In this document: in pieces, positions 1-64,000 of the stretch | How positions within the stretch are numbered: the stretch's first letter is position 1 | Layout: every line of letters starts with the position of its first letter | Origin: a virus | DNA length: 64,000 nucleotides | Virus record (IMG/VR): IMGVR_UViG_3300025030_000006 | Reading direction: 5' to 3' (one strand) | Notes under the pieces: generated by a model | Told to the model about the DNA's origin: nothing | The model's database searches: none | Seen by the model: the letters and a program-made list of their open reading frames with translations, nothing else | Position numbers and translations under genes: made by a program

Positions 1-1
1 A

Positions 2-478
2 GAAGGAAGTTGGGAAAGTAGAACATGGCCTTTGGATAGATGGAAATTATTCATTGAATATGTAAAAGAAAAATATAAAGACAAAACAATTATTGAAGTT
101 GGTTCTAATCCATCTTATTATTTGGGCGTTGGTTTAAATTTAGTTGGGAAAACAACATTCCAACAAACAATGAATTTAATTAATAATTCTGATATGTATT
201 TGGGAATGGACGGAAGTTTAGCCCATTTTGCACAATCAATGAATATTCCAACATTTTTGATTTTTGGTTGCACTTCACCCCACTTGCGGGTACACAATTG
301 GAAAATTACAAATGTAGTATGGTTGGATAAAACAAAAAACCCTTGTGCTGGTTGTCACCATGATTTGGAAGAAGCACCAAAGGTATTTACAAAATGCAAA
401 AGAGATAAAATTTATTGTTTGGAAAATATTACTTTGGAAATGGTTATTGATAAATTTGAAAGGGGTACAAAATTGTGA
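2..478 (+). CDS. glycosyltransferase family 9 (heptosyltransferase-like), 5' end outside window
   Basis: Frame open from base 2 (track start 32 is a TTG); GT9 C-terminal signature GKTTFQQTMNLINNSDMYLGMDGSLAHFAQSMNIPTFLIFGCTSP. Confidence 0.6.
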   Translation, partial: EGSWESRTWPLDRWKLFIEYVKEKYKDKTIIEVGSNPSYYLGVGLNLVGKTTFQQTMNLINNSDMYLGMDGSLAHFAQSMNIPTFLIFGCTSPHLRVHNWKITNVVWLDKTKNPCAGCHHDLEEAPKVFTKCKRDKIYCLENITLEMVIDKFERGTKL

Positions 479-603
479 GTTATCATAATTGTAAAGGCTA
501 TAGACCAAAAGAAGCAAAAATTGGTGATGAGTTCAGATGTATTTGTGGTGTAAGATATAAGCTGATTAGGAAATTTCCTTGGAATAAATGGGTAAAAATC
601 TAA
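475..603 (+). CDS. hypothetical small Cys-containing protein (42 aa, GTG start)
   Basis: GTGA overlap with upstream stop, AAAGGGG 9 nt upstream; SYHNCKGY...FRCICGVRYKL; below 60-aa track cutoff. Confidence 0.3.
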   Translation: MSYHNCKGYRPKEAKIGDEFRCICGVRYKLIRKFPWNKWVKI

Positions 604-619
604 CAAAGGAGAAAAAGTA

Positions 620-1315
620 ATGCCTTATCCTGAAAGACAAATCGTTGTGGAAAAGAAAAAGGAAAACTTTGATAAAACTGGTTATCCTGAAAGAACGTTC
701 AATTCAGATTATTGGCTATATTCTGATGGTGTAAATCCTGCCAGAATTGATAAAAGTGCTCACCAATTGATTAATTATTTTACTCGTTTGTTTAATAATT
801 TTATTGGTGATAATGATTTTACAATTCTTGACGTTGGTGCTGGTGCTGGCAGCATGGTTCAGCAATTCAGAGATAAAGGATATAAAGCTGAAGGTTGTGA
901 ATTTTCTGAATCAGGAAGAATAATTGCAAAAGAAAGATTTAATATTGATTTGGAATTCTGTGATTTGAGAAATAAACTGCCTTATGATAATGACCAATTT
1001 GATTGGTCCTATTGTGTGGGTGTTCTTTCCATGATTCCAAAAAACAAAATGGAAAATGCTATTTCTGAAATCATGCGAGTAACCAAATATGGTTTTCTTT
1101 TAAATGTTGGAACCATTGTAAATGATGCCGGTGGGGATAGGAGAGGAAACCCACACCATATTACCGCAATGAATTGTCCTGATTATTGGAAAATAATCAA
1201 CAAACTTGGTGGTTATAGTTGGACTTCCATTCAACCACCACAAAAAGCATTTTTCGGAATGGGCGTTATGGATGAATTCTGTGGTCTATTTTCTAAAAAT
1301 AAATGGGAATTTTAA
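620..1315 (+). CDS. class I SAM-dependent methyltransferase
   Basis: AAAGGAGA RBS; motif I ILDVGAGAGSMV followed by acidic-loop/post-I pattern (Methyltransf_11/23-like). Confidence 0.7.
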   Translation: MPYPERQIVVEKKKENFDKTGYPERTFNSDYWLYSDGVNPARIDKSAHQLINYFTRLFNNFIGDNDFTILDVGAGAGSMVQQFRDKGYKAEGCEFSESGRIIAKERFNIDLEFCDLRNKLPYDNDQFDWSYCVGVLSMIPKNKMENAISEIMRVTKYGFLLNVGTIVNDAGGDRRGNPHHITAMNCPDYWKIINKLGGYSWTSIQPPQKAFFGMGVMDEFCGLFSKNKWEF

Positions 1316-1336
1316 ATATAATAAAGGAGATTTAAA

Positions 1337-1861
1337 ATGTCTGAAACAAACAAGCACCGCCATTTATTTACTGAATACTGTCAGGGAACGGGCTTAGATA
1401 TTGGTTATGGTGGTGATGCCATAACTCCTACTGCAATCACCTTTGATTTGCCCGATAAATATAGTTCAGTGGGGGATGACCCACAAAATATAGAAGGAGA
1501 TGCAAGAGATTTATCCATGTTTTCTGATAATAGTTTATCGTACATTTTTAGTAGTCATGTAATTGAGGACTTTTTAAATCCACAAGATGTATTAATTGAA
1601 TGGCTTAGAGTTATTAAACCAAATGGTTATCTTTGTCTCCTTTTTCCCGATGAATCCATTTATAGACAAAAAACAAAAATAAGAAATACAGAACATAAAT
1701 ATGCTGAATTTGGAATGAACTTTGTAACAAACATCCTTAGCAATATTTCAAAGGTAAAAACATTTTGCAAAGAATATAGCCTTTATATCATTCATTCTGA
1801 AGAACATTTTGAAAACGATGATTACAATTGTATTTTAATCGTTCAAAAGATAATGGAATGA
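1337..1861 (+). CDS. class I SAM-dependent methyltransferase
   Basis: AAAGGAGA RBS; GLDIGYGG motif I, DARDL, IKPNGYLCLLFPDE. Confidence 0.6.
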   Translation: MSETNKHRHLFTEYCQGTGLDIGYGGDAITPTAITFDLPDKYSSVGDDPQNIEGDARDLSMFSDNSLSYIFSSHVIEDFLNPQDVLIEWLRVIKPNGYLCLLFPDESIYRQKTKIRNTEHKYAEFGMNFVTNILSNISKVKTFCKEYSLYIIHSEEHFENDDYNCILIVQKIME

Positions 1862-1864
1862 AAA

Positions 1865-2680
1865 ATGAAGATTTTAATTTCTACACTTGCGTTTTCCAAT
1901 CCAGAATTATTGGATAAATGTATTTCTTCATGGCCTAAAAATGTAGATAAATGTGTTTTATGGCAGGGATTTCGTCATCCTGAAATGGAACCAATTATAA
2001 ATAAACACAGAGATAATCTTTCTATTTATTTGCGAAGAAAAAATAATTGGTATGTTTCGGGTGGTTGGAATATTATTTTACGAGAAGCATTTTTAAAAAA
2101 TGATTTTGATGGTGTTGTTTTGGTTGGTAGTGATACTGCTTTTTTATCTGGGTTTTGGGAAGAATTTATTTATAAAATAGAAAAATATGATTTTGTAGAA
2201 TCTTCCCACCAATTTAATTGTTTTTATGTAAGTAGAAAGTGTTTTGATATTGTTGGTACTTTTGATGAAAATATTGTGAATTATTGTGAAGATGATGATT
2301 ATAGACTGAGGGTAAAACTTTCAGGAATTAATTATTTACACAGTAAAGGAAATAAAGATTTATTTTTACATGAATATTCTTCTACTGTTAGAAAAAATCC
2401 AATTTATGCTTTAAAATCAAGAAAATCATTTGCTTTGAATAAACAATATATGACTGAAAAATGGGGAGGAATTGAACAGTCTATTCCTAAGTGGAATCCA
2501 GTTTATAAAACCCCATTCAATGACCCTAATTGGCCTTTAGATAAATGGGTTTTAAATCCACAAGGCAGAATCGCAAGACTGTGGGATAACATTATAGAAG
2601 ACAAGGATGATGATAGATTAATTCATTTGGTCAATGCCTTGAAATACCCTGATAAATATATTTATGATTATAAAACTTGA
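1865..2680 (+). CDS. glycosyltransferase, GT2-like
   Basis: N-terminal Rossmann-like start MKILISTLAFSNPELLDKCISS, DXD-like CEDDDYRLR; weak family call. Confidence 0.45.
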   Translation: MKILISTLAFSNPELLDKCISSWPKNVDKCVLWQGFRHPEMEPIINKHRDNLSIYLRRKNNWYVSGGWNIILREAFLKNDFDGVVLVGSDTAFLSGFWEEFIYKIEKYDFVESSHQFNCFYVSRKCFDIVGTFDENIVNYCEDDDYRLRVKLSGINYLHSKGNKDLFLHEYSSTVRKNPIYALKSRKSFALNKQYMTEKWGGIEQSIPKWNPVYKTPFNDPNWPLDKWVLNPQGRIARLWDNIIEDKDDDRLIHLVNALKYPDKYIYDYKT

Positions 2681-2691
2681 AAGGAAATTTT

Positions 2692-2916
2692 ATGGCTTGT
2701 AATATTTGTGGAAAAACAGGAACACATTTAGAAGATTTAAATAAAGAATACCAAACTGAAAAAATAAAACAAATTTGCTCAAGTTGTACCGCCGATGTAA
2801 ACAAACACCTTTGGGACATAAGAAGATTATCATCAAAAATGACTGAACATTGGCTTAAAAGATTTATGACCACCCTAAAAGAAAAGTTTACTGGAAAGGA
2901 AACAAGAAATGATTAG
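2692..2916 (+). CDS. hypothetical zinc-ribbon protein
   Basis: GAAAGGAAA RBS before ATG 2692 (track start 2677 lies in the RBS); CNICG...CSSC. Confidence 0.55.
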   Translation: MACNICGKTGTHLEDLNKEYQTEKIKQICSSCTADVNKHLWDIRRLSSKMTEHWLKRFMTTLKEKFTGKETRND

Positions 2917-3046
2917 TGTCTATTGTTGTGAAGCAACAACCTGCAAATGGAATGAAAATAAACGATGTTGTCATTCTGCTGATGAAATTACCATAGATTC
3001 ATTTGGTCATTGTGAAGAATATGAAATGAATTCAATGGAGAAATAA
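2909..3046 (+). CDS. small Cys-rich protein, DUF1540-like
   Basis: 45 aa, CCEATTCKWNENKRCCHSADEITIDSFGHCEEY resembles DUF1540 pattern; abuts next ATG. Confidence 0.35.
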   Translation: MISVYCCEATTCKWNENKRCCHSADEITIDSFGHCEEYEMNSMEK

Positions 3047-3223
3047 ATGGCTATTCGTGAATTTGAATGTCCTAAATGTGGTTTGGTTAAAGAATTATTG
3101 ATTAATTCAAATCAAATTATTCCAAAAACAATTTTAAAAGGTTGTGATAATTGTCAGGAAGATTTAAATTATAAACTTAGTGTTCCCGGTTTTCACAGGA
3201 ATAAAACCATTTATGGAGAATAA
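3047..3223 (+). CDS. FmdB-family-like zinc ribbon protein
   Basis: 58 aa; MAIREFECPKCG...CDNC, typical FmdB/CxxC_CxxC_SSSS start. Confidence 0.5.
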   Translation: MAIREFECPKCGLVKELLINSNQIIPKTILKGCDNCQEDLNYKLSVPGFHRNKTIYGE

Positions 3224-3228
3224 ATAAA

Positions 3229-3555
3229 ATGAACATTAATATTGGTGATAAATGTTTGATTACAACAGATAATTATTTTGTTGCTCCTGATGGAAAACAA
3301 TATCGTTCCGTCTTTGGTACTGTTAAAGCTGTTCATGATGCCCAAACTGTTTTGGGAATTAAGCCAAATGCAAAATCAACAAATTGGTATGTAGAAATTG
3401 GAAACATGATTCTTGCTGGCTGTCAAATTCATTATTTAGTTAAAACGGATAAAGTTTCTTATAATATGATTACTGATACCACTTGGGGGGGTGGTATTTA
3501 TACCACTTTCACAAGAGAGACAGTAATTTACAATGCTGACGGAGAACAATTATGA
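3229..3555 (+). CDS. hypothetical protein
   Basis: GGAGA RBS; 108 aa, no motif recognised. Confidence 0.6.
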   Translation: MNINIGDKCLITTDNYFVAPDGKQYRSVFGTVKAVHDAQTVLGIKPNAKSTNWYVEIGNMILAGCQIHYLVKTDKVSYNMITDTTWGGGIYTTFTRETVIYNADGEQL

Positions 3556-3800
3556 ATTGGGAGCTAACATCAAAAAACAAGAGTGGGGAAATACAAGTTA
3601 ATTTTTTCTGGGTATGTACTCTTATTGTTTTTATTGGTTTTCTTTTGGGCATTGGTTTTACTGTAGCTTATTTTGTGATTCATTATATTCTTGGAAATGA
3701 TGGTTTCTATATTTACTTTTTCTTTAAAAAATATTGGGTTGCTCTGTTTATTGGTTTTATTGTTTTTTGTGCTTATAAAATTAAAAAGGAGAATATTTAA
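3552..3800 (+). CDS. hypothetical membrane protein (2-3 TM)
   Basis: GGAGA RBS, ATGA overlap; long hydrophobic stretches FFWVCTLIVFIGFLLGIGFTVAYFVI. Confidence 0.6.
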   Translation: MNWELTSKNKSGEIQVNFFWVCTLIVFIGFLLGIGFTVAYFVIHYILGNDGFYIYFFFKKYWVALFIGFIVFCAYKIKKENI

Positions 3801-4163
3801 ATGAGTATAGAATGTTATCATGGTCATTGTGAACACCATGACAAAGAGGAACCATATTGCAACCTAGATGAATGTGTTAGTGGTAATGACACTATAAAAG
3901 AAAATAAAACCATTCCTTTGGATAAATTTGACAAATTAAAAAAATGTAAAAATTACAAAATATTTAATATAGGTAAATACCTATTTGCAATTGCATTTGC
4001 TTCAGAAAAAGGTGACAGAATTTGGGCTAAACAAAATGAAGAAGGAACAGAAAGAACAAATTATTATTTATCAATAAGCAAAACTAAAATGATAAAAGTT
4101 AAAAGCACCACAACATTATATACCCTTATTTTTGGTCCATTTAATTTTACCATTGGAAAATAA
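3801..4163 (+). CDS. hypothetical protein with Cys/His-rich N-terminus
   Basis: AAAGGAGA RBS; CYHGHCEHHDKEEPYCNLDEC. Confidence 0.6.
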   Translation: MSIECYHGHCEHHDKEEPYCNLDECVSGNDTIKENKTIPLDKFDKLKKCKNYKIFNIGKYLFAIAFASEKGDRIWAKQNEEGTERTNYYLSISKTKMIKVKSTTTLYTLIFGPFNFTIGK

Positions 4164-4176
4164 AGGAGAATGTTTA

Positions 4177-4347
4177 ATGTGGTATAATTTTAAATCATGG
4201 TTCAATAGTAATATTATGTTTTTTAGTTTTGGAAAATATTGGAAAGGCGTTTATATCCATTTTCTTCCTAAATATTGCTACAGATTTTTTTATACAAATT
4301 GTTTTAAGATTGATAAACATAAAAAACCAGGGGGGCACTTTAAATGA
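4177..4347 (+). CDS. hypothetical protein
   Basis: AAAGGAGA RBS before ATG 4177 (in frame with track ORF 4132). Confidence 0.45.
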   Translation: MWYNFKSWFNSNIMFFSFGKYWKGVYIHFLPKYCYRFFYTNCFKIDKHKKPGGHFK

Positions 4348-4607
4348 TAAAGCGTGGCAACATAAAATCGTGCAAGGTTTATATTAAAGAAAACGGCAAA
4401 ATGGTCACAAAATATTCAGTACAAGTGAGACTTAGAAATAAACAAGATTGGATTCAGGCCAGAAAAGGGGAGGAACAACTTATCTTTATGACGCCTGAAG
4501 AAGCAAATAAAGTAGTTATTGATTATGTAGAAGAAATTAAAAAATCTATGAATGATAAAATTAAAGAAGGAAAAGTAAAACTCAAAATGGAAAGGAAAAT
4601 AAAATGA
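4344..4607 (+). CDS. hypothetical protein
   Basis: ATGA overlap, G-rich RBS; Lys-rich 87 aa. Confidence 0.55.
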   Translation: MIKRGNIKSCKVYIKENGKMVTKYSVQVRLRNKQDWIQARKGEEQLIFMTPEEANKVVIDYVEEIKKSMNDKIKEGKVKLKMERKIK

Positions 4608-4858
4608 GTAAACGAGGAGAAAATTGGAAAAAGTTTTCTGATGAAGTTCTTCTTCATATTGAAAATTATACTGTTCCTCAATATGGAGATGAAGGAGAAG
4701 ACCAAGTTTCTGAGTGGGAAATTAGTGATTTTCTAACCACTATTAAAAAGTACCTTGCACGTTATGGAAAAAATGTGCGTGAAGGGGAACAAAGAAGAGA
4801 CTTTGTAAAAATTGCTCATTACGCTTCTATGGTTGCTGAAAAATATTCGGAGGAATAA
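4604..4858 (+). CDS. hypothetical protein, DUF3310-like
   Basis: TIKKYLARYGKNVREGEQRRDFVKIAHYASMV resembles the KYl.R.g.K...dl.Ka.hY pattern of DUF3310 phage proteins. Confidence 0.35.
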   Translation: MSKRGENWKKFSDEVLLHIENYTVPQYGDEGEDQVSEWEISDFLTTIKKYLARYGKNVREGEQRRDFVKIAHYASMVAEKYSEE

Positions 4859-4859
4859 A

Positions 4860-5087
4860 ATGAGACAATGGTTTAATAATTATATTACTAAAATATATAC
4901 GAGGTTTACCCTTTGGCTTATGAAAGGAACAAATGTAACAGTTTTATTTACAGAAGATAAAAGATATATTGTTTTGATGAATGAAGAAAAATATAAAGAA
5001 TGGGAAGATTTTGAAAATAATTTCTTTGTTGTATATGAGAACGAACAACAATTAAAGATGGATTTTCCAAATGCGGAAAAAATATAA
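4860..5087 (+). CDS. hypothetical protein
   Basis: GGAGGA RBS before ATG 4860 (in frame with track ORF 4812). Confidence 0.55.
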   Translation: MRQWFNNYITKIYTRFTLWLMKGTNVTVLFTEDKRYIVLMNEEKYKEWEDFENNFFVVYENEQQLKMDFPNAEKI

Positions 5088-5199
5088 ATGCCCTTATTGT
5101 AAAAAGATTCTTGAAAGAGAATCAAAAAAACAATGGATAAAATCTTATTGCGTGCTAAAAGATGGATATATCAGATTACAAATTATAAGAGAGGAATAA

Positions 5200-5646
5200 A
5201 TGAAATTATGGTTTTCTTCAACGAAGTACGGAATGACACTACCACAAAAACTTAAAGTACAAGAATTCTTGGTCAAAAATAAAGAAATTATAAAAACAAT
5301 CAGGCATGAAGATTTCATTGGCGGTGAAGAAGAATTTCATAGAATGTGTTTAAATTTTGATTTATTTAATAAAATAATTATTCATCCACCAAAAGATAGA
5401 ACCAATAGGGCTTTATGCAAAGCATCGGTTATTCTTGACCCTATGATGGATTCCACCAGTAGAAGAAGTAATATGGCTATTAAATCTGATTTTCTTTTAG
5501 CCACACCTCACAGTTATTCAGAAAATATCAGGAAGGGTTGCTGGCAATCAATCAGAATAGCAAAGCAAAAAGAAATGGATTTATTAATTGTTTTTCCTGA
5601 CGGGAGTCTTTGTAATGAGTATGAAATTAGCAGAAATAAAAATTGA
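5200..5646 (+). CDS. hypothetical protein, possible SLOG/DUF2493-like fold
   Basis: GAGGA RBS; weak resemblance (HEDFIGGEEEFH, IIHPP, LLIVFPDG) to SLOG nucleotide-binding families. Confidence 0.3.
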   Translation: MKLWFSSTKYGMTLPQKLKVQEFLVKNKEIIKTIRHEDFIGGEEEFHRMCLNFDLFNKIIIHPPKDRTNRALCKASVILDPMMDSTSRRSNMAIKSDFLLATPHSYSENIRKGCWQSIRIAKQKEMDLLIVFPDGSLCNEYEISRNKN

Positions 5647-5809
5647 TAAAGACAAAGCAGAAGACTATGTTTTTATCAGAGAACAATTAATACAAAACAA
5701 TTTTAAATTAAATAAGGATTACCCACAATACATAATGCCTGTTTCTGAAACATCAATAATAAAATACGTGGAAAAAGATTTTATACTCTATGTTCAGGAG
5801 AAAACATAA
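5615..5809 (+). CDS. hypothetical protein
   Basis: GGGAG RBS before ATG 5615; in frame with track ORF 5588. Confidence 0.5.
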   Translation: MSMKLAEIKIDKDKAEDYVFIREQLIQNNFKLNKDYPQYIMPVSETSIIKYVEKDFILYVQEKT

Positions 5810-5810
5810 T

Positions 5811-5996
5811 ATGTATACAGGAGAGGATATTATAAATGGAATAAAACACATGCAAAATAATGGAAAATATTATATAACAGCGGATGCAGAAGAATTTGCA
5901 AAAAGAGTGATTAATCATATAAATATGTATAGACATGATAAATACATTGAAGAAGTATTTGATAAATCAAAACAAGATATGGAAGAAAAACTATAA
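5811..5996 (+). CDS. hypothetical protein
   Basis: AGGAGA RBS before ATG 5811; last gene of rightward block. Confidence 0.55.
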   Translation: MYTGEDIINGIKHMQNNGKYYITADAEEFAKRVINHINMYRHDKYIEEVFDKSKQDMEEKL

Positions 5997-6000
5997 AATA

Positions 6001-6032
6001 TAGCCCCTTTCCAAATCATAGGAAAGGGGCTA
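6001..6032. terminator. bidirectional intrinsic terminator between convergent blocks
   Basis: Perfect 12-bp stem TAGCCCCTTTCC/GGAAAGGGGCTA, 8-nt loop, A/T runs on both sides. Confidence 0.75.
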
Positions 6033-6098
6033 TATTTGTGTCTATAATCACTATAAAATAATGAATATTCCAGTAAAACATACCAATAATTCTGAATA

Positions 6099-6233
6099 TT
6101 AGAACTTAAAAAGCGTATAATTTATTATAATTCCATCCTCTAATCTTTCATCAAAATCCCTTCTAGCACGTTCTTTTTCCAAAACACAACCATACAAAAT
6201 AAAAGTCATAAGGAATAAAAGAATTAGTTTCAT
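6099..6233 (-). CDS. small lipoprotein (44 aa)
   Basis: MKLILLFLMTFILYGC lipobox-type signal; ATGA overlap with upstream gene; below track cutoff. Confidence 0.5.
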   Translation of the reverse strand: MKLILLFLMTFILYGCVLEKERARRDFDERLEDGIIINYTLFKF

Positions 6234-6508
6234 ACAATAACCCTTTCTTTATCATATTTCTCTACAATCCTGAATGGGGTATCAAAAGCCTTGTTTTCCT
6301 CTTCCATTGAATTGAAATAGTAATCATGAATAGCCAAGAGAGCAATCAAGGCAATACGGATAATTTTAATAGTGCTGGTCACTTCTCCGGTATGGTAATT
6401 CAGATAGGCTTTCAAACCAAATATGCTTATTTTATGAGTAACCACAATAGCAGTCTTGGCTACCTTTAAAACTTTCCTTTTAATTTCTTTTCTTCCTTGT
6501 TTATTCAT
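6230..6508 (-). CDS. hypothetical membrane-associated protein
   Basis: AAGGA RBS; hydrophobic IIRIALIALLAI segment. Confidence 0.55.
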   Translation of the reverse strand: MNKQGRKEIKRKVLKVAKTAIVVTHKISIFGLKAYLNYHTGEVTSTIKIIRIALIALLAIHDYYFNSMEEENKAFDTPFRIVEKYDKERVIV

Positions 6509-7166
6509 TATTTAATTCCTTTTCATCAATGTATGTTCTATCATCTTTTCTTATTTGCCACCATGCAGCTGCACCATATTTTCTAAACCAGTCTCTTCCC
6601 TTTACCCAAAATTTACCTTTAGCAGAACAAACAACGTGGATAAACTCTTCTTGTGAAGCACAAATGAAATTATTATTTTCATCATATTGGTTTACCCATA
6701 CTTTTTTAATTCCATCCACGATAACAATATGGTCTGTTCCTTTAAACATAAGTTTCTCATCATAAGGACCAGTACCACTCATTGATATACTTGTTAAAAT
6801 AACCCAACCACTTCTCAATAAACCTTCTATTCTATCAGTATATTCCCTTGCAGGTTCAAAATGATAAAAATTAGGATTGAATCTGCTTGTATAAAAATTA
6901 GGAAGAACACAATCAGTATAAATATCAACGGTTCTATCATTTTGGTGATTGCACAAAGCATAAAAAGCAAAATGGTAAAAATCCCATGAATTACATAAAT
7001 GTCCTTGCTTATCTTTAAATGCCTCAAAGACCTCATCAAAGGTTACTTTGTTTTCTGGAAATAAATAATTGATTGCAGCAGTAGTGGCACAAGCAAAACA
7101 ATCCCCACCGGGATTTTTCTTTGGGTAGGGTTGTAAATGTGGTTCAATGTTTAGACAGAATTCCAT
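6501..7166 (-). CDS. hypothetical protein, papain-like cysteine peptidase candidate
   Basis: GAGGAA RBS before ATG 7166; GGDCFACATTAA (Cys) and DHIVIVDG (His) spaced as in C39/CHAP-like folds. Confidence 0.3.
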   Translation of the reverse strand: MEFCLNIEPHLQPYPKKNPGGDCFACATTAAINYLFPENKVTFDEVFEAFKDKQGHLCNSWDFYHFAFYALCNHQNDRTVDIYTDCVLPNFYTSRFNPNFYHFEPAREYTDRIEGLLRSGWVILTSISMSGTGPYDEKLMFKGTDHIVIVDGIKKVWVNQYDENNNFICASQEEFIHVVCSAKGKFWVKGRDWFRKYGAAAWWQIRKDDRTYIDEKELNNE

Positions 7167-7167
7167 T

Positions 7168-7740
7168 TTATTGTTCCTCACATATTTGGTTTTTAGAAAA
7201 AATAGTTCTTACATAAGTATCTTCAAACCATTCACGTTCTTTTTTATCAAAACATAATCCCCATTTTTCTTTTATCATTATCCAAAGAATTCTGTATTCT
7301 ACTCTATTAATCAATGGCATCCAATCAGACGGGTTTTTAGCTCCCTTTTCCCGATTACTCTTGGCTGTGACTGCAATTAAATGATTTGGGTCAGCAAGAT
7401 AATTTGCATACTCAATACGTCTTTCCTGACTCCATTTATCAGCGCCAGAAATCCATGCTTCTTTTAAAGGAATAAAATGGTCTATATCCAATTCAGAAGG
7501 ATTTGTAATAATACTTCCGGTATATCTGCAAATCCAGATTCCCCATTCTACTTTTCCATTTTTATCAAATCGAACAGGAATAATACTTTCCTCAATTAGA
7601 ACTTCCTGCCTTGTGTCCCTCCCGTTGTTATCGGTGTCAATCCAGCCATTACCAAAATGCTTTTCCCTATTATATTTCTCCGCAAAACAAATTCCAAAAC
7701 TTAATAAAGTAATAACTAAACAGGAAATTAATATTCTCAT
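7168..7740 (-). CDS. secreted HNH/DUF1524-family nuclease
   Basis: AAGGAGA RBS before ATG 7740; signal peptide MRILISCLVITLLSFGICFA; IDHFIPLKEAW...HLIAVTAKSNREKGAKNPSDWMP (GmrSD C-terminal type). Confidence 0.65.
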   Translation of the reverse strand: MRILISCLVITLLSFGICFAEKYNREKHFGNGWIDTDNNGRDTRQEVLIEESIIPVRFDKNGKVEWGIWICRYTGSIITNPSELDIDHFIPLKEAWISGADKWSQERRIEYANYLADPNHLIAVTAKSNREKGAKNPSDWMPLINRVEYRILWIMIKEKWGLCFDKKEREWFEDTYVRTIFSKNQICEEQ

Positions 7741-7751
7741 TATTCTTCTCC

Positions 7752-7928
7752 TTAACAATCCGTATTTTTCTCTTCCGGTAATTCATAATACATGGCAATC
7801 GAAGCACACTCTTCATCTGTATATTCTCCTTCCAAATCATCGGAGAAACAACATGGAATAAAAGGAGTTTGTAATTTAGGTTCCTGAAAAGGTTCAGAAT
7901 ACCAATAACGAGATTCACTAACACACAT
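7752..7928 (-). CDS. hypothetical acidic protein (58 aa)
   Basis: GGAGA RBS; MCVSESRYWYSEPFQEP...; displaces spurious track ORF 7670..7942. Confidence 0.5.
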   Translation of the reverse strand: MCVSESRYWYSEPFQEPKLQTPFIPCCFSDDLEGEYTDEECASIAMYYELPEEKNTDC

Positions 7929-7951
7929 TTAATTTTCTCCAAAATAATAAA

Positions 7952-8236
7952 TCAATTATTTTCTGCATAAAAGTCATCCCATTTTTGTTTGTATTTTTGC
8001 CACGGACCCGTAGCACGTTCATTGTTTCAAGAACTGCAAGCAATTTGTAAATTCAAAAAATGCCAGTTTCCCCCCAAGGATAATGGATGAAGATGTTCAA
8101 TCGTTGCCAAATGAAAGGGTAATTTTTCTCGGCAATAGAAACATGGTGCTTTTTTTCTCGAACCATATTTTTTAAAAAGTTTCTTTTTGATTTCCTTTTT
8201 CTGACTGCTATTTCTTGCACTGGAAAACTGACTCAT
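7952..8236 (-). pseudogene. HNH endonuclease interrupted by in-frame TGA at a zinc-ligand Cys position
   Basis: GGAGG RBS; CFYC...HLHPLSLGG...NLQIACSS[TGA]NNERATGPW fits NLq.aC..CN..K; the frame stays open for 24 more codons. Confidence 0.5.
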
Positions 8237-8269
8237 AAGGATATGTCCTCCTTATAATAAAATTAATTT

Positions 8270-8530
8270 CTAGATATAATGTTCTTCTTCGATTAATAAT
8301 CCGTTTTCGTTAAAATAAAACCTTTCCATTTTATAATCAGGATTACAAGAACAGGACGGGCAGTTTTCAATTAACAAAGCAGCATCATCCGGGTCTATAC
8401 CATAAATCCTTACCATATTACTTTTATGCACGTTGCATTTATTACAAAATAAATGTATCCGACCTTCCTGTAATTCTTCAAATAATTCCATTCCCATTCT
8501 GAAACAACCATCCCATACAAAATCATTCAT
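8270..8530 (-). CDS. hypothetical Cys-rich (zinc-ribbon) protein
   Basis: GGAGG RBS; CNKCNVHK...CPSCSC. Confidence 0.6.
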   Translation of the reverse strand: MNDFVWDGCFRMGMELFEELQEGRIHLFCNKCNVHKSNMVRIYGIDPDDAALLIENCPSCSCNPDYKMERFYFNENGLLIEEEHYI

Positions 8531-8684
8531 TTTTGATTACCTCCTTTTCCTTACAATAATTACAGATACCAGATTCAATCCCCATACAAATAAATAATTT
8601 ATTACATTTTAAAATAACAGAACAATACATACATTTTATTTCCTTATCCATAACAATAAACGAGTGATTGCATACTAAATTCAA
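8523..8684 (-). CDS. hypothetical Cys-rich mini-protein (53 aa, TTG start)
   Basis: GGAGGTG 7 nt before TTG 8684 (an in-frame ATG at 8651 has no RBS); CMYC...CNYC. Confidence 0.4.
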   Translation of the reverse strand: MNLVCNHSFIVMDKEIKCMYCSVILKCNKLFICMGIESGICNYCKEKEVIKNE

Positions 8685-8909
8685 TTAATCACCTCCTTTT
8701 ATTAATTTTACTTTAATCCATTATCTCTCTCTTTATTTTTCAGGTCAAATATAAAATAATATTTGAATTAAAATAATAACCAAATTTTTTATAAAATTTT
8801 AAATAGAGATTTATTTTTATAGAATATGGAAAACAAAAGAAAGTATATGACAAAAACCAGAAGACTACAGAGGATAGACTAGGGAAGGAATCTTTGATTA
8901 TAAAAAATT

Positions 8910-9131
8910 TTGAATAAACTAAAAAATAAAAATACTAAAAAATCTACGGGCTGCCTATATCTATATAAACATACCTTGAATAAAGCAGTTTATTATTTTT
9001 ATCAGAATTTTGTTACGCTACCTCTTAGCCTCGGGATTTTAAAAAATTCTATACGGTGGGATTATTGGTATGAATTATTTATTTCATTTAATTCAATTGT
9101 TTTTGGCATGATATTTAATTCAATTAAATAA
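8910..9131 (+). CDS. doubtful small hydrophobic ORF, possible paralog of 12526..12729
   Basis: TTG start with no RBS; shares LPLS[LI]G and FNSIVF with the 12526 product, using different codons for LPLSxG. Confidence 0.2.
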   Translation: MNKLKNKNTKKSTGCLYLYKHTLNKAVYYFYQNFVTLPLSLGILKNSIRWDYWYELFISFNSIVFGMIFNSIK

Positions 9132-9297
9132 TAATATCAGAAAATGAATTATATTCTATTTGTTCCAAATTTGCCCTACAATCCATTTAATGTTGAAACC
9201 ATTATCAGGATATTAGTTTTTAGATAAGGAATGGCAGAGGACCGAATAGAGCCATTAAACCCTGAATCAATCCCCTGCCATTATCACCGATAAACAA

Positions 9298-9480
9298 TTA
9301 ACCATTGATTACCTTTCCAAGCCATCCAAGGGAAAACACAGAGGGGAAGGATACAATACGTTTCCCTGTTACCTTACCGACAATGGATTGTTTATAATCA
9401 TTCTGATTTAATCGGCTATTGATATTCCGTTTATCCTTTGCTTCTTTCCTCATATAGTTCTGACATCCTGTATTTTTCAT
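9298..9480 (-). CDS. hypothetical protein
   Basis: AAAGGAG RBS; 60 aa basic. Confidence 0.5.
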   Translation of the reverse strand: MKNTGCQNYMRKEAKDKRNINSRLNQNDYKQSIVGKVTGKRIVSFPSVFSLGWLGKVING

Positions 9481-9509
9481 ATCTAATAACTCCTTTCTTT
9501 ATTGTTTGT

Positions 9510-9665
9510 TTAATGTTTTGTTCTGTCCAGCAACACAGGTTGCCAGTTAGATAAAAAGATATGTAGTGCTAATGCCTCTTGCTCCTTTTCCTTTGCTGTC
9601 TCAATTTTCCATGTCCAGTAATCTCTTGAGCTGGTGAACGTTTTTCCATCGATAGTAACTGGCAT
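9510..9665 (-). CDS. hypothetical protein (51 aa)
   Basis: AAAGGAG RBS; MPVTIDGKTFTSSRDYWTWKIETAKEKEQ...; below track cutoff. Confidence 0.45.
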   Translation of the reverse strand: MPVTIDGKTFTSSRDYWTWKIETAKEKEQEALALHIFLSNWQPVLLDRTKH

Positions 9666-9808
9666 GGTAATAACTCCTTTCTTTTATTATTTATTGGTCT
9701 AATTACCAATAAATTCATTTTTAAATACTTAAACATATTCTTTATACAGGGCTTCCAAATTTGCCTTGTATTAAACGATAAGCCTTAGACCTATGGTAAA
9801 CCCTACCT

Positions 9809-9844
9809 TAGAATCCCTTTGTTTTAAATGGTAAAGGGATTCTA
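9809..9844. repeat. palindromic element TAGAATCCCTTT-N12-AAAGGGATTCTA (copy 1)
   Basis: 12-bp perfect stem; right arm plus flank reads TTTATAGAATCCC on the minus strand (-10-like TAGAAT). Confidence 0.6.
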
Positions 9845-9851
9845 TAAACAT

Positions 9852-9998
9852 TTAATTGATGTTTATTTCGATTTTGGTCAACAGTAAATGGCGCATACCA
9901 CGGATAAATCCACGGTATTTAAAATGACACAACCAATCCTGCAAGGTGTAATTATACAGACCACACCCGCAAAGAAATTTTATTTTTATTTTTTTCAT
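9852..9998 (-). CDS. hypothetical protein (48 aa)
   Basis: AAAGGAG RBS; MKKIKIKFLCGCGLYNYTLQDWLCHFKYRG... Confidence 0.4.
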   Translation of the reverse strand: MKKIKIKFLCGCGLYNYTLQDWLCHFKYRGFIRGMRHLLLTKIEININ

Positions 9999-10197
9999 AT
10001 AAATAAACTCCTTTTTGGTTATTGGTTTAAAACGAAAGAATAAAACCTATGCACAGAATAAACAGGATGCACAGAAACAAAGAATAAAAGAATTGAATCA
10101 TTTTATAAACTCCTTTTTCTTGAATTATTGAATTTAGTATAAAGAGAAAGTGTAAGGGGGAAGACAGTAAACAGTATCTTACATTATGTTTTATTTT

Positions 10198-10527
10198 TTA
10201 AACTCCTTTCCGTTGTTTGATTTTTTCTTTCATGATTTCCAATTTGCTTTTGGGTTTATCCCGTATCTCATCCTCTGGACTCAATTCTATAATATCTTCC
10301 ATTTGTTTCTTTTCTTTTACAGGTTTAATAACCTGAATTCCCTCAATACAATATTCTTGTATTTCATTGTGATTGATTAAACCTTTATCTGCCAATAACT
10401 GCAAAAGTCCAAAAAGCCTATATTCATTTTTTTCAAACCTATTCAATTCCTGTTTTGTTTCCGGTGTTAATTGTTTCTTTTCCTTTTGCTCCTGTAATTG
10501 TTTTCGTTTCAATTCAAGTTTGTTCAT
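10198..10527 (-). CDS. hypothetical coiled-coil protein
   Basis: AAAGGAGA RBS; Lys/Glu heptad-like sequence. Confidence 0.6.
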   Translation of the reverse strand: MNKLELKRKQLQEQKEKKQLTPETKQELNRFEKNEYRLFGLLQLLADKGLINHNEIQEYCIEGIQVIKPVKEKKQMEDIIELSPEDEIRDKPKSKLEIMKEKIKQRKGV

Positions 10528-10570
10528 TTTGTTATTTCTCCTTTCTGTGGTGTTGCGTTAATGAATTTAA

Positions 10571-10614
10571 TAGAATCCCCTATCAGTCAATTAATAAATC
10601 AATAAGGGATTCTA
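10571..10614. repeat. palindromic element TAGAATCCC-N-GGGATTCTA (copy 2)
   Basis: 9-bp stem with the same arms as 9809-9844, same flank GGGATTCTATAAA; lies between 10630 gene end and 10527 gene start. Confidence 0.6.
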
Positions 10615-10629
10615 TAAATCAATTAACGG

Positions 10630-11598
10630 TTAAAACTTTGCTTTGCAGAATTCAATAAATTCGGAATAAGCATTATCATCTACGTCCTCGTTTTCTTCAA
10701 GGATGATATCCAAAATTTCATTTTCCTCGGCATCACCGAAGCAATCATAACCATCAACCATTTCCAAAATATCTTTAATCGTGCTTTTTTCAATTCCCAG
10801 ATTTTTAGCAAAGGTTGAAACACTGAAAACAGGAGAATTCCCTTTTCCCTTTTCTCCCTTTGCCGTTTCTGTTTTCCCTTTGGTATCAATATAGGTTTGC
10901 CAAAGTGCAGAAACAAATTGCTTTTTGCTTTTTCTTGCACAGATAAACCCTTTACCATTATCTTGATTTTTCTTTTCCACTGCTTTCAGTGTTGTTTCCA
11001 TTGTTTCAATCGTGGAAAAATCACAGCCTTTAAAAGCAAGATTGAAATTTTCTTCGGTGACATTCCCGGAAAAATACTTTTGAAATTGTTTGAAAGCATT
11101 ACCCGGAAGATTGTTATTTGTTGTTTCCTCTTCTTTCTTTTGTTCAGTAGGTTTTACTGATTCAACCTGTTTTGTTTTCACGTTCAAATCAACAAGATTT
11201 TTCAAGAGAGTGATAATTTGATCGTTATTGTTATTGAACGTAATACTGTGCAGTTTTTCCAATTTTGCGTTGTTTTCTGTCAATTGCGCCTCAATGACCA
11301 TTAACCGGGAAATAATAGCATCAAGAGATTGTTTGACTTCCTTGACAGCTGCAAATCCTTCAAGAGATAATGCCGGTTTGGTTTGGATATTGATTGATTG
11401 TTTCTTTTCCTGTGCGAGTTTTTTAGCCGCTGCAAGTTTACTCATGGTTTTAAACTCCTCTGTTAATGGTTTAAAAACATCGAAAAAATGCGTTTTTCCA
11501 TTGTGGCTGTAAAACTGTCTCACCTGATAATGGTTAACTCTCAATTCCCTTTCTAATTTCCCGTTTGTTTTAATGCTTTTTTCTAAAAGATAGTTCAT
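10630..11598 (-). CDS. hypothetical protein (322 aa)
   Basis: AAAGGAGA RBS; basic N-terminus, central coiled coil, acidic C-terminus; no family recognised. Confidence 0.65.
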   Translation of the reverse strand: MNYLLEKSIKTNGKLERELRVNHYQVRQFYSHNGKTHFFDVFKPLTEEFKTMSKLAAAKKLAQEKKQSINIQTKPALSLEGFAAVKEVKQSLDAIISRLMVIEAQLTENNAKLEKLHSITFNNNNDQIITLLKNLVDLNVKTKQVESVKPTEQKKEEETTNNNLPGNAFKQFQKYFSGNVTEENFNLAFKGCDFSTIETMETTLKAVEKKNQDNGKGFICARKSKKQFVSALWQTYIDTKGKTETAKGEKGKGNSPVFSVSTFAKNLGIEKSTIKDILEMVDGYDCFGDAEENEILDIILEENEDVDDNAYSEFIEFCKAKF

Positions 11599-11621
11599 TC
11601 TCCTTTCCTTTTGTTAGCGGT

Positions 11622-11729
11622 TTAAGGCAATTGAATTGCTTTTGCAACCTGATTAAATACTGGGATGACATAGCAAAACATAATCAAAAGAAAAAAGCAT
11701 AGGGGAAGAAGCATCAAAATTGCTTTCAT
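11622..11729 (-). CDS. hydrophobic micro-protein (35 aa)
   Basis: AAAGGAGC RBS; MKAILMLLPLCFFLLIMFCYVIPVFNQ...; 23 nt upstream of the 322-aa gene. Confidence 0.4.
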   Translation of the reverse strand: MKAILMLLPLCFFLLIMFCYVIPVFNQVAKAIQLP

Positions 11730-11793
11730 GGTAAAAGCTCCTTTCAACTAATAGCAAAGTTAATTCCCTGCTATTTTTCAAGGGATAGAATGT

Positions 11794-11825
11794 TAGATGT
11801 TTATTCAATTAGATGTTTATTCAAT
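11794..11825. repeat. perfect tandem 16-mer x2 (TAGATGTTTATTCAAT)
   Basis: Read directly; overlaps stop codon of the 11817..11984 ORF. Confidence 0.7.
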
Positions 11826-11984
11826 GATTTTTCCAGCTAAGGACCAAAAAAGCAATTTTTCCGCGTTTATTGCTGATTCTATATCGTTAAACCTTTCTTC
11901 AGTCCGTAATGTGCGTTCACCTTTTTTATTCAATTTGTAAATTGTTATCCAATTTCTTTCATCTCTTATAATTTTGTATTTCAT
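11817..11984 (-). CDS. hypothetical protein (55 aa)
   Basis: AAAGGA RBS; MKYKIIRDERNWITIYKLNKKGERTLRTEE... Confidence 0.45.
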   Translation of the reverse strand: MKYKIIRDERNWITIYKLNKKGERTLRTEERFNDIESAINAEKLLFWSLAGKIIE

Positions 11985-12450
11985 TTTGTTTCATCCTTTC
12001 TTTTCTATCCCTTGAAAAATAACAGGCAAAAGATACCTGTTATTTAAATCGGTATTTTGGGGGATTGTTCCTAGTTGTTTCTAGGGCCACCGTTACCGTT
12101 ATTCAGTTTTTAAAGAGCAAAAATGGTACGCCTAAATATATATCAAGAATTGCAAGGAATGCAATACCCAAAAACGCATTTTTTCATATTTTTTTTCCTT
12201 CCCCCTGTTTTCGTGGTTTTATCCTATTTTGTGTCCTATTTATTTTCCTGATACCTCTGCACACCATTAAAAAATAAGTTTTTCTGTAGTTATCAGGATA
12301 TACATTTTTTCGTTATGTTTTAAATAACCCTAATAGTCGAAATCATAACGTTATAAACTATTAAATTCATTATGTTTTTTATTTTCTATTGGATAAATTA
12401 GCTTTTAATCGTGCCGGGAAAACCCAATGTTTTCAATAGTTTAAAACCTC

Positions 12451-12480
12451 TTGACACTACTTTATATTTTCTGTTAGTAT
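12451..12480 (+). promoter_or_regulatory. sigma70-like promoter (TTGACA-18-TAGTAT)
   Basis: Shares 23-nt upstream context CAAyAGTTTAAAACCwCTTGACA with the promoter at 21021. Confidence 0.55.
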
Positions 12481-12525
12481 TTTGAGGTGTTTTAAAAGCA
12501 TAATTTTCAGAAAGGAGTGCAAAAA

Positions 12526-12729
12526 ATGCTATTAGATAGTTTATTGTTTATTTGTTTTCTGTTGTTCATTCTGATTCATTCAACGCACCTTGCCTTGTCT
12601 GGTTTTAAACCCGTTGACAGTTTGCCTTTATCCATTGGTTTAATTGAATTGATTATGTTTAATTCAATTGTTTTCTGCTATCCATTTGCTTTCAACCAAT
12701 CCAATTCATTCTTAGATTATTTTAATTAA
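12526..12729 (+). CDS. small hydrophobic membrane protein
   Basis: AAAGGAG 7 nt before ATG 12526 (track GTG 12517 abuts the RBS); first gene of the long rightward block. Confidence 0.5.
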   Translation: MLLDSLLFICFLLFILIHSTHLALSGFKPVDSLPLSIGLIELIMFNSIVFCYPFAFNQSNSFLDYFN

Positions 12730-12808
12730 TAAATTTTAATTAGAACTAATTTTCCCCTCTGCGCCGTAATTCCTGTATAGTCTATTCAATTAATTTTTAT
12801 CTTATATA

Positions 12809-12937
12809 CATATATAATGTAACAAGGGCATCGAATCCATTTTTTCAATTTTGTTTTCACTTTTAAAATCAATTCTTTTTATTATTTCATATAATGTAAC
12901 AAGGTCATCGAATCCAAAATTTTCATTTTATTTTCAG
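12809..12937 (+). promoter_or_regulatory. two about 50-nt direct repeats, each with a perfect TATAAT (12813-12818, 12890-12895)
   Basis: ATATAATGTAACAAGG[G/T]CATCGAATCCA...TTTTCA repeated with 77-nt period just upstream of the 12955 promoter. Confidence 0.45.
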
Positions 12938-12954
12938 GTACTTACAAAAATTTC

Positions 12955-12984
12955 TTGACAGTATTCAAATTGATGATGTAGTTT
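12955..12984 (+). promoter_or_regulatory. sigma70-like promoter (TTGACA-18-TAGTTT)
   Basis: Consensus -35, precedes the early small-gene array. Confidence 0.5.
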
Positions 12985-13050
12985 GGCGGAAAATTGGTTT
13001 CAATAGCTTCAATAGCAAGTAAACAATTAACATGTGAAAGGAGAAACAAA

Positions 13051-13365
13051 ATGACACGTAAAGAGTATATAGCTAATTCAAGCGAATTGCACAGACAATA
13101 CAATGCACAGTTTGTTAATAACAGTATAAAGGTGGCTGTAAAGAATTATTTTGGAATTGATGCACTATTGAATAGTAATGATAAACATTTAAATGACATT
13201 CCATTAGAACAATGGGATTCTGTCGGCACAAGGTTTAAAAGTCATTTGAATAAAGAAATGAAGAAACAAGGTGATTTTGTTAGTATGGCTGGAATTGTTT
13301 GCGTAATGAAAGAAGCCGCAAAACAATTGATTGAAGAAAATAGAAAGGGGATGCAAAATGATTAA
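13051..13365 (+). CDS. hypothetical protein
   Basis: AAAGGAGA RBS before ATG 13051. Confidence 0.6.
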   Translation: MTRKEYIANSSELHRQYNAQFVNNSIKVAVKNYFGIDALLNSNDKHLNDIPLEQWDSVGTRFKSHLNKEMKKQGDFVSMAGIVCVMKEAAKQLIEENRKGMQND

Positions 13366-13519
13366 ACATAAAACAATTGGATTGACCAGACCATGCAATG
13401 CGCATGATTTGATTTTAACGTCAAATGGATTGCAGTGTGCTAATTGTTTGACAATGGATAATAATAAGTATATTAAATATGATTTGAATAGAGAAAAAGA
13501 TAATAGAAAGGAGAATTAA
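13358..13519 (+). CDS. hypothetical protein (53 aa)
   Basis: AAAGGGG RBS before ATG 13358; CNAHD...CANC. Confidence 0.5.
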   Translation: MIKHKTIGLTRPCNAHDLILTSNGLQCANCLTMDNNKYIKYDLNREKDNRKEN

Positions 13520-13702
13520 ATGGAAAAGGTTATTCCATTTAAATCAAGAAAGGATATAGGGGAAAGTATAGCAAAGGATTATTTTGATGAAATGGATAAA
13601 TGGTACAATTCCTTGATTGAATATCTTGGAAAGCTGGAACAAGAATTCTTTATTAGTGAAAGGCGAAGGGGATTTAAAGTATTTAAACAATTAACCAAAT
13701 GA
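13520..13702 (+). CDS. hypothetical protein
   Basis: AAAGGAGA RBS; the 3' end lies inside the left 45-nt direct repeat. Confidence 0.6.
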   Translation: MEKVIPFKSRKDIGESIAKDYFDEMDKWYNSLIEYLGKLEQEFFISERRRGFKVFKQLTK

Positions 13703-13720
13703 AAGGAGATTTTAAAATGA
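13676..13720 (+). repeat. 45-nt direct repeat, left copy
   Basis: AAAGTATTTAAACAATTAACCAAATGAAAGGAGATTTTAAAATGA; identical to 14483-14526 except for one T. Confidence 0.85.
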
Positions 13721-14493
13721 AAAAAGAAAATGGCTGGTATATCGACGATAATAATAATAAATGGGATAGTAATTATTACACAAAGGAACTAGCAATTGAA
13801 TTATCAAAAACTCTAATTGATTGCAGTGATTGCAGTGATTGCAGGTATTGCATTAATTGCAGGTATTGCATTAATTGCAGGTATTGCAGTGATTGTAGTG
13901 ATTGCAGTAATTGCAGTGATTGTAGTGATTGTAGTGATTGCAGTGATTGCAGTAATTGCAGTAATTGCAGTGATTGTAGTGATTGCAGTGATTGCAGTAA
14001 TTGCAGTAATTGCAGTAATTGCAGTAATTGCAGTGATTGTAGTGATTGCAGTGATTGCAGTAATTGCAGTAATTGCAGTGATTGTAGTGATTGCAGTGAT
14101 TGTAGTGATTGCAGTAATTGCAGTAATTGCAGTAATTGCAGTAATTGCAGTAATTGCAGTAATTGCAGTGATTGCAGTGATTGCAGTGATTGCAGTAATT
14201 GCAGTAATTGCAGTAATTGCAGTAATTGCAGTAATTGCAGTAATTGCAGTAATTGCAGTAATTTTGAAAATAACCCTAATAGATATATTGGTAATAAAAT
14301 TGGTAGCAGAAAAGCACAAACTACCACTTATTGGTTAAATGATAATATTCAAGTTGTTTGTGGTTGTTTTAAAGGAAATTTAATTGAATTTGAAAAAAGA
14401 GTAAATGAAGTATATAAGGGAAATGAACATCATAAAGAATATATGGGTTATATTTCAATTGTTAAGAAAATAATGGAGATGGAAAGTATTTAA
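13717..14493 (+). CDS. Cys-X-X tandem-repeat protein (49 consecutive CXX triplets)
   Basis: AAAGGAGA RBS before ATG 13717; (CSD/CSN/CRY/CIN)x49 flanked by unique N- and C-terminal domains. Confidence 0.7.
   Translation: MKKENGWYIDDNNNKWDSNYYTKELAIELSKTLIDCSDCSDCRYCINCRYCINCRYCSDCSDCSNCSDCSDCSDCSDCSNCSNCSDCSDCSDCSNCSNCSNCSNCSDCSDCSDCSNCSNCSDCSDCSDCSDCSNCSNCSNCSNCSNCSNCSDCSDCSDCSNCSNCSNCSNCSNCSNCSNCSNFENNPNRYIGNKIGSRKAQTTTYWLNDNIQVVCGCFKGNLIEFEKRVNEVYKGNEHHKEYMGYISIVKKIMEMESI
13822..14262 (+). repeat. 441-bp tandem array of 49 x 9-bp units (TGCAGTGAT / TGTAGTGAT / TGCAGTAAT variants)
   Basis: Read directly; open in several frames on both strands (track ORFs 13776, 13813, 13817 are artefacts). 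Confidence 0.95.
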
Positions 14494-14526
14494 ACAATTA
14501 ACCAAATGAAAGGAGATTTAAAATGA
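14483..14526 (+). repeat. 44-nt direct repeat, right copy
   Basis: See 13676-13720. Confidence 0.85.
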
Positions 14527-15011
14527 TTGAATTGGAAAGAGCAAAACAATTGCAGCATGGGGAAATTATCCATTACTTTAATGGCAAATGTCAAAATTGG
14601 AGAGTATCGGGAAAAGTTAAATTGTGGAAAACAAGGCCGGACGAATTGAAAGTACCAATTAAATATGATTTGTATGGTAATTCCTATTTGACTGAAAAAG
14701 TATTGGATATAATACATTTGGCTAGTGAATGCCCATTATGTAAAGAGGGAAGATTGACTATTGCAGAATGTATTGATTTGGCTATTAATAAAAGTGAATT
14801 GGCAAAGCATTATGGATTGAAGAATTTTGATAATGCAATTCCTGAAATGTTGTTTGCTGAATTGATTAGGGGAACTGATTTGACTATTTATCATTTTGTT
14901 TATTCCTATGACAGATATAAATCATTTGGTGAATTGTTTCCATTGACTATTGAGGCGGAAAACAGAATGAAAGAATTGGAGATAAATATTCCTGATATGC
15001 CTAACAAATGA
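14523..15011 (+). CDS. hypothetical protein
   Basis: AAAGGAGA RBS; 162 aa. Confidence 0.65.
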   Translation: MIELERAKQLQHGEIIHYFNGKCQNWRVSGKVKLWKTRPDELKVPIKYDLYGNSYLTEKVLDIIHLASECPLCKEGRLTIAECIDLAINKSELAKHYGLKNFDNAIPEMLFAELIRGTDLTIYHFVYSYDRYKSFGELFPLTIEAENRMKELEINIPDMPNK

Positions 15012-15043
15012 ATTGAATCTATTTTAAAGAAAGGAGATTTAAA

Positions 15044-15412
15044 ATGAAAAGTTATCAAGAGGAAAACGTACATCTTAAAGGAATCCATTTGTTTTCTGAT
15101 TTCTTATCCAATCCAATCCCATTTAAACAACCCAACTTGTATAAACCAATTCCATTCCAATTGTCTCAAATAAGTTCTTACCTTCAAATTATGAATAGAA
15201 AATGTCAATATTCTTTTGAAGTATTTGAAGTAATGCCAACTGATAAATTGATTGATTTTGTAAAAGAAAATATGTTGGCAATTGATTATGATTCCATTTA
15301 TTTTGAAATCATTTGTTATGAGAATAATACAGCCATGTTAATTGCAAAATACAATCAAATCATAGGTAGCCGTTGGATTGCCATGATTGATATTAATTCA
15401 ATTCCCAAATAA
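15044..15412 (+). CDS. hypothetical protein
   Basis: AAAGGAGA RBS. Confidence 0.65.
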   Translation: MKSYQEENVHLKGIHLFSDFLSNPIPFKQPNLYKPIPFQLSQISSYLQIMNRKCQYSFEVFEVMPTDKLIDFVKENMLAIDYDSIYFEIICYENNTAMLIAKYNQIIGSRWIAMIDINSIPK

Positions 15413-15439
15413 CCAATAACAAATGAAGGGAGAATTAAA

Positions 15440-16306
15440 ATGAACAAACAAGTAAAGAAATTGGCTAATGGGATTAAATACATTTCTTGTGATTATCTTT
15501 CCTTTGGGGATTATGACAATTCCTGTGCCATTGAAAGGGCGAATGTTAGATATTTAAAAAGTAAAGTTAGGAAATCCTCAATTGATTCCCATTCAATGAA
15601 TGACTGGGAATATCTATCCAAGGAATATACAATTGAAAGGGGTCATATTTGGTCTCCAATTGAAACGAAAAAGAAAATGGTTGAGACATATGGTGGCTAT
15701 GGTTCAATTCAATTGTGGATAAGGGAAGACGTTTGGAAAGAAATGGAATTGGCTTCATTGGATAATTATCCTGCATTGGATGATGAATTGGTTTCTGAAA
15801 TTGAAATGGAAATGGAAAATGAAGCATGGGAAAATGATGTTAAATCTGATCTGATTAAAACATTATCAGAGGAACATACAGAAGAGGAAATGGATAATCA
15901 GGAATGTAAATGTTTAAACTGCAATTGGGAAGGAAAAGTAAATGAATTGAAAGAAGATGGTATTTATGGTTGCCCCAATTGCAATAATCATTATTCAATA
16001 AAATATTATGATATTGATAAACAAACATTGCAGGAATTTGCTGATGAATTGGATAATGAAACCCTTTGGGAAATTTATCGTTATTGCTGCGATAAAACCA
16101 ATACCTATGGGGAAGTTGAATCCGGTGGCAATTGGTTTATCCAAATTGATGATTTGAAAGAATGCTTTGCTAATGTAATTGAAAAATACAGAAATGGAAA
16201 TGAATTGTGTGATTGTCATGGTAATGGTAGATGGGATAATGAGTTTAAAACAATTGAATGCGCCTTGTGTCATAATACTGGATTTATTGTTAGCGTAACA
16301 GAATAA
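15440..16306 (+). CDS. hypothetical protein with acidic centre and C-terminal zinc-finger motifs
   Basis: AAGGGAGA RBS; CKCLNC...CPNC and DnaJ-like CDCHGNGRW...CALCHNTG. Confidence 0.65.
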   Translation: MNKQVKKLANGIKYISCDYLSFGDYDNSCAIERANVRYLKSKVRKSSIDSHSMNDWEYLSKEYTIERGHIWSPIETKKKMVETYGGYGSIQLWIREDVWKEMELASLDNYPALDDELVSEIEMEMENEAWENDVKSDLIKTLSEEHTEEEMDNQECKCLNCNWEGKVNELKEDGIYGCPNCNNHYSIKYYDIDKQTLQEFADELDNETLWEIYRYCCDKTNTYGEVESGGNWFIQIDDLKECFANVIEKYRNGNELCDCHGNGRWDNEFKTIECALCHNTGFIVSVTE

Positions 16307-16343
16307 TTGAATCAATAATTTAACAGATGAAAGGAGAATCAAA

Positions 16344-16808
16344 ATGTATAAACAGGAATTTAATAATTTAACCCTTTGTCAATTGACTTCTGAACAGAAT
16401 AAACAAACCTGTGATTATTGGTTTATAGTTCAAAGTGATAGTATGGCTCATACAGCGTTTAGAACAAAGGATGAATTGAATAGATGGTTACTTGAACGGA
16501 ATATTGAATTGACGCAAGAATTGGTAGAACATGGAAAGCATTCATTTCAGAAATTGAAAGGACATTATTTTAGAACAAGTTACATGGATTATAATGTTTT
16601 TTATTCTTTGGATTATATTCAGAAAGCAAGAGTAATGGATAATGATAGATATACTCTTGCTTTAATAACAGAAGAAAATGGAATCAGAACAATTAATCAT
16701 TTGAATTGTAATATGAAATTTAGAATTGAATATCATTACAGAACAGGTGAAATGGTATTGGCAAATAAAATGAAATCATATTCGGATTACACTTATCGTT
16801 ATAATTAA
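16344..16808 (+). CDS. hypothetical protein
   Basis: AAAGGAGA RBS. Confidence 0.65.
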   Translation: MYKQEFNNLTLCQLTSEQNKQTCDYWFIVQSDSMAHTAFRTKDELNRWLLERNIELTQELVEHGKHSFQKLKGHYFRTSYMDYNVFYSLDYIQKARVMDNDRYTLALITEENGIRTINHLNCNMKFRIEYHYRTGEMVLANKMKSYSDYTYRYN

Positions 16809-16834
16809 TTCAATAACAAGAAAGGAGATTTAAA

Positions 16835-17011
16835 ATGAGAGATGATTCTTGTAGGCGTCTTGAAAAAAATACTGTTAAATCAAGGACAAATAGAGCTGAT
16901 TCAATTGATTTATATTGTGGTGAATGCTTAAAAGAATCTACTATAATTGCTAATATTTCTTTGTTGATTTATTGTCCCCATTGTGGAAATGGAATTATAA
17001 TTGGCGCATAA
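16835..17011 (+). CDS. zinc-ribbon mini-protein (58 aa)
   Basis: AAAGGAGA RBS; CGEC...CPHCG; below track cutoff. Confidence 0.55.
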   Translation: MRDDSCRRLEKNTVKSRTNRADSIDLYCGECLKESTIIANISLLIYCPHCGNGIIIGA

Positions 17012-17029
17012 CAATAAAGGAGAATTAAA

Positions 17030-17215
17030 ATGTTTTACGTTTTTTTTGAAAGGGATAACGATTCATTTATTGGTGACAGTAACAAGGAAAAGGAATCAGC
17101 TAAAATTCTAAGGGAATTGGCTGATAGGGTTGAAAAGGGGGATAAATCAGGTAAAATATTTGATTCAAATGGAAATTCAATTGGTATCTTTGGAATTAAA
17201 GGAAAGGAGAAATAA
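17030..17215 (+). CDS. hypothetical protein
   Basis: AAAGGAGA RBS. Confidence 0.6.
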   Translation: MFYVFFERDNDSFIGDSNKEKESAKILRELADRVEKGDKSGKIFDSNGNSIGIFGIKGKEK

Positions 17216-17375
17216 ACAATGATTTATAATCAGCAAGAAAAAGATATACTCCAAAAAATTTATTGGAAAACACATATACACAATAAATAAACAAATGGTT
17301 GTGTTTGTTGGGGGTAGATTTTTATTTCACGAAACCTGCTCTAATATATTAAATAAAGGGAAGGAGAAATAAAAA

Positions 17376-17543
17376 ATGAATGAATTATTCTTGTTTCTTT
17401 CCGTACCTTACTTTTTTGTTTTTGGTTTGCTTTGGGAAAAGAAAACATTTGTGAATCTCTTTCTAAAAGTATTTCACTTGATTATGGCAATTTTTGGAAT
17501 TATTCTTTTGTTATTGCATTTTGGTTTTGTTATTAAACAATAA
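17376..17543 (+). CDS. small membrane protein (55 aa, 2 TM)
   Basis: AAGGAGA RBS; LFLFLSVPYFFVFGLLW...IMAIFGIILLLLHFGFVI. Confidence 0.5.
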   Translation: MNELFLFLSVPYFFVFGLLWEKKTFVNLFLKVFHLIMAIFGIILLLLHFGFVIKQ

Positions 17544-17560
17544 AGAAAGGGGATTTAAAC

Positions 17561-17881
17561 ATGGTTTCTTTTAAATTCAAAACAAGATATGGATATACGT
17601 CTGTAATTGCTGAATTGATAGGTAAAAGAATCAGGTTTAAATTATCCCCATTGAAAGGTTTCAGACCGTTTCCAATTGAATGTTTTGCAGAATACAACCG
17701 TGAACTGCTTTATAAAAAGAAAATCGCTTCTGTCGTAATTGTGTGTGATTCCAATAAACTATCCATGTTGGAAATAGTTCGATTAAAAGAAAAAGCCAAG
17801 GAATTGTTACCTGTTCCAATTCAGGCAATTGATTTAGTATTTGAAAGACTTGCAAAGGGAGATTATTCTGTAGTACGCTAA
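17561..17881 (+). CDS. hypothetical protein
   Basis: AAAGGGGA RBS. Confidence 0.6.
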   Translation: MVSFKFKTRYGYTSVIAELIGKRIRFKLSPLKGFRPFPIECFAEYNRELLYKKKIASVVIVCDSNKLSMLEIVRLKEKAKELLPVPIQAIDLVFERLAKGDYSVVR

Positions 17882-17926
17882 CAAGCAATTCAAATCCAAA
17901 TTTTAACAATTGAAAGGAGAATTAAA

Positions 17927-18292
17927 ATGAAAATTGGAACTGATGGAAGCATTGTTGAATGTCGAAATGAAGGATACACAGTAATTGAATTTGCAAAAAA
18001 CAAATTATTTAAAAATGGTATATTAGATAAAGATTTTCCTGTGCATGTTACAATCTCAAATCCGTATAATTGGGAAAATGGAAAACCATTAATTGGATAT
18101 AAAAAAGAAGATTTATATTTGTATGATACTTATTATTCTTTTAACGATGCTTTTGAAGTTTATTGTACTTATAAAGACGCAATTGATTCTTTTGCTGATT
18201 TGAAAAACTGTCCAATTGAAATGGATAATCCTAGTGAATATGATTTGCTTCATTTAATTGATGTTGTAAGTCATTATTGTGGTCTTGATTAA
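17927..18292 (+). CDS. hypothetical protein
   Basis: AAAGGAGA RBS. Confidence 0.65.
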   Translation: MKIGTDGSIVECRNEGYTVIEFAKNKLFKNGILDKDFPVHVTISNPYNWENGKPLIGYKKEDLYLYDTYYSFNDAFEVYCTYKDAIDSFADLKNCPIEMDNPSEYDLLHLIDVVSHYCGLD

Positions 18293-18321
18293 ACAAATTA
18301 ACAAATGAAAGGGGAATTAAA

Positions 18322-18549
18322 ATGAGAACGTTTATTGAAGAAGTAAAGGTTTATAAGTTTAATGAGTTGAGTGATGAAGCAAAACAAAAGGCAATTGAAA
18401 ATCTGCATGATTTAAATACAAGTTACGATTGGGATCAGTTTATTACTGATGATTTCAAAGAGAAAATGAATGCAATTGGATTTGTTGTAAGTAATACTTA
18501 TTTTTCTGGTTTCTGGTCACAAGGGGATGGTGCCTGTTTTGAAGGATAA
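18322..18549 (+). CDS. hypothetical protein (N-terminal half of an apparently bipartite reading frame)
   Basis: AAAGGGGA RBS; ends ...GFWSQGDGACFEG-TAA, immediately followed in the same frame by ATG 18550. Confidence 0.55.
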   Translation: MRTFIEEVKVYKFNELSDEAKQKAIENLHDLNTSYDWDQFITDDFKEKMNAIGFVVSNTYFSGFWSQGDGACFEG

Positions 18550-18894
18550 ATGGAAGATTTAGAATTTTTTATAAAAACACATAAAATGGGGAATAAATTC
18601 AGAAAGTTTTTGAATAATGCAGATGATTTGTCAATTACTACAAAACATAGGGGACATTATTACCATGAAATGTGCATGGATATTTCGGTAATTGAATATC
18701 ATTTGTCTGATTCAATTACTCAATCTGAATTTACTGAATTTGAAGAATGGATTACTGAAACATTGAGGGATTATGCAAAAGAATTGTATAGAGATTTGGA
18801 AAAGGAGTATGAGTATTTGTCAAGTGAAAAAGTAATCATTGAAACAATTGAGGCAAATGAATATGAATTTACCGAAGATGGAAAATTGTATTAA
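18550..18894 (+). CDS. hypothetical protein (C-terminal half of the bipartite frame)
   Basis: Starts at the codon after the TAA; only GAAGGA upstream; ends ...NEYEFTEDGKLY. Confidence 0.55.
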   Translation: MEDLEFFIKTHKMGNKFRKFLNNADDLSITTKHRGHYYHEMCMDISVIEYHLSDSITQSEFTEFEEWITETLRDYAKELYRDLEKEYEYLSSEKVIIETIEANEYEFTEDGKLY

Positions 18895-18919
18895 TTTATA
18901 ACAAGAAAGGAGAATTAAA

Positions 18920-19105
18920 ATGAAAGATAAATATTATGATTGGGTAAAGAGATTGGGACAATATCATTTATCAATTGGTGGTCAATCAACAACTCTTTGT
19001 GGAATGCCAATGATGGGCAATAATTATGCTAAAGTAATTCCAAAGGATGAAAGAACTAAATGTAACAAATGTTTTAATATAGCAGAAATTAGGTCATTAA
19101 CTTAA
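18920..19105 (+). CDS. hypothetical protein
   Basis: AAAGGAGA RBS. Confidence 0.6.
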   Translation: MKDKYYDWVKRLGQYHLSIGGQSTTLCGMPMMGNNYAKVIPKDERTKCNKCFNIAEIRSLT

Positions 19106-19126
19106 TAAAGAAAGGAGAATTAAATA

Positions 19127-19309
19127 ATGGATAATGAAGAGTTTAATTTTATTGTAACAACAATTGTCAAAGGTAAGAAACAAAACAGAATTGTGAAAGC
19201 AGAGAATTCATTATCTGCCAGATTTAAAGTTTATCATCAATTAATGGCAGCAGATAAGAAAGGCAATTTCACAATTATTGATGTTAAACAGAAAGGAGAA
19301 AAACAATGA
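19127..19309 (+). CDS. hypothetical protein
   Basis: AAAGGAGA RBS. Confidence 0.6.
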   Translation: MDNEEFNFIVTTIVKGKKQNRIVKAENSLSARFKVYHQLMAADKKGNFTIIDVKQKGEKQ

Positions 19310-19494
19310 GAAAGGATTCAACAGAGAGACTAATTGATGCTAAAGGTATCCTTGACAATTTACTTTTTACTAGAAGTCAAGAAATGTCTGCAATAATTAA
19401 TCAAGAAATAAGTGTTGTAAGAAGTATTATTTTTAATGTTTTGGTAGCTGAAAACGTTTATTGGTGGGAAGAACAGAAAGGAGAAAATAAATGA
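19306..19494 (+). CDS. hypothetical protein
   Basis: AAAGGAGA RBS, ATGA overlap. Confidence 0.6.
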   Translation: MRKDSTERLIDAKGILDNLLFTRSQEMSAIINQEISVVRSIIFNVLVAENVYWWEEQKGENK

Positions 19495-19682
19495 CTAAAC
19501 TTAATCTTCATCATAAAGAAGTTAAAAAGGAAACAAATATAATGATGTTTCGTTGTCCTGAATGTCACAAGGATTCTGAATTCAGTAAATGGATTAAATC
19601 AGTAAATCATGCAGAACATTCCATTTGTCCTAGTTGTAAAAAGGAAGTAAAAGATACTATGGTAAAACGAGTGAAATCATAA
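19491..19682 (+). CDS. zinc-ribbon protein
   Basis: AAAGGAGA RBS; CPECH...CPSC. Confidence 0.6.
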   Translation: MTKLNLHHKEVKKETNIMMFRCPECHKDSEFSKWIKSVNHAEHSICPSCKKEVKDTMVKRVKS

Positions 19683-19725
19683 CAGATTAATTGAATCCAT
19701 TTTTATAAAAGAAAGGATAAATCAA

Positions 19726-19915
19726 ATGGATAAAATAAGAATAAATGTAATAAGCAAATATGGTAACATTGATGAAATTTTTGAATTCACACCAAAAAAA
19801 AACAAAAAGAAACATATTTACAGTTAATACACAAAAAATATTTATGGAAGCAATAAACCATGCAAAAGATATAAAAGGCAAAATTGAGATTACTTTTGAG
19901 TCTATTCATTTTTAA
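19726..19915 (+). pseudogene. small ORF broken at an A9 homopolymer (19794-19802)
   Basis: AAAGGA RBS; frame 1 stops at 19825-19827; the +1 frame is open from the A-run to TAA 19913-19915. Confidence 0.35.
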
Positions 19916-19936
19916 ATAAAAGAAAGGAGAAATAAA

Positions 19937-20131
19937 ATGAAAGAATTGCTGGTTATTAAAAAGGAAATTGAAAGAGTCATTGTAATTGGAGAGAATCACA
20001 ATTTTGAAAAAGCCAAAAGGCAATATGAGAATCAGGGATACAGAATTATTAGAACGGGGGCTAGACCAATTACATTGAATCAATACAGTAAAGACGAATT
20101 CAAAATGATTGCTGAACGAACAATTGATTGA
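19937..20131 (+). CDS. hypothetical protein
   Basis: AAAGGAGA RBS. Confidence 0.6.
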   Translation: MKELLVIKKEIERVIVIGENHNFEKAKRQYENQGYRIIRTGARPITLNQYSKDEFKMIAERTID

Positions 20132-20143
20132 AGGGAAAATTAT

Positions 20144-20428
20144 ATGGATTATTTAAAAAAGAAAATACATTCTATTAACAGAATAATTGAACATTTAGGA
20201 AAGGAAATTAAAATCCAAATTGTGGTTACTTGTTCAATTGACAACATTGGAAGACGTTACGAATCCAAAGGAACATTTTTGGATAATAGAGCAACAAAAC
20301 AAACAATCAAAAATGCTTTATGGGATGAAACAATTTATCTAATTCATTTTCTGGAAGCATTGGGTTTCCCTGAAAATTATGTAATTGAAAAAATGAATGA
20401 ATTCATTGAAGAGGAAATAAACAAATGA
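20144..20428 (+). CDS. hypothetical protein
   Basis: AAGGGA RBS. Confidence 0.6.
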   Translation: MDYLKKKIHSINRIIEHLGKEIKIQIVVTCSIDNIGRRYESKGTFLDNRATKQTIKNALWDETIYLIHFLEALGFPENYVIEKMNEFIEEEINK

Positions 20429-20550
20429 AAAAAGAAATATCGACTGTAGGTTATTGCCCTTCATGTAGAAAGAAAGTTATGTTTATTAAAACAAAAGATA
20501 AGAATGAATATACTTGTGTAACTTGTAAACTTCCATTTTTTAAACAATAA
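20425..20550 (+). CDS. zinc-ribbon mini-protein (41 aa)
   Basis: ATGA overlap; CPSC...CVTC. Confidence 0.5.
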   Translation: MKKEISTVGYCPSCRKKVMFIKTKDKNEYTCVTCKLPFFKQ

Positions 20551-20564
20551 TTGAAAGGAGAAGA

Positions 20565-20738
20565 ATGAAAAGAATAAATGATAATCAATTGAGAATGGTA
20601 AATGATTCTTGTCCATTTTGTTTTGCTGAAATGTATCCGTTACAATCACTTACTTTGGAAGTCATTTACCGTTGTGGTTCTTCGGGTAGCAGAATAACGG
20701 GTTTATATATTAAACAATGTGGAAAGGGGAATAAATAA
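20565..20738 (+). CDS. Cys-containing mini-protein (57 aa)
   Basis: AAAGGAGA RBS; CPFC...RCG...QCG. Confidence 0.5.
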   Translation: MKRINDNQLRMVNDSCPFCFAEMYPLQSLTLEVIYRCGSSGSRITGLYIKQCGKGNK

Positions 20739-20739
20739 A

Positions 20740-20940
20740 ATGAATGAACAACAAAAGAAAGATGCAGAAGACACAATAAACTTATTGAAAGAAATGGATT
20801 ATAATTTTATTAGACCAGCAGATTTGATTTTAAAAGAATTTGCTGATGTTTTGTTACTTCAAGAAGAGGAAATAAATAACTTGAAAACAAGATTGGATTT
20901 TGTAGAAAGAGTAAACAAAAGAAATTTGCCCATGAGATAA
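20740..20940 (+). CDS. hypothetical protein
   Basis: AAGGGGA RBS before ATG 20740 (track start 20719 is a GTG). Confidence 0.55.
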   Translation: MNEQQKKDAEDTINLLKEMDYNFIRPADLILKEFADVLLLQEEEINNLKTRLDFVERVNKRNLPMR

Positions 20941-21020
20941 TTACCAGATAAATACTTAAATCAATTCTTTTATTTTCATGTATTTTAAAAACAGTAACAA
21001 TTTCAACAGTTTAAAACCAC

Positions 21021-21049
21021 TTGACAGAATTATATTTTTCCGATAGACT
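21021..21049 (+). promoter_or_regulatory. sigma70-like promoter (TTGACA-17-TAGACT)
   Basis: Same 23-nt upstream context as the 12451 promoter; the track TTG start at 21021 is the -35 box itself. Confidence 0.55.
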
Positions 21050-21107
21050 TTTAACTTCCTACAAGTCATTCGACTCCAAGTTTTCAAACTCAAAAGGAGA
21101 ATTCAAA

Positions 21108-21380
21108 ATGATTGAAATCAAAGTTAATTATCCATCAAAGAAAGCTGAGAAAAATAATTATCCTTATATTGGTGTAAAGGAGTTTATTTATGTTCTTTTT
21201 ACAAAACCACGTGAGGGGTTTGTAATTGCCATTGATGAAGACTTTTGTGAAATTGATATGAGTATACCAGAGGATGATGAAAGTTATTCTGAAAGTTATT
21301 CAATTGGTGATTATAGAAAAACATGGTCAGAAAAATATTTTAAAAAAATTGAGGGTGAATTGATTTTGAAAAACAAATAA
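21108..21380 (+). CDS. hypothetical protein
   Basis: AAAGGAGA RBS before ATG 21108. Confidence 0.6.
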   Translation: MIEIKVNYPSKKAEKNNYPYIGVKEFIYVLFTKPREGFVIAIDEDFCEIDMSIPEDDESYSESYSIGDYRKTWSEKYFKKIEGELILKNK

Positions 21381-21396
21381 AAGAAAGGAGAATTAA

Positions 21397-21810
21397 ATGG
21401 ATGAAAAGAAAAAATTCAATCCCTATCCAGAAGGAATAATTCATCCCATTCCAAAAGAGCAATATCCCAAACTCAATTCAGAACACAAACAAATGCTGGA
21501 ATTATTTAATCGGAAAAAACAATTGGAAGAAGAACTCAAGGAAGTCAATGAATCAATTGACAGAAAGGAGAAACTGATTTTAAAACAAATTGATTCAGGT
21601 AAAACATTTAATTGGTGTTGGAAATGGATTTTTACCAGAACTAATATTTCGTGGAAAGATGTTTGTATTAAGTTTATTGGTAAAAAGAAAGTAGAGGAAA
21701 TATCCGCAAGAACGGAAGCAACCAAATATCCCCATGTTGGAATTGAGGGATTCCACCCTAGACCATTTCAGAAACCAAGGCGTTTCAATCTTAGAAGACC
21801 AATTAAATGA
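21397..21810 (+). CDS. hypothetical protein
   Basis: AAAGGAGA RBS; C-terminus KPRRFNLRRPIK. Confidence 0.65.
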   Translation: MDEKKKFNPYPEGIIHPIPKEQYPKLNSEHKQMLELFNRKKQLEEELKEVNESIDRKEKLILKQIDSGKTFNWCWKWIFTRTNISWKDVCIKFIGKKKVEEISARTEATKYPHVGIEGFHPRPFQKPRRFNLRRPIK

Positions 21811-21824
21811 AAGGGGAAAAGGAA

Positions 21825-22034
21825 ATGAGTAACCATAATAAAATTGATTTTAAAAATGCTTCCATAGAATTGCTTGATTCAGCTATAGTTGTGCTTGGTT
21901 TGGCTATTAAATGGTATGAAGCAGAAAATTTTGATAGGGAGGAACTTTGTGGTGGTGAACAATGTGATACTTGCAATCTGGCAAAAGGGGTCAAAGAATT
22001 TTTGAACAAACAAAATAATGAAACCGAAAGTTAG
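21825..22034 (+). CDS. hypothetical protein
   Basis: AAAGGGGAAAAGGAA before ATG 21825. Confidence 0.55.
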   Translation: MSNHNKIDFKNASIELLDSAIVVLGLAIKWYEAENFDREELCGGEQCDTCNLAKGVKEFLNKQNNETES

Positions 22035-23520
22035 ATTGCCAATTTGGAAAGTATATTTGTATAATCTGCTTTATCGTTTCAGACGATTTAAATGGATAAA
22101 TACAGGTATGCTTGAATTCGGCATGACCAACAAGGAAAAAGGTTTATTGCATGGGATGTTGCACAAATATCTCAGAAAGGAGGTAATGCGACAAGTAAAA
22201 GCAGTTCAGTATTATGAATTGGTAAGTCTCGTGCTTGGTAGTAAAATTGCCATAGCTACCAAGGAAGAAATTCAATTGGCAAATAAACTATTCATCTCTT
22301 ACAAAATCAACACAAAGGAGCTAATCATGGAAATGAAACAATTGAAGAAATTCGCTGAAGAAGTTGGTCTTACTGCTAAAGCAATTAAAGGAATGGAAGA
22401 AGATGAATTGATTCTTGAAATTGTGAAGAATTTGGATGCTGATACCACTTATTCTGATGATTTCATTGCTTGGTATGATGAATTGCCGGAAGAAATGTTT
22501 GATGAGGCTGACGCAATTGATGAAGAGAAACCCAAGGGCAAAGGCAAGAAGGAAAAAGAAGTAGAGAAGGAAGAGGAAGAAGAAAATGATTTCTCTGAAT
22601 TGATTGGAGCAATTGAAGAATGTACGGAAATTGATGAATTGGTAGAGATTGCCCAAGATGAAGATTTTGAAGAAATTTTTGCTGAGGTGGATACTGATAC
22701 CAAATTGGTTAAGAAACTGAAAAAAGCAATGCTTAAAGCAATTGAAGATTATGAACCTGAAGTGGAAGAAGAAAAACCTGAAGTAAAAGAAAAAGGCAAA
22801 AAGGAAGAACCCATTAAAGAAGAAAAGAAACGTGGCCGTCCTGCCAAAGAAAAAGAAGAAGTGGAAGAAGTTGAATTGGATGACGAAGCCAAGGAAGAAT
22901 TGGTTACTGCAATCAATGAAGCTGATTCTACTGAAGACCTGAAAGAAGTAGCTGATTCGGTAAAAGAAGATTATCCCGAATTGTTTAAAGGTATTGCTTT
23001 CCGTTCTGGTCGGGGCAAATCCCCTTATCGTGAATTGGAAGAAGTTCAGGCAGAAATGCTTGAAAAATTGGGCGCTGAAGTAGAAGAAAAAGAAGAGGAA
23101 GAAGAAACTGAAACGGAATTGGAAATCACCGCTGAATCCGTAAATGATGCAGTTGAAGCAGATGATAAGGAAACTCTGGTTGCAATGTGTGAGCAATTGG
23201 AAATTGAATTGAAACCTTTGATGAAAAGGTCTGCTAAGAAAATGGCTGAAAAGATTGTTGAAAAACTTCCCAAAGAAAAACCGGGGAAACGCGGATTGAA
23301 AGGGAAAGACAAAAAAGAAAAAGTAGAAGAGGTTGCAGAAGAAAAAGGAGAAAAACAATCTGTTTTCGCTTTGGTTGAACAAATGGTAAATGATGGTGCC
23401 AAAGAAAAAGATATCGTTGCAGCGTGTGAACCTATTCTCGCTGAAAGAGGAAAGAAAAAACTCTTTGTAGCAAAGTTTGTTAAATCTTTGATTGCCATTG
23501 TTGAATCTCTTGAAGATTAG
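22018..23520 (+). CDS. highly charged Glu/Lys-rich protein with HeH/Rho_N-like motif; probable true start ATG 22327
   Basis: Only ATG 22327 has an RBS (AAAGGAGC); LKKFAEEVGLTAKAIKGMEEDELILEIV; long EEK/KEE tracts. Confidence 0.65.
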   Translation: MKPKVRLPIWKVYLYNLLYRFRRFKWINTGMLEFGMTNKEKGLLHGMLHKYLRKEVMRQVKAVQYYELVSLVLGSKIAIATKEEIQLANKLFISYKINTKELIMEMKQLKKFAEEVGLTAKAIKGMEEDELILEIVKNLDADTTYSDDFIAWYDELPEEMFDEADAIDEEKPKGKGKKEKEVEKEEEEENDFSELIGAIEECTEIDELVEIAQDEDFEEIFAEVDTDTKLVKKLKKAMLKAIEDYEPEVEEEKPEVKEKGKKEEPIKEEKKRGRPAKEKEEVEEVELDDEAKEELVTAINEADSTEDLKEVADSVKEDYPELFKGIAFRSGRGKSPYRELEEVQAEMLEKLGAEVEEKEEEEETETELEITAESVNDAVEADDKETLVAMCEQLEIELKPLMKRSAKKMAEKIVEKLPKEKPGKRGLKGKDKKEKVEEVAEEKGEKQSVFALVEQMVNDGAKEKDIVAACEPILAERGKKKLFVAKFVKSLIAIVESLED

Positions 23521-23529
23521 TTGGTTAAA

Positions 23530-23574
23530 GGGGGATTAGGTTATATAATTTTTGTCAATATAACCTAATCCCCC
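23530..23574 (+). terminator. 17-bp perfect stem-loop after the acidic-protein gene
   Basis: GGGGGATTAGGTTATAT-N11-ATATAACCTAATCCCCC; no clear U-tail, so it may be a terminator or a processing site. Confidence 0.5.
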
Positions 23575-23612
23575 ACATCTAAAATAAATAATAAATGAAA
23601 GGAGAAAACAAA

Positions 23613-23927
23613 ATGAAAAAGGTTATTGATGGTAAAGTTTATAATACTGAAACGGCAGAGGAAGTTCATAATTGGTCTAATCATTATTACAGAAATGATT
23701 TTGGTTACTGTGAAGAAACACTTTATAAAACAAAGAAAGGCAATTACTTTTTGTATGGTGAGGGTGGTGCAATGAGTAAATATTCAAGACCAGTAGGAAA
23801 CAATGGTCAAACTGGTGGGGATGGAATTACTGTAATGACAAAATATGAGGCAGTTAAATGGTTGGAAAACCATGATGGGGATAATGTTTTAATTGGGTTG
23901 TTTTCAGAAGAAATAGAAGAAGCATAA
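23613..23927 (+). CDS. hypothetical protein
   Basis: AAAGGAGA RBS before ATG 23613; MKKVIDGKVYNTETAEEV... Confidence 0.65.
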   Translation: MKKVIDGKVYNTETAEEVHNWSNHYYRNDFGYCEETLYKTKKGNYFLYGEGGAMSKYSRPVGNNGQTGGDGITVMTKYEAVKWLENHDGDNVLIGLFSEEIEEA

Positions 23928-24035
23928 TTGATTTCTGAATAAATGGGGTTGCCCTTCTTTTATTGGTTAAAAGGATTCCTCCTTTTGAGTGGGTTAATGG
24001 ACAATGAAAGGCAATCCCATTTTTATTATTCTTGT

Positions 24036-24127
24036 GGGGTAGTGGCGAAGCTGGTTGAAACGCAACGGTCTTAAAAACCGTTACTGATAAGTTCACACCG
24101 TCGGTTCGATTCCGACCTACCCCACCA
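24036..24127 (+). tRNA. tRNA-Leu (anticodon UAA), type II long variable arm, CCA encoded
   Basis: Acceptor GGGGTAG/CTACCCC, 3-bp D stem, anticodon stem ACGGT/ACCGT with loop CTTAAAA, T arm GTCGG-TTCGATT-CCGAC, discriminator A then CCA. Confidence 0.85.
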
Positions 24128-24151
24128 ATTAAAAAGAAAGGAGAAAATAAA

Positions 24152-24328
24152 ATGGGTAAAACTCTTTGTGCCTTTATTTTTGGATTGCTTTTTTCAAGTT
24201 CTTTTTGGGTTTTCTTTGTGTTTGGTGAAGGTAATTTGAAAAATGGCTTGGTATTTTTTCCAATTGCATCATCAGCTATTCTTACTATTGTAATAACAGT
24301 ATTTATTTTAGACAATTGGAATAATTAA
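24152..24328 (+). CDS. small membrane protein (58 aa)
   Basis: AAAGGAGA RBS; two hydrophobic segments; below track cutoff. Confidence 0.5.
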   Translation: MGKTLCAFIFGLLFSSSFWVFFVFGEGNLKNGLVFFPIASSAILTIVITVFILDNWNN

Positions 24329-24346
24329 AAAGAAAGGATAAAATGA

Positions 24347-24631
24347 ATGGAAAGAGAATCAATTGGAAAAGGCTTTAGAGAAAAGAATAAAAGAATCCTA
24401 TTGTATAAAAGTATAAACCCAGAAACAAATAAAAATGAATATTGTCTTGTAACAAAAGTTTTGAAGGAAAATAGAAAAATTGAAATACAGGAAATATTTC
24501 TAAAAGAAGAAACTATCTACAGATTTATTGATTTATTTATGGTGCTAAATGAAACAGCAAGAATGAATTGTTATTACGAAGATAATTTATTTAAGGCTGA
24601 ATTGTATAAAAAGAAAGGAGAAAATAAATGA
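24347..24631 (+). CDS. hypothetical protein
   Basis: AAAGGA RBS. Confidence 0.6.
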   Translation: MERESIGKGFREKNKRILLYKSINPETNKNEYCLVTKVLKENRKIEIQEIFLKEETIYRFIDLFMVLNETARMNCYYEDNLFKAELYKKKGENK

Positions 24632-24797
24632 AATGGAAAGCATTAAATGAGTTAAAAGAAGTATTGCAAGAACATCTATCAATTGAGTTAAATACAAAAA
24701 CATTTGCTATGAAAGTAATGGTTTTGAAATAAAAATTAAATTCGATGATGAAGTCATTTGTTCTGATTGGATTTATTTGTCACAATTAAAGGAATAA
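24628..24797 (+). pseudogene. small gene apparently split by a frameshift
   Basis: AAAGGAGA RBS; frame 1 stops at 24730; an overlapping frame (...YESNGFEIKIKFDDEVICSDWIYLSQLKE) runs to 24797. Confidence 0.3.
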
Positions 24798-24801
24798 GAT
24801 T

Positions 24802-26466
24802 ATGTCTTTCTATTTTGAATTTCCCTCCATAGAAAGAAAATCAAAAACTAATTTTGATTGCAACAAATGCACTTTAAAGAATAATAAAATTCAATCCCCA
24901 GAAATGCAAATGTATGTTGGAGAACAATACGAAGGATTAATTATTTTAGGAAACAAAGCATCAAAACATGATGATGAAAAGGGATTTCCTTTTGCTGATT
25001 CCCGTTCAAAAATATTGAGAAGTACAGCCGCAAAATTCAGAATTAATTTATCAAAACAAGCCGCAATGCTTCATGCTGTTTCCTGCTATAACCCTACCAA
25101 AAAGAAAACTTCTGATACACATTTTAAATGCTGTCAAAGTATTTTAGATGCACGTCTTAAAGAATTACGTCCTAAATTGATTATCTGTTGTGGTGAATTG
25201 GCTTTTAAATATATTTTTGGGTTGAAAAACAAATATGCCATTTCAAAATTAAGAAACAGAATCATTCCTAATTACCAATACAACTGTCTGGTTTTTCCTG
25301 TTTACGACCCTTATAATTATGAAATGTATAACACCAGAAAAGAAGAGGAAGAACTAAGTTATTATTACGAACATGCTTATAAATGGGACTTACAAAGAAT
25401 ATTTGAATTATGGGATAAGAAATTTCATAAAAGAACGGAGGTCAACAAAGTTCTGAAAGAAAGAAAAATTCTTGAGAATATTGAAATAAAAGAAGTAACT
25501 GATTTCCATGAAGCCAAGGAATTATTCAGACTTTGGAATAAATCTAAAGCCATTTGCCTTGACTATGAAACCACTAATTTGTTTCCTTATGATAATCATT
25601 TTGAAATTGTTTATGCTGCCTTTGGAAATAAAACAAATGCTTGGGTTTTCCATGAAGATTTTTGGAAAGATAATCCATTCGTAAAGATTTGGTTCAAACG
25701 TCAAATGCAAAGGATTCTGGTTAATCAGAAAGTATTGAAAGTAGTTCAGAACAGCAAGTTTGAAGATTTATGTTCTAGGTTTGTTTATGGAATAAAAGAA
25801 ATAAAGAATTCATTTTGTACCATGCTGGCGCAACACGTAATTGATGAAAGAGAAGGATGTACTTCATTGGATTTCCAGAATTTAATACGGTTTGGAATTC
25901 CTCCTTATAATGAAACCATAAAGAAATATTTGATAACGGATAAGAAAGCCAAGGAAATTGAATCGGATGATTCAGAAGATGAGATGGAAGAAATCATTGA
26001 ATTGGATGAAGCAAAAGCATATACGTTTCAGAAAGTAAATAAAATCAGAGAAGCACCAAAACAAGATATGATTCAATACAACGGCCTTGACGTTATTACA
26101 GCATTTAATCAGTGGGTTTTATTTGAAAAAGATTTGTTGGATTCCTATCCTAAAGCCAGAGAGAATTACGAATTCTTGAATGAAGGTCATTGGTTGTTTG
26201 CCAGAATGAGTCAAAGAGGAGTTAATATTGGTGAACAGGAATTAAAAGATTTTGAATTGTTCTTGGAAAAAGAAATTGAAAGAATAGAAAAGAAAATAAT
26301 GGAGATACCGGAAATTCAAGAATATAACAAGCATTTGGAATCAAAAAGTTCAAAGACAAAGAAGAAAAAGAATGATAAGCAATTGGAAGATTTATGTTTT
26401 TCTAAACCTAAAAAGATTCGGTTGATTAATAGAAAATTTGATTTTACGGAAGGAGAAGAGAAATGA
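24802..26466 (+). CDS. polA: DNA polymerase I family, part 1: UDG-like domain, 3'-5' exonuclease and start of thumb
   Basis: Family-4 UDG-like GEQYEGLIILGN...GFPFAD; Exo I CLDYETTN, Exo II QNSKFED, Exo III YNGLDV. Confidence 0.8.
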   Translation: MSFYFEFPSIERKSKTNFDCNKCTLKNNKIQSPEMQMYVGEQYEGLIILGNKASKHDDEKGFPFADSRSKILRSTAAKFRINLSKQAAMLHAVSCYNPTKKKTSDTHFKCCQSILDARLKELRPKLIICCGELAFKYIFGLKNKYAISKLRNRIIPNYQYNCLVFPVYDPYNYEMYNTRKEEEELSYYYEHAYKWDLQRIFELWDKKFHKRTEVNKVLKERKILENIEIKEVTDFHEAKELFRLWNKSKAICLDYETTNLFPYDNHFEIVYAAFGNKTNAWVFHEDFWKDNPFVKIWFKRQMQRILVNQKVLKVVQNSKFEDLCSRFVYGIKEIKNSFCTMLAQHVIDEREGCTSLDFQNLIRFGIPPYNETIKKYLITDKKAKEIESDDSEDEMEEIIELDEAKAYTFQKVNKIREAPKQDMIQYNGLDVITAFNQWVLFEKDLLDSYPKARENYEFLNEGHWLFARMSQRGVNIGEQELKDFELFLEKEIERIEKKIMEIPEIQEYNKHLESKSSKTKKKKNDKQLEDLCFSKPKKIRLINRKFDFTEGEEK

Positions 26467-26714
26467 TATTAATTATGAATATATTGGTTATCGTTTTTAC
26501 CATCTTTGTTTTTGGTTACTGTATTGGTTGGGTTTTTTGCAATAGAGAATGGCGTTGGTATGCAAAATATAATGTACCTCACAGGCATAAAGGAAATTGG
26601 TATTTTGTAGAAAAGGAAAACAATGACAAAAAAGAAAGCACACCCTATAAAGAATTAAATGAAGCTCTTAATAGAATGGATGCAAAATTAAAGGAGAAGA
26701 GAAATGATAATTAG
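26463..26714 (+). CDS. small membrane protein inserted between the polymerase halves
   Basis: AAGGAGAAG RBS, ATGA overlap; N-terminal TM ILIMNILVIVFTIFVFGYCIGWVF. Confidence 0.55.
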   Translation: MILIMNILVIVFTIFVFGYCIGWVFCNREWRWYAKYNVPHRHKGNWYFVEKENNDKKESTPYKELNEALNRMDAKLKEKRNDN

Positions 26715-26937
26715 TAAAGATATTACTGAAAAAATTATTATTGGTGAAGGTTTTACAGATGAAGAATTAAATAAAGCAATAAATTTTTATTCTAATTTAT
26801 GTGATTCTATTAAATGTCTTGGAATACGTTATGATTTGGTTTTTTGTGATTTATTTCACACACTGGATAATTTGCAATCAATTAGATATTTTAGGGAGAA
26901 AAGAAATGAACAAGAGCAAATATGTAAAAGGATATAA
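26704..26937 (+). CDS. hypothetical protein inserted between the polymerase halves
   Basis: Same 19-nt RBS/start string as 26463. Confidence 0.5.
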   Translation: MIISKDITEKIIIGEGFTDEELNKAINFYSNLCDSIKCLGIRYDLVFCDLFHTLDNLQSIRYFREKRNEQEQICKRI

Positions 26938-27280
26938 TGACAGATATACCCATTTGGGTTTGGCAAAAATTGAAGAATTATTGAAAAATCATAAAGTTCC
27001 AATTGATTTGAAAATTGAAGATGTTTATGCAAGAGCAGATGTAATGGTAAAAGAAATAAATAAAAATCTCCCCAATAATACAAAACAATTTAAACGTGGT
27101 CAATTGTTAGAACATATTTCTTGGAATGAATATGGATTTTATAAATGGAATGCCTTGAAAGCATTGCTTATGAGTAGAGAGAAATTGAGGGAACAAAGAG
27201 AAAAAGAAAAGAATAAAAATTTTGCAAAGAATTATGGTAAACAGGTTAATAAAATTAGTGAAGCAATTCATGGAGTATAG
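26906..27280 (+). CDS. hypothetical protein inserted between the polymerase halves
   Basis: GGGAGA RBS before ATG 26906 (in frame with track ORF 26801). Confidence 0.5.
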   Translation: MNKSKYVKGYNDRYTHLGLAKIEELLKNHKVPIDLKIEDVYARADVMVKEINKNLPNNTKQFKRGQLLEHISWNEYGFYKWNALKALLMSREKLREQREKEKNKNFAKNYGKQVNKISEAIHGV

Positions 27281-27286
27281 AATAAA

Positions 27287-28699
27287 ATGGATATGTTATT
27301 CAATACCCAAAGTAATATGCAGCTTCAGGAGTTTTTATATGAATTCCTAGAATTGAAACCACCAAGGGCAAAGAATGATAAAGGTAATTATTCGGTAGCA
27401 GAAGAAATATTAATTCATCATGCAGAGAAAGATGAAGTTGAATTCTGCAAATTACTGTTGAATATACGTAAATTGAAAAAAGCAAGAAATACTTATGCAA
27501 GGGGATTTAGAAGATATAAGGATGAATTGGAAGGAATGATTCATCCTGATTTTTGGCTTAACACAACAAAAACTTATCGGAGTTCTTCATCAAACCCAAA
27601 TTTTCAGAATTTGCCAAAACACGGTGAAATTATTCCCGGTATTGAGTGGCAAACGATTCGTAAAATATTCACCAGAAAATTATTAATTGAAAAGATAAAA
27701 GCTGGAGAAATAGAATTTACAATTCAAAATGGATTCATTGGTGAAGTTGACTATGTTGGTGCTGAAGTTAAAGTTGCCGCCGCTGAAGCAGACGATGAAC
27801 AATTGATTACTGATTTAAATAATGGATTCGACCAACACTCACATTGGGCTGGCGTTTTATTCGGAATCAATAAAGCAATTGAGGAAATAAAAAAGATACA
27901 CACTGAAGAAAGATTCCTTGCAAAGAATAACTTTACCTTTGCCAATCTCTTTGGTGCTGGCAATACTTCAATTGCGGAGGAAATGCGTAAAAGTGAATTC
28001 TACGTTGAATTTGTAAGAAAAGCATTTGAAAAAGCAAGACAATCAAAGGGGTTTAAATCCTCATGGAATGATTTTTTTAAAGAGTATTCGGAACAACATA
28101 TTCAGGAATGTCAAAATGTTTTTTATGACCGATATAAAGATGTAAAAGCATGGCAAGAATGGGTAGTAAAAAAATATTATGACGTTGGCTATGTAGAGAA
28201 CAAATTTGGGTTTAGAAGAAGATACCCAATGAAGCGTAATGAAATAATTAATTTTCCAATACAGTCAACAAGTTTTCATTTACTCCTTCATTCATTGATT
28301 GAAATTGAAAAGAAAATGGAACAATTGGATTTACAATCTAAATTGGTTGGTCAGATTCATGACTCTGGATTTTTTAATATTGTGAGAAGAGAAGCAGAAC
28401 AGGTTATGGATTTAATTGAATATGAAATGACTCACAAATCATTTGATTGGCTTAAAAAAATTAACCTAGAAGCTGAATTCGAGTTGTCTGATGATAGCTG
28501 GTACAATTTGAAATTGGAAAATAAATGGTTTGAAGCAAAACATATTAAATCAGAAGAAGTATTTAGAGAAAAATTCCTGCATGGATTTACAACTGATATA
28601 GGAATGGATGTTGATTTAATTGCAAAGATTCTGGCAGGGAAAAAGGACAAGGAAGGTAATCTGTATAAACTAGAAAATTGGTCTTTTTCCTATATTTGA
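27287..28699 (+). CDS. polA: DNA polymerase I family, part 2: thumb, palm and fingers
   Basis: FNTQSNMQLQEFLYE (FN.nS.kQL), SSSSNPNFQNLP, motif A VDYVGAEVKV, motif B RFLAKNNFTFANLFG, motif C QIHDS. Confidence 0.85.
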   Translation: MDMLFNTQSNMQLQEFLYEFLELKPPRAKNDKGNYSVAEEILIHHAEKDEVEFCKLLLNIRKLKKARNTYARGFRRYKDELEGMIHPDFWLNTTKTYRSSSSNPNFQNLPKHGEIIPGIEWQTIRKIFTRKLLIEKIKAGEIEFTIQNGFIGEVDYVGAEVKVAAAEADDEQLITDLNNGFDQHSHWAGVLFGINKAIEEIKKIHTEERFLAKNNFTFANLFGAGNTSIAEEMRKSEFYVEFVRKAFEKARQSKGFKSSWNDFFKEYSEQHIQECQNVFYDRYKDVKAWQEWVVKKYYDVGYVENKFGFRRRYPMKRNEIINFPIQSTSFHLLLHSLIEIEKKMEQLDLQSKLVGQIHDSGFFNIVRREAEQVMDLIEYEMTHKSFDWLKKINLEAEFELSDDSWYNLKLENKWFEAKHIKSEEVFREKFLHGFTTDIGMDVDLIAKILAGKKDKEGNLYKLENWSFSYI

Positions 28700-28712
28700 G
28701 AAAGGAATTAAT

Positions 28713-29024
28713 ATGTCTGAAATTTATAAGGGTGGAAAAAGAATTCTTATTGTGGACAAGATTTCAAAAATGCCCACAGGTTTACTAAAATGTAAATCAA
28801 CATCAGCAACGTTTGGAGAATTAAAATTTAAAATTGAGTTGTTGTCAGAAGCAATGGGGAAAGCACATAAAGAGGCTGAAGAAGCAGCCAAAAACTTTAA
28901 TTTAGCAATTGCAGAATTAACAGCAAAAACACTTATTGAATTGCCAAAAATTAAAGAAACAAAAGAAAAACATTTTGAGAAATTCAATTACAAAATGAAA
29001 CGTGGAAAAAGGAAATGGAGATAA
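28713..29024 (+). CDS. hypothetical protein
   Basis: AAAGGAA RBS. Confidence 0.6.
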   Translation: MSEIYKGGKRILIVDKISKMPTGLLKCKSTSATFGELKFKIELLSEAMGKAHKEAEEAAKNFNLAIAELTAKTLIELPKIKETKEKHFEKFNYKMKRGKRKWR

Positions 29025-29025
29025 T

Positions 29026-29202
29026 ATGAAAAGAATTAAACTGAAGGAAAAAAATAAAACATATTCAGAAGGGGTAAAATGTTTTGACAGATTTATAAAA
29101 ATGAATAGGGTTCATATTGATAAAATGAAGGATGAAGGAAAAGAAATGTATCTGTTCCTTGCTGGCTATTATGCCAAATGTAAAAGGGATAAAGGGGAAT
29201 AG
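29026..29202 (+). CDS. hypothetical protein, tandem paralog A (MKRIKLK...)
   Basis: GGAGA RBS before ATG 29026; similar to the next gene (MKRIKLK, F[ML]LF[ML][AS]G[FY]YA). Confidence 0.55.
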   Translation: MKRIKLKEKNKTYSEGVKCFDRFIKMNRVHIDKMKDEGKEMYLFLAGYYAKCKRDKGE

Positions 29203-29205
29203 TAT

Positions 29206-29409
29206 ATGAAAAGAATTAAATTAAAAGGAACAACAAAAGATTTTCAAACAAATTTTGATGATTATGCTGTTGGTAAAGGAAAATTTCAAATGTACATGAG
29301 ATTAAATAAACAACATTTGGATAAGGCAACAGAAAATGAAAAAGAATTTATGTTGTTTATGTCAGGATTTTATGCTGCTTGTCAGTATAAACTATCAGGA
29401 AATAAATAA
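29206..29409 (+). CDS. hypothetical protein, tandem paralog B (MKRIKLK...)
   Basis: AAAGGGGA RBS. Confidence 0.6.
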   Translation: MKRIKLKGTTKDFQTNFDDYAVGKGKFQMYMRLNKQHLDKATENEKEFMLFMSGFYAACQYKLSGNK

Positions 29410-29420
29410 TTTTTTGGTAC

Positions 29421-29450
29421 TTGACAGATTAGTAATTCAAGATGTATATT
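29421..29450 (+). promoter_or_regulatory. sigma70-like promoter (TTGACA-18-TATATT)
   Basis: Consensus -35 in a 70-nt intergenic gap. Confidence 0.5.
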
Positions 29451-29481
29451 TACCAAACATTTAACGGAAAGGAGAAAACAA

Positions 29482-29727
29482 ATGAAAAAAAGAGTTTATA
29501 TTTATTCAGGTGAATATGAAAATTACTTGGAAGATGAACCTGATTATTTAACATCTGTTGTTGAAATCAATGAAGAACTTTATAAACGGATAAAGGATTA
29601 TGAAAAGGAACATCAAGAAATACAAAAAATAATGGATAAACTTTATGATGATGGAAAAATATTGGATTCACAAACAAAAGTTAAATTGGAAAAAATGAAA
29701 AGGAAGGAGAAAAAATATGAATCATAA
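29482..29727 (+). CDS. hypothetical protein
   Basis: AAAGGAGA RBS. Confidence 0.6.
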   Translation: MKKRVYIYSGEYENYLEDEPDYLTSVVEINEELYKRIKDYEKEHQEIQKIMDKLYDDGKILDSQTKVKLEKMKRKEKKYES

Positions 29728-30034
29728 AACAAGGCATTTGATTTATGAATGTATTTCAGATTATTTTCAAATACCAATTTCAACGGCAAGGCAACTTTGT
29801 TATATGACTATAGTTGGTGCTGATTTCAGTTTTAAAATGTCAGAAGAAATTGTATGGCATAATATTTATCATTCCTTGAAAACAAATGATGAAAGATTTA
29901 TCAAGGTATTGGAAAATGAAATGGAAGCAATAAATAAAGATGCAGAATTAAAAAGAAAATTGGATAAATTCATTTTGTATAATGGCATTGAATCAGGGGA
30001 ATTGAAGAGTTTTAAATCTTATTTGAAAGGATGA
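29717..30034 (+). CDS. hypothetical protein
   Basis: AAGGAGA RBS. Confidence 0.6.
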   Translation: MNHKTRHLIYECISDYFQIPISTARQLCYMTIVGADFSFKMSEEIVWHNIYHSLKTNDERFIKVLENEMEAINKDAELKRKLDKFILYNGIESGELKSFKSYLKG

Positions 30035-30036
30035 AT

Positions 30037-30213
30037 ATGAAAAAAAATATTATAATAAAAAAAGTAAACAATAAAAGTGATGTTTGTTTACTTTGCAATA
30101 ATGGAAATGAGGCAGAACAATTGTGGAGTATTAAATTAGGAAATAATATTCTAATTCTTTGTGGTTTTTGTTGTGGTAATCTAGGATATAAACTAATCCA
30201 TGAAACTGACTAA
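30037..30213 (+). CDS. hypothetical Cys-containing protein
   Basis: GAAAGG RBS is better spaced for ATG 30037 than for 30031; CLLCNN...CGFCCG. Confidence 0.5.
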   Translation: MKKNIIIKKVNNKSDVCLLCNNGNEAEQLWSIKLGNNILILCGFCCGNLGYKLIHETD

Positions 30214-30309
30214 AGAAAGGATGAATATGATTCTTTGTGTTTTGTTAATTTTGGAGGTAATTTTTCTTTTGTGGATTGACACAACTAAATAAAGAAAGGA
30301 GAATAGAAA

Positions 30310-31263
30310 ATGCAAATTACAAACTATCTTAGGGCTGGTTATGCTTCTGTTTTTTGTGAGGCAATTGAAATTAAACGCTGTGTTAAATCCATTTCAGTTG
30401 ATTTGCCATTTGAGAAATTGGAATGGGACTTTGTAACAGGATTGGAAGTTAATAAACAAAAGGAAGAAGCCAATCAAGTTGAAATTCTTAACAAGGCAAC
30501 TGAATTACAACAAAAGGCAATCATTCTGGAAAACTTTGATTTGTTTCTGGAAAACCCCATTATTATGCAAACATTCCTGAATAATTATGAAACATATAAA
30601 TCCAATCAGGTTTGTTTGGTAATGGTAGGAAATTCCTCATCCAAGATTCCCGTTATTTTAAAAGAACTGATTCCTGTAATTGAGTTCAATCTTCCCAATA
30701 AAGAAGAAATCAGGAAGATTGCAGAAATTATTTCCACCACAGCGGAAGAAGATTTTAAACAATCCAAAGATTATGATAAGAATAAAAAGGAATTCGATTT
30801 CCATGTATCTGAAGAATTGATTTCCGCTTGTCTAGGATTAAGTCATGAAGAGGTTGAAAGCATTTTAGCCCTGTCGCTCATTGAACATAAAAAATTGGAT
30901 ACAAAAACAGTCTTAGAAAGAAAAAGGCAAGTAATAAGACAAACTGGATTTATGGATTTTATAAACCCAGAACCAATAGAAAATTTAGGAGGGTTAGATA
31001 AATTAAAAGAGTATATTTTTAAAAGAAAAGAAGCGTTTATTGAGGGAAGTATAAAACCAAAAATAAAATCAATGGTGATGGCCGGTTTTCCCGGAACAGG
31101 TAAAACGATGGCCGCAAAGGCAATTATTTCTATTTTTGATTGGCCAGGAATAATTCTTGACGTAGGTTCTTTAAAAGGTGGAATCGTTGGTGAAACAGAA
31201 AAAAATGTAAGACATGCCTGCAAAACAATTGACGCTTTTGGAAGATGTATTGTAATACTGGAT
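30310..31263 (+). CDS. classical-clade AAA+ ATPase (Ycf46-like), exon 1
   Basis: AAAGGAGA RBS; Walker A GFPGTGKT; ends IVILD at the Walker B site, and the unspliced frame then stops after KQI. Confidence 0.75.
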
Positions 31264-31498
31264 AAACAAATCTAATCTTGTTCAGTATAAATCCCCTTAA
31301 TTGCTGGAAACCCCTTAGAGCCAATTGAACTACAACGTAGCTGGAAACGGCAAGCGTGAATGTTTGAAAATCAATTGGATTGGGCAATCAGCAGCCAAGT
31401 GCCTTTAAAATGGTGAAGGTTCAGAGACTATCCCGTAAGGGAGTAGGATTCAAGTGAATCCGAAATGGGGGACAAATAACAAAAATTCCTTTATTTTC

Positions 31499-31527
31499 TT
31501 GACTTCATAAATTCTCTATCCTATATT
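31499..31527 (+). promoter_or_regulatory. sigma70-like promoter inside the intron (TTGACT-17-TATATT)
   Basis: Located 47 nt upstream of the HNH ORF. Confidence 0.45.
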
Positions 31528-31573
31528 CTTAAAATAAGTTTTCAGCACAAAATAGGACAAGGGAGATTTTATT

Positions 31574-32161
31574 ATGTGGTCCAAGAAACGTGGTAGATGC
31601 AAAGGGTGCCGTTCTATTCGTTACCGTCATCAAGCAAAGGGATTATGCACAAAATGTTATTTAGAAAAATATCGTAATAACCCACAAAACAAAGAAAAAA
31701 GCAAGAAACACAAAAGTGAATGGCTTAAAAAACAACCAAAAGAATATGGCAAAATGCGTAGAGAACAACTACATTTTGGTGGTAAAAGAGAATTAGCTTT
31801 AGAAAGAGATAATTATACTTGTCAAAAATGTGGGGAAAAAGATATTCCTAAATTAACTGTGCATCATATTGATGGTAATGGTAGAAAGCATAAAACACCA
31901 AACAATAAACTTAGTAATTTGCAAACTTTATGCAGAACATGTCACATTAAAATCCACAAGTATGATTTAGTAAAAGGAAGAAGAACAATAAAAAGTGGAT
32001 TTTGGAGCAAACACCATGATTTATGCAAAGTTTGCGAAACAACCGAAAGAAAACATTATGCTTTGGGCCTTTGTGTCTTATGCTACAAAAGGGTAGTTAG
32101 AAAAGCCAAAAAGGAAGGCTTGTTATTTGAAGATATAGTCCGAACTTATGAGAAATCATAA
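31574..32161 (+). CDS. HNH homing endonuclease (intron-encoded)
   Basis: GGGAGA RBS; CQKCG...VHHIDGN...NLQTLCRTCHIKIH; flanking CxxC pairs. Confidence 0.8.
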   Translation: MWSKKRGRCKGCRSIRYRHQAKGLCTKCYLEKYRNNPQNKEKSKKHKSEWLKKQPKEYGKMRREQLHFGGKRELALERDNYTCQKCGEKDIPKLTVHHIDGNGRKHKTPNNKLSNLQTLCRTCHIKIHKYDLVKGRRTIKSGFWSKHHDLCKVCETTERKHYALGLCVLCYKRVVRKAKKEGLLFEDIVRTYEKS

Positions 32162-32198
32162 GAGGAATAATGGAAACGATTATTCCAAAACAAAAAAG

Positions 32199-32735
32199 GA
32201 GATTGAAAAAGCCTTTGCAGGTGCGTCCGGTCAAAATCTTGATTCTGGTGTAAGTCAAGGGATGTTGGGTTATTTTTTAACATGGATGCAAGAGCGTAAA
32301 TCAGAAGGAATTGTTATTGCTACTGCAAATGATTTATCAAAATTACCTCCAGAATTTCTTCGTGCTGGTAGGTGGGATTGTATTTGGTTCGTTGATACGC
32401 CAAATGAAAATGAAGTAAAAGTTATCATTGAAATTATGAATAGGCGGTATCATTCAAAACTTCCTACCGATTCCAATTTCTGTAAAGAATTGGCTGAACA
32501 ACAATGGACTGGTGCTGAAATTGAACAATTGGCTAAAGATTCCCATTTCGATGATTTGGATACGGCAATGAATAATATTCCTTTGCTATCCAGTTTCAGA
32601 AAAGAAGAAATGGATGAAATCAGGAAGAAAGCTAAAATGTTTCGTGCTGCCAGTAGTAAAGGAGAACCAATCAGAAAGAAAATTCAATTGAAAACAAAAC
32701 CTGTTGCTGCCGGTAGAAAACTGAATCTTCATTGA
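32199..32735 (+). CDS. AAA+ ATPase (Ycf46-like), exon 2
   Basis: Begins EIEKAF (rest of Walker B); sensor-1 IVIATAN, second region of homology PPEFLRAGRWD. Confidence 0.75.
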   Translation, partial: EIEKAFAGASGQNLDSGVSQGMLGYFLTWMQERKSEGIVIATANDLSKLPPEFLRAGRWDCIWFVDTPNENEVKVIIEIMNRRYHSKLPTDSNFCKELAEQQWTGAEIEQLAKDSHFDDLDTAMNNIPLLSSFRKEEMDEIRKKAKMFRAASSKGEPIRKKIQLKTKPVAAGRKLNLH

Positions 32736-32746
32736 AAGGAGAAAAT

Positions 32747-33001
32747 ATGACAAGGGAAGAGATTGAAAATACTGATTGGGCAAAGGAATTTAAAGCTGAT
32801 TCTCCTATTAGTTATGAAAAAGGAATTAAATATGCTTTGCAGGAAAATTTAGAAGTTTTTCTTGCTTTTAATTGTGATGTTGGTTTTTGGCAATATTCCA
32901 TTTGTGTTTCAGAATACCCTCTATTTTGGATGGATGCAAAAGAAACGAAGGAAGAAGCTATCAAATTATGCAAAAAAATGGGTTGGAAAATTATTGAATA
33001 A
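32747..33001 (+). CDS. hypothetical protein
   Basis: AAAGGAGA RBS before ATG 32747. Confidence 0.6.
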   Translation: MTREEIENTDWAKEFKADSPISYEKGIKYALQENLEVFLAFNCDVGFWQYSICVSEYPLFWMDAKETKEEAIKLCKKMGWKIIE

Positions 33002-33018
33002 AGGAAAGGAGAAAATAA

Positions 33019-33222
33019 ATGGAAACTTTAATTGATTGTGTGTTTCAGGAATGTCTTTTGAATAATGAAGAAAAATGTACGGGAGAAGAACATAAAAGTA
33101 TTCCCAATTCAATTTATTGTAAAAAATTTAAAGTACAAAGAATGAGTAAAATTGTTACCCAAGAAATTTTGAATGAAAGGCTACTGGTTAAAAACATCAG
33201 ACAAGCATTAAAGGAGGTATAA
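33019..33222 (+). CDS. hypothetical protein
   Basis: AAAGGAGA RBS. Confidence 0.6.
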   Translation: METLIDCVFQECLLNNEEKCTGEEHKSIPNSIYCKKFKVQRMSKIVTQEILNERLLVKNIRQALKEV

Positions 33223-33224
33223 TT

Positions 33225-33662
33225 ATGAGTCACTTTAGCCGTATTGACCTAAAAATTACTGATTTGAATTGTTTGAAAAAAGCAGTTAAGAGACTTGGTG
33301 GGGAATTCAGGGAAAATCAAACAAGTTATAAATGGTGGGGGAGATATATGGGTGATTCCCCATTGCCTGAAGGATTGACTGTAAACGATTTGGGGAAATG
33401 TGACCATGCAATCTCATTTCCCGGCAAAGCACAATATGAGATTGGCGTTGTTAAATCAAAAACAAAACCAAAAAATTATGAGTTGCTTTATGATTATTGG
33501 CAATCAGGTGGTTTGAATCAGGTTGTTGGTCAAAATGCCGGTTTGCTTAAACAGGCTTATGGAATTGAAGCAGCAAAAACGCAAGCACTGTTATCTGGAT
33601 ATACTACAACAGAGAGAAAAGAAAAAGATGGTTCTGTTAAATTGGTAATCAGTGTAAGTTGA
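33225..33662 (+). CDS. DUF1257 (Ycf35-like) protein
   Basis: AAGGAGG RBS; characteristic start MSHFSRIDLKITDLNCLKKAVKRLG. Confidence 0.65.
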   Translation: MSHFSRIDLKITDLNCLKKAVKRLGGEFRENQTSYKWWGRYMGDSPLPEGLTVNDLGKCDHAISFPGKAQYEIGVVKSKTKPKNYELLYDYWQSGGLNQVVGQNAGLLKQAYGIEAAKTQALLSGYTTTERKEKDGSVKLVISVS

Positions 33663-33674
33663 AGGGAAAACAAT

Positions 33675-33926
33675 ATGGAACTTAATCTTAAAATAAATCC
33701 AGATGGTACAATTGAATCATTGTATAATGATTTCTTGTCTGACTTTGAAGGAAATAAAGAAATCCAGAGAGCAAGCGAAGTGGAATTTTCTGATGATATG
33801 CAAAATTGGATTGTTACAATTCTAATTGGCAATTATAAAGGGTGCTGCTTGCCAAGATTGTTTAACAAGAGACAGGAAGCCATTAACGCAGAAATTGAAT
33901 TCTTTAATCAGGAATTATTCAATTAA
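33675..33926 (+). CDS. hypothetical protein
   Basis: AAGGGA RBS; LKINPDGTIE start resembles that of the DUF2997 gene. Confidence 0.55.
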   Translation: MELNLKINPDGTIESLYNDFLSDFEGNKEIQRASEVEFSDDMQNWIVTILIGNYKGCCLPRLFNKRQEAINAEIEFFNQELFN

Positions 33927-33944
33927 AAGAAAGGAGTAAATAAA

Positions 33945-34133
33945 ATGAAGGAAATTGTGGTAATAATTAAACCAGACGGCAGTTCAAGCGTAGAGGCTTT
34001 TGGATTCAAAGGAACAAGTTGTAAAGACGCAACAAAAGAAATTGAAAAGGCATTGGGTAAAGTTGCTTCTGATAAGTTGAAGCCTGAGTATTATGAAACA
34101 GAACGTGTAGGAACAACAATCAAGATTAAATAA
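33945..34133 (+). CDS. DUF2997 protein
   Basis: AAAGGAG RBS; IVVIIKPDGSSSVEAFGFKGTSCKDATKEIEKALGKV matches the I.pDG.v...v.G..G..C...T..le..lG pattern. Confidence 0.6.
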   Translation: MKEIVVIIKPDGSSSVEAFGFKGTSCKDATKEIEKALGKVASDKLKPEYYETERVGTTIKIK

Positions 34134-34141
34134 AACAATTC

Positions 34142-34179
34142 GGGGAGTTGCCTCCCTGAAAATAAATAAGTAAGGGAGG
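34142..34179 (+). promoter_or_regulatory. three-segment RNA switch candidate over the SD of gene 34191
   Basis: B (CCTCCCT, 34151-57) can pair with A (GGGGAG, 34142-47) or with C (AGGGAGG, 34173-79, the SD). Confidence 0.4.
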
Positions 34180-34190
34180 CTGATTTAATT

Positions 34191-34982
34191 ATGAGAAAAG
34201 ATGGACTGACAACTTATGAAAGAGTTGAAATTGAAGAAAGAATTGATACTTGGTTTGAAGGAAAAAATGATAATCAAATTGATGGATATGATTTTGATGA
34301 TATTGTAGAAGCAATTATTGGAATAGTTGAAAATACTATTACGGTTGATTTGGTAAATGTGAGAAAATTCACTGATGTAAATAAATTCATTGAAAATAAA
34401 GTACAAAATAAATTAAAAGAAATTGAAAGTAGAATAAGGGAAAAAGAAATAAAAAGTGTAAGGGGAAAATTTAAAAAGAAAGAAAAAGTAAGCCTTGGAA
34501 TTGAAGTAACCAATGCCATATTTAAACAAAAGAGGATTGGGTATAATGACAGATATACACCAACAAAGGCACTAAGTAATGTAATATTTTCTTCTGTAGA
34601 AAAAAATTCTAGAGATGAAATAGTATTCTCCATATTTTGTAACAATAAAAATGAATTTAAAGATGTAAAATATGTAAAGGGAACATTTGCATTTAATGTG
34701 TTGGATGAAAATAAAAAAGAAGAAACACCAAATTATATAGAAAGAATGGTTTATAATTATACAAACAATAATTACAATAGACAGTATAGTTATGAGGGGT
34801 TGCTAAAAGTATTATCTATTGATAATACTGAGGTTTTTATTGAATTTATTGGTAAAAGTTTAAATGGGGATTTTTTAAAATATATGGCTGATAGAAAAGA
34901 ATTTATTTTAAAGAGATTGGAAGAAGAAAAGAAAAAGGAAATGCTGGCTAATAGAAAAATAAATAGGCGATTTCATTTTTAA
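34191..34982 (+). CDS. hypothetical protein with C-terminal RKINRRFHF tag
   Basis: GGGAGG RBS; 263 aa. Confidence 0.65.
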   Translation: MRKDGLTTYERVEIEERIDTWFEGKNDNQIDGYDFDDIVEAIIGIVENTITVDLVNVRKFTDVNKFIENKVQNKLKEIESRIREKEIKSVRGKFKKKEKVSLGIEVTNAIFKQKRIGYNDRYTPTKALSNVIFSSVEKNSRDEIVFSIFCNNKNEFKDVKYVKGTFAFNVLDENKKEETPNYIERMVYNYTNNNYNRQYSYEGLLKVLSIDNTEVFIEFIGKSLNGDFLKYMADRKEFILKRLEEEKKKEMLANRKINRRFHF

Positions 34983-34997
34983 AGAAAGGAGGAAATA

Positions 34998-35489
34998 ATG
35001 AGTTTAAGTGATTCATTTGATATAAAAGAAAAATATGATGAATATAAAATAGAAGTAGACATTGAAACAGCACAAAGGGAATTTTTACCTATAGATATTC
35101 AATTTAACACTGTAAAAACCAAATACAAAATATTTAGTATTGTAGAACCACTTAAATTCAATGTGGTGACTAGAAAATTATTAGGCAATTCTGGAGAAAT
35201 AATTGGACAATCACCAACAACAATTGAAATTGATATAGTTACAAGTGGAACATTCTTTGATTCAAATGATATTAAAAATGAAGTTTGTTTAAGTTTTAAA
35301 AACAAACAATATGGTTTAATTTATGGATATATAAAGGATACAAAGATAAGTCAGAAAGTAGGTAGCAATTACGTTTGTCTTGAATTTAAATTTGTTGGTG
35401 TGCTTGGTACATATTTTATGGATACAAAGAACGAAGAAGAAATTAAGAAAACAATAAGAAAAATAAATAGGCGATTTCATTTTGATTGA
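34998..35489 (+). CDS. hypothetical protein with C-terminal RKINRRFHF tag
   Basis: AAAGGAGG RBS; the last 27 coding nt before the final codon are identical to 34953-34979. Confidence 0.65.
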   Translation: MSLSDSFDIKEKYDEYKIEVDIETAQREFLPIDIQFNTVKTKYKIFSIVEPLKFNVVTRKLLGNSGEIIGQSPTTIEIDIVTSGTFFDSNDIKNEVCLSFKNKQYGLIYGYIKDTKISQKVGSNYVCLEFKFVGVLGTYFMDTKNEEEIKKTIRKINRRFHFD

Positions 35490-35514
35490 CGAGAAAAAAT
35501 CCATTGGCTACAAT
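35486..35514 (+). promoter_or_regulatory. sigma70-like promoter (TTGACG-17-TACAAT)
   Basis: Near-consensus boxes overlapping the stop of the upstream gene. Confidence 0.55.
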
Positions 35515-35543
35515 GGAACTTCTTGATTGAAAGGGCACAATTT

Positions 35544-35714
35544 ATGAAGAATAAAAAATTTATAGCCCACGTTGAATTTGATTCTCTTGTGATCTATGTT
35601 TCTGCAAAAAACATGGCTGAAGCCAAGAAAAAGATTATTGGAAAGGTAAGTAAAAGAAGTATTAAAAAACTTATAGATAAACACAATTTTTTCATTGATG
35701 AATGTTCATTTTAA
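35544..35714 (+). CDS. hypothetical basic protein
   Basis: GAAAGGG RBS before ATG 35544 (track start 35523 is a TTG). Confidence 0.5.
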   Translation: MKNKKFIAHVEFDSLVIYVSAKNMAEAKKKIIGKVSKRSIKKLIDKHNFFIDECSF

Positions 35715-35767
35715 AATTTTAGAACTATTAAAAACTACTAAACAACAAATAAAGAGAGGAGGAAGTA

Positions 35768-36715
35768 ATGAATGAGAAAACGGGTAAAATTAAAAGGCTA
35801 AAATTGAGAGGAAAAGAAAGACCAAAAATCGCAACGGGTAAATCGAATGAGATTAATATCTTTAACCTTGGAACCCTTCTTCAGTTTGAATCCCATTGTT
35901 GGCAAGCGGTAAAAAGAATTCCCAAAGATAAAGCTAAAAAATATGGTAAGGATTTTGAAAAGGGTTGGATGAAAGCCAATAAAAACCTGATTAATAGGAA
36001 AAAATTGGAAGACATTCAATCTTATATTTCTGAATCCAGAAAAATGATTAATTCCTATGCCCTTCCTTTTCCAATCAAAGGTATTTACTTTATTCCCAAT
36101 AATGCTGTTGAAAAAATCAATAGTGGTCTGAGAACCATTGCTGATGAAATGGGAGTCAGAGTAGAAGAATTTTCCCAACAATACTCTGAATACATTTTGG
36201 AAGCTAAGGAAGAATTGGGGGAGGAATCTTTCAATGAAGCAGATTATCCAATTAATATTAAATCTAGGTTTGGTATTTATTGGAGATTCTTTGAAATGAC
36301 TGTTCCCTCTTCCATCACCAATGAAATCAAAGAAGAAGAAACAAAACGGTTTAATGATTTGATGCAACAGGCTAAGACGGAAGCTGTTATTGCATTGCGG
36401 GAAGGGTTTGCAGAAATCGTAAATCATTTGACTGATACTCTTTCGGGAAAGATTGATGGAGAAGAAAGGAGAATTAGGGCAACATCCCTTGAAAAAGTAT
36501 CTGAATTTTTCAATGAGTTCCAATCTAAAAACGTATTTAAAGATAGTGAATTAGAATTGTTGATTAAGAAAGCGAAAGAGGTAGTCAGGGGTGTTTCTCC
36601 CAAAGATTTGAGAGATGATAATTCTTTGGTTAAATTGATTCATAATCAATTGGGGGAAATCAAAGAACAGTTGGATAATTCCACGGAAACCATTCGTAGA
36701 CGTTTCACTTTTTAA
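35768..36715 (+). CDS. hypothetical protein with N-terminal KIKRLKLRGK and C-terminal IRRRFTF
   Basis: GAGGAGG RBS; 315 aa; family not recognised. Confidence 0.65.
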   Translation: MNEKTGKIKRLKLRGKERPKIATGKSNEINIFNLGTLLQFESHCWQAVKRIPKDKAKKYGKDFEKGWMKANKNLINRKKLEDIQSYISESRKMINSYALPFPIKGIYFIPNNAVEKINSGLRTIADEMGVRVEEFSQQYSEYILEAKEELGEESFNEADYPINIKSRFGIYWRFFEMTVPSSITNEIKEEETKRFNDLMQQAKTEAVIALREGFAEIVNHLTDTLSGKIDGEERRIRATSLEKVSEFFNEFQSKNVFKDSELELLIKKAKEVVRGVSPKDLRDDNSLVKLIHNQLGEIKEQLDNSTETIRRRFTF

Positions 36716-36732
36716 ATGGGAGGATAAAGAAA

Positions 36733-36933
36733 ATGACAAAGAATCAAAAACATGCTTTGAAAATTGCCCTTGACTGTAACTTTGGTTTTAGTCAAGAGAG
36801 AACATTAAAACACTTTGATTCCTTTTGTTCTATAGCAGATGAAAGGGGAATTAACTTAGAACATACTGATGATTGGGAAAATAATTGGATTGATTTTATG
36901 CTCGGTGCCTATTTTGAAGCCAAGGAAGGATAA
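36733..36933 (+). CDS. hypothetical protein
   Basis: GGGAGGA RBS. Confidence 0.6.
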   Translation: MTKNQKHALKIALDCNFGFSQERTLKHFDSFCSIADERGINLEHTDDWENNWIDFMLGAYFEAKEG

Positions 36934-36934
36934 T

Positions 36935-37165
36935 ATGGATTACATTGAAATATTTAAAAACTATACTCTCTGTGTTTATTTGTTTTTTACAATTTGTTTT
37001 TGGGTATATCTTATTCATTTCTGTATTCAGAAATTTAAACAACAAAAACAAAGTATTTTTGTAACAATTGTTTTCTTTGTTTTGTCAGTTATTACAACTC
37101 CTTTCATTTGGCCTTATATTTCTGCTCGTTTCCTTATTAAGTACATGACAAAGGAAACAAAATGA
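36935..37165 (+). CDS. small membrane protein (2 TM)
   Basis: AAGGAAGGA RBS before ATG 36935. Confidence 0.5.
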   Translation: MDYIEIFKNYTLCVYLFFTICFWVYLIHFCIQKFKQQKQSIFVTIVFFVLSVITTPFIWPYISARFLIKYMTKETK

Positions 37166-37677
37166 AAAAACTATCCTTGAAATCAAAAGAAAATTCAGAG
37201 GAAGAAAGGAGTAATAAATCAGAAAGTGATTTAGAATTCATTATTAATAATCTGCAAATAGATAAATTCAAACTGGATGATGCTGCTGTTAAACAAATTG
37301 AATTATTTAACAAAATATCCAAAATTCTGCCAAAAGCAAGAGAGGCAGCATTAAGGGCAAAAAATAGGTTAGAAATCATTGAATCAGAATTATCAAAAGA
37401 AATGAGAAAAAATCCAAAATTGTACGGTTTGGATAAAACAAGTGATACCGTAATCACAAAGGAGGTAAAGAATCAAGATACATATAAACGGGCATTTTCA
37501 GCTTATTGTTTTGCAAAAGCAAAAGAAGATGAGTTTTCTATTACATTAAACAATATTCAAGAAAGGGGAAGAATGATAAAACTGCTTTATGATATGTGGG
37601 TTAATAGTTACTATGTTGATAATCACCAATTTGTAACAAAGAAAAAGCACCCATTAAAAACAACAGAGGATTACTAA
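37162..37677 (+). CDS. coiled-coil protein, possible UvsY-like recombination mediator
   Basis: Call rests on size, helical character and position next to the gp32-like SSB and RecA genes. Confidence 0.3.
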   Translation: MKKLSLKSKENSEEERSNKSESDLEFIINNLQIDKFKLDDAAVKQIELFNKISKILPKAREAALRAKNRLEIIESELSKEMRKNPKLYGLDKTSDTVITKEVKNQDTYKRAFSAYCFAKAKEDEFSITLNNIQERGRMIKLLYDMWVNSYYVDNHQFVTKKKHPLKTTEDY

Positions 37678-37693
37678 CAGGAGGAACAAACAA

Positions 37694-38830
37694 ATGGCTT
37701 TGAAAAAGAAATTGGGAAAAGGTAAATCGTCTGATTCTGATATCCGCGGAAAATTCAAAAAGAGGGATAAAACTATTCTTGAAAAAACGTACAATGAAAG
37801 GGAGGATAGAAGTAAAGCAGGTGGTGGTGGAAAATCTTATTTCAATCAGGAAAAATTGGAAGAATTCAATATCAAAGAATATCAACCTCACAAGGGGGAT
37901 AATTACTTTGAAATTCTCCCGGTTTCTTATGAATCGGATATTCCCTATCATTTTGGTTGTTCCGTCCATTTTGGTACAGGCATTGCCAATGATATTTTTC
38001 TTTGTTTGCTTCGGTATAATGGAAAACCCTGCTATCGTTGTGAACAACAGCAATTGAAATACAGGGAACACCCTAAAGGTGCTAAACCTACGGATGAAAT
38101 CAAAAAACTTTATCCCACAGACAGGGAAATTTATCTGCTTTGGGATAGAACAGAAGAATTGGCAGAAAATAAAGACCCCGAATATCAATTGTATCTTTGG
38201 GGTGCTCCGAAAACAAAAGTACATGCTGAAATCCAGATTCTTGTCAGGGATAAGAAAAAGAAAACCACTCTTGATATTTCTGACGTTGATGAAGATGGAG
38301 AAGGCAGAACGGTTAATTTTGAAAAGATTCAGAAAAATAAAGATGATTTTCCCGAATATAAAGGATTTTCACTTTTGGGAAGGGATGAACCTATCCCTGA
38401 TGAAGTTCTTTCCCAATTGAAAGAAATCATTGAAGCAGCAGAAGAATGCAATTATAAACATCCTCTGGAAATGTTTTTGCATATTCCTGAATATAAAGAA
38501 GTCAAGGAATCCATGCTGACTGAAGGGGGTGGTGAAAGTGATGAAGAGGAAGAAGAAGACAAACCAAAGGATAAAAAGAAAAAGTTTGGAAAGGATAAAG
38601 ATAAAAAGAAAGATGAAGAGGAAGAAATTGATGAGGATGCCCTTCTTGAAAAACTTGAGGGGCTTAAAGAAAAACTTGGGGATATGAATAGATTTAAGTT
38701 TAAAAAATGGTGCGAAGAAAATGATTATGAAGATGCGGCTGAAATGGATAAAGAAGAAGCCATTGAAGCCATTGTTGATGACTTATACTCAAAAATGCTG
38801 GACAAAACAATTGGGGCAATTCCATTTTAG
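37694..38830 (+). CDS. gp32-like single-stranded DNA-binding protein
   Basis: AGGAGGA RBS; YFEILP (cf. iRfLP), zinc motif H...C-x8-C-x2-C (CLLRYNGKPCYRC), long acidic C-terminal tract. Confidence 0.55.
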   Translation: MALKKKLGKGKSSDSDIRGKFKKRDKTILEKTYNEREDRSKAGGGGKSYFNQEKLEEFNIKEYQPHKGDNYFEILPVSYESDIPYHFGCSVHFGTGIANDIFLCLLRYNGKPCYRCEQQQLKYREHPKGAKPTDEIKKLYPTDREIYLLWDRTEELAENKDPEYQLYLWGAPKTKVHAEIQILVRDKKKKTTLDISDVDEDGEGRTVNFEKIQKNKDDFPEYKGFSLLGRDEPIPDEVLSQLKEIIEAAEECNYKHPLEMFLHIPEYKEVKESMLTEGGGESDEEEEEDKPKDKKKKFGKDKDKKKDEEEEIDEDALLEKLEGLKEKLGDMNRFKFKKWCEENDYEDAAEMDKEEAIEAIVDDLYSKMLDKTIGAIPF

Positions 38831-38840
38831 TATTTAAATG

Positions 38841-39026
38841 AATTCATAGTGGGTAAGAAAAGTAAAACGGAGAATGGAAAAAGGTTTGTCAGTTGCCGTC
38901 ATTGAGGGCTGAGAAATGAATATACCTTGGCTAGCCAGCAAAAGAGGACACTGTTTATTTCTTGGAGCGACCTGATTCGGTTTCGATGAAGCAAATCTTT
39001 AATACCTCACCGGCCCACTATGAATT
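38841..39026 (+). ncRNA. structured intergenic RNA candidate (about 186 nt), family unknown
   Basis: 13-bp closing helix AATTCATAGTGGG/CCCACTATGAATT, second helix 38880-88/38992-39000, GC visibly above surroundings, no RBS-led ORF. Confidence 0.4.
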
Positions 39027-39048
39027 TTTAAAAAGAAAGGAATAAATA

Positions 39049-39567
39049 ATGAAAGAAACAAAAAATTTAGTAGCAATTGAATCATTATTAATGGGGTTAT
39101 ATTTACACATAGAAATTCTTATTCTAGGACATAAATTAAATAAAGATGCAAAACAATTACTTGATAATTTTTGTGATTCATTTAATAAAAATGAAGAAAA
39201 TGGTTTGGGTGCTTTTTGGCATAGTCGAAACCAAATGTATAAACTGATTTATTTTGATTCCCCAAACTTAATAAAAGAAATAGAAAAAAATCCAACATTC
39301 TCTGCATCAGATTTGGATAAAGAATTAATAAATTTTATACAATCTTATAGGGAATTTAAAGAAACAGATGACTCCATTTTTGATGGTGATGTTAAAAATT
39401 ATCCCCATGGTGTAATTGAACGTGAGATTAAAAAATTACTGCCAGATGCAGCAAATAAATTAAGAACAATTTTAAATGAAATAGAACACGCAAGGAAGAA
39501 ATTAAGGGAAATTGAAGATGATATTTATTGGAAGAAAGTATCATTGGGTTTAATTGAAAAGGAGTAA
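39049..39567 (+). CDS. hypothetical protein
   Basis: AAAGGAA RBS. Confidence 0.65.
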   Translation: MKETKNLVAIESLLMGLYLHIEILILGHKLNKDAKQLLDNFCDSFNKNEENGLGAFWHSRNQMYKLIYFDSPNLIKEIEKNPTFSASDLDKELINFIQSYREFKETDDSIFDGDVKNYPHGVIEREIKKLLPDAANKLRTILNEIEHARKKLREIEDDIYWKKVSLGLIEKE

Positions 39568-39570
39568 ATA

Positions 39571-40074
39571 ATGAAATACCTTATTATATTTATTCTGTGC
39601 TTTTGTTTTATTCTTTATTGTGGACATAAAATTGCAGAGTATAAAGTAAATGAGGTAACAAAATTATTTGAAGAAAAAATCAATTATATAAAAGAACAAA
39701 AAGATAAAAAATCAGAATTGTTAAAAAAAGTATTTGGTGAAAGAATAGGAAATAAACCCATATTATCATTGCAGGTTACGGCAACAGGTTATACAGCAAG
39801 AAAGGAAGAATGTGATGATAACCCCGAAACAACAGCAAACGGCACTCCTTCAAGAGTAGGCGTAATTGCTATTTCAAGAGATTTGGAAAAGGAAATAGGT
39901 TTATCCCTTGGTCAATTTGTTTTAATTGAGGGATATGGATTATTTAAAATAGAAGATAGAATGAATTCAAGATGGAAAAGACGAATTGATATATTACATG
40001 GAAATTTAAAAGCAGCACAATTATTTGGAACCAGAAAAGTTGAAATCATTTGGATAGGAAAAGGAGAAGCATAA
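39571..40074 (+). CDS. 3D-domain (MltA/RlpA-like barrel) cell-wall-binding or lytic protein with N-terminal TM
   Basis: AAGGAG RBS; LQVTATGYTARKEECDDNPETTANGT...IAISRDL...GLFKIEDRM. Confidence 0.6.
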   Translation: MKYLIIFILCFCFILYCGHKIAEYKVNEVTKLFEEKINYIKEQKDKKSELLKKVFGERIGNKPILSLQVTATGYTARKEECDDNPETTANGTPSRVGVIAISRDLEKEIGLSLGQFVLIEGYGLFKIEDRMNSRWKRRIDILHGNLKAAQLFGTRKVEIIWIGKGEA

Positions 40075-41208
40075 ATGAGCCGTCTTAAATTGAGTAATAA
40101 ACATATTGAAGAAGAAAAACCAAAAAAGAAAATATCTCTGAAAAAAGCATTGACAGAAGAACCAGAAGAAAAAAAGGAAAATGAAAGAATTGATTTTCTT
40201 AATACTGGTTCCATTGTTTTAAATCTTGCTGCTTCTCAAAAAGGAAGAAGGGGAGGATGGGCAAGGGGTAGGGTTATTAATATAGTCGGAAATGAGTCAA
40301 GTGGCAAGTCGCTTTGTAATTTAGAAATGTTAGCAAATGCTTTTCATACATTTAAAAAAGAAAATAACCTTCCTTCTTATGTTTTCCCAAAGGTTAAGAA
40401 TCTGATTATGGTTTATAATAATGTAGAAGGGATTATGGATTTTCCCTTGGAGTCCCTTTATGGTGAAGATTTTGTAAAAGCAATTGAATGGGTTTCTTCT
40501 AAAACCTGTGAAGAATTTGGTAGAGATGTTCAAAGAAGAGTTGATGCTTTAAAACAGGGTGATTGTCTTTTATACGTTGTTGATTCTTTGGATGCAATGG
40601 TTTCTTCAGCACAAAAGGAAAGAACAGAAAAAGCATTGAAGACAGACAAGGATGAAGATGCCGCTTATGGTGCTGAAAAAGCCAAATATTTTTCTGGTGC
40701 ATTTTTCAATAACCTTTGTGAAAAACAACAGGGGAAAGATGCTACCATTTTTATGATTTCTCAATTGAGAGAAAATATTGGTGGTGGAATGTTTGCAGAA
40801 AAATATAAAAGAACAGGTGGAAAAGCATTGGATTTTTATTCTCACCAAGTTTGTTGGTTGCGGGTAAAAGATAAATTGAAAAAAACATTTAGAGGGCATG
40901 ATAAAATCTTTGGTGTTCGTGACCATGCACTTTTCAAAAAGAATAAATGTGCAAAACCCTTCAGGGAAGCAGAATTTACTATTCTATTTGATTACGGTTT
41001 GGATAATATCGGTTCCATGACAGATTATTTGTTTGGGCCACAAGTTAAAGTTATTGAATGGAATGATGAGAAGTATAAACGGGATGAATTTATTGATTTG
41101 ATTGAAAACAATAAAAAAGAATATGAAAAATTGGTGGATAAGATAGAAAAAGATTGGGCTGAAATTGAGGACGCAATTAAACCAGATAGAAAAAACAGGT
41201 GGGAATAA
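40075..41208 (+). CDS. recA: RecA/UvsX-family recombinase
   Basis: Walker A GNESSGKS, Walker B LLYVVDSLDAM, ISQLRENIGGGMFAEKYKRTGGKALDFYS (cf. NQiR.kiG..fG....ttGG.AlkFYa). Confidence 0.8.
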   Translation: MSRLKLSNKHIEEEKPKKKISLKKALTEEPEEKKENERIDFLNTGSIVLNLAASQKGRRGGWARGRVINIVGNESSGKSLCNLEMLANAFHTFKKENNLPSYVFPKVKNLIMVYNNVEGIMDFPLESLYGEDFVKAIEWVSSKTCEEFGRDVQRRVDALKQGDCLLYVVDSLDAMVSSAQKERTEKALKTDKDEDAAYGAEKAKYFSGAFFNNLCEKQQGKDATIFMISQLRENIGGGMFAEKYKRTGGKALDFYSHQVCWLRVKDKLKKTFRGHDKIFGVRDHALFKKNKCAKPFREAEFTILFDYGLDNIGSMTDYLFGPQVKVIEWNDEKYKRDEFIDLIENNKKEYEKLVDKIEKDWAEIEDAIKPDRKNRWE

Positions 41209-41444
41209 TGTCTAAGAAAAATTATCTTTCCAAATCCCAAATTGCAATTATTGGCAAACTTAAAATGGGCTGGTATCTTCAATGTGATTTGGTTACTCTT
41301 ATGTGGCAAATCAAGAATGAAGAATTAAGTGAAGCGGAAAGAATAAATAAAAATTCAATAAATAAGTTGTTTCTGAATAATATGCTTAAAAAACTTCCTT
41401 CGGATGATAGAAGCCTATATAACCTTTATATTTTAAAAGAATGA
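41208..41444 (+). CDS. hypothetical protein
   Basis: TAATG overlap with recA stop. Confidence 0.5.
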   Translation: MSKKNYLSKSQIAIIGKLKMGWYLQCDLVTLMWQIKNEELSEAERINKNSINKLFLNNMLKKLPSDDRSLYNLYILKE

Positions 41445-41457
41445 AAGAGGGGGTGAT

Positions 41458-41763
41458 ATGGAGACAATAAAACAAACAATCATAATCATTCTTATTTATG
41501 CCTTTTTTGCTTTTCTTCTAATTCACGTTCCTTCTTCTCATGCTAAGGATGCTGTGATTCATACTTATGATGATTCTTATTTCTTTTTGGATTACAGTAA
41601 ACAAGAAATTATTGTCTTACCTAATGATGAAATAATTAATACTGAAGACTTGGATAATTTAAAAGAAAATGATGAACCATTAAGAACAAACGAGGGAATT
41701 GAAATTTACAGAGGATATGATAATCAATATTTCATGGAAGAGGAAAACCATGATGAAGATTAA
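41458..41763 (+). CDS. secreted or membrane-anchored acidic protein
   Basis: GAGGGGG RBS; signal-like IIIILIYAFFAFLLIHVPSSHA. Confidence 0.6.
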   Translation: METIKQTIIIILIYAFFAFLLIHVPSSHAKDAVIHTYDDSYFFLDYSKQEIIVLPNDEIINTEDLDNLKENDEPLRTNEGIEIYRGYDNQYFMEEENHDED

Positions 41764-42082
41764 ATTGAAGGAATCAAAATATGGAAATTATCAATTTTGT
41801 AAAAGAGATGATTTAATAAATTTATGGATTAACCAATATTATAAAGATAAAGTCGTAGTTGTTCTTTATGACTCTTACAAAGCATTTGAATCCATTCCTT
41901 TTCTGAATATTCTGAAAAGGGATAGGTTGCCTGTCTACCTTGAAGGTATCCAATCAGAGTATACTTTTGTTGAATTTGAAACACCAGAAAAAGCCTGTGA
42001 TTTTGTATTTGGATTTGAATATAAAACTGAATTAAAATGGGTTATTTATAATAATGGAAAACTTCACATGAGGTCAAAATGA
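41750..42082 (+). CDS. hypothetical protein (MMKIKLKE...)
   Basis: GAGGAA RBS before ATG 41750. Confidence 0.55.
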   Translation: MMKIKLKESKYGNYQFCKRDDLINLWINQYYKDKVVVVLYDSYKAFESIPFLNILKRDRLPVYLEGIQSEYTFVEFETPEKACDFVFGFEYKTELKWVIYNNGKLHMRSK

Positions 42083-42618
42083 ATGTCCATACTTTGGTAT
42101 CTCCACAAAATGTTTCTTTTCTTATTGAGCAAGCTAGAAAAACCCCTACAGGTATTTTTGTGGAGGTTGGGGTTTATAAGGGTGGCACAGCATATTACTT
42201 GAATCAATTGGCTAAAGAAAGAGGAAATGAATTATGGTTGTTTGATACATTTGAAGGAATGCCAGAAAGTACACCGGGAATTGATTCTCACTTGGTTGGT
42301 GATTTTGCTGATTGTTCTTATGAAGTGGTTAAAAAATTAATTCCTGAAGCAAGAATATTTGCGGGTGTATTCCCCAAAACATTCTTTGATTTCACTTTTA
42401 AATATGGAATGAATCCAATTGCCTTTGCACATATTGATTGTGACCAGTATGAAAGTATTAAGAATTGCATAAGATATCTTATACCATTTCTGGTTACTGA
42501 TGGAATTATGTACTTTGATGATTATGGTTGTTTGGAAGGGACAACAAAAGCAATTGATAAATTTTGTCCTGATAGAATCATATTGGAAAATGGAAAAGCC
42601 ATGTATGTAAAAATTTAA
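42079..42618 (+). CDS. TylF/MycF-type class I SAM-dependent methyltransferase
   Basis: VEVGVYKGGTAYYL, DTFEGMPE, HIDCDQYES, GIMYFDDY. Confidence 0.65.
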   Translation: MNVHTLVSPQNVSFLIEQARKTPTGIFVEVGVYKGGTAYYLNQLAKERGNELWLFDTFEGMPESTPGIDSHLVGDFADCSYEVVKKLIPEARIFAGVFPKTFFDFTFKYGMNPIAFAHIDCDQYESIKNCIRYLIPFLVTDGIMYFDDYGCLEGTTKAIDKFCPDRIILENGKAMYVKI

Positions 42619-42631
42619 TGGAGTAATTAAA

Positions 42632-43321
42632 ATGGCAAAAGGCGGTTTATTTGAAGGTGAAGTCAGTAAGAAATTATCATTGTGGTGGACGGAAGATAAA
42701 GAAGAATCTGTTTTTTGGCGTACATCTTCTTCAGGAGCAAGGGCAACATCAAGAAGGAAAACAAATAAAGATGTTCAAAAGGATGATTTTGGAGATTTAA
42801 AAGCAGAAGCAGATATAGGAAAGCCATTTACCAATTTCTTTTCACTTGAATTAAAAACAGGTTATGCTAAAAAATCCAAATCAAAAGCAAAAAAGCATGA
42901 AGGAAAAGAAGTTTTAAAAATTGTCAATTGGGATATTCTTGACCTTATTGATTCTTCACAGAGTAAATGCCAATTTGCTTCCTTTTGGGAGCAAGCGGAA
43001 AAAGACTCTCAAGAAGCAAAAAAGGAACCATTACTTATTTTTAGAAGGAATAACAAGCAATCAAGTATTGCAATGTATTCTGATATATTCAATGCCATTA
43101 TTAGAAAATGTAATCATCCAGAATTTGAATATATTACAATAAATTTCTGTTCTGAACATTTGTGTTTTCCTCCAATTACTATTTGTAATCTTTACAAGTT
43201 CTTTGAGTGGACTAAAGGAAAAATAAAACCGTCATTAGGTGATGGTGGAAATTATAAATGCAACTTTATTGATTTTAATTTAAAACGGGTTTTATTTAAC
43301 AGGAACAGAGGAAAGGAATAA
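42632..43321 (+). CDS. PD-(D/E)XK nuclease, Hjc-like Holliday-junction resolvase candidate
   Basis: KGGLFEGEV..., WRTSSSG, DFGDLKAE, SLELKTG matches the G..fE...R...S.G...D....E.K layout. Confidence 0.35.
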   Translation: MAKGGLFEGEVSKKLSLWWTEDKEESVFWRTSSSGARATSRRKTNKDVQKDDFGDLKAEADIGKPFTNFFSLELKTGYAKKSKSKAKKHEGKEVLKIVNWDILDLIDSSQSKCQFASFWEQAEKDSQEAKKEPLLIFRRNNKQSSIAMYSDIFNAIIRKCNHPEFEYITINFCSEHLCFPPITICNLYKFFEWTKGKIKPSLGDGGNYKCNFIDFNLKRVLFNRNRGKE

Positions 43322-43324
43322 AAT

Positions 43325-43519
43325 ATGGATAATGATAGAGAAGAAATAATTTTAATAAAATCACCAACAGAACAAAGAATTTTTACAGTTTCTAAAAAAT
43401 GTAACATTTTGATTCTTCCAACACCAGTATTAACAGAAGAAGACAGTTTTGGTTGTTTTGGTAGTATTCAATATACTAGAACCAATTTAAAGATTGATGG
43501 AAGAACAGTATTTAAATAA
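43325..43519 (+). CDS. hypothetical protein
   Basis: AAAGGAA RBS. Confidence 0.55.
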   Translation: MDNDREEIILIKSPTEQRIFTVSKKCNILILPTPVLTEEDSFGCFGSIQYTRTNLKIDGRTVFK

Positions 43520-43534
43520 TGAAAGGAGTGATAT

Positions 43535-44011
43535 ATGAGTCTATTTAAGAATCCACATGCTAATCAAAGATATTTTGAAAGAGTACATCCTGATACTGCA
43601 TCCAAGAAAGATATTGTCAAAGCATTACAACATCCAAGTAATGTTGAATATATCAAAAGACTGACCGAAGGGAGGTCAATGGTTTATATTCATCTGCCAA
43701 ATGATAATATTGTAAAAGCTATCATAAATAAAAGGAAAAAAGAAATTGTAACAATTTTGCCGTGGAAAGATATTTATAAAATTGAAATTCCCATTCATAA
43801 TTTAATAAATTATTATATTGTTGATTTTTACCCTGATTGTTTTTTAGAAACAAATAATCCATCAACTTTGAACAAAATAAAAAAATATCAATATGCAAAT
43901 TTCATGTACGAATATATTGAATACAACAATTCTGACTTTGAACCAATTATTTTAAAAGCATGGGAAAAATATGAAAAAAATAATCCTGAAAAAGAAACCA
44001 AAGAAAGTTGA
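43535..44011 (+). CDS. hypothetical protein, weak DUF4258/BrnT-like N-terminus
   Basis: AAAGGAG RBS; HANQRYFER...IVKALQ...VYIHLPNDNIVKAII...IVTILP. Confidence 0.3.
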   Translation: MSLFKNPHANQRYFERVHPDTASKKDIVKALQHPSNVEYIKRLTEGRSMVYIHLPNDNIVKAIINKRKKEIVTILPWKDIYKIEIPIHNLINYYIVDFYPDCFLETNNPSTLNKIKKYQYANFMYEYIEYNNSDFEPIILKAWEKYEKNNPEKETKES

Positions 44012-44354
44012 ATTAAAGAAAAAAGAAAATAATAAAGACAGACAACCAAGTAATGACACATATCCAAGTAAAAAGGTTGAACAATTTCATAATACACTTG
44101 ATAGAAATATAAAGTTATCAGAAGAAAGGAATAAAACTTTAGGAAAACCAGAAATTGGTAAATGGTACAATTATAAAGAAAGATTTCCCCCTAATGACTT
44201 CAACCAATGGATTGCTGTTGAATCAGAACAAGAAAATATAGAAGCACATAAATCAGCGGTTATGCTACAACATTATATTTCTGACGTTTTTTGTTGTGAT
44301 AGAAAACCAAGATACCCAAAATGGACACTAATTCCAAAACAAAAGGAGAAATAA
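43971..44354 (+). CDS. hypothetical basic protein (MKKIILKKKPKKVELKKK...)
   Basis: Overlaps upstream gene by 41 nt; weak RBS. Confidence 0.5.
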   Translation: MKKIILKKKPKKVELKKKENNKDRQPSNDTYPSKKVEQFHNTLDRNIKLSEERNKTLGKPEIGKWYNYKERFPPNDFNQWIAVESEQENIEAHKSAVMLQHYISDVFCCDRKPRYPKWTLIPKQKEK

Positions 44355-44356
44355 AA

Positions 44357-44545
44357 ATGGAATGGCCTGAAAGTTTTACTTTTGTTGGTTTATTTGCTTG
44401 CGTTGCTTTTGTAATTTTTTCCTTATCACAGTGTCAAATTAATGCAAACAATAAGGAAGCAGAAACAGTACAAAATTTTGTAAATGAGGGTTATATTCAA
44501 GAAACAGGAAGAGATGGTAAAATTTGGATTAAAAAGGAGAAATAA
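44357..44545 (+). CDS. small membrane protein
   Basis: AAAGGAGA RBS before ATG 44357; TM FTFVGLFACVAFVIFSL. Confidence 0.55.
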   Translation: MEWPESFTFVGLFACVAFVIFSLSQCQINANNKEAETVQNFVNEGYIQETGRDGKIWIKKEK

Positions 44546-44550
44546 ATAAA

Positions 44551-44790
44551 ATGGATATTAAAGATTTGAAAGACATTCCTTGCGGTAAATGTGGTTCTTT
44601 GTTTTTTACTCAAATCACCAGACTTAAATATGTATCTGCTTTACAGAATCCAGAAGGAAAAGAAAGTATTGCCAGAATGGTTGGTTTGGTTTGTACTGAT
44701 TGTGGTTGTTCTGATTCAGAATCATTTAAAGTATTTGAAGAAAAGCAAAAGGAAGAATTTGAGAGTAATATTATTCCTATTAGGAGATAA
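44551..44790 (+). CDS. zinc-ribbon protein
   Basis: AAAGGAGA RBS; CGKCG...CTDCGC. Confidence 0.6.
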   Translation: MDIKDLKDIPCGKCGSLFFTQITRLKYVSALQNPEGKESIARMVGLVCTDCGCSDSESFKVFEEKQKEEFESNIIPIRR

Positions 44791-44795
44791 ATAAA

Positions 44796-44927
44796 ATGAC
44801 TACAAATCATTACATTGGTTTGATTATTGGTATTCCATCCATTATCTGGTTTGGTTTTTGTACTAATGCAGAAACAACAGTGGCATTATTTCTCTGCCTT
44901 TTTGCAAATAATCTTTCCCAAAAATAA
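44796..44927 (+). CDS. small membrane protein (43 aa)
   Basis: AGGAGA RBS; below track cutoff. Confidence 0.45.
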   Translation: MTTNHYIGLIIGIPSIIWFGFCTNAETTVALFLCLFANNLSQK

Positions 44928-44942
44928 AAGGAGGTAAATAAC

Positions 44943-45092
44943 ATGGGTGGTCCATTTTGTTTGTGTACTGAATGCAAAGCAGAAAGAAATAAAAGATATG
45001 CAAAAGAGGAAAAAGAAAGAGAAAGAGTAGCACGAATGATATATGAAATAAAAAATCCACCTGAAGATTTTTTGGATGATATTTTGCCATGA
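44943..45092 (+). CDS. hypothetical mini-protein (49 aa)
   Basis: AAAGGAGG RBS; ATGA overlap with next gene; antisense track ORF 44863..45186 rejected. Confidence 0.5.
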   Translation: MGGPFCLCTECKAERNKRYAKEEKERERVARMIYEIKNPPEDFLDDILP

Positions 45093-46126
45093 TTAAAAAA
45101 TTATCAATAAAGGAATTTCTAATACACAAAAATAAAGAAATTGAGTTTACCAATGGAATTAATGCTATCGTTGGAGAAACTGCCAAAGGTAAAACTGCTA
45201 TTATCTATGCCTTAACCATGCTTCTTGAAAACCAACCAAGAAGTGCAGAAAAGATTTTCCATAGGAAAGGAGCAAAAACACCAATAGAAATTGAATTAGA
45301 AGATAATAAAGGAAATATCATAAAAAGAACTAAAAAGAAATATTCTTTGAATGGTGTTGCTTTCAAAGCGTTCAATAAAGAAGTCCCACAACCAATTAGA
45401 GAATTATTTCCACTTAAATCCATTAACTGGCACAATCAATTTGACCCTCATTTTCTTATTATGTCTACACCGGGAGCAGCAGCTAAGGTTCTCAGTGCTT
45501 CTACTGGATTGGAAGAACAGGAAGAAATTGTAAAAGAAATAAAAGATAGATTATCTGACTGTAAATCAGAAATAAAAAGACTACATGTTAATAACAATGA
45601 AGCTAAAGAAAGGATGAAAAAACTTAGACCTGTTGTTAAACACTTAATGCAAGCTAGGTCTATTAAATCAAAACAAGGCGAATTAGATAAAATTCAAGTG
45701 GAAATGGAGGAAATAGAAACTTTAGTTGTTAAATCTAATGAAATTGAGAAAAAAATCAGAAAATACAATATAGAACAATATTTGTCAGATATAACCAAAA
45801 CCATTGATTTACTGAAAGAACTTGAAAAAGTTGCAGAAGAACATGAACTTTTAGTTGACATTTTGGGTCATCTGAAAGACACTGAAGCCGTTATTCCTGT
45901 TGAACGTATTTCTTATTTTATAGGAGAAATAAACAACATCAATAAACTACTCCCCGCCCTATCAAACGATGAATCTTCCTATAATGCTATTCAGCAAATC
46001 CTAGATACACTCCAAAATTTTGATAATGATTTAAAAAATAATGAAAAAGAAATAAAGGAAAAAGAAAAAGAATTTAATAGTCTGGTGAAAGAATTAGGTG
46101 TTTGTGAAAATTGTCCATTATTCTAA
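45089..46126 (+). CDS. sbcC: Rad50/SbcC-like ATPase, N-terminal head, ascending coiled coil and zinc hook
   Basis: Walker A GETAKGKT near N-terminus, about 200 aa coiled coil, ends GVCENCPLF (CxxC hook). Confidence 0.65.
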   Translation: MIKKLSIKEFLIHKNKEIEFTNGINAIVGETAKGKTAIIYALTMLLENQPRSAEKIFHRKGAKTPIEIELEDNKGNIIKRTKKKYSLNGVAFKAFNKEVPQPIRELFPLKSINWHNQFDPHFLIMSTPGAAAKVLSASTGLEEQEEIVKEIKDRLSDCKSEIKRLHVNNNEAKERMKKLRPVVKHLMQARSIKSKQGELDKIQVEMEEIETLVVKSNEIEKKIRKYNIEQYLSDITKTIDLLKELEKVAEEHELLVDILGHLKDTEAVIPVERISYFIGEINNINKLLPALSNDESSYNAIQQILDTLQNFDNDLKNNEKEIKEKEKEFNSLVKELGVCENCPLF

Positions 46127-46142
46127 AAAGGAGATATTTTAA

Positions 46143-46286
46143 ATGGAGGATAGTACAATTGTAACCTATTATGTTTATTGTTATGACTGTGGTAAAACTT
46201 TTCCAGCAGAACAATTGGTTGAGGACAAATTAGGAAATACCAAATGTGCTCATTGCGGCAGTACAAAACATACAGAAAATGATTAA
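46143..46286 (+). CDS. zinc-ribbon mini-protein (47 aa)
   Basis: AAAGGAGA RBS; CYDCG...CAHCG. Confidence 0.5.
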   Translation: MEDSTIVTYYVYCYDCGKTFPAEQLVEDKLGNTKCAHCGSTKHTEND

Positions 46287-46288
46287 TT

Positions 46289-47209
46289 ATGTTAATTCTT
46301 ATTTGTGGTGACTTCCATATAACGGGTAAAAACCCAATAAGCCGATTGGATGATTTAACTGAGACACAATTTTTAAAATTAAATGAGATTAAAGATTTTG
46401 CAAATAAACATAATTGCCCCATTGTTTCTGTTGGTGATTTTTTTCACGTTCCTATAATTGCTAATAGTATTCTTAATAGAGTTGGAGAAATTTTAAATCA
46501 ATTAGATAACCCTTGGTATACTTGTTGGGGCAATCATGACACACTTTATCATTCAGTTGAGTTAGCCAATCGTACAAGTCTTGGGGTATTATTGACAAAT
46601 CATCCAAAGATAAAACATATAACAAAGTTTAAAAATGATTATGGCGTTTCCTTCGATTATACCGATTGGGATACACCAACAAAGGAAAATAATTCAAAGT
46701 TTCTTTTATCTCATAAGGCTATAATTTCTGAAAAACAATCCAAGTCAAATTTCTGGATTGAGAAAGATGAAACCTTTGCAAAACAAGTTGGAAAATGGTC
46801 TGACAAATATAAAATAATTATATGTGGACATTGGCATATCTCATACCGTTTCAAACACAATAAAACACTGATAATCAATAGTGGTCCAATTAATCGCTTG
46901 ACCATAGAAGATAATCTGCAACCATCTGTTGTTTTACTTAATTTAGAAACAGGTATTTTTAAAAGACACTACTTAGAATCTGCAAAACCATTCGATGAAA
47001 TCATCTCTGCCAAACATATTATCAGAAAGGAGAATAATTCAGAAAATATTAAAAAGTTTATTTCCGCAATTAATAAAAAAAGAAGTAATTATGATTCAGC
47101 ATTTATGGATTATTTAATGGAAATTGTTGATAACCATGAGTTAGATAAAGACATGGAGGAATTATTGGTTAATATTCTAGCTAAAACAAAAGAAAGGAAA
47201 AACAAATGA
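46289..47209 (+). CDS. sbcD: Mre11/SbcD-like metallophosphoesterase nuclease
   Basis: ICGDFH, VGDFFH, WGNHD, ICGHWH calcineurin-like motifs in canonical order. Confidence 0.7.
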   Translation: MLILICGDFHITGKNPISRLDDLTETQFLKLNEIKDFANKHNCPIVSVGDFFHVPIIANSILNRVGEILNQLDNPWYTCWGNHDTLYHSVELANRTSLGVLLTNHPKIKHITKFKNDYGVSFDYTDWDTPTKENNSKFLLSHKAIISEKQSKSNFWIEKDETFAKQVGKWSDKYKIIICGHWHISYRFKHNKTLIINSGPINRLTIEDNLQPSVVLLNLETGIFKRHYLESAKPFDEIISAKHIIRKENNSENIKKFISAINKKRSNYDSAFMDYLMEIVDNHELDKDMEELLVNILAKTKERKNK

Positions 47210-47478
47210 ATGATGGAAACAACAGTAGAAGATTTAAAGTAATGACAATTTCAAACGAAAACATGCTTAAACTTATGACAGGAGAAATACGAATTAAGAA
47301 TATTCCAGAATATACAAAACTGCGTGAGGCTTTTCCTAGGGATTTTTCAAGGTGTTGGGGAATAGTTATTGAACATCCTAGTTTTCCAGAAGTACCATTA
47401 GGAATGGAATGTGAAAGTTTTGTTCTTGAGATTGAAGAAACTGGAAAAAGAAATGGAAGAAAACTTTACTTTGACTAA
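47206..47478 (+). CDS. hypothetical protein
   Basis: AAAGGAAA RBS, ATGA overlap. Confidence 0.6.
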   Translation: MNDGNNSRRFKVMTISNENMLKLMTGEIRIKNIPEYTKLREAFPRDFSRCWGIVIEHPSFPEVPLGMECESFVLEIEETGKRNGRKLYFD

Positions 47479-47516
47479 TTGCTAAAATAAATAATTAAAA
47501 AGGAGAAATTGTTACA

Positions 47517-48239
47517 ATGAAAGTCATCGAACCATCTTTTGAAATTATTGAAGGATTATCCTATCAACAAATGCTTCAAATTGTTGAAGGTGCTTATCGT
47601 ATCTGTTATGCTTCAGAACCTAAAGGAGATTCCGAAGAATTTATTCGTTCCAAAATGAAATTGAAACATTATAGCCCATTGGAGCATTGCTCAATTACCG
47701 TTGATTTTTCTTTTGACCGAGGAATAAGCCACGAAGTAGTCAGACACCGCTTAGCAGCATTTTCACAATCAAGTACACGTTATTGCAATTTTTCCAAAGA
47801 TAAATTTGGAAAAGAAATTACTGTAATAAATCCCTTCTTTTTTAATCCCTCTGATAAAACCAAAGATATAGCACTTCCATTTCCTGTATTTTATGAAGAA
47901 AACACTTCATGGAATTTAATTGATGATACTGGTTGTGATATTTGCACTCTGAATAAATTTGATGTTTGGTATATTGCTTGTCTTTATTCTGAATGGGCAT
48001 ATTTGACCTTATTGGAAATGGGTGCTAACCCTCAAGAAGCACGTTCCGTATTACCTAATTCCCTTGCTACAAAAATAAGAGTTACTGCAAACATTCGTGA
48101 ATGGATTCATATTCTTAATTTAAGAGCAATTGGGACTACAGGCAAACCACATCCACAGATGGTTGAAGTAATGGTGCCTCTACTTAATCAACTCAAAAAA
48201 GATTACCCTGTATTCTTTGAAGACTTAATTGTGAATTAA
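47517..48239 (+). CDS. thyX: flavin-dependent thymidylate synthase ThyX
   Basis: ThyX signature RHRLAAFSQSSTRY. Confidence 0.85.
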   Translation: MKVIEPSFEIIEGLSYQQMLQIVEGAYRICYASEPKGDSEEFIRSKMKLKHYSPLEHCSITVDFSFDRGISHEVVRHRLAAFSQSSTRYCNFSKDKFGKEITVINPFFFNPSDKTKDIALPFPVFYEENTSWNLIDDTGCDICTLNKFDVWYIACLYSEWAYLTLLEMGANPQEARSVLPNSLATKIRVTANIREWIHILNLRAIGTTGKPHPQMVEVMVPLLNQLKKDYPVFFEDLIVN

Positions 48240-48293
48240 TAATAAAATCATATTATTAATTCTTGTATTTCTTTGGATTATGGAGTACCATAT

Positions 48294-48557
48294 ATGGGAA
48301 TAAATACTATTAAAGAGAGAAAAAGATTAGAAAATATCAAAGAACAATTAGAAAAATTGAAAGAAAAGCAAAGGGAAACAGAAGCAGAAAAGAAAATGCT
48401 AATGAAGAAGTTAAAAGATGATTATGGGTGTTCTAACATAAAAGAAGCTGAAACACTGTTGGAAGAACTGGAAGAAGAAAAGGAAGAAAAAGAAAAAGAA
48501 ATAAATAAAAGAAATGAAAAACTGATTAGTGATATGAAAGCTGAAGGACTGATGTAA
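48294..48557 (+). CDS. coiled-coil protein, candidate descending coiled-coil piece of the split Rad50
   Basis: GGAG RBS before ATG 48294; almost pure Lys/Glu heptads; its stop overlaps the start of the C-terminal ATPase gene. Confidence 0.45.
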   Translation: MGINTIKERKRLENIKEQLEKLKEKQRETEAEKKMLMKKLKDDYGCSNIKEAETLLEELEEEKEEKEKEINKRNEKLISDMKAEGLM

Positions 48558-49129
48558 TGGATATAAATAGAACTATTAAATTATTGGAGGCAAAAAATAC
48601 TGAATTAAATATTGCCATAGATACCTATACAAAAACGAATGAACAGATAAGAAAGGAAAAAGATAATCTACTAAAACTTGATAAATTAAAAAACCTGATA
48701 ATTGATGTTGGTCAAAAAAGTCAAAAAGATATTGTTGAATATATTACGTCAACTGTTGGTCTTGCCATTAAAGGAATATTTGGGGAGGAATATGATTTTA
48801 AAATTGAATTTGAAATAAAGCGGGACCAGACAGAATGTAAGTTCTTTGTTGAAAAGGATGGATTGTTATTGGAGCCACGTTTAAATGTGCAGGGAGGAGG
48901 TATTGCCGATGTAGTAGCTTTTGCAATGCACATTCTGATTTTAACTTTGGAAAAAACACCACCGATATTAATAATGGATGAGCCGCAATTTAAAAATGTT
49001 TCAAAAGAACATCTGGATAAAGTTGCAGAAATGGTAAAAAATTTAATTTCATCTATGAATATACAATTAATTATGGTTACACATATTTCAGAAATGATAG
49101 ATATAGCCGATAATATTATTGAGATTTAA
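48557..49129 (+). CDS. sbcC: Rad50/SbcC-like ATPase, C-terminal head
   Basis: Signature-like QGGGIAD, Walker B ILIMDEP, H-loop MVTHIS. Confidence 0.6.
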   Translation: MDINRTIKLLEAKNTELNIAIDTYTKTNEQIRKEKDNLLKLDKLKNLIIDVGQKSQKDIVEYITSTVGLAIKGIFGEEYDFKIEFEIKRDQTECKFFVEKDGLLLEPRLNVQGGGIADVVAFAMHILILTLEKTPPILIMDEPQFKNVSKEHLDKVAEMVKNLISSMNIQLIMVTHISEMIDIADNIIEI

Positions 49130-49145
49130 AAAGGAGAATAGTACA

Positions 49146-49463
49146 ATGAAACCAATTGAATTTCCTGAACAAACAGGTGTTTATGCCAAAGACCCTGAAC
49201 AAACAGGTGTTTATGCCAAAGACCAACCCGAATATATTCCTCTACCAGTTTACAAAAATGATGAGGGGCAACTGATTTCCTGTTGGCAATTAACTTGGAA
49301 AGAAAGATTTAAAATTCTATTCGTTGGTAAATTGTGGCTAAGTGTTTTGACATTTCATAAACCTTTGCAACCTTTATTGCCTCAAGTGGAATATCCTTTT
49401 ATTAAAACAAAAAGCATTACTAAATCTGTTATGTCTCTTTTTAAAAAGGAAGAAAACAAATGA
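49146..49463 (+). CDS. hypothetical protein containing a perfect 10-aa duplication
   Basis: AAAGGAGA RBS before ATG 49146; PEQTGVYAKD x2. Confidence 0.6.
   Translation: MKPIEFPEQTGVYAKDPEQTGVYAKDQPEYIPLPVYKNDEGQLISCWQLTWKERFKILFVGKLWLSVLTFHKPLQPLLPQVEYPFIKTKSITKSVMSLFKKEENK
49164..49223 (+). repeat. perfect 30-bp tandem duplication
   Basis: CCTGAACAAACAGGTGTTTATGCCAAAGAC x2, in frame. Confidence 0.95.
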
Positions 49464-50209
49464 GAATTTATAAGGAGAAATACAAAAAGGAAATTTATTA
49501 CAATGCAGTATTAACCCATGAATTATACGATAAGATTCAAGTTGCTGATATTTTTACTAGTGCTAATCCAATGACATTAAATTCTATTATTAATTTCTTT
49601 TCCAGTCTTAGAAGTTCTGACAAAGAATCGGAACATTCTCATTCAGGATTTTTCACTAATTTAAAAGGAATATCTTTTGAAATAGATTGGAAAGCAGGAT
49701 GTTTTAATTTTGCAGAGAAATATGAGGGAAAGAAAGTTCTTATTGGTCGTTTCCTTGATACCAATAATATTGAGTGCGAAAAGGCCAGTGAAAAAATAAT
49801 TGAAAAATACAAAGGTCAAATTTATCCTGTTCATCGTCTTATTCTTCACGCTTTAAATGTGGCACATATTATTCACTGGCAATCGGTTGTTTGTAGTGAG
49901 GCAACAGCAGAATTACTTTTTAAATTGGGTGGCTGGTCATTTAAAACTCATGGTGTTAGTCCCGATAATATTGCTGATTCCATAAAAAGGGATTTAAGTA
50001 AAACCAGAAAAGGACCAAAGTTTGATATTATTTTTGAAGGTGTGATGCCAATAAATATTTTTAAACAGTGTGTTTGTTGTTCCATTAATTTTCTTGTACC
50101 CGTTGATTCTGTTGATTGTCCTCTTTGCAAAGAAAAACGTGCATTATCTCCTTATGCAATTTCAAAAAATATGATTGATTATAACAAAGCAAAGGGAGTA
50201 AACATTTAA
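49460..50209 (+). CDS. YiiX/C92-like permuted papain-fold protein with C-terminal zinc ribbon (candidate)
   Basis: SEHSHSGFF and VVCSEATAELLFKLG resemble sHvGi / yCSElv motifs; CVCC...CPLC tail. Confidence 0.35.
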   Translation: MRIYKEKYKKEIYYNAVLTHELYDKIQVADIFTSANPMTLNSIINFFSSLRSSDKESEHSHSGFFTNLKGISFEIDWKAGCFNFAEKYEGKKVLIGRFLDTNNIECEKASEKIIEKYKGQIYPVHRLILHALNVAHIIHWQSVVCSEATAELLFKLGGWSFKTHGVSPDNIADSIKRDLSKTRKGPKFDIIFEGVMPINIFKQCVCCSINFLVPVDSVDCPLCKEKRALSPYAISKNMIDYNKAKGVNI

Positions 50210-50277
50210 TTCAATTTATCTATAACCAATAGGAAGGAATCGTATTTTATTGACTCTTTTTGTGAAGGGATAAACAA

Positions 50278-50577
50278 ATGCTGTGTGAAAGGTATCATTG
50301 CCAGCTTTCAACAGAAATATGTTTAAAAAGGCAAGAAAAGGCTAAATCACAATCAGAATCACTGTCCTTCTGTGAGTCATTAATTTTCTGCAATAAATGT
50401 GAACAAGGTTCTAAAATATCAATAAAGGAAAACAAAATATATGATTTAGATATTTTTAAATTAAAGAAAAAAACCATTAAAGATTTAATTTGTAGAAAAG
50501 ATTTTAGAATGTTCAAAATTAAACGGGTGGAATTGAAAAGGAAACCTAAACGAATTCAATTGAAAAGGAGAAGATGA
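50278..50577 (+). CDS. Cys-rich protein with basic C-terminal repeats (RVELKRKPKRIQLKRRR)
   Basis: AAGGGA RBS. Confidence 0.6.
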   Translation: MLCERYHCQLSTEICLKRQEKAKSQSESLSFCESLIFCNKCEQGSKISIKENKIYDLDIFKLKKKTIKDLICRKDFRMFKIKRVELKRKPKRIQLKRRR

Positions 50578-50578
50578 A

Positions 50579-51169
50579 ATGGCTTATCTGGAAAAAGAAA
50601 ATTTAAGGAGTGTATTACAAGACAAAGGAATCCTTCAGGAAGCCAACAGAACCTTCTTTCACCCTCTTGGATTGGCATTAACCATTATTTATTTTGAACA
50701 AACAGAAAGAACAGAGCTGAAATTGCAATATACAGAACACGAAGAGGGTTTTGTATTTGATTCGTTGGATAAAATTAAAAGAGATATTTTCAGGGATTTT
50801 GCCAATGACAAGTATGAAAAACGGCAGGATTATTTGGGTTTCCTGATTCAAATTCAGGATATGCTTGATAATGATATTAATGTAAAAAGAAAAACAAATA
50901 TTAAAACAGACAGAATGGAAATCATTTTTAAATACTTGAAAGAATTTATTTTTTCCATGCAGTTTCGTTTTATGAAAGAGCACCAGAGTAAAGACTTTGA
51001 TAATTCCTTTTTGTCAAAAGAAGATTTGATTACTAAACTTAATGTTAATATGATTCGTGAAGATTGGGCAAGCGTTGCGAATTATGCCATGATTATTAAT
51101 TGTTATGACAAATTGGAAAAGGAAATATCAGAACTTGTTATGGAAGAAGAGGTAATTGAAAATGATTAA
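50579..51169 (+). CDS. hypothetical protein
   Basis: AAAGGAGA RBS. Confidence 0.65.
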   Translation: MAYLEKENLRSVLQDKGILQEANRTFFHPLGLALTIIYFEQTERTELKLQYTEHEEGFVFDSLDKIKRDIFRDFANDKYEKRQDYLGFLIQIQDMLDNDINVKRKTNIKTDRMEIIFKYLKEFIFSMQFRFMKEHQSKDFDNSFLSKEDLITKLNVNMIREDWASVANYAMIINCYDKLEKEISELVMEEEVIEND

Positions 51170-51659
51170 AATGAAATTAAAGAAAAAAAGTAATGGGCCA
51201 ATATTATCAGACCAAGAACTATCAGAGTTAAAGCAACATGACGTTACTTATAATAGAGCACTGATAAAAAACAATGTCTTACCTATTGGTCCTTTTACAC
51301 GTTCTGATTTTCCTTTGTTAAAAGGAGAAAAGAAAAACAAAGAATTTTATATACGAATTGACCTTTATACCATTGACCGTTATTTTATTGACTCTTTAAC
51401 AAGAAAAAGAACCAAAGAGACTTTATTCTACCCCAACAGTACTTTTAGAAAAGAATATGATGAAGTAAAGGGAAAAGGAAAAGATTGTGATGGTTATATT
51501 TTTAAATTATATGAAAAATTGAAAGTTGATGGTCTTGGAACTTTGACTTTGGGAATTAAAAGAATTTCAGTTCAAAAAATGCAATTGAAAAGAAAAGAAA
51601 AACCTAAAAAATTAGTATTGAAAAAGAAATCTAAAAAATTACTATTGAGGAAAAAATGA
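51156..51659 (+). CDS. hypothetical protein with basic N- and C-terminal h-x-L-K-K-K repeats
   Basis: GAGG RBS; C-terminus MQLKRKEKPKKLVLKKKSKKLLLRKK. Confidence 0.6.
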   Translation: MKMIKMKLKKKSNGPILSDQELSELKQHDVTYNRALIKNNVLPIGPFTRSDFPLLKGEKKNKEFYIRIDLYTIDRYFIDSLTRKRTKETLFYPNSTFRKEYDEVKGKGKDCDGYIFKLYEKLKVDGLGTLTLGIKRISVQKMQLKRKEKPKKLVLKKKSKKLLLRKK

Positions 51660-52564
51660 AACGAATAATATTAAAAAGGAAGATACCTAAACGAGAAGAA
51701 AGAACGAGAACTCTAGTAGTGGACGGTAAATGGTTTGCATATAAAAGTCGATTTTCTCAGGGGCAATCTTTTTTAACTCATAATGATGTTAAAACGGGAG
51801 TCTACTATGGTTTCTTCAGTTCTATTCTTTCCCTTGCAAAAAAACTAAATACCAATAAAACAATAATTTGTTGGGATATTGGTGATGAATCAAAAAGAAG
51901 AAATGTTTATCCTGATTATAAAAGAAAAAGAAACACAAAACCACTGACTCAATTTGAATTAGATTTAAATAAACAATTTAAAGAAGAATATTTAAATTTG
52001 GTTGAATACTGTAAAGAAATAGGTTTTGGTGGTAATTATATTTTGGGTTATGAAAGTGATGATTTAATGGCAGCTTATTGTTTACAAAATCCAAACGAAG
52101 AAATATTTTTGGCAACAAAAGATGAGGATATGTATCAATGTTTAAATGACCATGTAACTATTTACAATAATGACGATAAAATTAAAAAAACTGATAAATG
52201 GTTTCAAAAGGAATATGGAATTGACCCTTTGGATTGGAATATGGTGAAAGCAATAAGTGGTTGTTCAAGTGACAATGTAAAAGGAATAGAGGGCATTGGT
52301 GAAAAAACAGCATTAAAATATCTAAGAGAGGAATGTAGTGAAAAACAATTACAAAAAATAAAAGATAATTGGAAAACTGTAGAAGAATGTTTAGCCGTTG
52401 TAACTCTGCCTCATCCTGATTTGCAAAATGATTTTATATTTGGGTTTACTCAAAGTAATATTGATGTGGATAAATTTATCAGTTGGTGTCAACGCTTTGG
52501 AATGAAAGATTTTTTAAATAATATTTCAGATTTTAAACTATATTTCACTAAAAATAAAATGTAA
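51656..52564 (+). CDS. 5'-3' exonuclease / flap endonuclease (PIN-like plus H3TH)
   Basis: LVVDGKWFAY, YKRKR, GYESDDLMA, TKDEDMYQ, ISGCSSDNVKGIEGIGEKTALKYL. Confidence 0.8.
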   Translation: MKRIILKRKIPKREERTRTLVVDGKWFAYKSRFSQGQSFLTHNDVKTGVYYGFFSSILSLAKKLNTNKTIICWDIGDESKRRNVYPDYKRKRNTKPLTQFELDLNKQFKEEYLNLVEYCKEIGFGGNYILGYESDDLMAAYCLQNPNEEIFLATKDEDMYQCLNDHVTIYNNDDKIKKTDKWFQKEYGIDPLDWNMVKAISGCSSDNVKGIEGIGEKTALKYLREECSEKQLQKIKDNWKTVEECLAVVTLPHPDLQNDFIFGFTQSNIDVDKFISWCQRFGMKDFLNNISDFKLYFTKNKM

Positions 52565-52589
52565 TTAATTTATCTTGGAGGTAAGAAGA

Positions 52590-54017
52590 ATGTCCAAGAA
52601 TGATAAAGCTGAATTTCTATCAGAAATGATTGGTACAAACCAGTTTTTAAATAACGTAATTTATTATTCCATCTTTGATACTAACTTCCTGAAAAAGATT
52701 CGTAGAATTTTCCCCCTTGAGGTTTTTCGTTCAAAAGAGCGTAAAATAATCATGAGAGAAATTTTTCGATACTTCGATGATTATCAGCAAAGTCCAGAAT
52801 CACATTTCTACGATATGTTCAAAGAGATGGAAAAGAATTTATCTGATTCAGATTATGACAAATGTATGGGTTTGATTGGGATTCTAAAAGGTTTCAGCGG
52901 GAAAAACAGCCAGTATATTCTTGATAGAATACAAGAAAATTTAAAACACTATTACCTTGAAGAAGGCGCAGTAGAATTTGCATCATTAATAAAAAGAAGA
53001 AAATATGATGATGCAAAGGCAGTTATTTTAAAAGCAATGAAAAGAACAGAGGGGGAGGAGGAATCTGATTACTTTGATTATTTTACAGATAAAAGTTATA
53101 TAGAAACAAGACTAAAGGAAAACAAACACAAAATGAAAACACTAATAAAAGGATTAGATAACATTATTGGTGGATTCAACGCTCCTTGGCTTGTAACAAT
53201 ATTAGGAATTCCAAAAGGTGGAAAATCGTACATACTATTAGAATTGGCTGTTGCTGCTGTTTTTCAGGGTTTAAATGTTATTTTTGTTTCTCTTGAGATG
53301 GATAAAAATGTTATAGAAGGAAGACTTGACCAAATGATAGGTTTTATGTCTTCAAGGGAAACAGATGAACCACAAGAGGTAATGAAATATAAAAGGGAAC
53401 AATGGGTAAAAGATAAAGAAGTTATTCCATCTATATTTGATATTGGTGCTGTTGAAAAAAATAGAAGTCGTTTTAAAAGAATTGGTGGTGGTGGTTTAAA
53501 AGTCATTGCACATCATCGTGGTAGAATGAATTATACTGATATTGAGAATGTTTTAAATGAAGCAGAAGAACGAGATGGGTTTATTGCTGATGTTTTGGTT
53601 GTTGATTATTTGGGAATTATGCGTGAAACAGCACCACAACAATCCAAAAAAGAAAGAATAAGTGAAAATTGTCTAGGCTTAAAAGAATTGTGTGGAAAAA
53701 GAAATCTGATTGGTTTAACCGCCATGCAAGGAAACAGAAAGGCAATGACAGCAAAGGTGTTTCATGCTCATTTCATTGCAGATGATATAGATTGTATTCA
53801 CCATTCTGACATTGCAATAAGTATTTGCCAAACAAAAAGGGAAGAATCTGAAGGAAAGTGTAGGCTGTATGGTGCAATAAATAGGCATGGACCCCAAGGC
53901 TGGACAATTGGAACGATAAGGGATTTAACAATAGGTCAGCCTGTTTTAGGGGAGTACAATATTGAAGAAGAAAAAGATTCTGGTGAAGAAGAAAAAGAAG
54001 CTGAAAATTATTATTAA
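52590..54017 (+). CDS. dnaB: DnaB-family replicative helicase
   Basis: GGAGG RBS before ATG 52590; Walker A GIPKGGKS, Walker B VLVVDYLGIM, LTAMQGNR. Confidence 0.75.
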   Translation: MSKNDKAEFLSEMIGTNQFLNNVIYYSIFDTNFLKKIRRIFPLEVFRSKERKIIMREIFRYFDDYQQSPESHFYDMFKEMEKNLSDSDYDKCMGLIGILKGFSGKNSQYILDRIQENLKHYYLEEGAVEFASLIKRRKYDDAKAVILKAMKRTEGEEESDYFDYFTDKSYIETRLKENKHKMKTLIKGLDNIIGGFNAPWLVTILGIPKGGKSYILLELAVAAVFQGLNVIFVSLEMDKNVIEGRLDQMIGFMSSRETDEPQEVMKYKREQWVKDKEVIPSIFDIGAVEKNRSRFKRIGGGGLKVIAHHRGRMNYTDIENVLNEAEERDGFIADVLVVDYLGIMRETAPQQSKKERISENCLGLKELCGKRNLIGLTAMQGNRKAMTAKVFHAHFIADDIDCIHHSDIAISICQTKREESEGKCRLYGAINRHGPQGWTIGTIRDLTIGQPVLGEYNIEEEKDSGEEEKEAENYY

Positions 54018-54028
54018 GGATAAATTAA

Positions 54029-54364
54029 ATGCCCCTGTTTACATGCTCTCAGTGTGAAAACATAGATAATACTGCCACAAGTGATTATTTTATTCAGGTA
54101 TATGTTAAAAAACAAAAGCCACTGTGCTTTCGTTGTTTATATAATAAATGGCATAATCATTTTCAAGAAAGAAAGGTTACAACCGAAGAACTACTGAAAG
54201 GAAATATTATTTATTTTGAACATTCCAAACATGCAAAGGAAACTAAAAACAAAATGATTGATTTTATTACCAATGATAATTCAAGTTGTATTCCTAGAGA
54301 TAAATTTGAAAAAATGAATATCAATGAAATCTTGGTTATTTATCGTCAACTGAAAGGAAAATAA
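54029..54364 (+). CDS. hypothetical zinc-binding protein
   Basis: AAGGA RBS; CSQC...CFRC. Confidence 0.6.
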   Translation: MPLFTCSQCENIDNTATSDYFIQVYVKKQKPLCFRCLYNKWHNHFQERKVTTEELLKGNIIYFEHSKHAKETKNKMIDFITNDNSSCIPRDKFEKMNINEILVIYRQLKGK

Positions 54365-54365
54365 A

Positions 54366-54941
54366 ATGTTTCCAGAAAAACAATGCACTTGTTTTGATGA
54401 GACCACAAGAGAATGTCCAACTCATAGAAACCAATTACATTCTTGTGAAGATTATTATGATGAAAAAGGACCGACATGGTTTACTGATAACCTTATTCCA
54501 AATCTACAAATAGTAAAGTGTAAATGTGTCAAAACACCCGAAAGAGCATATAAATGGGATGCTGGTATTGATTTCTTTATACCTAATTTTGAGAAACCAA
54601 TTGCTTTGTTCCCTCAACAAAGAAGAATGATTCCTTCAGGGATTCATGCAAAAATTCCTCATGGTTATATGTTAAAAGCTGAAGATAAATCAGGAGTGGG
54701 AATTAAAAAAGGACTAAAATATATTGGTGGTGTTATTGATGAGGGTTATATGGGAGAAATAAATATCTGTTTATTTAATACTTCTGATGAAAAAGTAATG
54801 ATTCATGCTGGTGAAAAAATTATTCAATTTATTCTTATTCCTGTACTTTATTCTAAAGTTGAATTAATTAATTCCTTGGAAGAACTTTATCCTGAAAAAA
54901 CTGAACGGGGTAAAAATGGTTTTGGGAGTACAAACAATTGA
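54366..54941 (+). CDS. dut: dUTP diphosphatase (trimeric dUTPase) with Cys-rich N-terminal extension
   Basis: AGIDFF, GVIDEGYMGEI, C-terminal RGKNGFGST. Confidence 0.85.
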   Translation: MFPEKQCTCFDETTRECPTHRNQLHSCEDYYDEKGPTWFTDNLIPNLQIVKCKCVKTPERAYKWDAGIDFFIPNFEKPIALFPQQRRMIPSGIHAKIPHGYMLKAEDKSGVGIKKGLKYIGGVIDEGYMGEINICLFNTSDEKVMIHAGEKIIQFILIPVLYSKVELINSLEELYPEKTERGKNGFGSTNN

Positions 54942-55234
54942 ATGATAATAAAGAAATTGTTTATAAACGCTTTTCAAAACAATGCACACAAGTTGTAAAA
55001 ATAATGCTTTCAGCTAAAAATCCCAAAGTGCGTTGTTATGGTACACAACCAAGTAGACCAGATGGAAAAGGACATAAAGGTTGTGGAAAATGGGTAAGAA
55101 TAGATTTTGCCTACAAATGCCTTTATTGTGGTTTTTGGTTTTGTGCTGCATGCGCTGAAGTTCATTTTGGCAAAACAAGAGAAGAACACATAGAAGAGTT
55201 AAAAGCTAAAGGTGAATATCATGGTATGTTATAA
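54938..55234 (+). CDS. hypothetical zinc-binding protein
   Basis: CGKW...CLYCGFWFCAACAEVH. Confidence 0.55.
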   Translation: MNDNKEIVYKRFSKQCTQVVKIMLSAKNPKVRCYGTQPSRPDGKGHKGCGKWVRIDFAYKCLYCGFWFCAACAEVHFGKTREEHIEELKAKGEYHGML

Positions 55235-55265
55235 GAGATATGATTAAAGGAAGTGGAGATAACCG

Positions 55266-55496
55266 ATGACAAATAATAATTTTAACAACCAATATATGCA
55301 AAAGCCATTTGTTGATGTAAATTTTCAAAGGACAAAGATGATGCTGGATAAACTGATTGAACAAGATAAAAGAGGATATATAAATAATGAATGGGCTTCC
55401 AATTTTATTTGGGATATGAAAAAGAAAACAAATAATGGTCAAGAATTGACGGCAAAACAATTGGAGAAATTAGAAGAAATCTTTGAACAATATTAA
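55266..55496 (+). CDS. hypothetical protein
   Basis: GGAGA RBS. Confidence 0.6.
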   Translation: MTNNNFNNQYMQKPFVDVNFQRTKMMLDKLIEQDKRGYINNEWASNFIWDMKKKTNNGQELTAKQLEKLEEIFEQY

Positions 55497-55511
55497 CAAT
55501 TGGAATTATTC

Positions 55512-56912
55512 ATGAAGAATAAAACAATAACAATTCAGCAAATAAACGCACATTGGGCCAAGGTTATTGGTTCGGAAGAACAGATATTGGCTGTATGGGA
55601 AATATTATCTTATGAAAAAATGGTTCGTCTAAAATGGAAATCCCACCCTGAAAAAATGACTTTTTCTTTTTTAAATCGTAAAGGGAATAAGTTCCCTTAT
55701 GGTTTGGTTTCCTATGTAACAGATAAATTAAATGAAAAAGGATATGAAGTAGAAATTCAGGAAATAGATTTCAAATTAAAGACCAATTTATTTCCAAAAG
55801 TTAATGACATAAAATGGGAAGATTATCAAAGAAAAGTGCTTAAAAAAATAGGCAATAAAAATAAAAGAGGAATTATTGTCGCACCAACAGCCGCAGGAAA
55901 AACGGTTATTTCTGCTGGTATTATTTCACGATTGAATATACCTATAACTTTGTTTGTAACTATAAATAAAACCATATTTCATCAAACGGTTAAAGACTTT
56001 GAAAAATGGTTTCCAGATATTGAAATAGGAAGAATAGGAGATGGAATTTGTGATGTTTCTCATATAACCGTGGCTTTATATCAATCCCTCTCAAGATTTG
56101 ATTTGAAGAAATACTCACAAATTCTTGAATTATTAATTTCAGATGAAGTACATTCAGCAGGAAAATCAATTGGCAAGATTTTGGGACAACTAAATAAAAC
56201 ATATTATCGTTACGGTTTGTCAGCAACTCCGCATAAAATAAAAAATGATAAGCAAAAATATTTTGAGATGGTTGGAAATATCGGACCCATTATCGAAGAA
56301 CTTGAAGACGATGTTGTTAAATCAAGAGTTGTTGATTGTGATGCTTATATGATTACTTATGTCTGTGATAAACCAGAAGGACACAATTATCATTCGGTAT
56401 TTCGGCAAGATATTTGTTGTTCAGAAAAAAGAAACAACAAGTTACTAAAAGCAGCAAAAATGTTGGCATTGGATAAAGGCAAATCTGTTTTATTTCTTGT
56501 TGATGAAATCAGCCAAGCAGAACTTGTAAAACATTTGGCTGAAGTAATGGGAATAAAATGTAGGGTTGCTCATGGTAAAAATAAAACTGGATTAAATGAA
56601 AAAATAAAAAGTGCTCTGAATGATAAGAAAATAAAGTTGGTTGTGGCAACAGCCGTATTTAAGACTGGTATGAATTTACCTTCCTTGGATTGTTTGGTTT
56701 TGGGTTCTGCTAGGAAGTCTGAAATATCCTATATGCAAGCCATAGGAAGGGCAAGACGTTCATTTGAAGGAAAGGATAAGGCTATTATCATTGATTCTTT
56801 TGACATAATAAAAGGAAATAAAAAATTTCACAATTATTTTTCTGAGTACAGTGAAGGTAGATTGGAATTGTATAAATCGAAAGGCTGGTTTAAGAAAAAA
56901 TTACTTATTTGA
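55512..56912 (+). CDS. SF2 DEAD/DEAH-box DNA helicase
   Basis: Motif I APTAAGKT, II SDEVH, III SATP, VI QAIGRARR; start 55512 (ATG) preferred over TTG 55500. Confidence 0.8.
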   Translation: MKNKTITIQQINAHWAKVIGSEEQILAVWEILSYEKMVRLKWKSHPEKMTFSFLNRKGNKFPYGLVSYVTDKLNEKGYEVEIQEIDFKLKTNLFPKVNDIKWEDYQRKVLKKIGNKNKRGIIVAPTAAGKTVISAGIISRLNIPITLFVTINKTIFHQTVKDFEKWFPDIEIGRIGDGICDVSHITVALYQSLSRFDLKKYSQILELLISDEVHSAGKSIGKILGQLNKTYYRYGLSATPHKIKNDKQKYFEMVGNIGPIIEELEDDVVKSRVVDCDAYMITYVCDKPEGHNYHSVFRQDICCSEKRNNKLLKAAKMLALDKGKSVLFLVDEISQAELVKHLAEVMGIKCRVAHGKNKTGLNEKIKSALNDKKIKLVVATAVFKTGMNLPSLDCLVLGSARKSEISYMQAIGRARRSFEGKDKAIIIDSFDIIKGNKKFHNYFSEYSEGRLELYKSKGWFKKKLLI

Positions 56913-56924
56913 TAAGGAATAATA

Positions 56925-57212
56925 ATGCCAAATTATCATCATATCCCGCCTGATTTACAAGCCGCAATTTTCATATCATCGAATATAGGGGGTCTTCTGC
57001 AATTAAAATATGGTGAAAAGGATATAAGGAAACTGAGGAAAATAGAAGAATTAATAAAAAGACACCAAGAATTGCTGATGCTTTATCCTAGTTGGAAATC
57101 GTATGATTATGTTGCTATTGGCACAGCAATACATTTAAAAATAGAAGATGAGTTACAAAAATTGATAAACCAACAATTGGAAAAACAAAATGAAGAAAAA
57201 GTATCAGAATGA
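56925..57212 (+). CDS. hypothetical protein
   Basis: AAGGAA RBS. Confidence 0.6.
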   Translation: MPNYHHIPPDLQAAIFISSNIGGLLQLKYGEKDIRKLRKIEELIKRHQELLMLYPSWKSYDYVAIGTAIHLKIEDELQKLINQQLEKQNEEKVSE

Positions 57213-58197
57213 TATGGATTTCCAAGATATTAGAATACAAAATGGATTAGAACAACTAGATATTTATGAATTACTAGATGAAGGTGGTTTTGAGTATTCA
57301 GATGAGGGTAGAAACATTTCTTCCGGTTTTATTGGTATTTCCCCTTGCCCTGAGTGTGGTGATACTCGATTCCATGCAGCACTAAAAAAAGATGAATTTT
57401 TCATTACGTGTTTTATTTGTAAATGTCATTTATCCCCAATCAAAACGGTAGCATATTTAAAACACACAAATGTTTATAATGCTGCAAAGTATCTAATTGA
57501 ATTGGGGGAAGGTGATGAAGAAGACATAGAACAAAGAGTAAGAAATGTTTTAAAAACAAATCACAGAGAAAAAGATTACTCCTATCGTGGCACTGACCCT
57601 CTCCCCGAAAATAAAATTATTACAAAGGCAATTATTAAGCGAGACAAACAACTTTCACTCTTTTTAAAAGAAAGGAGAATTAAATCTTGGGAAATAAATA
57701 AATATGATTTGAGAATAGGAATAAACAAAAACAAATTAATTTTTCCAATATACGTTGACAATAAATTGGTCAGTTATCAATCAAGACGAATTGACAGAAA
57801 GCAATATCACGTGCCTCAATTTCTCAGTCATTATTTGCTATGGGAAGATGAAATTTCCAATAAGAAACCACTGATAATAGTAGAAGGTTATTTAGATGCA
57901 ATAAGAATAAAAACATTTGTTGATTTGTTTTATAAAAATCAATTTTGTATAACTACTGGATTTGTTAAATCAATATCAGCGGAACAAATAAAAATATTAA
58001 TTGAAAAAAACCCAAAATATCTTATTACAGTTTTTGATTCAAAAGCATGGTGGGATTATAAAAGACTAAAAGATAATTTGCCATTTGATGTTACCTTTGT
58101 TACTATACCAGATAATGGTTGTAAAGAAAAAGACCCATCATCACTTTCTTATAGGGAATTAAAATTACTATTTCAGGAGCAGATTTGTTATGAATAA
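57190..58197 (+). CDS. dnaG: DnaG-type primase (zinc finger plus Toprim)
   Basis: CPECGDTRFH...CFICKC; Toprim IIVEGYLDAI and VFDSK; start uncertain (57190 or 57214). Confidence 0.7.
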   Translation: MKKKYQNDMDFQDIRIQNGLEQLDIYELLDEGGFEYSDEGRNISSGFIGISPCPECGDTRFHAALKKDEFFITCFICKCHLSPIKTVAYLKHTNVYNAAKYLIELGEGDEEDIEQRVRNVLKTNHREKDYSYRGTDPLPENKIITKAIIKRDKQLSLFLKERRIKSWEINKYDLRIGINKNKLIFPIYVDNKLVSYQSRRIDRKQYHVPQFLSHYLLWEDEISNKKPLIIVEGYLDAIRIKTFVDLFYKNQFCITTGFVKSISAEQIKILIEKNPKYLITVFDSKAWWDYKRLKDNLPFDVTFVTIPDNGCKEKDPSSLSYRELKLLFQEQICYE

Positions 58198-58375
58198 ATT
58201 AAATTTAAGTGTAATGGATAAATTTCTATTAAAAACATTCTGCAAAGAAACACATGATGTTTACTACTGCCCAAAGCATTTAACACTGTTTACCATTAAA
58301 AAATCAGACGTAAGAAAGCACCGTTGTGACGAAGATTATTGTAGACATGCACCAACCCTTTATCAGGAGGATTAA
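58190..58375 (+). CDS. hypothetical protein
   Basis: AGGAG RBS. Confidence 0.55.
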   Translation: MNKLNLSVMDKFLLKTFCKETHDVYYCPKHLTLFTIKKSDVRKHRCDEDYCRHAPTLYQED

Positions 58376-58825
58376 ATGGGAATCACAAATAAACCAAGTT
58401 GGTTGGTTATTGCTGAAGGAGAAATTGGAGTAAAAGAAATTGATGGTTCTGGAAATAATCCAAGGGTAATTGAATACCATAGTGTTACCTCTTTAAAAGC
58501 AACAGACGATGAAACCGCTTGGTGTGCTAGTTTTGTTAGTTGGTGTTTGGAACAGGCTGGAATTAAAAGTACAAGGTCAGCAGCAGCAAGGTCTTATTTA
58601 AATTGGAGAATAAAACTGGATAAACCTATAATTGGTTGTATTGTGGTATTTAAAAGGGGAACAAGCAAAACATCTGGTCATGTTGCTTTTTATATGGGTG
58701 AAACAGAACATAGTATTTTAGTTTTGGGGGGAAATCAGGGGAACAAGGTAGGAATTGCAAAATACTCTAAAGTGGATTTACTTGATTATCGTTGGCCTGA
58801 TAATGAGCCTCTTTGTTATTCATAA
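58376..58825 (+). CDS. TIGR02594-family (CHAP/NlpC-P60-like) peptidoglycan hydrolase, likely endolysin
   Basis: AGGAGG RBS; GVKEIDGSGNNPRVIEY, DETAWCASFVSWCLEQAGI, SGHVAFYMGE, VLGGNQGN. Confidence 0.7.
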   Translation: MGITNKPSWLVIAEGEIGVKEIDGSGNNPRVIEYHSVTSLKATDDETAWCASFVSWCLEQAGIKSTRSAAARSYLNWRIKLDKPIIGCIVVFKRGTSKTSGHVAFYMGETEHSILVLGGNQGNKVGIAKYSKVDLLDYRWPDNEPLCYS

Positions 58826-58827
58826 TT

Positions 58828-58986
58828 ATGAATAATGTTATTTGTACTTCCAGAACAAAAGAATGTACCGATGAATATAATACTTTTAAATGTCCTCATT
58901 CTTATCACCATAATCTTGAATCATGTGGAAAAGTTATATGTAGAAAATTAAACAAATATACAGAATGTAAATGTGAAAAAGAATAA
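58828..58986 (+). CDS. Cys-rich mini-protein (52 aa, 7 Cys)
   Basis: Last ORF before the convergent terminator; no clear RBS. Confidence 0.35.
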   Translation: MNNVICTSRTKECTDEYNTFKCPHSYHHNLESCGKVICRKLNKYTECKCEKE

Positions 58987-58987
58987 A

Positions 58988-59023
58988 GAAAAGCCTTTGG
59001 GAAATTAATCTCAAAGGCTTTTC
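58988..59023. terminator. bidirectional intrinsic terminator
   Basis: 12-bp stem GAAAAGCCTTTG/CAAAGGCTTTTC; A-run upstream and T-rich downstream; between convergent blocks. Confidence 0.7.
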
Positions 59024-59051
59024 TATGTTTATCCGTGTTTATCCTGCTTTA

Positions 59052-59273
59052 TCACCGAAGTCGCCAAATACAGCCTATTTCCTCTAAAATGTTTTCCTCA
59101 AACATTCTATCAAAAACTTCTGTATAACTAAATTTTGCTTCGTTTCCATCATGTTTCTCATATCCAATATAGTAATCAAAGTAGAAATTACAAAACCGCA
59201 TTCCTTTTTCATCTTTGCTTTTCATCAAAGCCAATGATTTCTTAATCCTCTCTTCCAATACACTTTCAGACAT
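59052..59273 (-). CDS. hypothetical protein
   Basis: AAGGA RBS before ATG 59273, 2 nt after the upstream stop (track start 59348 overlaps the upstream gene). Confidence 0.5.
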   Translation of the reverse strand: MSESVLEERIKKSLALMKSKDEKGMRFCNFYFDYYIGYEKHDGNEAKFSYTEVFDRMFEENILEEIGCIWRLR

Positions 59274-59274
59274 A

Positions 59275-59463
59275 TCAGTTTTCCTTTTTATTTTCTTCCA
59301 CGTTGGTTTGTTTCTTTCCAAAAAGACCATACAATTTTCCAAGTACATTATGAATCACTTGAAAAACACTATTAGCTTTAATTGCTGGAATTTGCGCTAG
59401 GGTTTCAGAAGCCAGAAAAAGAGCAGTTACAATTACAACAGAATAAGTTACAAAATCATCCAT
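59275..59463 (-). CDS. holin-like small membrane protein
   Basis: AAAGGAGG RBS; one TM (VTYSVVIVTALFLA) then an amphipathic, charged tail; near the lysin. Confidence 0.35.
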   Translation of the reverse strand: MDDFVTYSVVIVTALFLASETLAQIPAIKANSVFQVIHNVLGKLYGLFGKKQTNVEENKKEN

Positions 59464-59476
59464 TTCATTTCCTCCT

Positions 59477-59647
59477 TTACTTTTTGATTATTTTACTTTC
59501 AAAGGGTCTATCTACTGTAGTGCATTCAGGCTTTACACACCGTTTTTCTTTAACACATTTGTCTAAATTTCCTTTATTTGAACAAAGGCCTGAAGGGGAA
59601 TTAATACATTTTGACGTTGTATCTTTAAAACAATCTTTATCACACAT
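59477..59647 (-). CDS. Cys-rich mini-protein (56 aa, 7 Cys)
   Basis: AAGGATG RBS; MCDKDCFKDTTSKCINSPSGLCSNKGNLDKCVKEKRCVKPEC. Confidence 0.4.
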   Translation of the reverse strand: MCDKDCFKDTTSKCINSPSGLCSNKGNLDKCVKEKRCVKPECTTVDRPFESKIIKK

Positions 59648-59662
59648 AATCAGCATCCTTAT

Positions 59663-60037
59663 CTATTCTGACATGTCACCGTTGATAAGAGAGGCAAGGA
59701 TTGTTTCATCTAATCCCTGTTTGGTTCCAATTAAATGAAGTATTTTTTTTATTTCCACATTTTGTTTTATAATCTTTTTTGTAAATGGCTCCAACCAAGA
59801 AAGTGACTCGTGTCTATGAGCGCCACAAGCATCCATTTTGGCTTTACAAAGGGTTTCCCTTTCTAATTTGTTTTCTTTTATATATTCATCGAATTCTTGT
59901 TTAGAAATATATTCCGTTTTTGTTTTTTTAATAAGAAAATCAAACAATGAATCAAAGAGTTTTTTTCCAGCATAAAGAACAAGTAGTGCCAAGGCAAACA
60001 AAATAGGATTAGATACCCACTCTTTGATTACTTCCAT
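59663..60037 (-). CDS. N-terminally anchored membrane protein (i-spanin-like or holin-associated candidate)
   Basis: GGGGGA RBS; TM NPILFALALLVLYAG followed by a helical charged domain. Confidence 0.4.
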   Translation of the reverse strand: MEVIKEWVSNPILFALALLVLYAGKKLFDSLFDFLIKKTKTEYISKQEFDEYIKENKLERETLCKAKMDACGAHRHESLSWLEPFTKKIIKQNVEIKKILHLIGTKQGLDETILASLINGDMSE

Positions 60038-60049
60038 TGTAGTATCCCC

Positions 60050-60508
60050 CTATTTAATCAATTTAAGCATTTGACGCTGTTTATTCAAATGCAATAGAAT
60101 AAGTGCTTTATCACATGGAGAAACAATTTCAGGGGTATCAAGAACGGTTACATATTGAGAAATCAAGAATAACTCCAGACCATAAGAATTATTTACAATC
60201 CCTGCTTGTTTTGTTGCTTCATCAATTAAACCATTAAATGTAATATCTTTACTAAGAATTGATTCAATGATATCAAGAGAAATTAGTGCTTCATCTACGG
60301 TATAACCAGCAATGTTTTTTACTGCTTCCAAATTAGCAAGCTGAAGAAGTAATGAGGCACTAGCAGGGTCAGGAATCCTTTGAAGAATAATTGAATCATA
60401 ATTACCACTGGCATCTTTCACACAAACATCAGGAGGAACATATAAATTATTTTTAGCACAACCAAAAACAAACAACAACAAAATGGTTAAAACAATTAGC
60501 CTTTTCAA
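60050..60508 (-). CDS. lipoprotein (TTG start)
   Basis: GGAGG 5 nt before TTG; lipobox LLLFVFGC. Confidence 0.6.
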   Translation of the reverse strand: MKRLIVLTILLLFVFGCAKNNLYVPPDVCVKDASGNYDSIILQRIPDPASASLLLQLANLEAVKNIAGYTVDEALISLDIIESILSKDITFNGLIDEATKQAGIVNNSYGLELFLISQYVTVLDTPEIVSPCDKALILLHLNKQRQMLKLIK

Positions 60509-61326
60509 TTTAACCTCCTTTGATTTGTTGTTAATAAATTATAAATTGAACCTTCCCTATAATTTTTTACATTCACAATGTTTATACTTCTTGGTAAATA
60601 ATTCTGAATCTGTTTTTGATTCTCCAACCCAATAATACCCCTTTCTCCCAATAAAGATAAACTTAAATATAAAACACCATTATCCACACATATTACTTTT
60701 TTACATTTCTTTATTTCATTAAATAACAAAAGTAAATTTGGCTCTTGAAACCTTAACGAGTTACTTTCATTTGTTAAATTAAAAGCATCCGGTACTTTTC
60801 CATCAATATAATAATCTTTTATAAAATTCACCCCCTGATACAATTCAAATGGTTCATATCCTGCTGATTGAATTTCCCCCCAAATCCTTTCTGCTGTTTT
60901 TGTTGGACAAAATTTGCTTTCTTTGTTGCTTCCAGTTATACCAAAAAAACAAACACCAATTCTTTTACTATTTGAATTATCATAATCATTTTTAAATCTA
61001 TATGGTTCCCAAATGAAATCATCTAATCCAAATTCATTCTTAGCACATAAATAAGGCTTAGATAATATTCCATTTGGTTCTCCATACCTCACACTATAAA
61101 AAAATGAATATTTTGATTTTATATCGCTTCCTATTTTATCAACCAAAACAACATCAGGATAAATCAAATGAAACTGTCTTTTACTGTGTACCCCTAATTC
61201 AATTCTTTTATTTGTTTGTTTTTGTATTTCATGATAGATAGGAAGAAATAAAATTGTGTCCCCAAGTCCATGACAAAATGAGAGTAATGTCCTTTGTTCA
61301 TATTTAATTCTGTCAATTAAACTCAT
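60505..61326 (-). CDS. glycosyltransferase family 9-like
   Basis: HGLGDTILFLPIYHEI (GT9 N-terminal LGD motif), VICVDNGVLYLSL (DSG.mHla-like). Confidence 0.45.
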   Translation of the reverse strand: MSLIDRIKYEQRTLLSFCHGLGDTILFLPIYHEIQKQTNKRIELGVHSKRQFHLIYPDVVLVDKIGSDIKSKYSFFYSVRYGEPNGILSKPYLCAKNEFGLDDFIWEPYRFKNDYDNSNSKRIGVCFFGITGSNKESKFCPTKTAERIWGEIQSAGYEPFELYQGVNFIKDYYIDGKVPDAFNLTNESNSLRFQEPNLLLLFNEIKKCKKVICVDNGVLYLSLSLLGERGIIGLENQKQIQNYLPRSINIVNVKNYREGSIYNLLTTNQRRLN

Positions 61327-61389
61327 GGTGTTTGTTCCTATAAAATAATAACATGATTGACTTTATAGTTCCACAAAAAATAAATTGAT

Positions 61390-62268
61390 TTAATATTTCA
61401 AAACACAATTAATGATTTCATCGACGCTAATCAATTCCATACAATGTGCTATTCCATTATTATAATTTTCACAATCCTGAATTGTTGCTTTCCAACATGC
61501 AGTTTCTTTGCAGCAGTTCAAATAACCAACAGAATGTAAATATTGTTGATTTTGGTAACAGTTCCAATTAATTCCCTCTCTACCACCTGCAACAACGATG
61601 GAGGGTTTATTTAAAGCCGCTGCCAAATGCATTTGCAAAGAAGGATATCCTATTAACCCCTTACTTAAAGATGCTATTGCAAAATATTTTCTTAAATTCT
61701 TTGTTTTTCCAACCAATGATTTAATATTTTTGAATCGTGGATTAATGGCGTGATTATCTCCGGTTTGAATAATTTCAATTCCATATTCATACATCACATT
61801 AATAAATTCCTGCCATTTTGCAGCAGAATAATTCTTTAAGACAATATCTTGTTTGTAACCGGGAGAAAGTAACCAAAAGCCATTTTTAATTTTGTTTTCT
61901 TCTAAAGTATCTAAAGCATTTTCTATTTCTTCAGAAGATAAAAATATTTCTGGTTTGCAATCCGTTAATTGAATATTTAAATTTAAAGTATCATTTAGAA
62001 AAGTAATATATCCCTGTGCAAAAGGTTTTCCCGATGATTTTTTATATTGAAATTCTTTGGCATAATTTACGTTTATAATCAAAATATTCTTTGCTTCTTC
62101 CTTATCAAATTTTGCAATGTAGGGATTATTTTCATAAACTTCTGGATAATAAGAAAATATACCAGTCTGATACTTTTCGGGATATTGTTTATGTAATTCC
62201 CTTAATGCTACTGTGAAAACCAGATTATCACCAATCGCTAAAGCATTTGAAAATATAATTTTTTCCAT
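61390..62268 (-). CDS. glycosyltransferase family 9 (heptosyltransferase-like)
   Basis: GGGAGAGGA RBS; ALAIGDNLVFTVALRELHKQYPE; GKTKNLRKYFAIASLSKGLIGYPSLQMHLAAALNKPSIVV. Confidence 0.6.
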   Translation of the reverse strand: MEKIIFSNALAIGDNLVFTVALRELHKQYPEKYQTGIFSYYPEVYENNPYIAKFDKEEAKNILIINVNYAKEFQYKKSSGKPFAQGYITFLNDTLNLNIQLTDCKPEIFLSSEEIENALDTLEENKIKNGFWLLSPGYKQDIVLKNYSAAKWQEFINVMYEYGIEIIQTGDNHAINPRFKNIKSLVGKTKNLRKYFAIASLSKGLIGYPSLQMHLAAALNKPSIVVAGGREGINWNCYQNQQYLHSVGYLNCCKETACWKATIQDCENYNNGIAHCMELISVDEIINCVLKY

Positions 62269-62351
62269 TTAGTCCTCTCCCTAAATAAAAATAAAAGGCA
62301 ATACCTTTAGAAGCATATTACCTTTTATCATTTAAATTTTCAATTTAAAAC

Positions 62352-63035
62352 TTATGATTCCATAAATAAACTATTTACTTCCTCTAAAGTCACAACACGA
62401 TTATATACACGTACATGGTCAATAAGTCCATCCCAACTGCCATAAGCAGTATGTCCTTTGCCTATTTGGAACTGAACATACGCAGATGGAGCAGACAGTG
62501 TCCCAGTTACCTCGTTAGTATTGTCTAACCAAATAACAACTGAGCCATCGTTAGCCCGAGTAAATACGACATGGTGCCAATTAGTATTAGTTATTTGTGT
62601 TGTACCATTAATCACAGCACCCGCATGAAGTAGACATTGCAAAGCATTAGATGAATCATCTACCTGCAAAGATAATGTACCATTCACATTTGTGGCATTT
62701 GTAGTAGAAAACAAACATCTTTCATTTGTATAAGCAGTATCATCAGACTTAATCCACATAGAGATTGAAAAAACAGATAAATTTAATCCGGCATTATTAA
62801 CATAAAAATAATCATCTGTTCCATCAAAGTTCAGTGCTTCGCCAATATGCCCCAGGCTCCCAGTAGTCTGAATAGCCCCCACAATAGTAGCATCGTAGGT
62901 ATTTAATTCATCTTCAAGTGTAGCCCCGTTAATATTATCCATTGTCCAATAAGCAATTAATCCATCGGTAGGCGGGGGAGAAATTCCACTACCACCACTA
63001 ACACCTATTCTTCTCCCACGCATACTAAGAGGCAT
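62352..63035 (-). CDS. LamG/concanavalin-A-like lectin domain protein
   Basis: AGGAG RBS; LNFDGTDDYFYV, FSISMWIK, WHHVVFT, DGLIDHVRVYNRVVTLEEV. Confidence 0.6.
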   Translation of the reverse strand: MPLSMRGRRIGVSGGSGISPPPTDGLIAYWTMDNINGATLEDELNTYDATIVGAIQTTGSLGHIGEALNFDGTDDYFYVNNAGLNLSVFSISMWIKSDDTAYTNERCLFSTTNATNVNGTLSLQVDDSSNALQCLLHAGAVINGTTQITNTNWHHVVFTRANDGSVVIWLDNTNEVTGTLSAPSAYVQFQIGKGHTAYGSWDGLIDHVRVYNRVVTLEEVNSLFMES

Positions 63036-63795
63036 GATGGACTCCTGTATACCAAGTTGTGTCTATTCTAATTGCTTCTACTAATAATTCGCCAGAAGAA
63101 GTAACACCAGTTGTATCAATTGTTATTCCTTGTAATGTAATAGAAGAAGGAACAGCCCCGGCTAATTCCAATCTTAAAGTAGCAGAACAACTTTTACCTA
63201 TAGGAAGATTGGTAAAAGTAAGTGCTGCATCAACACCAGCACCTATTGTTACTCTTTGTATATTTCCAGCAGCGTAATCAATGTTTGCTGTTCCACTAGA
63301 AGCATCTACAGGCCCAACTTCAGTCTCGGAATACCCTCTGAGTTCAATTCCAGTACCAGTCACAGGAGTGAACCAATTAGACCGAATAGCAGCAGGATAA
63401 AAATTATCGCTTGCTGTGTTTCTATAACCCAAAACAACCCTACCAACACCAACATATCCAGCAGCAGAACCAGTTGTAATGGTAGTTTTAGAAACAGTTA
63501 AAACAGAATTATTTGTTTCATTTAAATCAATATAGGCATATTCATTATCTGATAGTGCAATATTTCCAGCAGCGATCTCATTTGCAATAGCAAGGCCAGC
63601 AGCAGATATAAAAATAATCCTCATTTTATCTGACCAAGTAAGGGTGCCGCCTGACCAAGTAATATTCCCATCACAATGAAAAAGAAAATTATGCTTATAA
63701 GTAATTGCCTTATCTAAACTAGCTAATGCAGGATTTAGTGCATCAGCATCAAATGGTGTTGTACCATTAATCCATGCAGTATGAAAATTAGGCAT
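63025..63795 (-). CDS. tail-fibre / receptor-binding-like structural protein
   Basis: AAGGAG RBS; Gly/Thr/Ala/Ser-rich beta-type sequence; overlaps the LamG gene by 11 nt. Confidence 0.4.
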   Translation of the reverse strand: MPNFHTAWINGTTPFDADALNPALASLDKAITYKHNFLFHCDGNITWSGGTLTWSDKMRIIFISAAGLAIANEIAAGNIALSDNEYAYIDLNETNNSVLTVSKTTITTGSAAGYVGVGRVVLGYRNTASDNFYPAAIRSNWFTPVTGTGIELRGYSETEVGPVDASSGTANIDYAAGNIQRVTIGAGVDAALTFTNLPIGKSCSATLRLELAGAVPSSITLQGITIDTTGVTSSGELLVEAIRIDTTWYTGVHHAS

Positions 63796-63963
63796 TTAAG
63801 ACTCCTTCGGCGTTAGATATTTACTGATACTTTCTGGAAGCATAGACATAACTTCTTTCATTACTTCCTTTGGGTCACGTTGGGTTACTTGAATATTTTG
63901 TTGCCTTTCAAGCAATGACCTAATCATTTTTAACTCATTTAAAATTTGTTCTTGCATATTCAT
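63796..63963 (-). CDS. hypothetical protein (55 aa)
   Basis: AAAGGA RBS; its stop abuts the fibre-like gene start. Confidence 0.4.
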   Translation of the reverse strand: MNMQEQILNELKMIRSLLERQQNIQVTQRDPKEVMKEVMSMLPESISKYLTPKES

Positions 63964-64000
63964 TTAACAATCCTTTCGCATTAAGGTTATTCTGTAGGCA

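Follow-up and report, generated by a model that had tools for sequence, protein, structure and literature searches.

What kind of protein is encoded by a phage gene in which Cys recurs at every third residue, 49 times in succession, and what could such a protein do? The gene, referred to here as the CXX gene, lies in a 64,000-nucleotide stretch of DNA (the window) and belongs to a groundwater phage of ~98.5 kb. We asked whether the repeat is a feature of the protein or merely of the DNA, to which proteins it is related, and which fold or chemistry it may serve.

The CXX open reading frame

The CXX ORF runs from the ATG at 13717 to the TAA at 14491–14493 on the plus strand, on which sequence reading, the ORF list, and a script agreed. 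The complete coding sequence (13717..14493, +) specifies a protein of 258 aa, with a mass of about 28.5 kDa, a pI of 4.3, and 51 Cys (19.8%). It consists of three parts: an N-terminal module of aa 1–35 (13717..13821, +), seen in the family alignment and predicted by AlphaFold2 as beta-beta-beta-alpha; an array of 49 units of 9 bp, (C-[S/R/I]-[D/N/Y]) x 49 (13822..14262, +), with 5 distinct units and a pI of 4.05, in which in-phase CXX triplets follow one another without interruption for 147 residues; and a C-terminal alpha/beta domain of aa 183–258 (14263..14490, +), supported by AlphaFold2 and by matches to PHROG 20532 and PHROG 7964. An earlier note on this DNA had given the same number of triplets, the same array coordinates, and the 35-aa N-terminus, all of which were exact. 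Its C-terminal domain of "roughly 77 aa" is present, but measures 76 aa plus the stop codon.

The start codon was placed by two observations: GGAG is found 8 nt 5' of ATG 13717, and the start MKK..NG.Y, common to all homologues, matches this position. The other candidate start, ATG 13699, coincides in part with the stop codon that ends the preceding gene. The CXX gene is bracketed by two copies of an exact 37-bp direct repeat (AAAGTATTTAAACAATTAACCAAATGAAAGGAGATTT), one upstream (13676..13712, +) and one downstream (14483..14519, +), which were found in a repeat search and shuffle-tested (2 copies in the window versus 0 expected from 100 shuffles). The preceding gene, which encodes 60 aa, has its stop codon in the upstream copy, which also contains the ribosome-binding site (RBS) of the CXX gene (AAAGGAGA, 13702–13709), while the downstream copy covers the CXX stop codon and the RBS for the next gene (14523–15011). 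A promoter and terminator scan revealed nothing exceeding the shuffled expectation, and the array itself is located within the coding sequence, not in a promoter.

The array is open in all three forward frames and in two reverse frames, and the ENA gene call on an identical contig is a 170-aa ORF in the +2 frame (the hydrophobic 'VIAVIAG...' frame). These observations, together with the breakage of most short-read assemblies within the array, would fit a reading in which the repeat is not a protein feature at all: a 9-bp microsatellite that is non-coding, read in another frame, or an assembly artefact, with an incidental Cys periodicity. However, the CXX frame is the only one in which a single ORF, preceded by a proper RBS, spans both the conserved N-terminal module and the C-terminal domain, the TGC/TGT differences within the window array are synonymous, and the Cys phase is kept in homologous arrays of almost no DNA repetitiveness. 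The order of the 49 units is also reproduced in an independent contig. We assign this reading almost no probability, and the family evidence described below already effectively refutes it. The CXX ORF is a genuine gene, with termini that are conserved and confidently folded in prediction, and the public gene calls at this locus are in the wrong frame.

Homogeneity and length of the array

The 49 units comprise 23 copies of TGCAGTAAT (CSN), 14 of TGCAGTGAT and 7 of TGTAGTGAT (both CSD), 3 units encoding CRY, and 2 encoding CIN. TRF analysis returned a period of 9, 49.3 copies, 91% matches, and a score of 636, by far the strongest repeat of the window. The mean unit identity was 0.89, the second highest homogeneity among the 58 arrays compared. 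The longest exact repeat inside the array is 71 bp. A block of 63 bp (7 units) is perfectly duplicated in tandem (13948..14073, +; copies 13948–14010 and 14011–14073), and a period-63 exact run covers 13946–14079. The window array is most likely a young version that arose from recent expansion via slippage or unequal recombination.

Assemblies were then compared. In the independent ENA contig k141_400306 (98,675 bp), the 49 units follow one another in exactly the same order. Assemblies of the same phage have either 49 or 42 units, with 0 mismatches in 1,902 bp of flanking sequence; two further assemblies contain the 42-unit allele, which lacks one copy of the 63-bp block. Allele-specific k-mers exist for the 49-unit allele from k>=61, whereas k-mers unique to the 42-unit allele are absent below k=81, so that this allele may be a collapse in short-read assembly. 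Nothing obvious marks the array as an assembly artefact. From these sequences, its length does appear to alter through in-frame duplication or deletion of blocks, with the reservation that the 42-unit allele could be such a collapse.

The variation in copy number anticipated in the earlier note was thereby borne out, with 5–54 triplets in homologues and 49 or 42 units in assemblies of the same phage. The note had further proposed a contingency (phase-variable) locus, at which slippage in the array would switch or tune expression and the phage population would hedge its bets. The high homogeneity of the array, the presence or absence of a perfect 63-bp tandem block between same-strain assemblies with identical flanks, and the range of triplet numbers across homologues are in line with this proposal, as are two database proteins (P0153 and P0234) that appear to use another array frame. 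However, both the 9-bp unit and the 63-bp indel are multiples of three, so that slippage cannot turn the ORF off; just two length alleles were seen, one of them possibly a collapse, and array length is linked to no phenotype. A contingency locus in the usual sense is not supported by an array that changes in length while the gene is never switched off, and we consider bet-hedging through this array unlikely.

A modular family of phage proteins

A search for (CXX)n proteins in phage and metagenome databases, which the earlier note had recommended, returned 524 homologues of the same architecture at E<=1e-3, among both metagenomic and phage proteins. The window protein thus belongs to a large, widespread, uncharacterised phage family and is not an orphan, and in a literature search phage (CXX)n proteins were nowhere described. 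PHROG 15341 matched residues 1–135 with an E value of 7.4e-41 and the N-terminus alone with 1.2e-12. Proteins of this type have the module NGYW.D.NNN.W....YT.E.A...S.TL.NC, directly followed by in-phase CXX triplets, and the window protein shows the same arrangement with the motif NGWY.D.NNNKW....YT.E.A...S.TL.(D/N)C. N14, W16, A26, S30, and L33 are near-invariant in the family alignment. The N-terminal module is shared at 46–56% identity with Campylobacter Firehammervirus proteins, with relatives in CP21, CPt10, and CP220, and it also matches BFVD models of CP20 and IBB35 proteins.

The C-terminal domain carries the motif NP.R....IGSR..QTT.YW.....VVCGCF.G.L.EFE..V........Y and matched PHROG 20532 (E 4.4e-13) and PHROG 7964 (E 4.8e-7). 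It thus contains all the elements of the ~70-aa IGSR/CGCF family, namely NP.R, G-S-R, T..Y, C-G-C-F, and a distal Y. The profile of this domain (A3) identified a single occurrence in the window by hmmsearch (E 1.8e-35) and matched 2,221 cluster representatives, and a word-indexed search with an Amboise-type C-terminus returned 2 proteins.

The CXX array was found with at least 5 different sets of termini. Some phages encode up to 7 tandem CXX paralogues; array types B–D are short and hypervariable and occur in 5–7 tandem paralogues. These sequence comparisons indicate that the CXX array is a shuffled module, combined with several unrelated termini.

Selection on the cysteine phase

Across 4,269 CxxC steps in the family arrays, we counted 44 in-phase losses of Cys and 4 register slips, so that ~99% of the register was kept. 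Among the lost Cys, 30 were replaced by Ser and 11 by F/L/V/I/M/A, none by R, Y, or W; a single Asp was the only replacement by a His or Asp ligand. In the CP21 arrays, 31 of 43 and 39 of 54 units are distinct and unit identity is 0.57, and the phase is still perfect. These counts show that Cys at each third residue is under strong protein-level selection, independent of DNA repetitiveness, as the phase is kept even in arrays that are not repetitive as DNA.

The intervening positions are also non-random. For Ser at X1, AGT (310) and TCN (390) codons are both used, and D/N/G, which form turns, predominate at X2; Ser at X1 and D/N/G/Y at X2 are preferences at the protein level. A repertoire of X residues that simply reflects the one-mutation neighbourhood of TGC-AGT-GAT was considered and holds only in part, since 80% of X2 codons fit while Ser at X1 spans both codon families. 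No reproducible superperiod of 6 or 12 residues (2 or 4 triplets) was found in the X residues: depletion at lag 2 and enrichment at lag 4 were weak and vanished in diverse arrays, and for this reason they were not used as evidence.

Structure prediction and fold searches

Both flanking regions, for which the earlier note had proposed an AlphaFold check, were predicted by AlphaFold2 with high confidence (pLDDT 88–97 for the N-terminal module and 88–98 for the C-terminal domain). No confident fold was obtained for the array, with pLDDT values of 30–44 in the window protein and 40–63 in an array of just 11 triplets. Because of this low confidence, a natively unfolded or metal-cluster-dependent array is as compatible with the models as a rod. 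Neither Pfam nor NCBIfam yielded a significant match for the whole protein, either terminus, or the family profiles; the same was true of PDB sequence searches with the whole protein, the termini, and the family profiles, and the best E values of Foldseek searches of two models against the PDB were 0.3–0.6. These searches upheld the view of the earlier note that no known fold can be assigned to the array.

Foldseek searches of BFVD with the C-terminal domain retrieved phage solenoid proteins at an rmsd of 1.1–1.5 Å and a probability of 1.0, annotated as 'beta solenoid repeat', 'YdcK', or 'pentapeptide repeat'. In an exhaustive profile search, the same domain was found elsewhere fused to PF00805 pentapeptide repeats (E 1e-37), fused to Hexapep/YdcK/bactofilin-like repeats, or as a stand-alone protein. 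The PF00805-containing proteins P0252 and P0199 share solely the C-terminal domain with the window protein, which has no Pfam match and hence no recognised A(D/N)LXX pentapeptide repeat. In addition, Leu, a core-type residue, takes the place of alternate Cys in the hybrid array of P0171, (DCFGLRDCSDLV)n. The shared domain shows that CXX arrays and solenoids are equivalent in position, but not that their folds are equivalent.

The array could instead be a metallothionein-like thiolate sponge without a fold of its own, which would wrap metal-thiolate or Fe-S clusters, or buffer oxidants or electrophiles, in order to manipulate host metal or redox state, while the termini would solubilise or target it. 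Its composition is suited to this role: Cys makes up 33% of the array, the residues in between being Ser/Asp/Asn/Gly, and consecutive CxxC/CxxCxxC motifs run through it, the CxxCxxC heptapeptide being the classic Fe4S4-binding element (PMC3320576). The low array pLDDT is what a metal-dependent fold would yield. Moreover, direct reading of the N-terminus (MKKENGWYIDDNNNKWD) revealed no hydrophobic signal segment, and for a cytoplasmic protein free thiols or metal ligation are likelier than disulfides. On the other hand, no metallothionein or ferredoxin model in Pfam or NCBIfam matched, and a register kept at ~99% with 4 slips is a geometric constraint for which a flexible chelator has no need. 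Lost Cys gave way to Ser or hydrophobic residues, with one Asp as the exception, and Leu stands at alternate Cys positions in P0171. The positional equivalence with solenoids would also be left unexplained. We regard the thiolate sponge as a possible but rather doubtful alternative.

Genomic neighbourhood

The CXX gene is found among small ORFans beside replication genes, and by its sequence context it appears to be a single-copy gene in the early/replication-side, non-structural region. This neighbourhood bears on another reading, in which the product is a RiPP-type precursor with a 35-aa leader and a Cys/Ser-rich core that is modified by a remotely encoded cyclodehydratase/dehydrogenase (TOMM) or radical SAM (rSAM) enzyme. 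The precedent is heterocycloanthracin, the only described Cys-Xaa-Xaa repeat system, whose precursor combines a ~35-aa leader with a CXX core that differs between strains; its maturase is encoded far away (PMC2674419). The tandem paralogues of array types B–D resemble multi-copy RiPP precursors, and there is a weak match to the His-Xaa-Ser repeat protein HxsA4 (E 0.012; 16.4 bits against a cutoff of 55). Furthermore, an rSAM gene adjoins the CXX gene in locus L026 and lies three genes away in CPt10.

Other findings oppose a precursor. Clustering of all neighbours of 27 loci gave no conserved partner gene. No ORF in the window has a radical SAM motif, and among the scanned ORFs of at least 200 aa in the 64-kb window no YcaO, nitroreductase, or Lan-type Pfam match and no recognisable cyclodehydratase, dehydrogenase, or docking protein was found, although the maturase of the known system is itself remote (PMC2674419). 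TIGR03601 did not match at E<=1 when the whole protein and its N-terminus were scanned against NCBIfam, nor did it match five other array proteins, and no other precursor family was matched. The rSAM enzymes of L026 and CPt10 are generic, MoaA/SPASM-like, and under every curated cutoff, and CPt10 carries 12 rSAM genes (PMC2853527), so that adjacency in this phage is expected by chance. Coupling to rSAM, seen in 2 loci only, was accordingly rejected as a general feature.

Compared with the heterocycloanthracin/sonorensin TOMM precursors (TIGR03601; Haft 2009, PMC2674419), the window protein shares a ~35-aa N-terminal region followed by a copy-variable Cys-Xaa-Xaa repeat. However, these precursors have 50–90 aa and about 10–13 Cys, with interspaces that are Gly-rich or Trp-Ser, and are served by a cyclodehydratase/dehydrogenase/docking operon of their own, for which no counterpart was found at the CXX locus, whereas the window protein has 258 aa and two confidently folded terminal domains. 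In place of a small precursor ending in its core, a conserved, confidently folded domain of 76 aa follows the array, and this domain also occurs in solenoid fusions and stand-alone proteins. A RiPP-type precursor is therefore improbable.

A candidate length-tunable rod

The reading that we favour, with a probability of roughly 0.45, is that of a three-part early phage protein whose array forms a metal- or disulfide-stabilised, length-tunable rod. In this model, the window protein would comprise a folded N-terminal cap, a Cys-X-X repeat of variable length, and a folded C-terminal alpha/beta domain, and the array would take the structural role of a solenoid. It may fold as a thin rod with Cys side chains stacked in the core and a polar, net-acidic Ser/Asp/Asn surface exposed. 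The rod could be stabilised by bound metal or by disulfides, metal being the more likely of the two given a reducing cytoplasm and a protein without a signal peptide. If the coil resembled the 12-residue coil of the beetle antifreeze protein TmAFP, the 147 residues would make up about 12 coils with a length of about 6 nm.

The earlier note had already suggested a metal-chelating or disulfide-laddered rod, which is plausible. Support for the rod is indirect. Other phage proteins carry the C-terminal domain in fusion with bona fide beta-solenoids, lost Cys are mostly replaced by Ser or hydrophobic residues, and X2 is rich in turn-forming D/N/G. Against it stand the AlphaFold2 models without a confident array fold, the lack of a coil-length superperiod, and the lack of significant similarity to any solved beta-helix. 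As for function, the protein most likely has no enzymatic activity and serves as a scaffold or mimic of tunable length, acting on the host during the early phase of infection.

A more specific proposal, which we put forward tentatively, is that (Cys-X-X)n represents an undescribed class of tripeptide-repeat solenoid, with four Cys per 12-residue coil and a metal column or disulfide ladder in the core. It would resemble, in miniature, the quadrilateral helix of pentapeptide-repeat proteins. Phages would use such a thin, acidic, length-tunable rod in exchange for pentapeptide or hexapeptide solenoids next to the same C-terminal domain, one conceivable use being to mimic a nucleic acid or a protein against a host target. 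In a more extreme variant, the Cys-Ser-rich core would be enzymatically heterocyclised, by analogy with microcin B17 or heterocycloanthracin.

If the array does form a Cys-cored rod, the repeat fold would be new, and its repeat shorter than that of any known solenoid. Nature would then provide a metal-thiolate or disulfide nanorod whose length can be tuned genetically, which would be of interest to protein design and metal biology. The family is widespread, with >500 close relatives and multi-gene expansions in some phages, yet its annotation is function-less; because gene callers choose the wrong frame and assemblers break at the arrays, it is systematically under-annotated. Homologues are present in cultivable Campylobacter phages used for biocontrol.

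Comparison with known systems

Metallothioneins and the window protein both contain about one-third Cys, in the latter within the array, with small polar residues between and no hydrophobic core. They differ in that metallothioneins have mixed CxC/CC/CxxC spacings in about 60 aa, whereas the window protein keeps a strict period-3 register and has folded flanking domains.

In TmAFP (1EZG), the 12-residue coil TCTxSxxCxxAx places every third residue (2, 5, 8, and 11) in the core and has one disulfide per coil. Both TmAFP (PDB 1EZG; PF02420) and the CXX array are Cys-rich repeats with abundant Ser/Thr/Asn/Asp, and the C,L,C,L order of P0171 mirrors the alternating core pattern of TmAFP. Weak PF02420 matches were seen in the CPt10 record. 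Homology was nevertheless rejected for the window protein: there was no Pfam match at E<=1, hmmsearch against the PDB gave an E value of 0.085 with a bias of 42.6, and the hhalign probability was 0.8%. In addition, TmAFP is a secreted protein, which allows its core disulfides to form, and its Cys are 6 residues apart, whereas the window protein has Cys every 3 and an N-terminus lacking the hydrophobic segment of a signal peptide.

The Campylobacter Firehammervirus proteins (CPt10_1641, CP21_165, CP21_166, and the CP220 homologue) resemble the window protein in their homologous N-terminal module and the in-phase CXX array that follows. Unlike the window protein, they are without the C-terminal IGSR/CGCF domain, and they have diverse arrays, with E/K/I/V at X1, that show no repeat at the DNA level. 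The window array is longer than most and almost homogeneous.

Phage beta-solenoid proteins differ from the window protein in the repeat itself, the CXX repeat being a tripeptide with Cys as the sole fixed residue, without a solenoid Pfam match and without a solenoid in the AlphaFold2 prediction. They have the same C-terminal domain (profile E down to 1e-27), placed directly after the repeat region. That one C-terminal domain is combined with CXX, pentapeptide, or hexapeptide repeats provides a concrete handle on function: the CXX versions probably do what the pentapeptide versions with the same C-terminal domain do.

The CXX gene belongs to a widespread phage family

The CXX gene runs from the ATG at 13717 to the TAA at 14491-14493 (+ strand) and encodes a 258-aa protein, in which 35 unique residues precede, and 76 residues follow, an array of 49 uninterrupted Cys-X-X triplets, equal to 49 nine-base units (13822-14262). 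The sequence and the ORF list confirmed the ORF, triplets and flanks exactly as described in the earlier note. CSN is encoded by 23 TGCAGTAAT units and CSD by 14 TGCAGTGAT and 7 TGTAGTGAT units, the minor units being 3 TGCAGGTAT (CRY) and 2 TGCATTAAT (CIN); Tandem Repeats Finder gave period 9, 49.3 copies and 91% matches, making the array the strongest repeat of the window. A GGAG lies 8 nt 5' of the ATG. A longer ORF starting at 13699 was rejected; its start lies across the stop codon of the gene before it and is used by no homologue. The protein is acidic (pI 4.3 overall, 4.05 for the array) and lacks a signal peptide.

PHROG 15341 (function unknown) matched the N-terminus and array (E 7e-41), and PHROGs 20532 and 7964 matched the C-terminus. 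The search for (CXX)n proteins suggested earlier was run against 5.8 billion proteins and returned 524 relatives at E<=1e-3, showing a large family rather than a lone case; every relative is named "hypothetical" and none carries a Pfam domain. The 120 best share one architecture: an N-terminal module (NGYW.D.NNN.W....YT.E.A...S.TL.NC), 9-36 triplets, all in phase, and a C-terminal domain (NP.R....IGSR..QTT.YW....VVCGCF.G.L.EFE..V........Y). The 49 triplets of the window exceed this range, and the sole longer array observed, in Campylobacter phage CP21_166, has at least 54 very acidic triplets (CEDCEKCSEC...). Annotated homologues of the N-terminus and array occur in the Campylobacter Firehammervirus phages CP21, CPt10, CP220, IBB_35 and others. 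We conclude that the CXX gene is genuine and belongs to a widespread, uncharacterised phage family.

The conserved N- and C-terminal modules are joined by the CXX frame only. The ENA gene call on an identical contig is instead a 170-aa ORF in the +2 frame ("VIAVIAGIAL...", window 13826-14338), and the true product is therefore missing from the public record. This wrong-frame ORF (window; loci L035/L040/L054) is hydrophobic. Two database proteins, P0153 ("TAVTALTAG...") and P0234 ("TATTATTA..."), likewise seem to join out-of-frame CXX arrays to an in-frame C-terminal domain.

Genomic setting of the CXX gene

The window has 30.7% G+C and is transcribed almost wholly rightward between ~12 and 58 kb. 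It encodes a split family-A DNA polymerase, a UvsX-like recombinase, a DnaB helicase and a second helicase, SbcC/SbcD-like proteins, a 5'-3' exonuclease, ThyX and a PD-(D/E)XK nuclease, and is the replication/early region of a large lytic-type phage. When the flanking genes were looked up by identity, at least eight ENA groundwater-metagenome assemblies of 98.4-98.7 kb proved to be of this phage; no DNA-level similarity to annotated phages was found. The polymerase occupies two ORFs (24802-26466 and 27287-28699, +) that align to consecutive stretches of the PHROG 17 profile (478-893 and 896-1257), and the ~800 bp gap between them holds a 159-aa ORF (26801-27280). Elsewhere, 22018-23520 (+) encodes a 500-aa acidic, low-complexity protein that is extremely Glu/Lys-rich and has no PHROG or Pfam match; local G+C is raised there (0.354), and long antisense ORFs cross the gene.

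The CXX gene lies within a run of small co-directional ORFans, and a scan revealed neither a promoter nor a terminator signal belonging to it. On either side of it lies a copy of an exact 37-bp direct repeat that carries the RBS (13676-13712 and 14483-14519); each copy overlaps the stop codon of the upstream gene and provides the RBS of the downstream one. Because recombination between the copies would cleanly excise the CXX gene, they may mark the boundary of a cassette; alternatively, they may represent a translation-initiation region that was duplicated.

The cysteine register is conserved in diverse arrays

Register conservation was evaluated in 211 non-identical array proteins (4,269 CxxC steps), with a loss counted as a non-Cys residue at an in-phase position flanked by two Cys on either side. 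Only 44 in-phase losses and 4 register slips were found. The replacements were Ser in 30 cases, F, L, V, I, M or A in 11, and G and D in one case apiece. A lost Cys was never replaced by R, Y or W, although TGY reaches each of these by a single mutation and both R and Y are frequent X residues. The Cys periodicity is thus selected at the protein level, and the strength of this selection is a new finding. Ser at X1 is selected as an amino acid, since both AGT (310) and TCN (390) codons are used; X2 is mostly D, N, G or Y.

Only one of the 58 arrays compared is more homogeneous at the DNA level than that of the window, which has 5 distinct units and a mean unit identity of 0.89. The CP21 arrays keep perfect phase with 31 of 43 and 39 of 54 units distinct and an identity of 0.57, little above that given by the shared TG of the Cys codon. 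Set against the conserved phase of such diverse arrays, the homogeneity of the window array marks it as a young, recently expanded case of an old protein motif, C-S-[D/N/G/Y].

Array length varies in frame

Among same-phage assemblies, the flanks are identical over 1,902 bp. The array has 49 units in the window and ERZ27254732 k141_400306, and 42 in ERZ27254729 k141_928766 and ERZ909590 k127_212024; other assemblies break inside it. The two lengths differ by exactly one copy of a 63-bp block of 7 units that is perfectly duplicated in tandem (13948-14010 and 14011-14073). The 49-unit allele must be read-supported, because allele-specific k-mers exist from k>=61; for the 42-unit allele no such k-mers occur below k=81, and it may be real or an assembly collapse. 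This probable 49/42-unit length polymorphism is a new finding. The proposal that copy number may vary, making the array a contingency locus, probably holds for the variation; in either case the change is in-frame, so the array is a length-variable region and not an on/off switch.

Several ENA contigs of ~98.4-98.5 kb (L036, L055-L057) end within the array. As several independent assemblies begin or end there, the array is the break point of the genome, which is probably circular or terminally redundant at ~98.5 kb.

The CXX array joins unrelated termini and takes the place of a beta-solenoid

Across 27 viral and 13 MAG loci, ORF scanning revealed (CXX)n joined to several unrelated termini. Type A has the architecture of the window; type B has a homologous N-terminus and a short "..RPELDINNRRLEIEL" tail; type C has a helical N-terminus and an "N.KYMI.NIQFT" tail; and type D has an "MTQIFNSYSEF..." N-terminus. 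Other C-terminal domains follow (CXX)n in L018, L023 and L048, and a version with a lipoprotein-type signal peptide (MKKFFLTLFAALALVASSC...) occurs in a Prevotella sp. MAG (L042:4890-5399). All 13 matches in 185,579 species genomes were MAG contigs, with no cultured isolate among them. The CXX array is a shuffled module, and this modular distribution is a new finding.

Several loci carry multiple copies. In some phages type B forms 5-7 tandem paralogues (L010, L013, L014), and among L010, L011, L013, L014, L019 and L027-L029 (IMG/VR) such short paralogues number 5-7 per 7-12 kb; they share an N-terminal module and a conserved tail ("..RPELDINNRRLEIEL" or "..RPFIDCTNRLLEPDL"), with hypervariable arrays and small SH3-like ORFs between copies. 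A 166-kb phage contig (L006) has three type-A or A-like copies (169-750, 5992-6636, 11577-11903), CP21 has two adjacent copies (CP21_165 and CP21_166; L002:4001-5438), and an Acidobacteriia MAG (L048:4083-5510) has two adjacent paralogues in which both the N-terminus and the C-terminal domain (~85 aa) are different.

AlphaFold2 with the family alignment modelled both flanks at pLDDT 88-98, residues 1-40 as beta-beta-beta-alpha and residues 178-258 as four strands and two helices. A Foldseek search, a step the earlier note had also suggested, was made against predicted viral structures and independently matched the C-terminal domain to phage "beta solenoid repeat", "YdcK" and "pentapeptide repeat" proteins (probability 1.0, rmsd 1.1-1.5 A, ~63 residues). 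An exhaustive profile search with this domain alone returned 2,221 cluster representatives at E<=1e-3. CXX arrays precede the domain in 45 of 141 additional top matches; 54 are at most 100 aa, many scarcely more than the domain, and in most of the rest it follows pentapeptide (PF00805; E 1e-37 in database protein P0252) or hexapeptide/YdcK/bactofilin-like solenoid repeats. Since the domain is common to CXX and solenoid proteins, the array takes the place of the beta-solenoid, a positional equivalence that is a new finding. Another database protein, P0171, has a hybrid array, (DCFGLRDCSDLV)n, with Leu at every second Cys position; the Cys residues would accordingly face the core.

Reading of the array and comparison with known systems

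Consistent with the earlier view that no known fold can be assigned, AlphaFold2 gave no confident fold for 49 triplets (pLDDT 30-44) or 11 triplets (pLDDT 40-63), and neither model had a PDB match. No coil-length superperiod in the X residues was reproducible. Because the array stands where solenoids do, shows this substitution pattern and has turn-forming residues at X2, we favor, at slightly below even odds (about 0.45), a rod that would be stabilised by metal or disulfide and tunable in length, within a non-enzymatic early phage protein. The earlier interpretation is supported in part, and its underlying observation is confirmed. The main rival, a metallothionein-like chain folding only around metal, would fit the array composition and the low pLDDT, but fits poorly with the near-perfect register, the Cys-to-Leu hybrid and the solenoid equivalence.

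Cys-Xaa-Xaa repeats have been described in one system only, the heterocycloanthracin TOMM precursor, with a leader of ~35 aa, a strain-variable CXX core and a remotely encoded maturase (PMC2674419). The CXX protein likewise has an N-terminal region of ~35 aa ahead of a repeat of variable length. The short, multi-copy type B-D proteins may be RiPP cases. For the window protein, a RiPP-type precursor is nonetheless very improbable: it is 258 aa long with a folded C-terminal domain and matches neither TIGR03601 nor any other precursor model, unrelated loci share no neighbour family, the window has no ORF with an rSAM motif, and no cyclodehydratase, dehydrogenase or Lan enzyme was recognised among scanned ORFs of at least 200 aa. 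An rSAM gene adjoins the CXX gene in L026 (4713-5687, -) and lies three genes off in CPt10 (L001:5240-6256, CPt10_1671), two otherwise non-syntenic loci. These rSAMs are homologous, generic MoaA/SPASM-like proteins below every curated cutoff; HxsC, the His-Xaa-Ser maturase, is the second-best NCBIfam match for that of CPt10. Because CPt10 has 12 rSAM genes (PMC2853527), the adjacency is probably coincidence.

Searches for homology to the Tenebrio molitor antifreeze protein (TmAFP) gave no Pfam match, a PDB E of 0.085 with heavy compositional bias and an hhalign probability of 0.8%. The 12-residue coil of TmAFP (PDB 1EZG), TCTxSxxCxxAx, directs one residue in three (C, S, C, A) into its core; the likeness to the putative Cys core of the window array is a geometric analogy only.

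Follow-up and report, generated by a model that had tools for sequence, protein, structure and literature searches.

A short basic-hydrophobic peptide at the termini of replication and recombination proteins in a clade of groundwater phages and its possible role in docking

What is the role of a short basic-hydrophobic peptide that recurs at the ends of otherwise unrelated phage proteins? The question is raised by IMG/VR record IMGVR_UViG_3300025030_000006, an uncultured groundwater phage, of which we analyzed a 64,000-nt stretch (the window) with a GC content of 30%. The peptide follows the consensus K-[P/K]-[KR]-[KR]-[LIVF]-x-[LF]-(K or end), with a C-terminal variant [KR]R[KR]-h-[ST/polar]-F-COOH. 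In one clade, groundwater phages of roughly 100 kb, at least 12 otherwise unrelated protein families of replication, recombination and repair carry it on disordered extensions at the N- or C-terminus. The convincing cases all lie between 21 and 52.6 kb of the window (Table 1), and no terminal instance was found in structural proteins.

A preliminary description had placed the motif on about 20 proteins, and every peptide quoted in it was found in the sequence at the coordinates given there. The count is roughly right, with around 15 solid cases and four doubtful ones. The N-terminus of the gp32-like SSB (MALKKKLGK) was listed as an instance but does not fit, as it belongs to another conserved pattern, L-x-[DKN]-[RK]-L-x-K-K. 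The N-termini of the 41750 (MMKIKLK) and 51156 proteins fit a relaxed form with one basic residue but not the two-basic motif, and one instance, GRKLYFD in a 90-aa protein, had been missed. Matches in the PDDEXK nuclease (42632) and in the 24347 and 39049 proteins lack conservation or are uncertain. Gene calls for PolA part 1, AAA+, RecA, FEN and the gp32-like SSB were all confirmed, and the Shine-Dalgarno-like sequence found upstream of each start makes the N-terminal placements credible.

Table 1. Motif instances and related features, in window coordinates
Feature	Position	Strand	Remarks
RRFNL near C-terminus, 137-aa protein (gene 21397-21810)	21778..21792	+	5/5 orthologs with C-terminal motif, e.g. 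KPKRFKLS or KRLTLP
22018 protein, candidate hub/scaffold, directly upstream of PolA	22018..23520	+	Net charge -42, pI 4.7
PolA part 1 C-terminal tail	26404..26445	+	7/7 orthologs end KPIRRKLSF, KIKRKIQF or GKRKFLF
PolA polymerase subunit, without motif	27287..28699	+	Begins at Pfam DNA_pol_A position 30, T7 TBD insertion point
KRIKL, N-terminus (MKRIKLK), small protein 29026-29202	29029..29043	+	SD-like sequence upstream of ATG 29026
KRIKL, N-terminus (MKRIKLK), small protein 29206-29409	29209..29223	+	SD-like sequence upstream of start
AAA+ exon 1	30310..31263	+	Pfam AAA
Group I intron between AAA+ exons	~31264-32198		Rfam RF00028, 48.4 bits, E=5e-11
HNH ORF inside group I intron	31574-32161		
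KKIQLKTKPVAAGRKLNLH, two-copy C-terminal tail, Cdc48/VAT-like AAA+ ATPase exon 2 (32199-32735)	32673..32732	+	
RRFHF-COOH, 263-aa protein 34191-34982	34965..34979	+	L004 ortholog ends RRIHFD
RRFHF(D)-COOH, 163-aa protein 34998-35489	35469..35483	+	Syntenic 155-176-aa proteins in relatives end RKLSF, RKLTF or RKFTF
KRLKL, N-terminal tail, DUF3150 protein (gene 35768-36715)	35792..35806	+	Strict 20/45, relaxed 32/45 orthologs
RRFTF-COOH, DUF3150 protein	36698..36712	+	[KR]R[KR][LFV][ST]F 0-2 residues from C-terminus, 43/45 orthologs
KKLSL, N-terminus (MKKLSLK), 171-aa protein 37162-37677	37165..37179	+	
gp32-like SSB, candidate receptor	37694..38830	+	Foldseek to RB69/T4 gp32, E=6e-6
RecA N-terminal extension (gene 40075-41208): RLKL (relaxed), KKISL (strict)	40081..40140	+	Pfam RecA
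KIKLK in MMKIKLK, N-terminus of 41750-42082; relaxed, weak	41756..41770	+	In closest relative only, absent from distant ones
MKKIILKKKPKKVELKKK, two tandem copies, N-terminus of 127-aa protein 43971-44354	43974..44015	+	
RKLYF(D)-COOH, 90-aa protein 47206-47478	47458..47472	+	
KRVELKRKPKRIQLK, two copies, C-terminus of 99-aa Cys-rich protein 50278-50577	50521..50562	+	
KMKLK (relaxed), protein 51156-51659	51168-51182	+	
KMQLKRKEKPKKLVLKKKSKKLLLR, three copies, C-terminus of 167-aa protein 51156-51659	51576..51647	+	Ortholog ends KRLTLKSKGKNVKRIKLRKKT
KRIIL, N-terminus (MKRIILKRK), FEN / 5'-3' exonuclease (gene 51656-52564)	51659..51673	+	Pfam 5_3_exonuc_N from residue 19
DnaB-like helicase, second candidate receptor tail	52575..54017	+	Pfam DnaB_C

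Our analysis uncovered a terminal enrichment that exceeds the expectation for a Lys/Ile/Leu-rich proteome 3-4 fold, over composition-matched as well as tail-local shuffles. The regular expression of the preliminary description gave 16 matches in the window proteins; the stricter [KR][KR][ILVM].L[KR] gave 13, all of them (13/13) at most 20 residues from a terminus. With [KR][KR][ILVMF].[LF], 27 of 30 matches in 142 greedy ORFs lay at most 25 residues from a terminus, a ratio of terminal to internal density of 15.8. Compared with these 27, whole-protein shuffles gave 7.2±2.6 terminal matches and shuffles of the terminal 30 residues, which retain tail composition, 8.1±3.0 (maximum 16 in 300). Across 26 related metagenomic phage loci, which are not independent of each other, 139 terminal matches were observed vs 29.5±5 after shuffling. 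N- and C-terminal instances are equally common. Synonymous codons are free to vary within the motif, with five Arg and five Leu codons in use, and selection is therefore on the protein.

The preliminary description had proposed ortholog conservation as its own test, and the tails are kept in the PolA exonuclease subunit (7/7), AAA+ (14/15), DUF3150 (43/45) and, in relaxed form, RecA (19/20), among relatives down to ~30-45% identity. For RecA, these 19 orthologs have [KR]h-x-[LFI] within the first 14 residues, vs 0-4 in control families, and neighboring families without the motif remain without it in the relatives. The hydrophobic positions are nearly invariant while x is variable, with P(-1), h(+2) and [LF](+4) conserved; at the DUF3150 C-terminus, R at position 0 is invariant and F occupies +4 in 38/43. 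The conserved AAA+ tails end KPRKL[KQNR]L[NK], with the pattern P-[RK]-K-L-x-L. In the 37162 family, the motif is found at the C-terminus instead (KPKRI[RQK]L[DE]EA[DE][DE]Y, 16/19 orthologs), and copies have been gained and lost between relatives, this switching and turnover being typical of linear motifs. An ortholog of the 43971-44354 protein has MKKLILKKKPKRIKLFKK and an extra C-terminal KIKLRRK, and the 50278-50577 tail is partly degenerate in one ortholog (L037, IKRKKLKR) and absent in another (L012). The FEN ortholog has MKKLNLKKIPKRK; no such extension is present in an unrelated phage FEN (L038). In FEN as in RecA, the motif lies on an extension outside the Pfam domain, and residues 1-27 and 309-315 of the DUF3150 AlphaFold model have pLDDT below 50, so that its motif tails are predicted to sit in disordered segments. 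Judged from these sequences, the peptide is a clade-specific short linear motif, and the network of proteins carrying it is limited to the groundwater clade, a point that goes beyond the preliminary description.

The PolA split gave a further indication. PolA part 1 is a UDG-like and 3'-5' exonuclease protein (Pfam UDG, DNA_pol_A_exo1). The Pfam DNA_pol_A match resumes at profile position 29-30 in three proteins, T7 gp5 (residue 333), the polymerase subunit of the window (residue 5) and that of a relative (L019, residue 11), and a MAFFT alignment agrees with Pfam on the position of the split. Where T7 polymerase has a thioredoxin-binding domain (TBD) with a basic patch, the phage PolA has the split and a motif tail, which according to these alignments occupies the TBD-equivalent site. 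The acidic tails of gp4 are a binding partner of the basic patch in the T7 TBD (PMC12593628). In T7, however, acidic tails are bound by loops of a folded domain, whereas the candidate binder of a flexible acidic tail here is a short basic peptide, which is unusual.

Terminal enrichment, selection at the protein level, ortholog conservation and disordered tails are traits that a common docking peptide should have. We infer docking to a protein as the most likely function, and the choice of partner is drawn in the same way. We tentatively favor, at a probability of about 0.45, a shared docking peptide whose best partner candidate would be the acidic C-terminal region of the gp32-like SSB, together with the tail of the DnaB-like helicase. 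The SSB combines a Zn-OB core with an acidic linker that is disordered, an additional C-terminal domain of four helices and an acidic tip that ends in IPF; its orthologs end DDDIPF, ESDIQL or EADINF, with a mean net charge of -14.6 over the last 100 residues. The helicase tail is aromatic-ended (...EEEKEAENYY), with a net charge of -8 over the C-terminal 25 residues, and this acidic tail is conserved, an ortholog ending ...DYEDVEDESKVESY. A parallel is found in the A-domain of T4 gp32, a recruiter of UvsX, RNase H, polymerase and others. For the C-terminal domain of T4 gp32, recruitment of gp59, UvsX, UvsY and Dda is described, as is regulation of RNase H (PMC11551737). Against docking to the SSB or DnaB, acidic-tailed homologs of gp32 and DnaB occur widely in phages without the motif, and these tails therefore do not alone explain its clade restriction. 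The AAA+ hexamer bears the motif too, which an SSB model does not specifically predict.

The tails could instead bind the acidic repeat protein encoded at 22018, a multivalent scaffold or condensate that would concentrate replication proteins in a compartment, but we consider this unlikely. The protein has 4-5 small helical modules (repeats) with E/K-rich linkers between them, is strongly acidic and does not carry the motif itself, and multivalency would suit the tandem motif copies. Its family (18 members, no Pfam domains) is limited to the motif-bearing clade, and its gene occupies the position of the clamp gene in phage ZHS, just upstream of PolA; the protein has no similarity to a clamp. 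However, the phyletic correlation is based on a single clade, and no structural or sequence sign of peptide binding by the modules was seen, PDB profile searches being empty.

It is similarly improbable that the tails act as generic basic-hydrophobic tethers, with a polyanion (DNA or anionic membrane) as their target, rather than as specific protein ligands. Basic-hydrophobic alternation such as KRFSFKK occurs in membrane-binding peptides, for example the MARCKS effector domain, and in bacteria membrane-targeting sequences lie at protein termini. The tails are Lys/Arg-rich with KPKK segments, and in more distant relatives the termini are rich in Arg and show no sharp motif. Within-tail shuffling that keeps charge and hydrophobicity nevertheless loses ~70% of the window matches and ~80% of those in the related loci, and the conservation of P(-1), h(+2) and [LF](+4) far exceeds the need of generic electrostatic binding. 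In addition, the i, i+2 spacing gives no amphipathic helix, and the AT-hook core (RGRP) is absent.

A variant clamp-binding motif, PIP-box/CBM-like and docking to the host beta clamp or to an unrecognized phage clamp, is doubtful. Clamp-binding motifs lie at disordered N- or C-termini with h-x-h spacing (PMC11139829), as the peptide does here, and a terminal peptide common to polymerase, FEN, nucleases and ATPase is the classic clamp "tool-belt" signature. Among cultured phages, only Edwardsiella phage vB_EpM_ZHS has a homolog of the gp32-like SSB; its UDG-PolA is flanked by a DnaN-like clamp and a true clamp loader, in synteny with this block, and its proteins show a post-hoc terminal pattern, R-x-R-[VI]-x-L (7 matches vs 1.7 expected). 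However, by definition the peptide is neither a bacterial clamp-binding motif nor a PIP box: Gln is at position 1 in 0/27 instances and a second hydrophobic residue follows [LF] in 1/27, no PIP or T4-type motifs are present at termini, and the sole canonical QLSLF lies at an internal site of the primase and lacks conservation. As in the preliminary description, no sliding clamp was recognized; Pfam, PHROGs, NCBIfam, phmmer and hhalign detected neither clamp nor clamp loader in the window or the 26 syntenic loci, and RecA and SSB-associated proteins would be untypical clamp clients.

The AAA+ ATPase, whose exon junction joins CIVILD to EIEKAF, is of the classical AAA clade and Cdc48/VAT-like (PDB 5vc7, E=1e-39), a Cdc48/VAT-type unfoldase and not a clamp loader, which also speaks against the clamp reading. 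That the motif is a recognition or tethering tag for this ATPase, which would use it to remodel or recycle replisome and recombination complexes, is improbable as well. Unfoldase tags have precedents in the basic C-terminal tag of MuA, the SspB XB peptide for ClpX and the basic VBM motif for p97. The ATPase is encoded mid-block, in a conserved module with the motif-bearing DUF3150 and 155-176-aa proteins, and short peptides at free disordered termini are typical targets of threading ATPases, a preference that would explain the strict terminal position. However, motif enrichment is absent in Rhizobium RHph_I4 and Pseudomonas SM1, cultured phages with the same AAA+/DUF1257/DUF2997 module; no substrate-binding N-domain is recognizable in the ATPase, and the motif on its own C-terminus in nearly all orthologs fits a client better than a receptor.

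That the pattern is a by-product of a Lys/Ile/Leu-rich, AT-rich proteome, which the low GC content would suit (for example MKK... starts favoring translation, AAA codons after the start codon being commonly described as frequent), or a repeated DNA element at gene boundaries is effectively refuted by the shuffles, the matching frequency of C- and N-terminal instances, the codon differences between instances, the ortholog conservation and the absence from control families and structural proteins.

If the peptide docks to an acidic partner, as we favor, a groove would receive its two hydrophobic side chains, whose i and i+2 spacing is that of an extended strand, the Lys/Arg on either side would form pairs with the acidic surface, and tandem copies would contribute avidity. 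Two known arrangements would then recur in a charge-reversed, peptide-borne form, namely the basic patch of T7 polymerase with the acidic gp4 and gp2.5 tails as its partners, and recruitment by the T4 gp32 A-domain. The 22018 protein, the polymerase subunit or host proteins may be other acidic partners, and the C-terminal motif class looks like a basophilic phosphorylation site, which leaves room for regulation or for a second receptor. On the favored reading, all the enzymes that carry the peptide would be tethered at the fork by a single acidic partner that they share.

A short peptide of the form [KR][KR]-[ILVMF]-x-[LF] recurs at the termini of the replication and recombination proteins of this phage, where a preliminary description had proposed a common docking element. 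All of the peptides quoted in that description were present in the window. Among the window proteins, a regex scan placed 27 of 30 matches no more than 25 residues from a terminus, a 15.8-fold excess in density, when 7.2±2.6 terminal matches were expected from whole-protein shuffles and 8.1±3.0 from shuffling confined to the terminal 30 residues; the recurrence is therefore real against both types of composition-matched shuffle. The stricter form [KR][KR][ILVM].L[KR] matched 13 times, each ≤20 residues from a terminus. Since the observed count exceeds the tail-local shuffles, the residue order in the tails is non-random beyond their Lys-rich composition, and both shuffles, together with the ortholog controls, rule out a compositional artefact. 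The motif is encoded by varied codons (five for Arg and five for Leu), which excludes a DNA-level repeat or a promoter as the source of the pattern. The N-terminal instances are preceded by credible ribosome-binding sites, and the motif logo reads K-[P/K]-[KR]-[KR]-[LIVF]-x-[LF]-[K or end]. Large structural proteins beyond the replication/recombination block showed chance matches only, all of them internal. As a separate observation, the tails …RKINRRFHF of two neighbouring genes, 34191 and 34998 (numbers denote gene starts in the window), are identical at the DNA level (AAT AGG CGA TTT CAT TTT), which suggests that the tail was recently duplicated or copied by gene conversion.

Conservation of the tails in orthologs, named in the preliminary description as a check on the peptide, was followed in 26 related IMG/VR loci and one locus around FEN, and was found in the 21397, PolA-exo, AAA+, DUF3150, 37162 and RecA families (see the table). 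The two matches in the window's copy of the PDDEXK nuclease are not conserved, given the count for its orthologs. The tails of FEN and of the 51156 and 43971 proteins are retained in a 55%-identical relative, and the FEN of an unrelated phage has no 15-residue N-terminal extension. The DUF3150 protein has 44 metagenomic homologs (33-87% identity); counting the window protein, 43/45 members end in [KR]R[KR][LFV][ST]F, 0-2 residues from the C-terminus, and an N-terminal copy is present as well in 20/45 in the strict form and in 32/45 in the relaxed form. The linker that joins the motif to the core is variable, both in length and in sequence, and in the AlphaFold2 model residues 1-27 and 309-315 have pLDDT <50 beside a confident core. 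The 37162 family carries the motif N-terminally in the window's subclade and C-terminally, as KPKRIRLDEADEY, in 16 distant orthologs. The marks by which a short linear motif is recognised (disordered sites, conservation among orthologs, variable flanks and position, and independent rise on unrelated proteins) were all found. Conservation, terminus switch and disorder together are how a short linear motif typically behaves under selection. The peptide is a linear motif, conserved and specific to the clade, that at least 12 protein families of the phage replication/recombination module have in common.

Features of the window and terminal motif in orthologs of the encoded proteins (numbers as protein names are gene starts)
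Feature	Position	Strand	Orthologs with terminal motif
Replication/recombination block (Pfam/PHROGs/NCBIfam-type family searches)	21-58 kb	+	
21397 protein			5/5
22018 protein, acidic, clade-specific	22018-23520	+	
tRNA-Leu	24036-24127		
PolA-exo (UDG-like + 3'-5' exonuclease subunit of split family A polymerase)	24802-26466	+	7/7
PolA-pol (polymerase subunit of split family A polymerase)	27287-28699	+	1/11 (mostly without)
AAA+ ATPase, exons	30310-31263 and 32199-32735	+	14/15
Group I intron in AAA+ gene	about 31226-32198		
HNH ORF in AAA+ intron	31574-32161		
DUF1257 protein		+	1/16 (mostly without)
DUF2997 protein		+	
Identical tails of 34191 and 34998	34965-34982 and 35469-35486		
DUF3150 protein		+	22/23 (related loci)
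[KR]R[KR]-h-[ST]-F-COOH peptide	36698-36712		
37162 protein			17/19
gp32-like SSB		+	3/19 (mostly without)
gp32-like C-terminus	38630-38830		
RecA		+	19/20 (relaxed form, first 14 residues)
41699 protein			0/14 (without)
PDDEXK nuclease		+	1/13 (mostly without)
SbcC, N- and C-terminal halves	45089-46126 and 48557-49129	+	0/9 (without)
SbcD		+	1/8 (mostly without)
ThyX		+	
FEN	51656-52564	+	
DnaB-like helicase		+	
DnaB-like helicase tail	53940-54017		
dUTPase		+	
SF2 helicase		+	
Primase	57190-58197	+	
Putative glycosyltransferase (guess)	60505-61326	-	
Glyco_transf_9 match, heptosyltransferase-like	61390-62268	-	

The window has a GC content of 30% and is part of a phage contig of ~98.5 kb that comes from metagenomes of Rifle groundwater and sediment; no close cultured relative of the phage was found. 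Tail and structural genes start directly past its right end. A single tRNA-Leu gene (anticodon TAA) lies directly upstream of the polymerase genes. The SbcC/Rad50-like ATPase is apparently split, with SbcD, a 90-aa motif-bearing protein, ThyX and a coiled-coil ORF between its halves, an order that relatives keep. Beside the tail-fibre region, a heptosyltransferase-like gene adjoins a second gene that lacks a recorded family match and whose glycosyltransferase assignment is a guess; the pair gives a hint of a host bearing LPS-type surface glycans. A host search in which GTDB genomes were scanned with the DUF3150 profile returned no match. The C-terminal class [KR]R[KR]-h-[ST]-F-COOH fits the basophilic Ser/Thr kinase consensus R-x-x-S/T-hydrophobic, in the window and in orthologs, and position x is Ser or Thr in 39 of 43 DUF3150 orthologs (alignment A1 of that family); no kinase was seen in the window.

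The preliminary description had recognised no sliding clamp in the window, and our searches agree. Neither a clamp nor a clamp loader was found with Pfam, PHROGs, NCBIfam (family searches over ~50 proteins), phmmer or hhalign in the window and the syntenic loci, ~22 kb of the genome lying outside, and the clamp and loader of Edwardsiella phage vB_EpM_ZHS (ZHS) gave no match to window or related-locus proteins with phmmer or hhalign. The DUF3150 protein, with a phage-specific helical fold in its model and no PDB match, was ruled out as a clamp. The bacterial beta-clamp-binding motif (CBM) reads Q-phi-x-[L/M]-[F/L] or Q-phi-x-[L/M]-x-[F/L] (PMC11139829). None of the 27 terminal instances has Gln at position 1, which is K/R, and just one has a hydrophobic residue directly after [LF], a place mostly taken by K or the chain end. 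In the regex scan, the PIP box (Q-x-x-h-x-x-[FYW][FYW]) gave two internal chance matches and none at termini, and neither the T4 gp45-type motif ([ST]LDFL at the terminus) nor APIM was found at termini; absence from the termini thus rules out the canonical CBM, PIP, APIM and T4 classes. Amphipathic-helix membrane targeting calls for hydrophobic residues at i, i+3/4 over 8-14 residues, and the motif has only two, at i and i+2. An SSB tip combines an acidic run with a hydrophobic or aromatic end; the motif is basic, and it is the gp32-like SSB itself that has such a tip. As far as these comparisons reach, the motif is distinct from every class tested here. The primase contains a perfect canonical QLSLF, which is internal and missing in a 53%-identical ortholog. 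That ortholog (related or comparison locus L037, 13529-15628) has an intein-like insertion of ~360 residues after the zinc-finger cysteines.

The Pol I-type enzyme consists of three polypeptides (PolA-exo, PolA-pol and FEN). Throughout the clade the break between exo and pol is kept, and it coincides with the point in the thumb where the thioredoxin-binding domain (TBD) of T7 is inserted. No intron signal was found in the gap between the two halves, so the split is genuine. PolA-pol begins at position 30 of the Pfam DNA_pol_A profile (29 in locus L019, used for comparison), and T7 gp5 re-enters this profile at position 29, residue 333, directly after the TBD. In a MAFFT alignment the PolA-exo tail (...SKSSKTKKKKND...KPKKIRLINRKFDF) stands opposite the TBD, between helix H and the FNxxS motif; the TBD comprises residues 269-302 of the T7 enzyme and helix H1 residues 346-355 (PMC9198812). 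A basic element thus appears, as aligned, at the thumb tip between helix H and H1, in the TBD position. The basic patch of the T7 TBD binds the acidic C-terminal tails of gp4 (PMC12593628), and by this alignment the polymerase motif is located at the site that serves T7 as an interaction hub.

Like T7, the phage has a polymerase of family A, a helicase of the DnaB family and an SSB; in both replisomes the acidic tails of helicase and SSB end in an aromatic or hydrophobic residue, and the polymerase has its basic element at one and the same topological site, Pfam DNA_pol_A position 29-30 (PMC12593628; PMC9198812). In T7, the partners of the TBD patch are the acidic C-terminal tails of the gp4 helicase and the gp2.5 SSB, and the basic element is formed by loops of a 76-residue folded insertion. 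Here, in contrast, the polymerase is physically split at this site, the element is a short disordered C-terminal peptide that is copied onto about a dozen further proteins, no thioredoxin dependence is known, and the binding of acidic tails is a prediction.

The model of the gp32-like protein matches the gp32 cores of RB69 and T4 (E=6e-6). Beyond the core, the model predicts a disordered acidic linker (279-310) and an extra, confidently folded four-helix domain (314-369), and the last 100 residues have a mean net charge of -14.6. Tips of its orthologs read DDDIPF, EDDLPF, ESDIQL and EADINF, and the DnaB-like helicase has an acidic tail with terminal aromatics (EAENYY in the window, KVESY in an ortholog). 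The C-terminal domain of T4 gp32 recruits gp59, UvsX, UvsY and Dda, and gp32 regulates RNase H (PMC11551737). The phage protein resembles the T4 gp32 and E. coli SSB hubs in combining a gp32-type core with an acidic C-terminal region, some orthologs having an ending identical to the E. coli SSB tip DDDIPF, and the clients resemble the T4 gp32 interactome: polymerase, RecA/UvsX-like, FEN/RNase H-like and nucleases (PMC11551737). In those hubs, however, the shared peptide is on the SSB and the clients have folded pockets of their own, whereas here it sits on the clients and has the opposite charge; T4 gp32 is also without the extra four-helix C-terminal domain. From the gp32-like and DnaB-like tails, the site of the polymerase tail, and the T7 and T4 precedents, we infer both a receptor and a mechanism: the basic-hydrophobic peptide would be a portable module that binds acidic tails or an acidic hub, with the gp32-like C-terminal region and the helicase tail as first candidate partners.

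Motif and receptor might together constitute a new clamp-independent hub system that organises the phage replisome, a tentative reading to which we assign a probability of roughly 0.3. Its possible forms include the following two. A new peptide-binding processivity or hub factor might act at the polymerase thumb tip and possibly be common to the recombinase, FEN, the nucleases and the Cdc48-like unfoldase. Alternatively, the acidic 22018 protein could be a multivalent scaffold forming a replication compartment, for which the tails might be entry tickets. This protein has a net charge of -42, a conserved N-terminus ([VI]-[RK]-LP-x-WK-x-YLY) and repeated small helical modules resembling helix-extension-helix motifs, with E/K-rich linkers between them; its charge, its repeats and linkers, its clade specificity and the position of its gene directly upstream of PolA would be compatible with such a scaffold. 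No homologs were found beyond the clade. It was also considered as a homolog of a clamp or of a 475-aa Rhizobium phage protein, which is syntenic to one in a Pseudomonas phage, and no homology was found.

The tails may be received by the beta clamp of the host or by another host factor. CBM and PIP peptides, like the motif, are short linear motifs that occupy disordered ends, N- or C-terminal, of many replication and repair proteins not related to each other, with hydrophobic anchors one residue apart and commonly with basic flanks (PMC11139829). Unlike them, the motif has neither Gln nor a hydrophobic or aromatic pair, and its system differs in that no clamp or clamp loader was found encoded and that RecA is among the clients.

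The Cdc48-like AAA+ protein of the phage could also read the tails as terminal tags. AAA+ unfoldases recognise peptide tags and adaptor motifs such as ClpX C-motif 2 (RRKKAI) of MuA, the SspB XB peptide and the p97 VBM; these and the motif are alike as basic-hydrophobic peptides at free termini, and a classical AAA unfoldase is encoded within the block. The phage ATPase belongs to the classical Cdc48/VAT/PAN clade (PDB 5vc7, E=1e-39), and this VAT-like character rules it out as a clamp loader. Its gene is broken inside Walker B, between CIVILD and EIEKAF, by a group I intron (Rfam RF00028, 48.4 bits, E=5e-11, slightly below the gathering score) with an HNH homing-endonuclease ORF inside; the gene of relatives is uninterrupted (~500 aa). 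As the break is an intron, the ATPase is a single polypeptide of ~490 residues with the motif at its C-terminus. Unlike in the known tag systems, the AAA+ protein would thus bear the tag itself, and it has relatives without the motif network. The AAA+/DUF1257/DUF2997 module is also present in cultured phages of Rhizobium (RHph_I4, L338C) and of Pseudomonas (SM1, PaMx31), and RHph_I4 and SM1 showed no enrichment of the motif at termini, though these are Arg-rich, so that the network does not simply accompany a cognate AAA+. No protease partner of the ATPase was seen. Generic binding of the tails to DNA or membranes is disfavoured by the tail-local shuffle and by positional conservation.

The only cultured phage with a gp32-like homolog is ZHS (OM621816.1, 24223-48753), in which a DnaN-like clamp, a fused UDG-PolA, a true clamp loader, the gp32-like protein and RecA are syntenic. 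At ZHS termini, R-x-R-[VI]-x-L has 7 matches against 1.7 expected, a lead only, as the pattern was chosen post hoc. Peptides of the P-R-[KR]-x-R-[VI]-x-L type stand at the ends or starts of several ZHS proteins, including RuvC and small ORFs. ZHS could be an experimentally tractable analogue. The sharp motif network itself appears specific to the groundwater clade, a restriction shared by the acidic 22018 family and the PolA split. Literature searches on DUF1257, DUF2997, DUF3150, Cdc48-like ATPases of phages and linear motifs in phage replisomes yielded no description of the motif.

The peptide-hub systems known to hold replisomes together are few. In two of them a clamp is the hub, PCNA for the PIP box and the beta clamp for the clamp-binding motif; the others rely on the C-terminal tip of SSB and on the acidic tails of T7. 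The one suggested here, if true, would be a further, charge-reversed system, belonging to an uncultured phage lineage in which the Pol I-type polymerase is split and no clamp could be recognised. The motif offers a concrete bait of 6-8 residues for the factor that organises this replisome, and a sequence signature that places otherwise unannotatable small phage proteins in the replication/recombination machinery. It also allows a linear-motif network to be seen arising and spreading, terminus switching included, in one viral clade.
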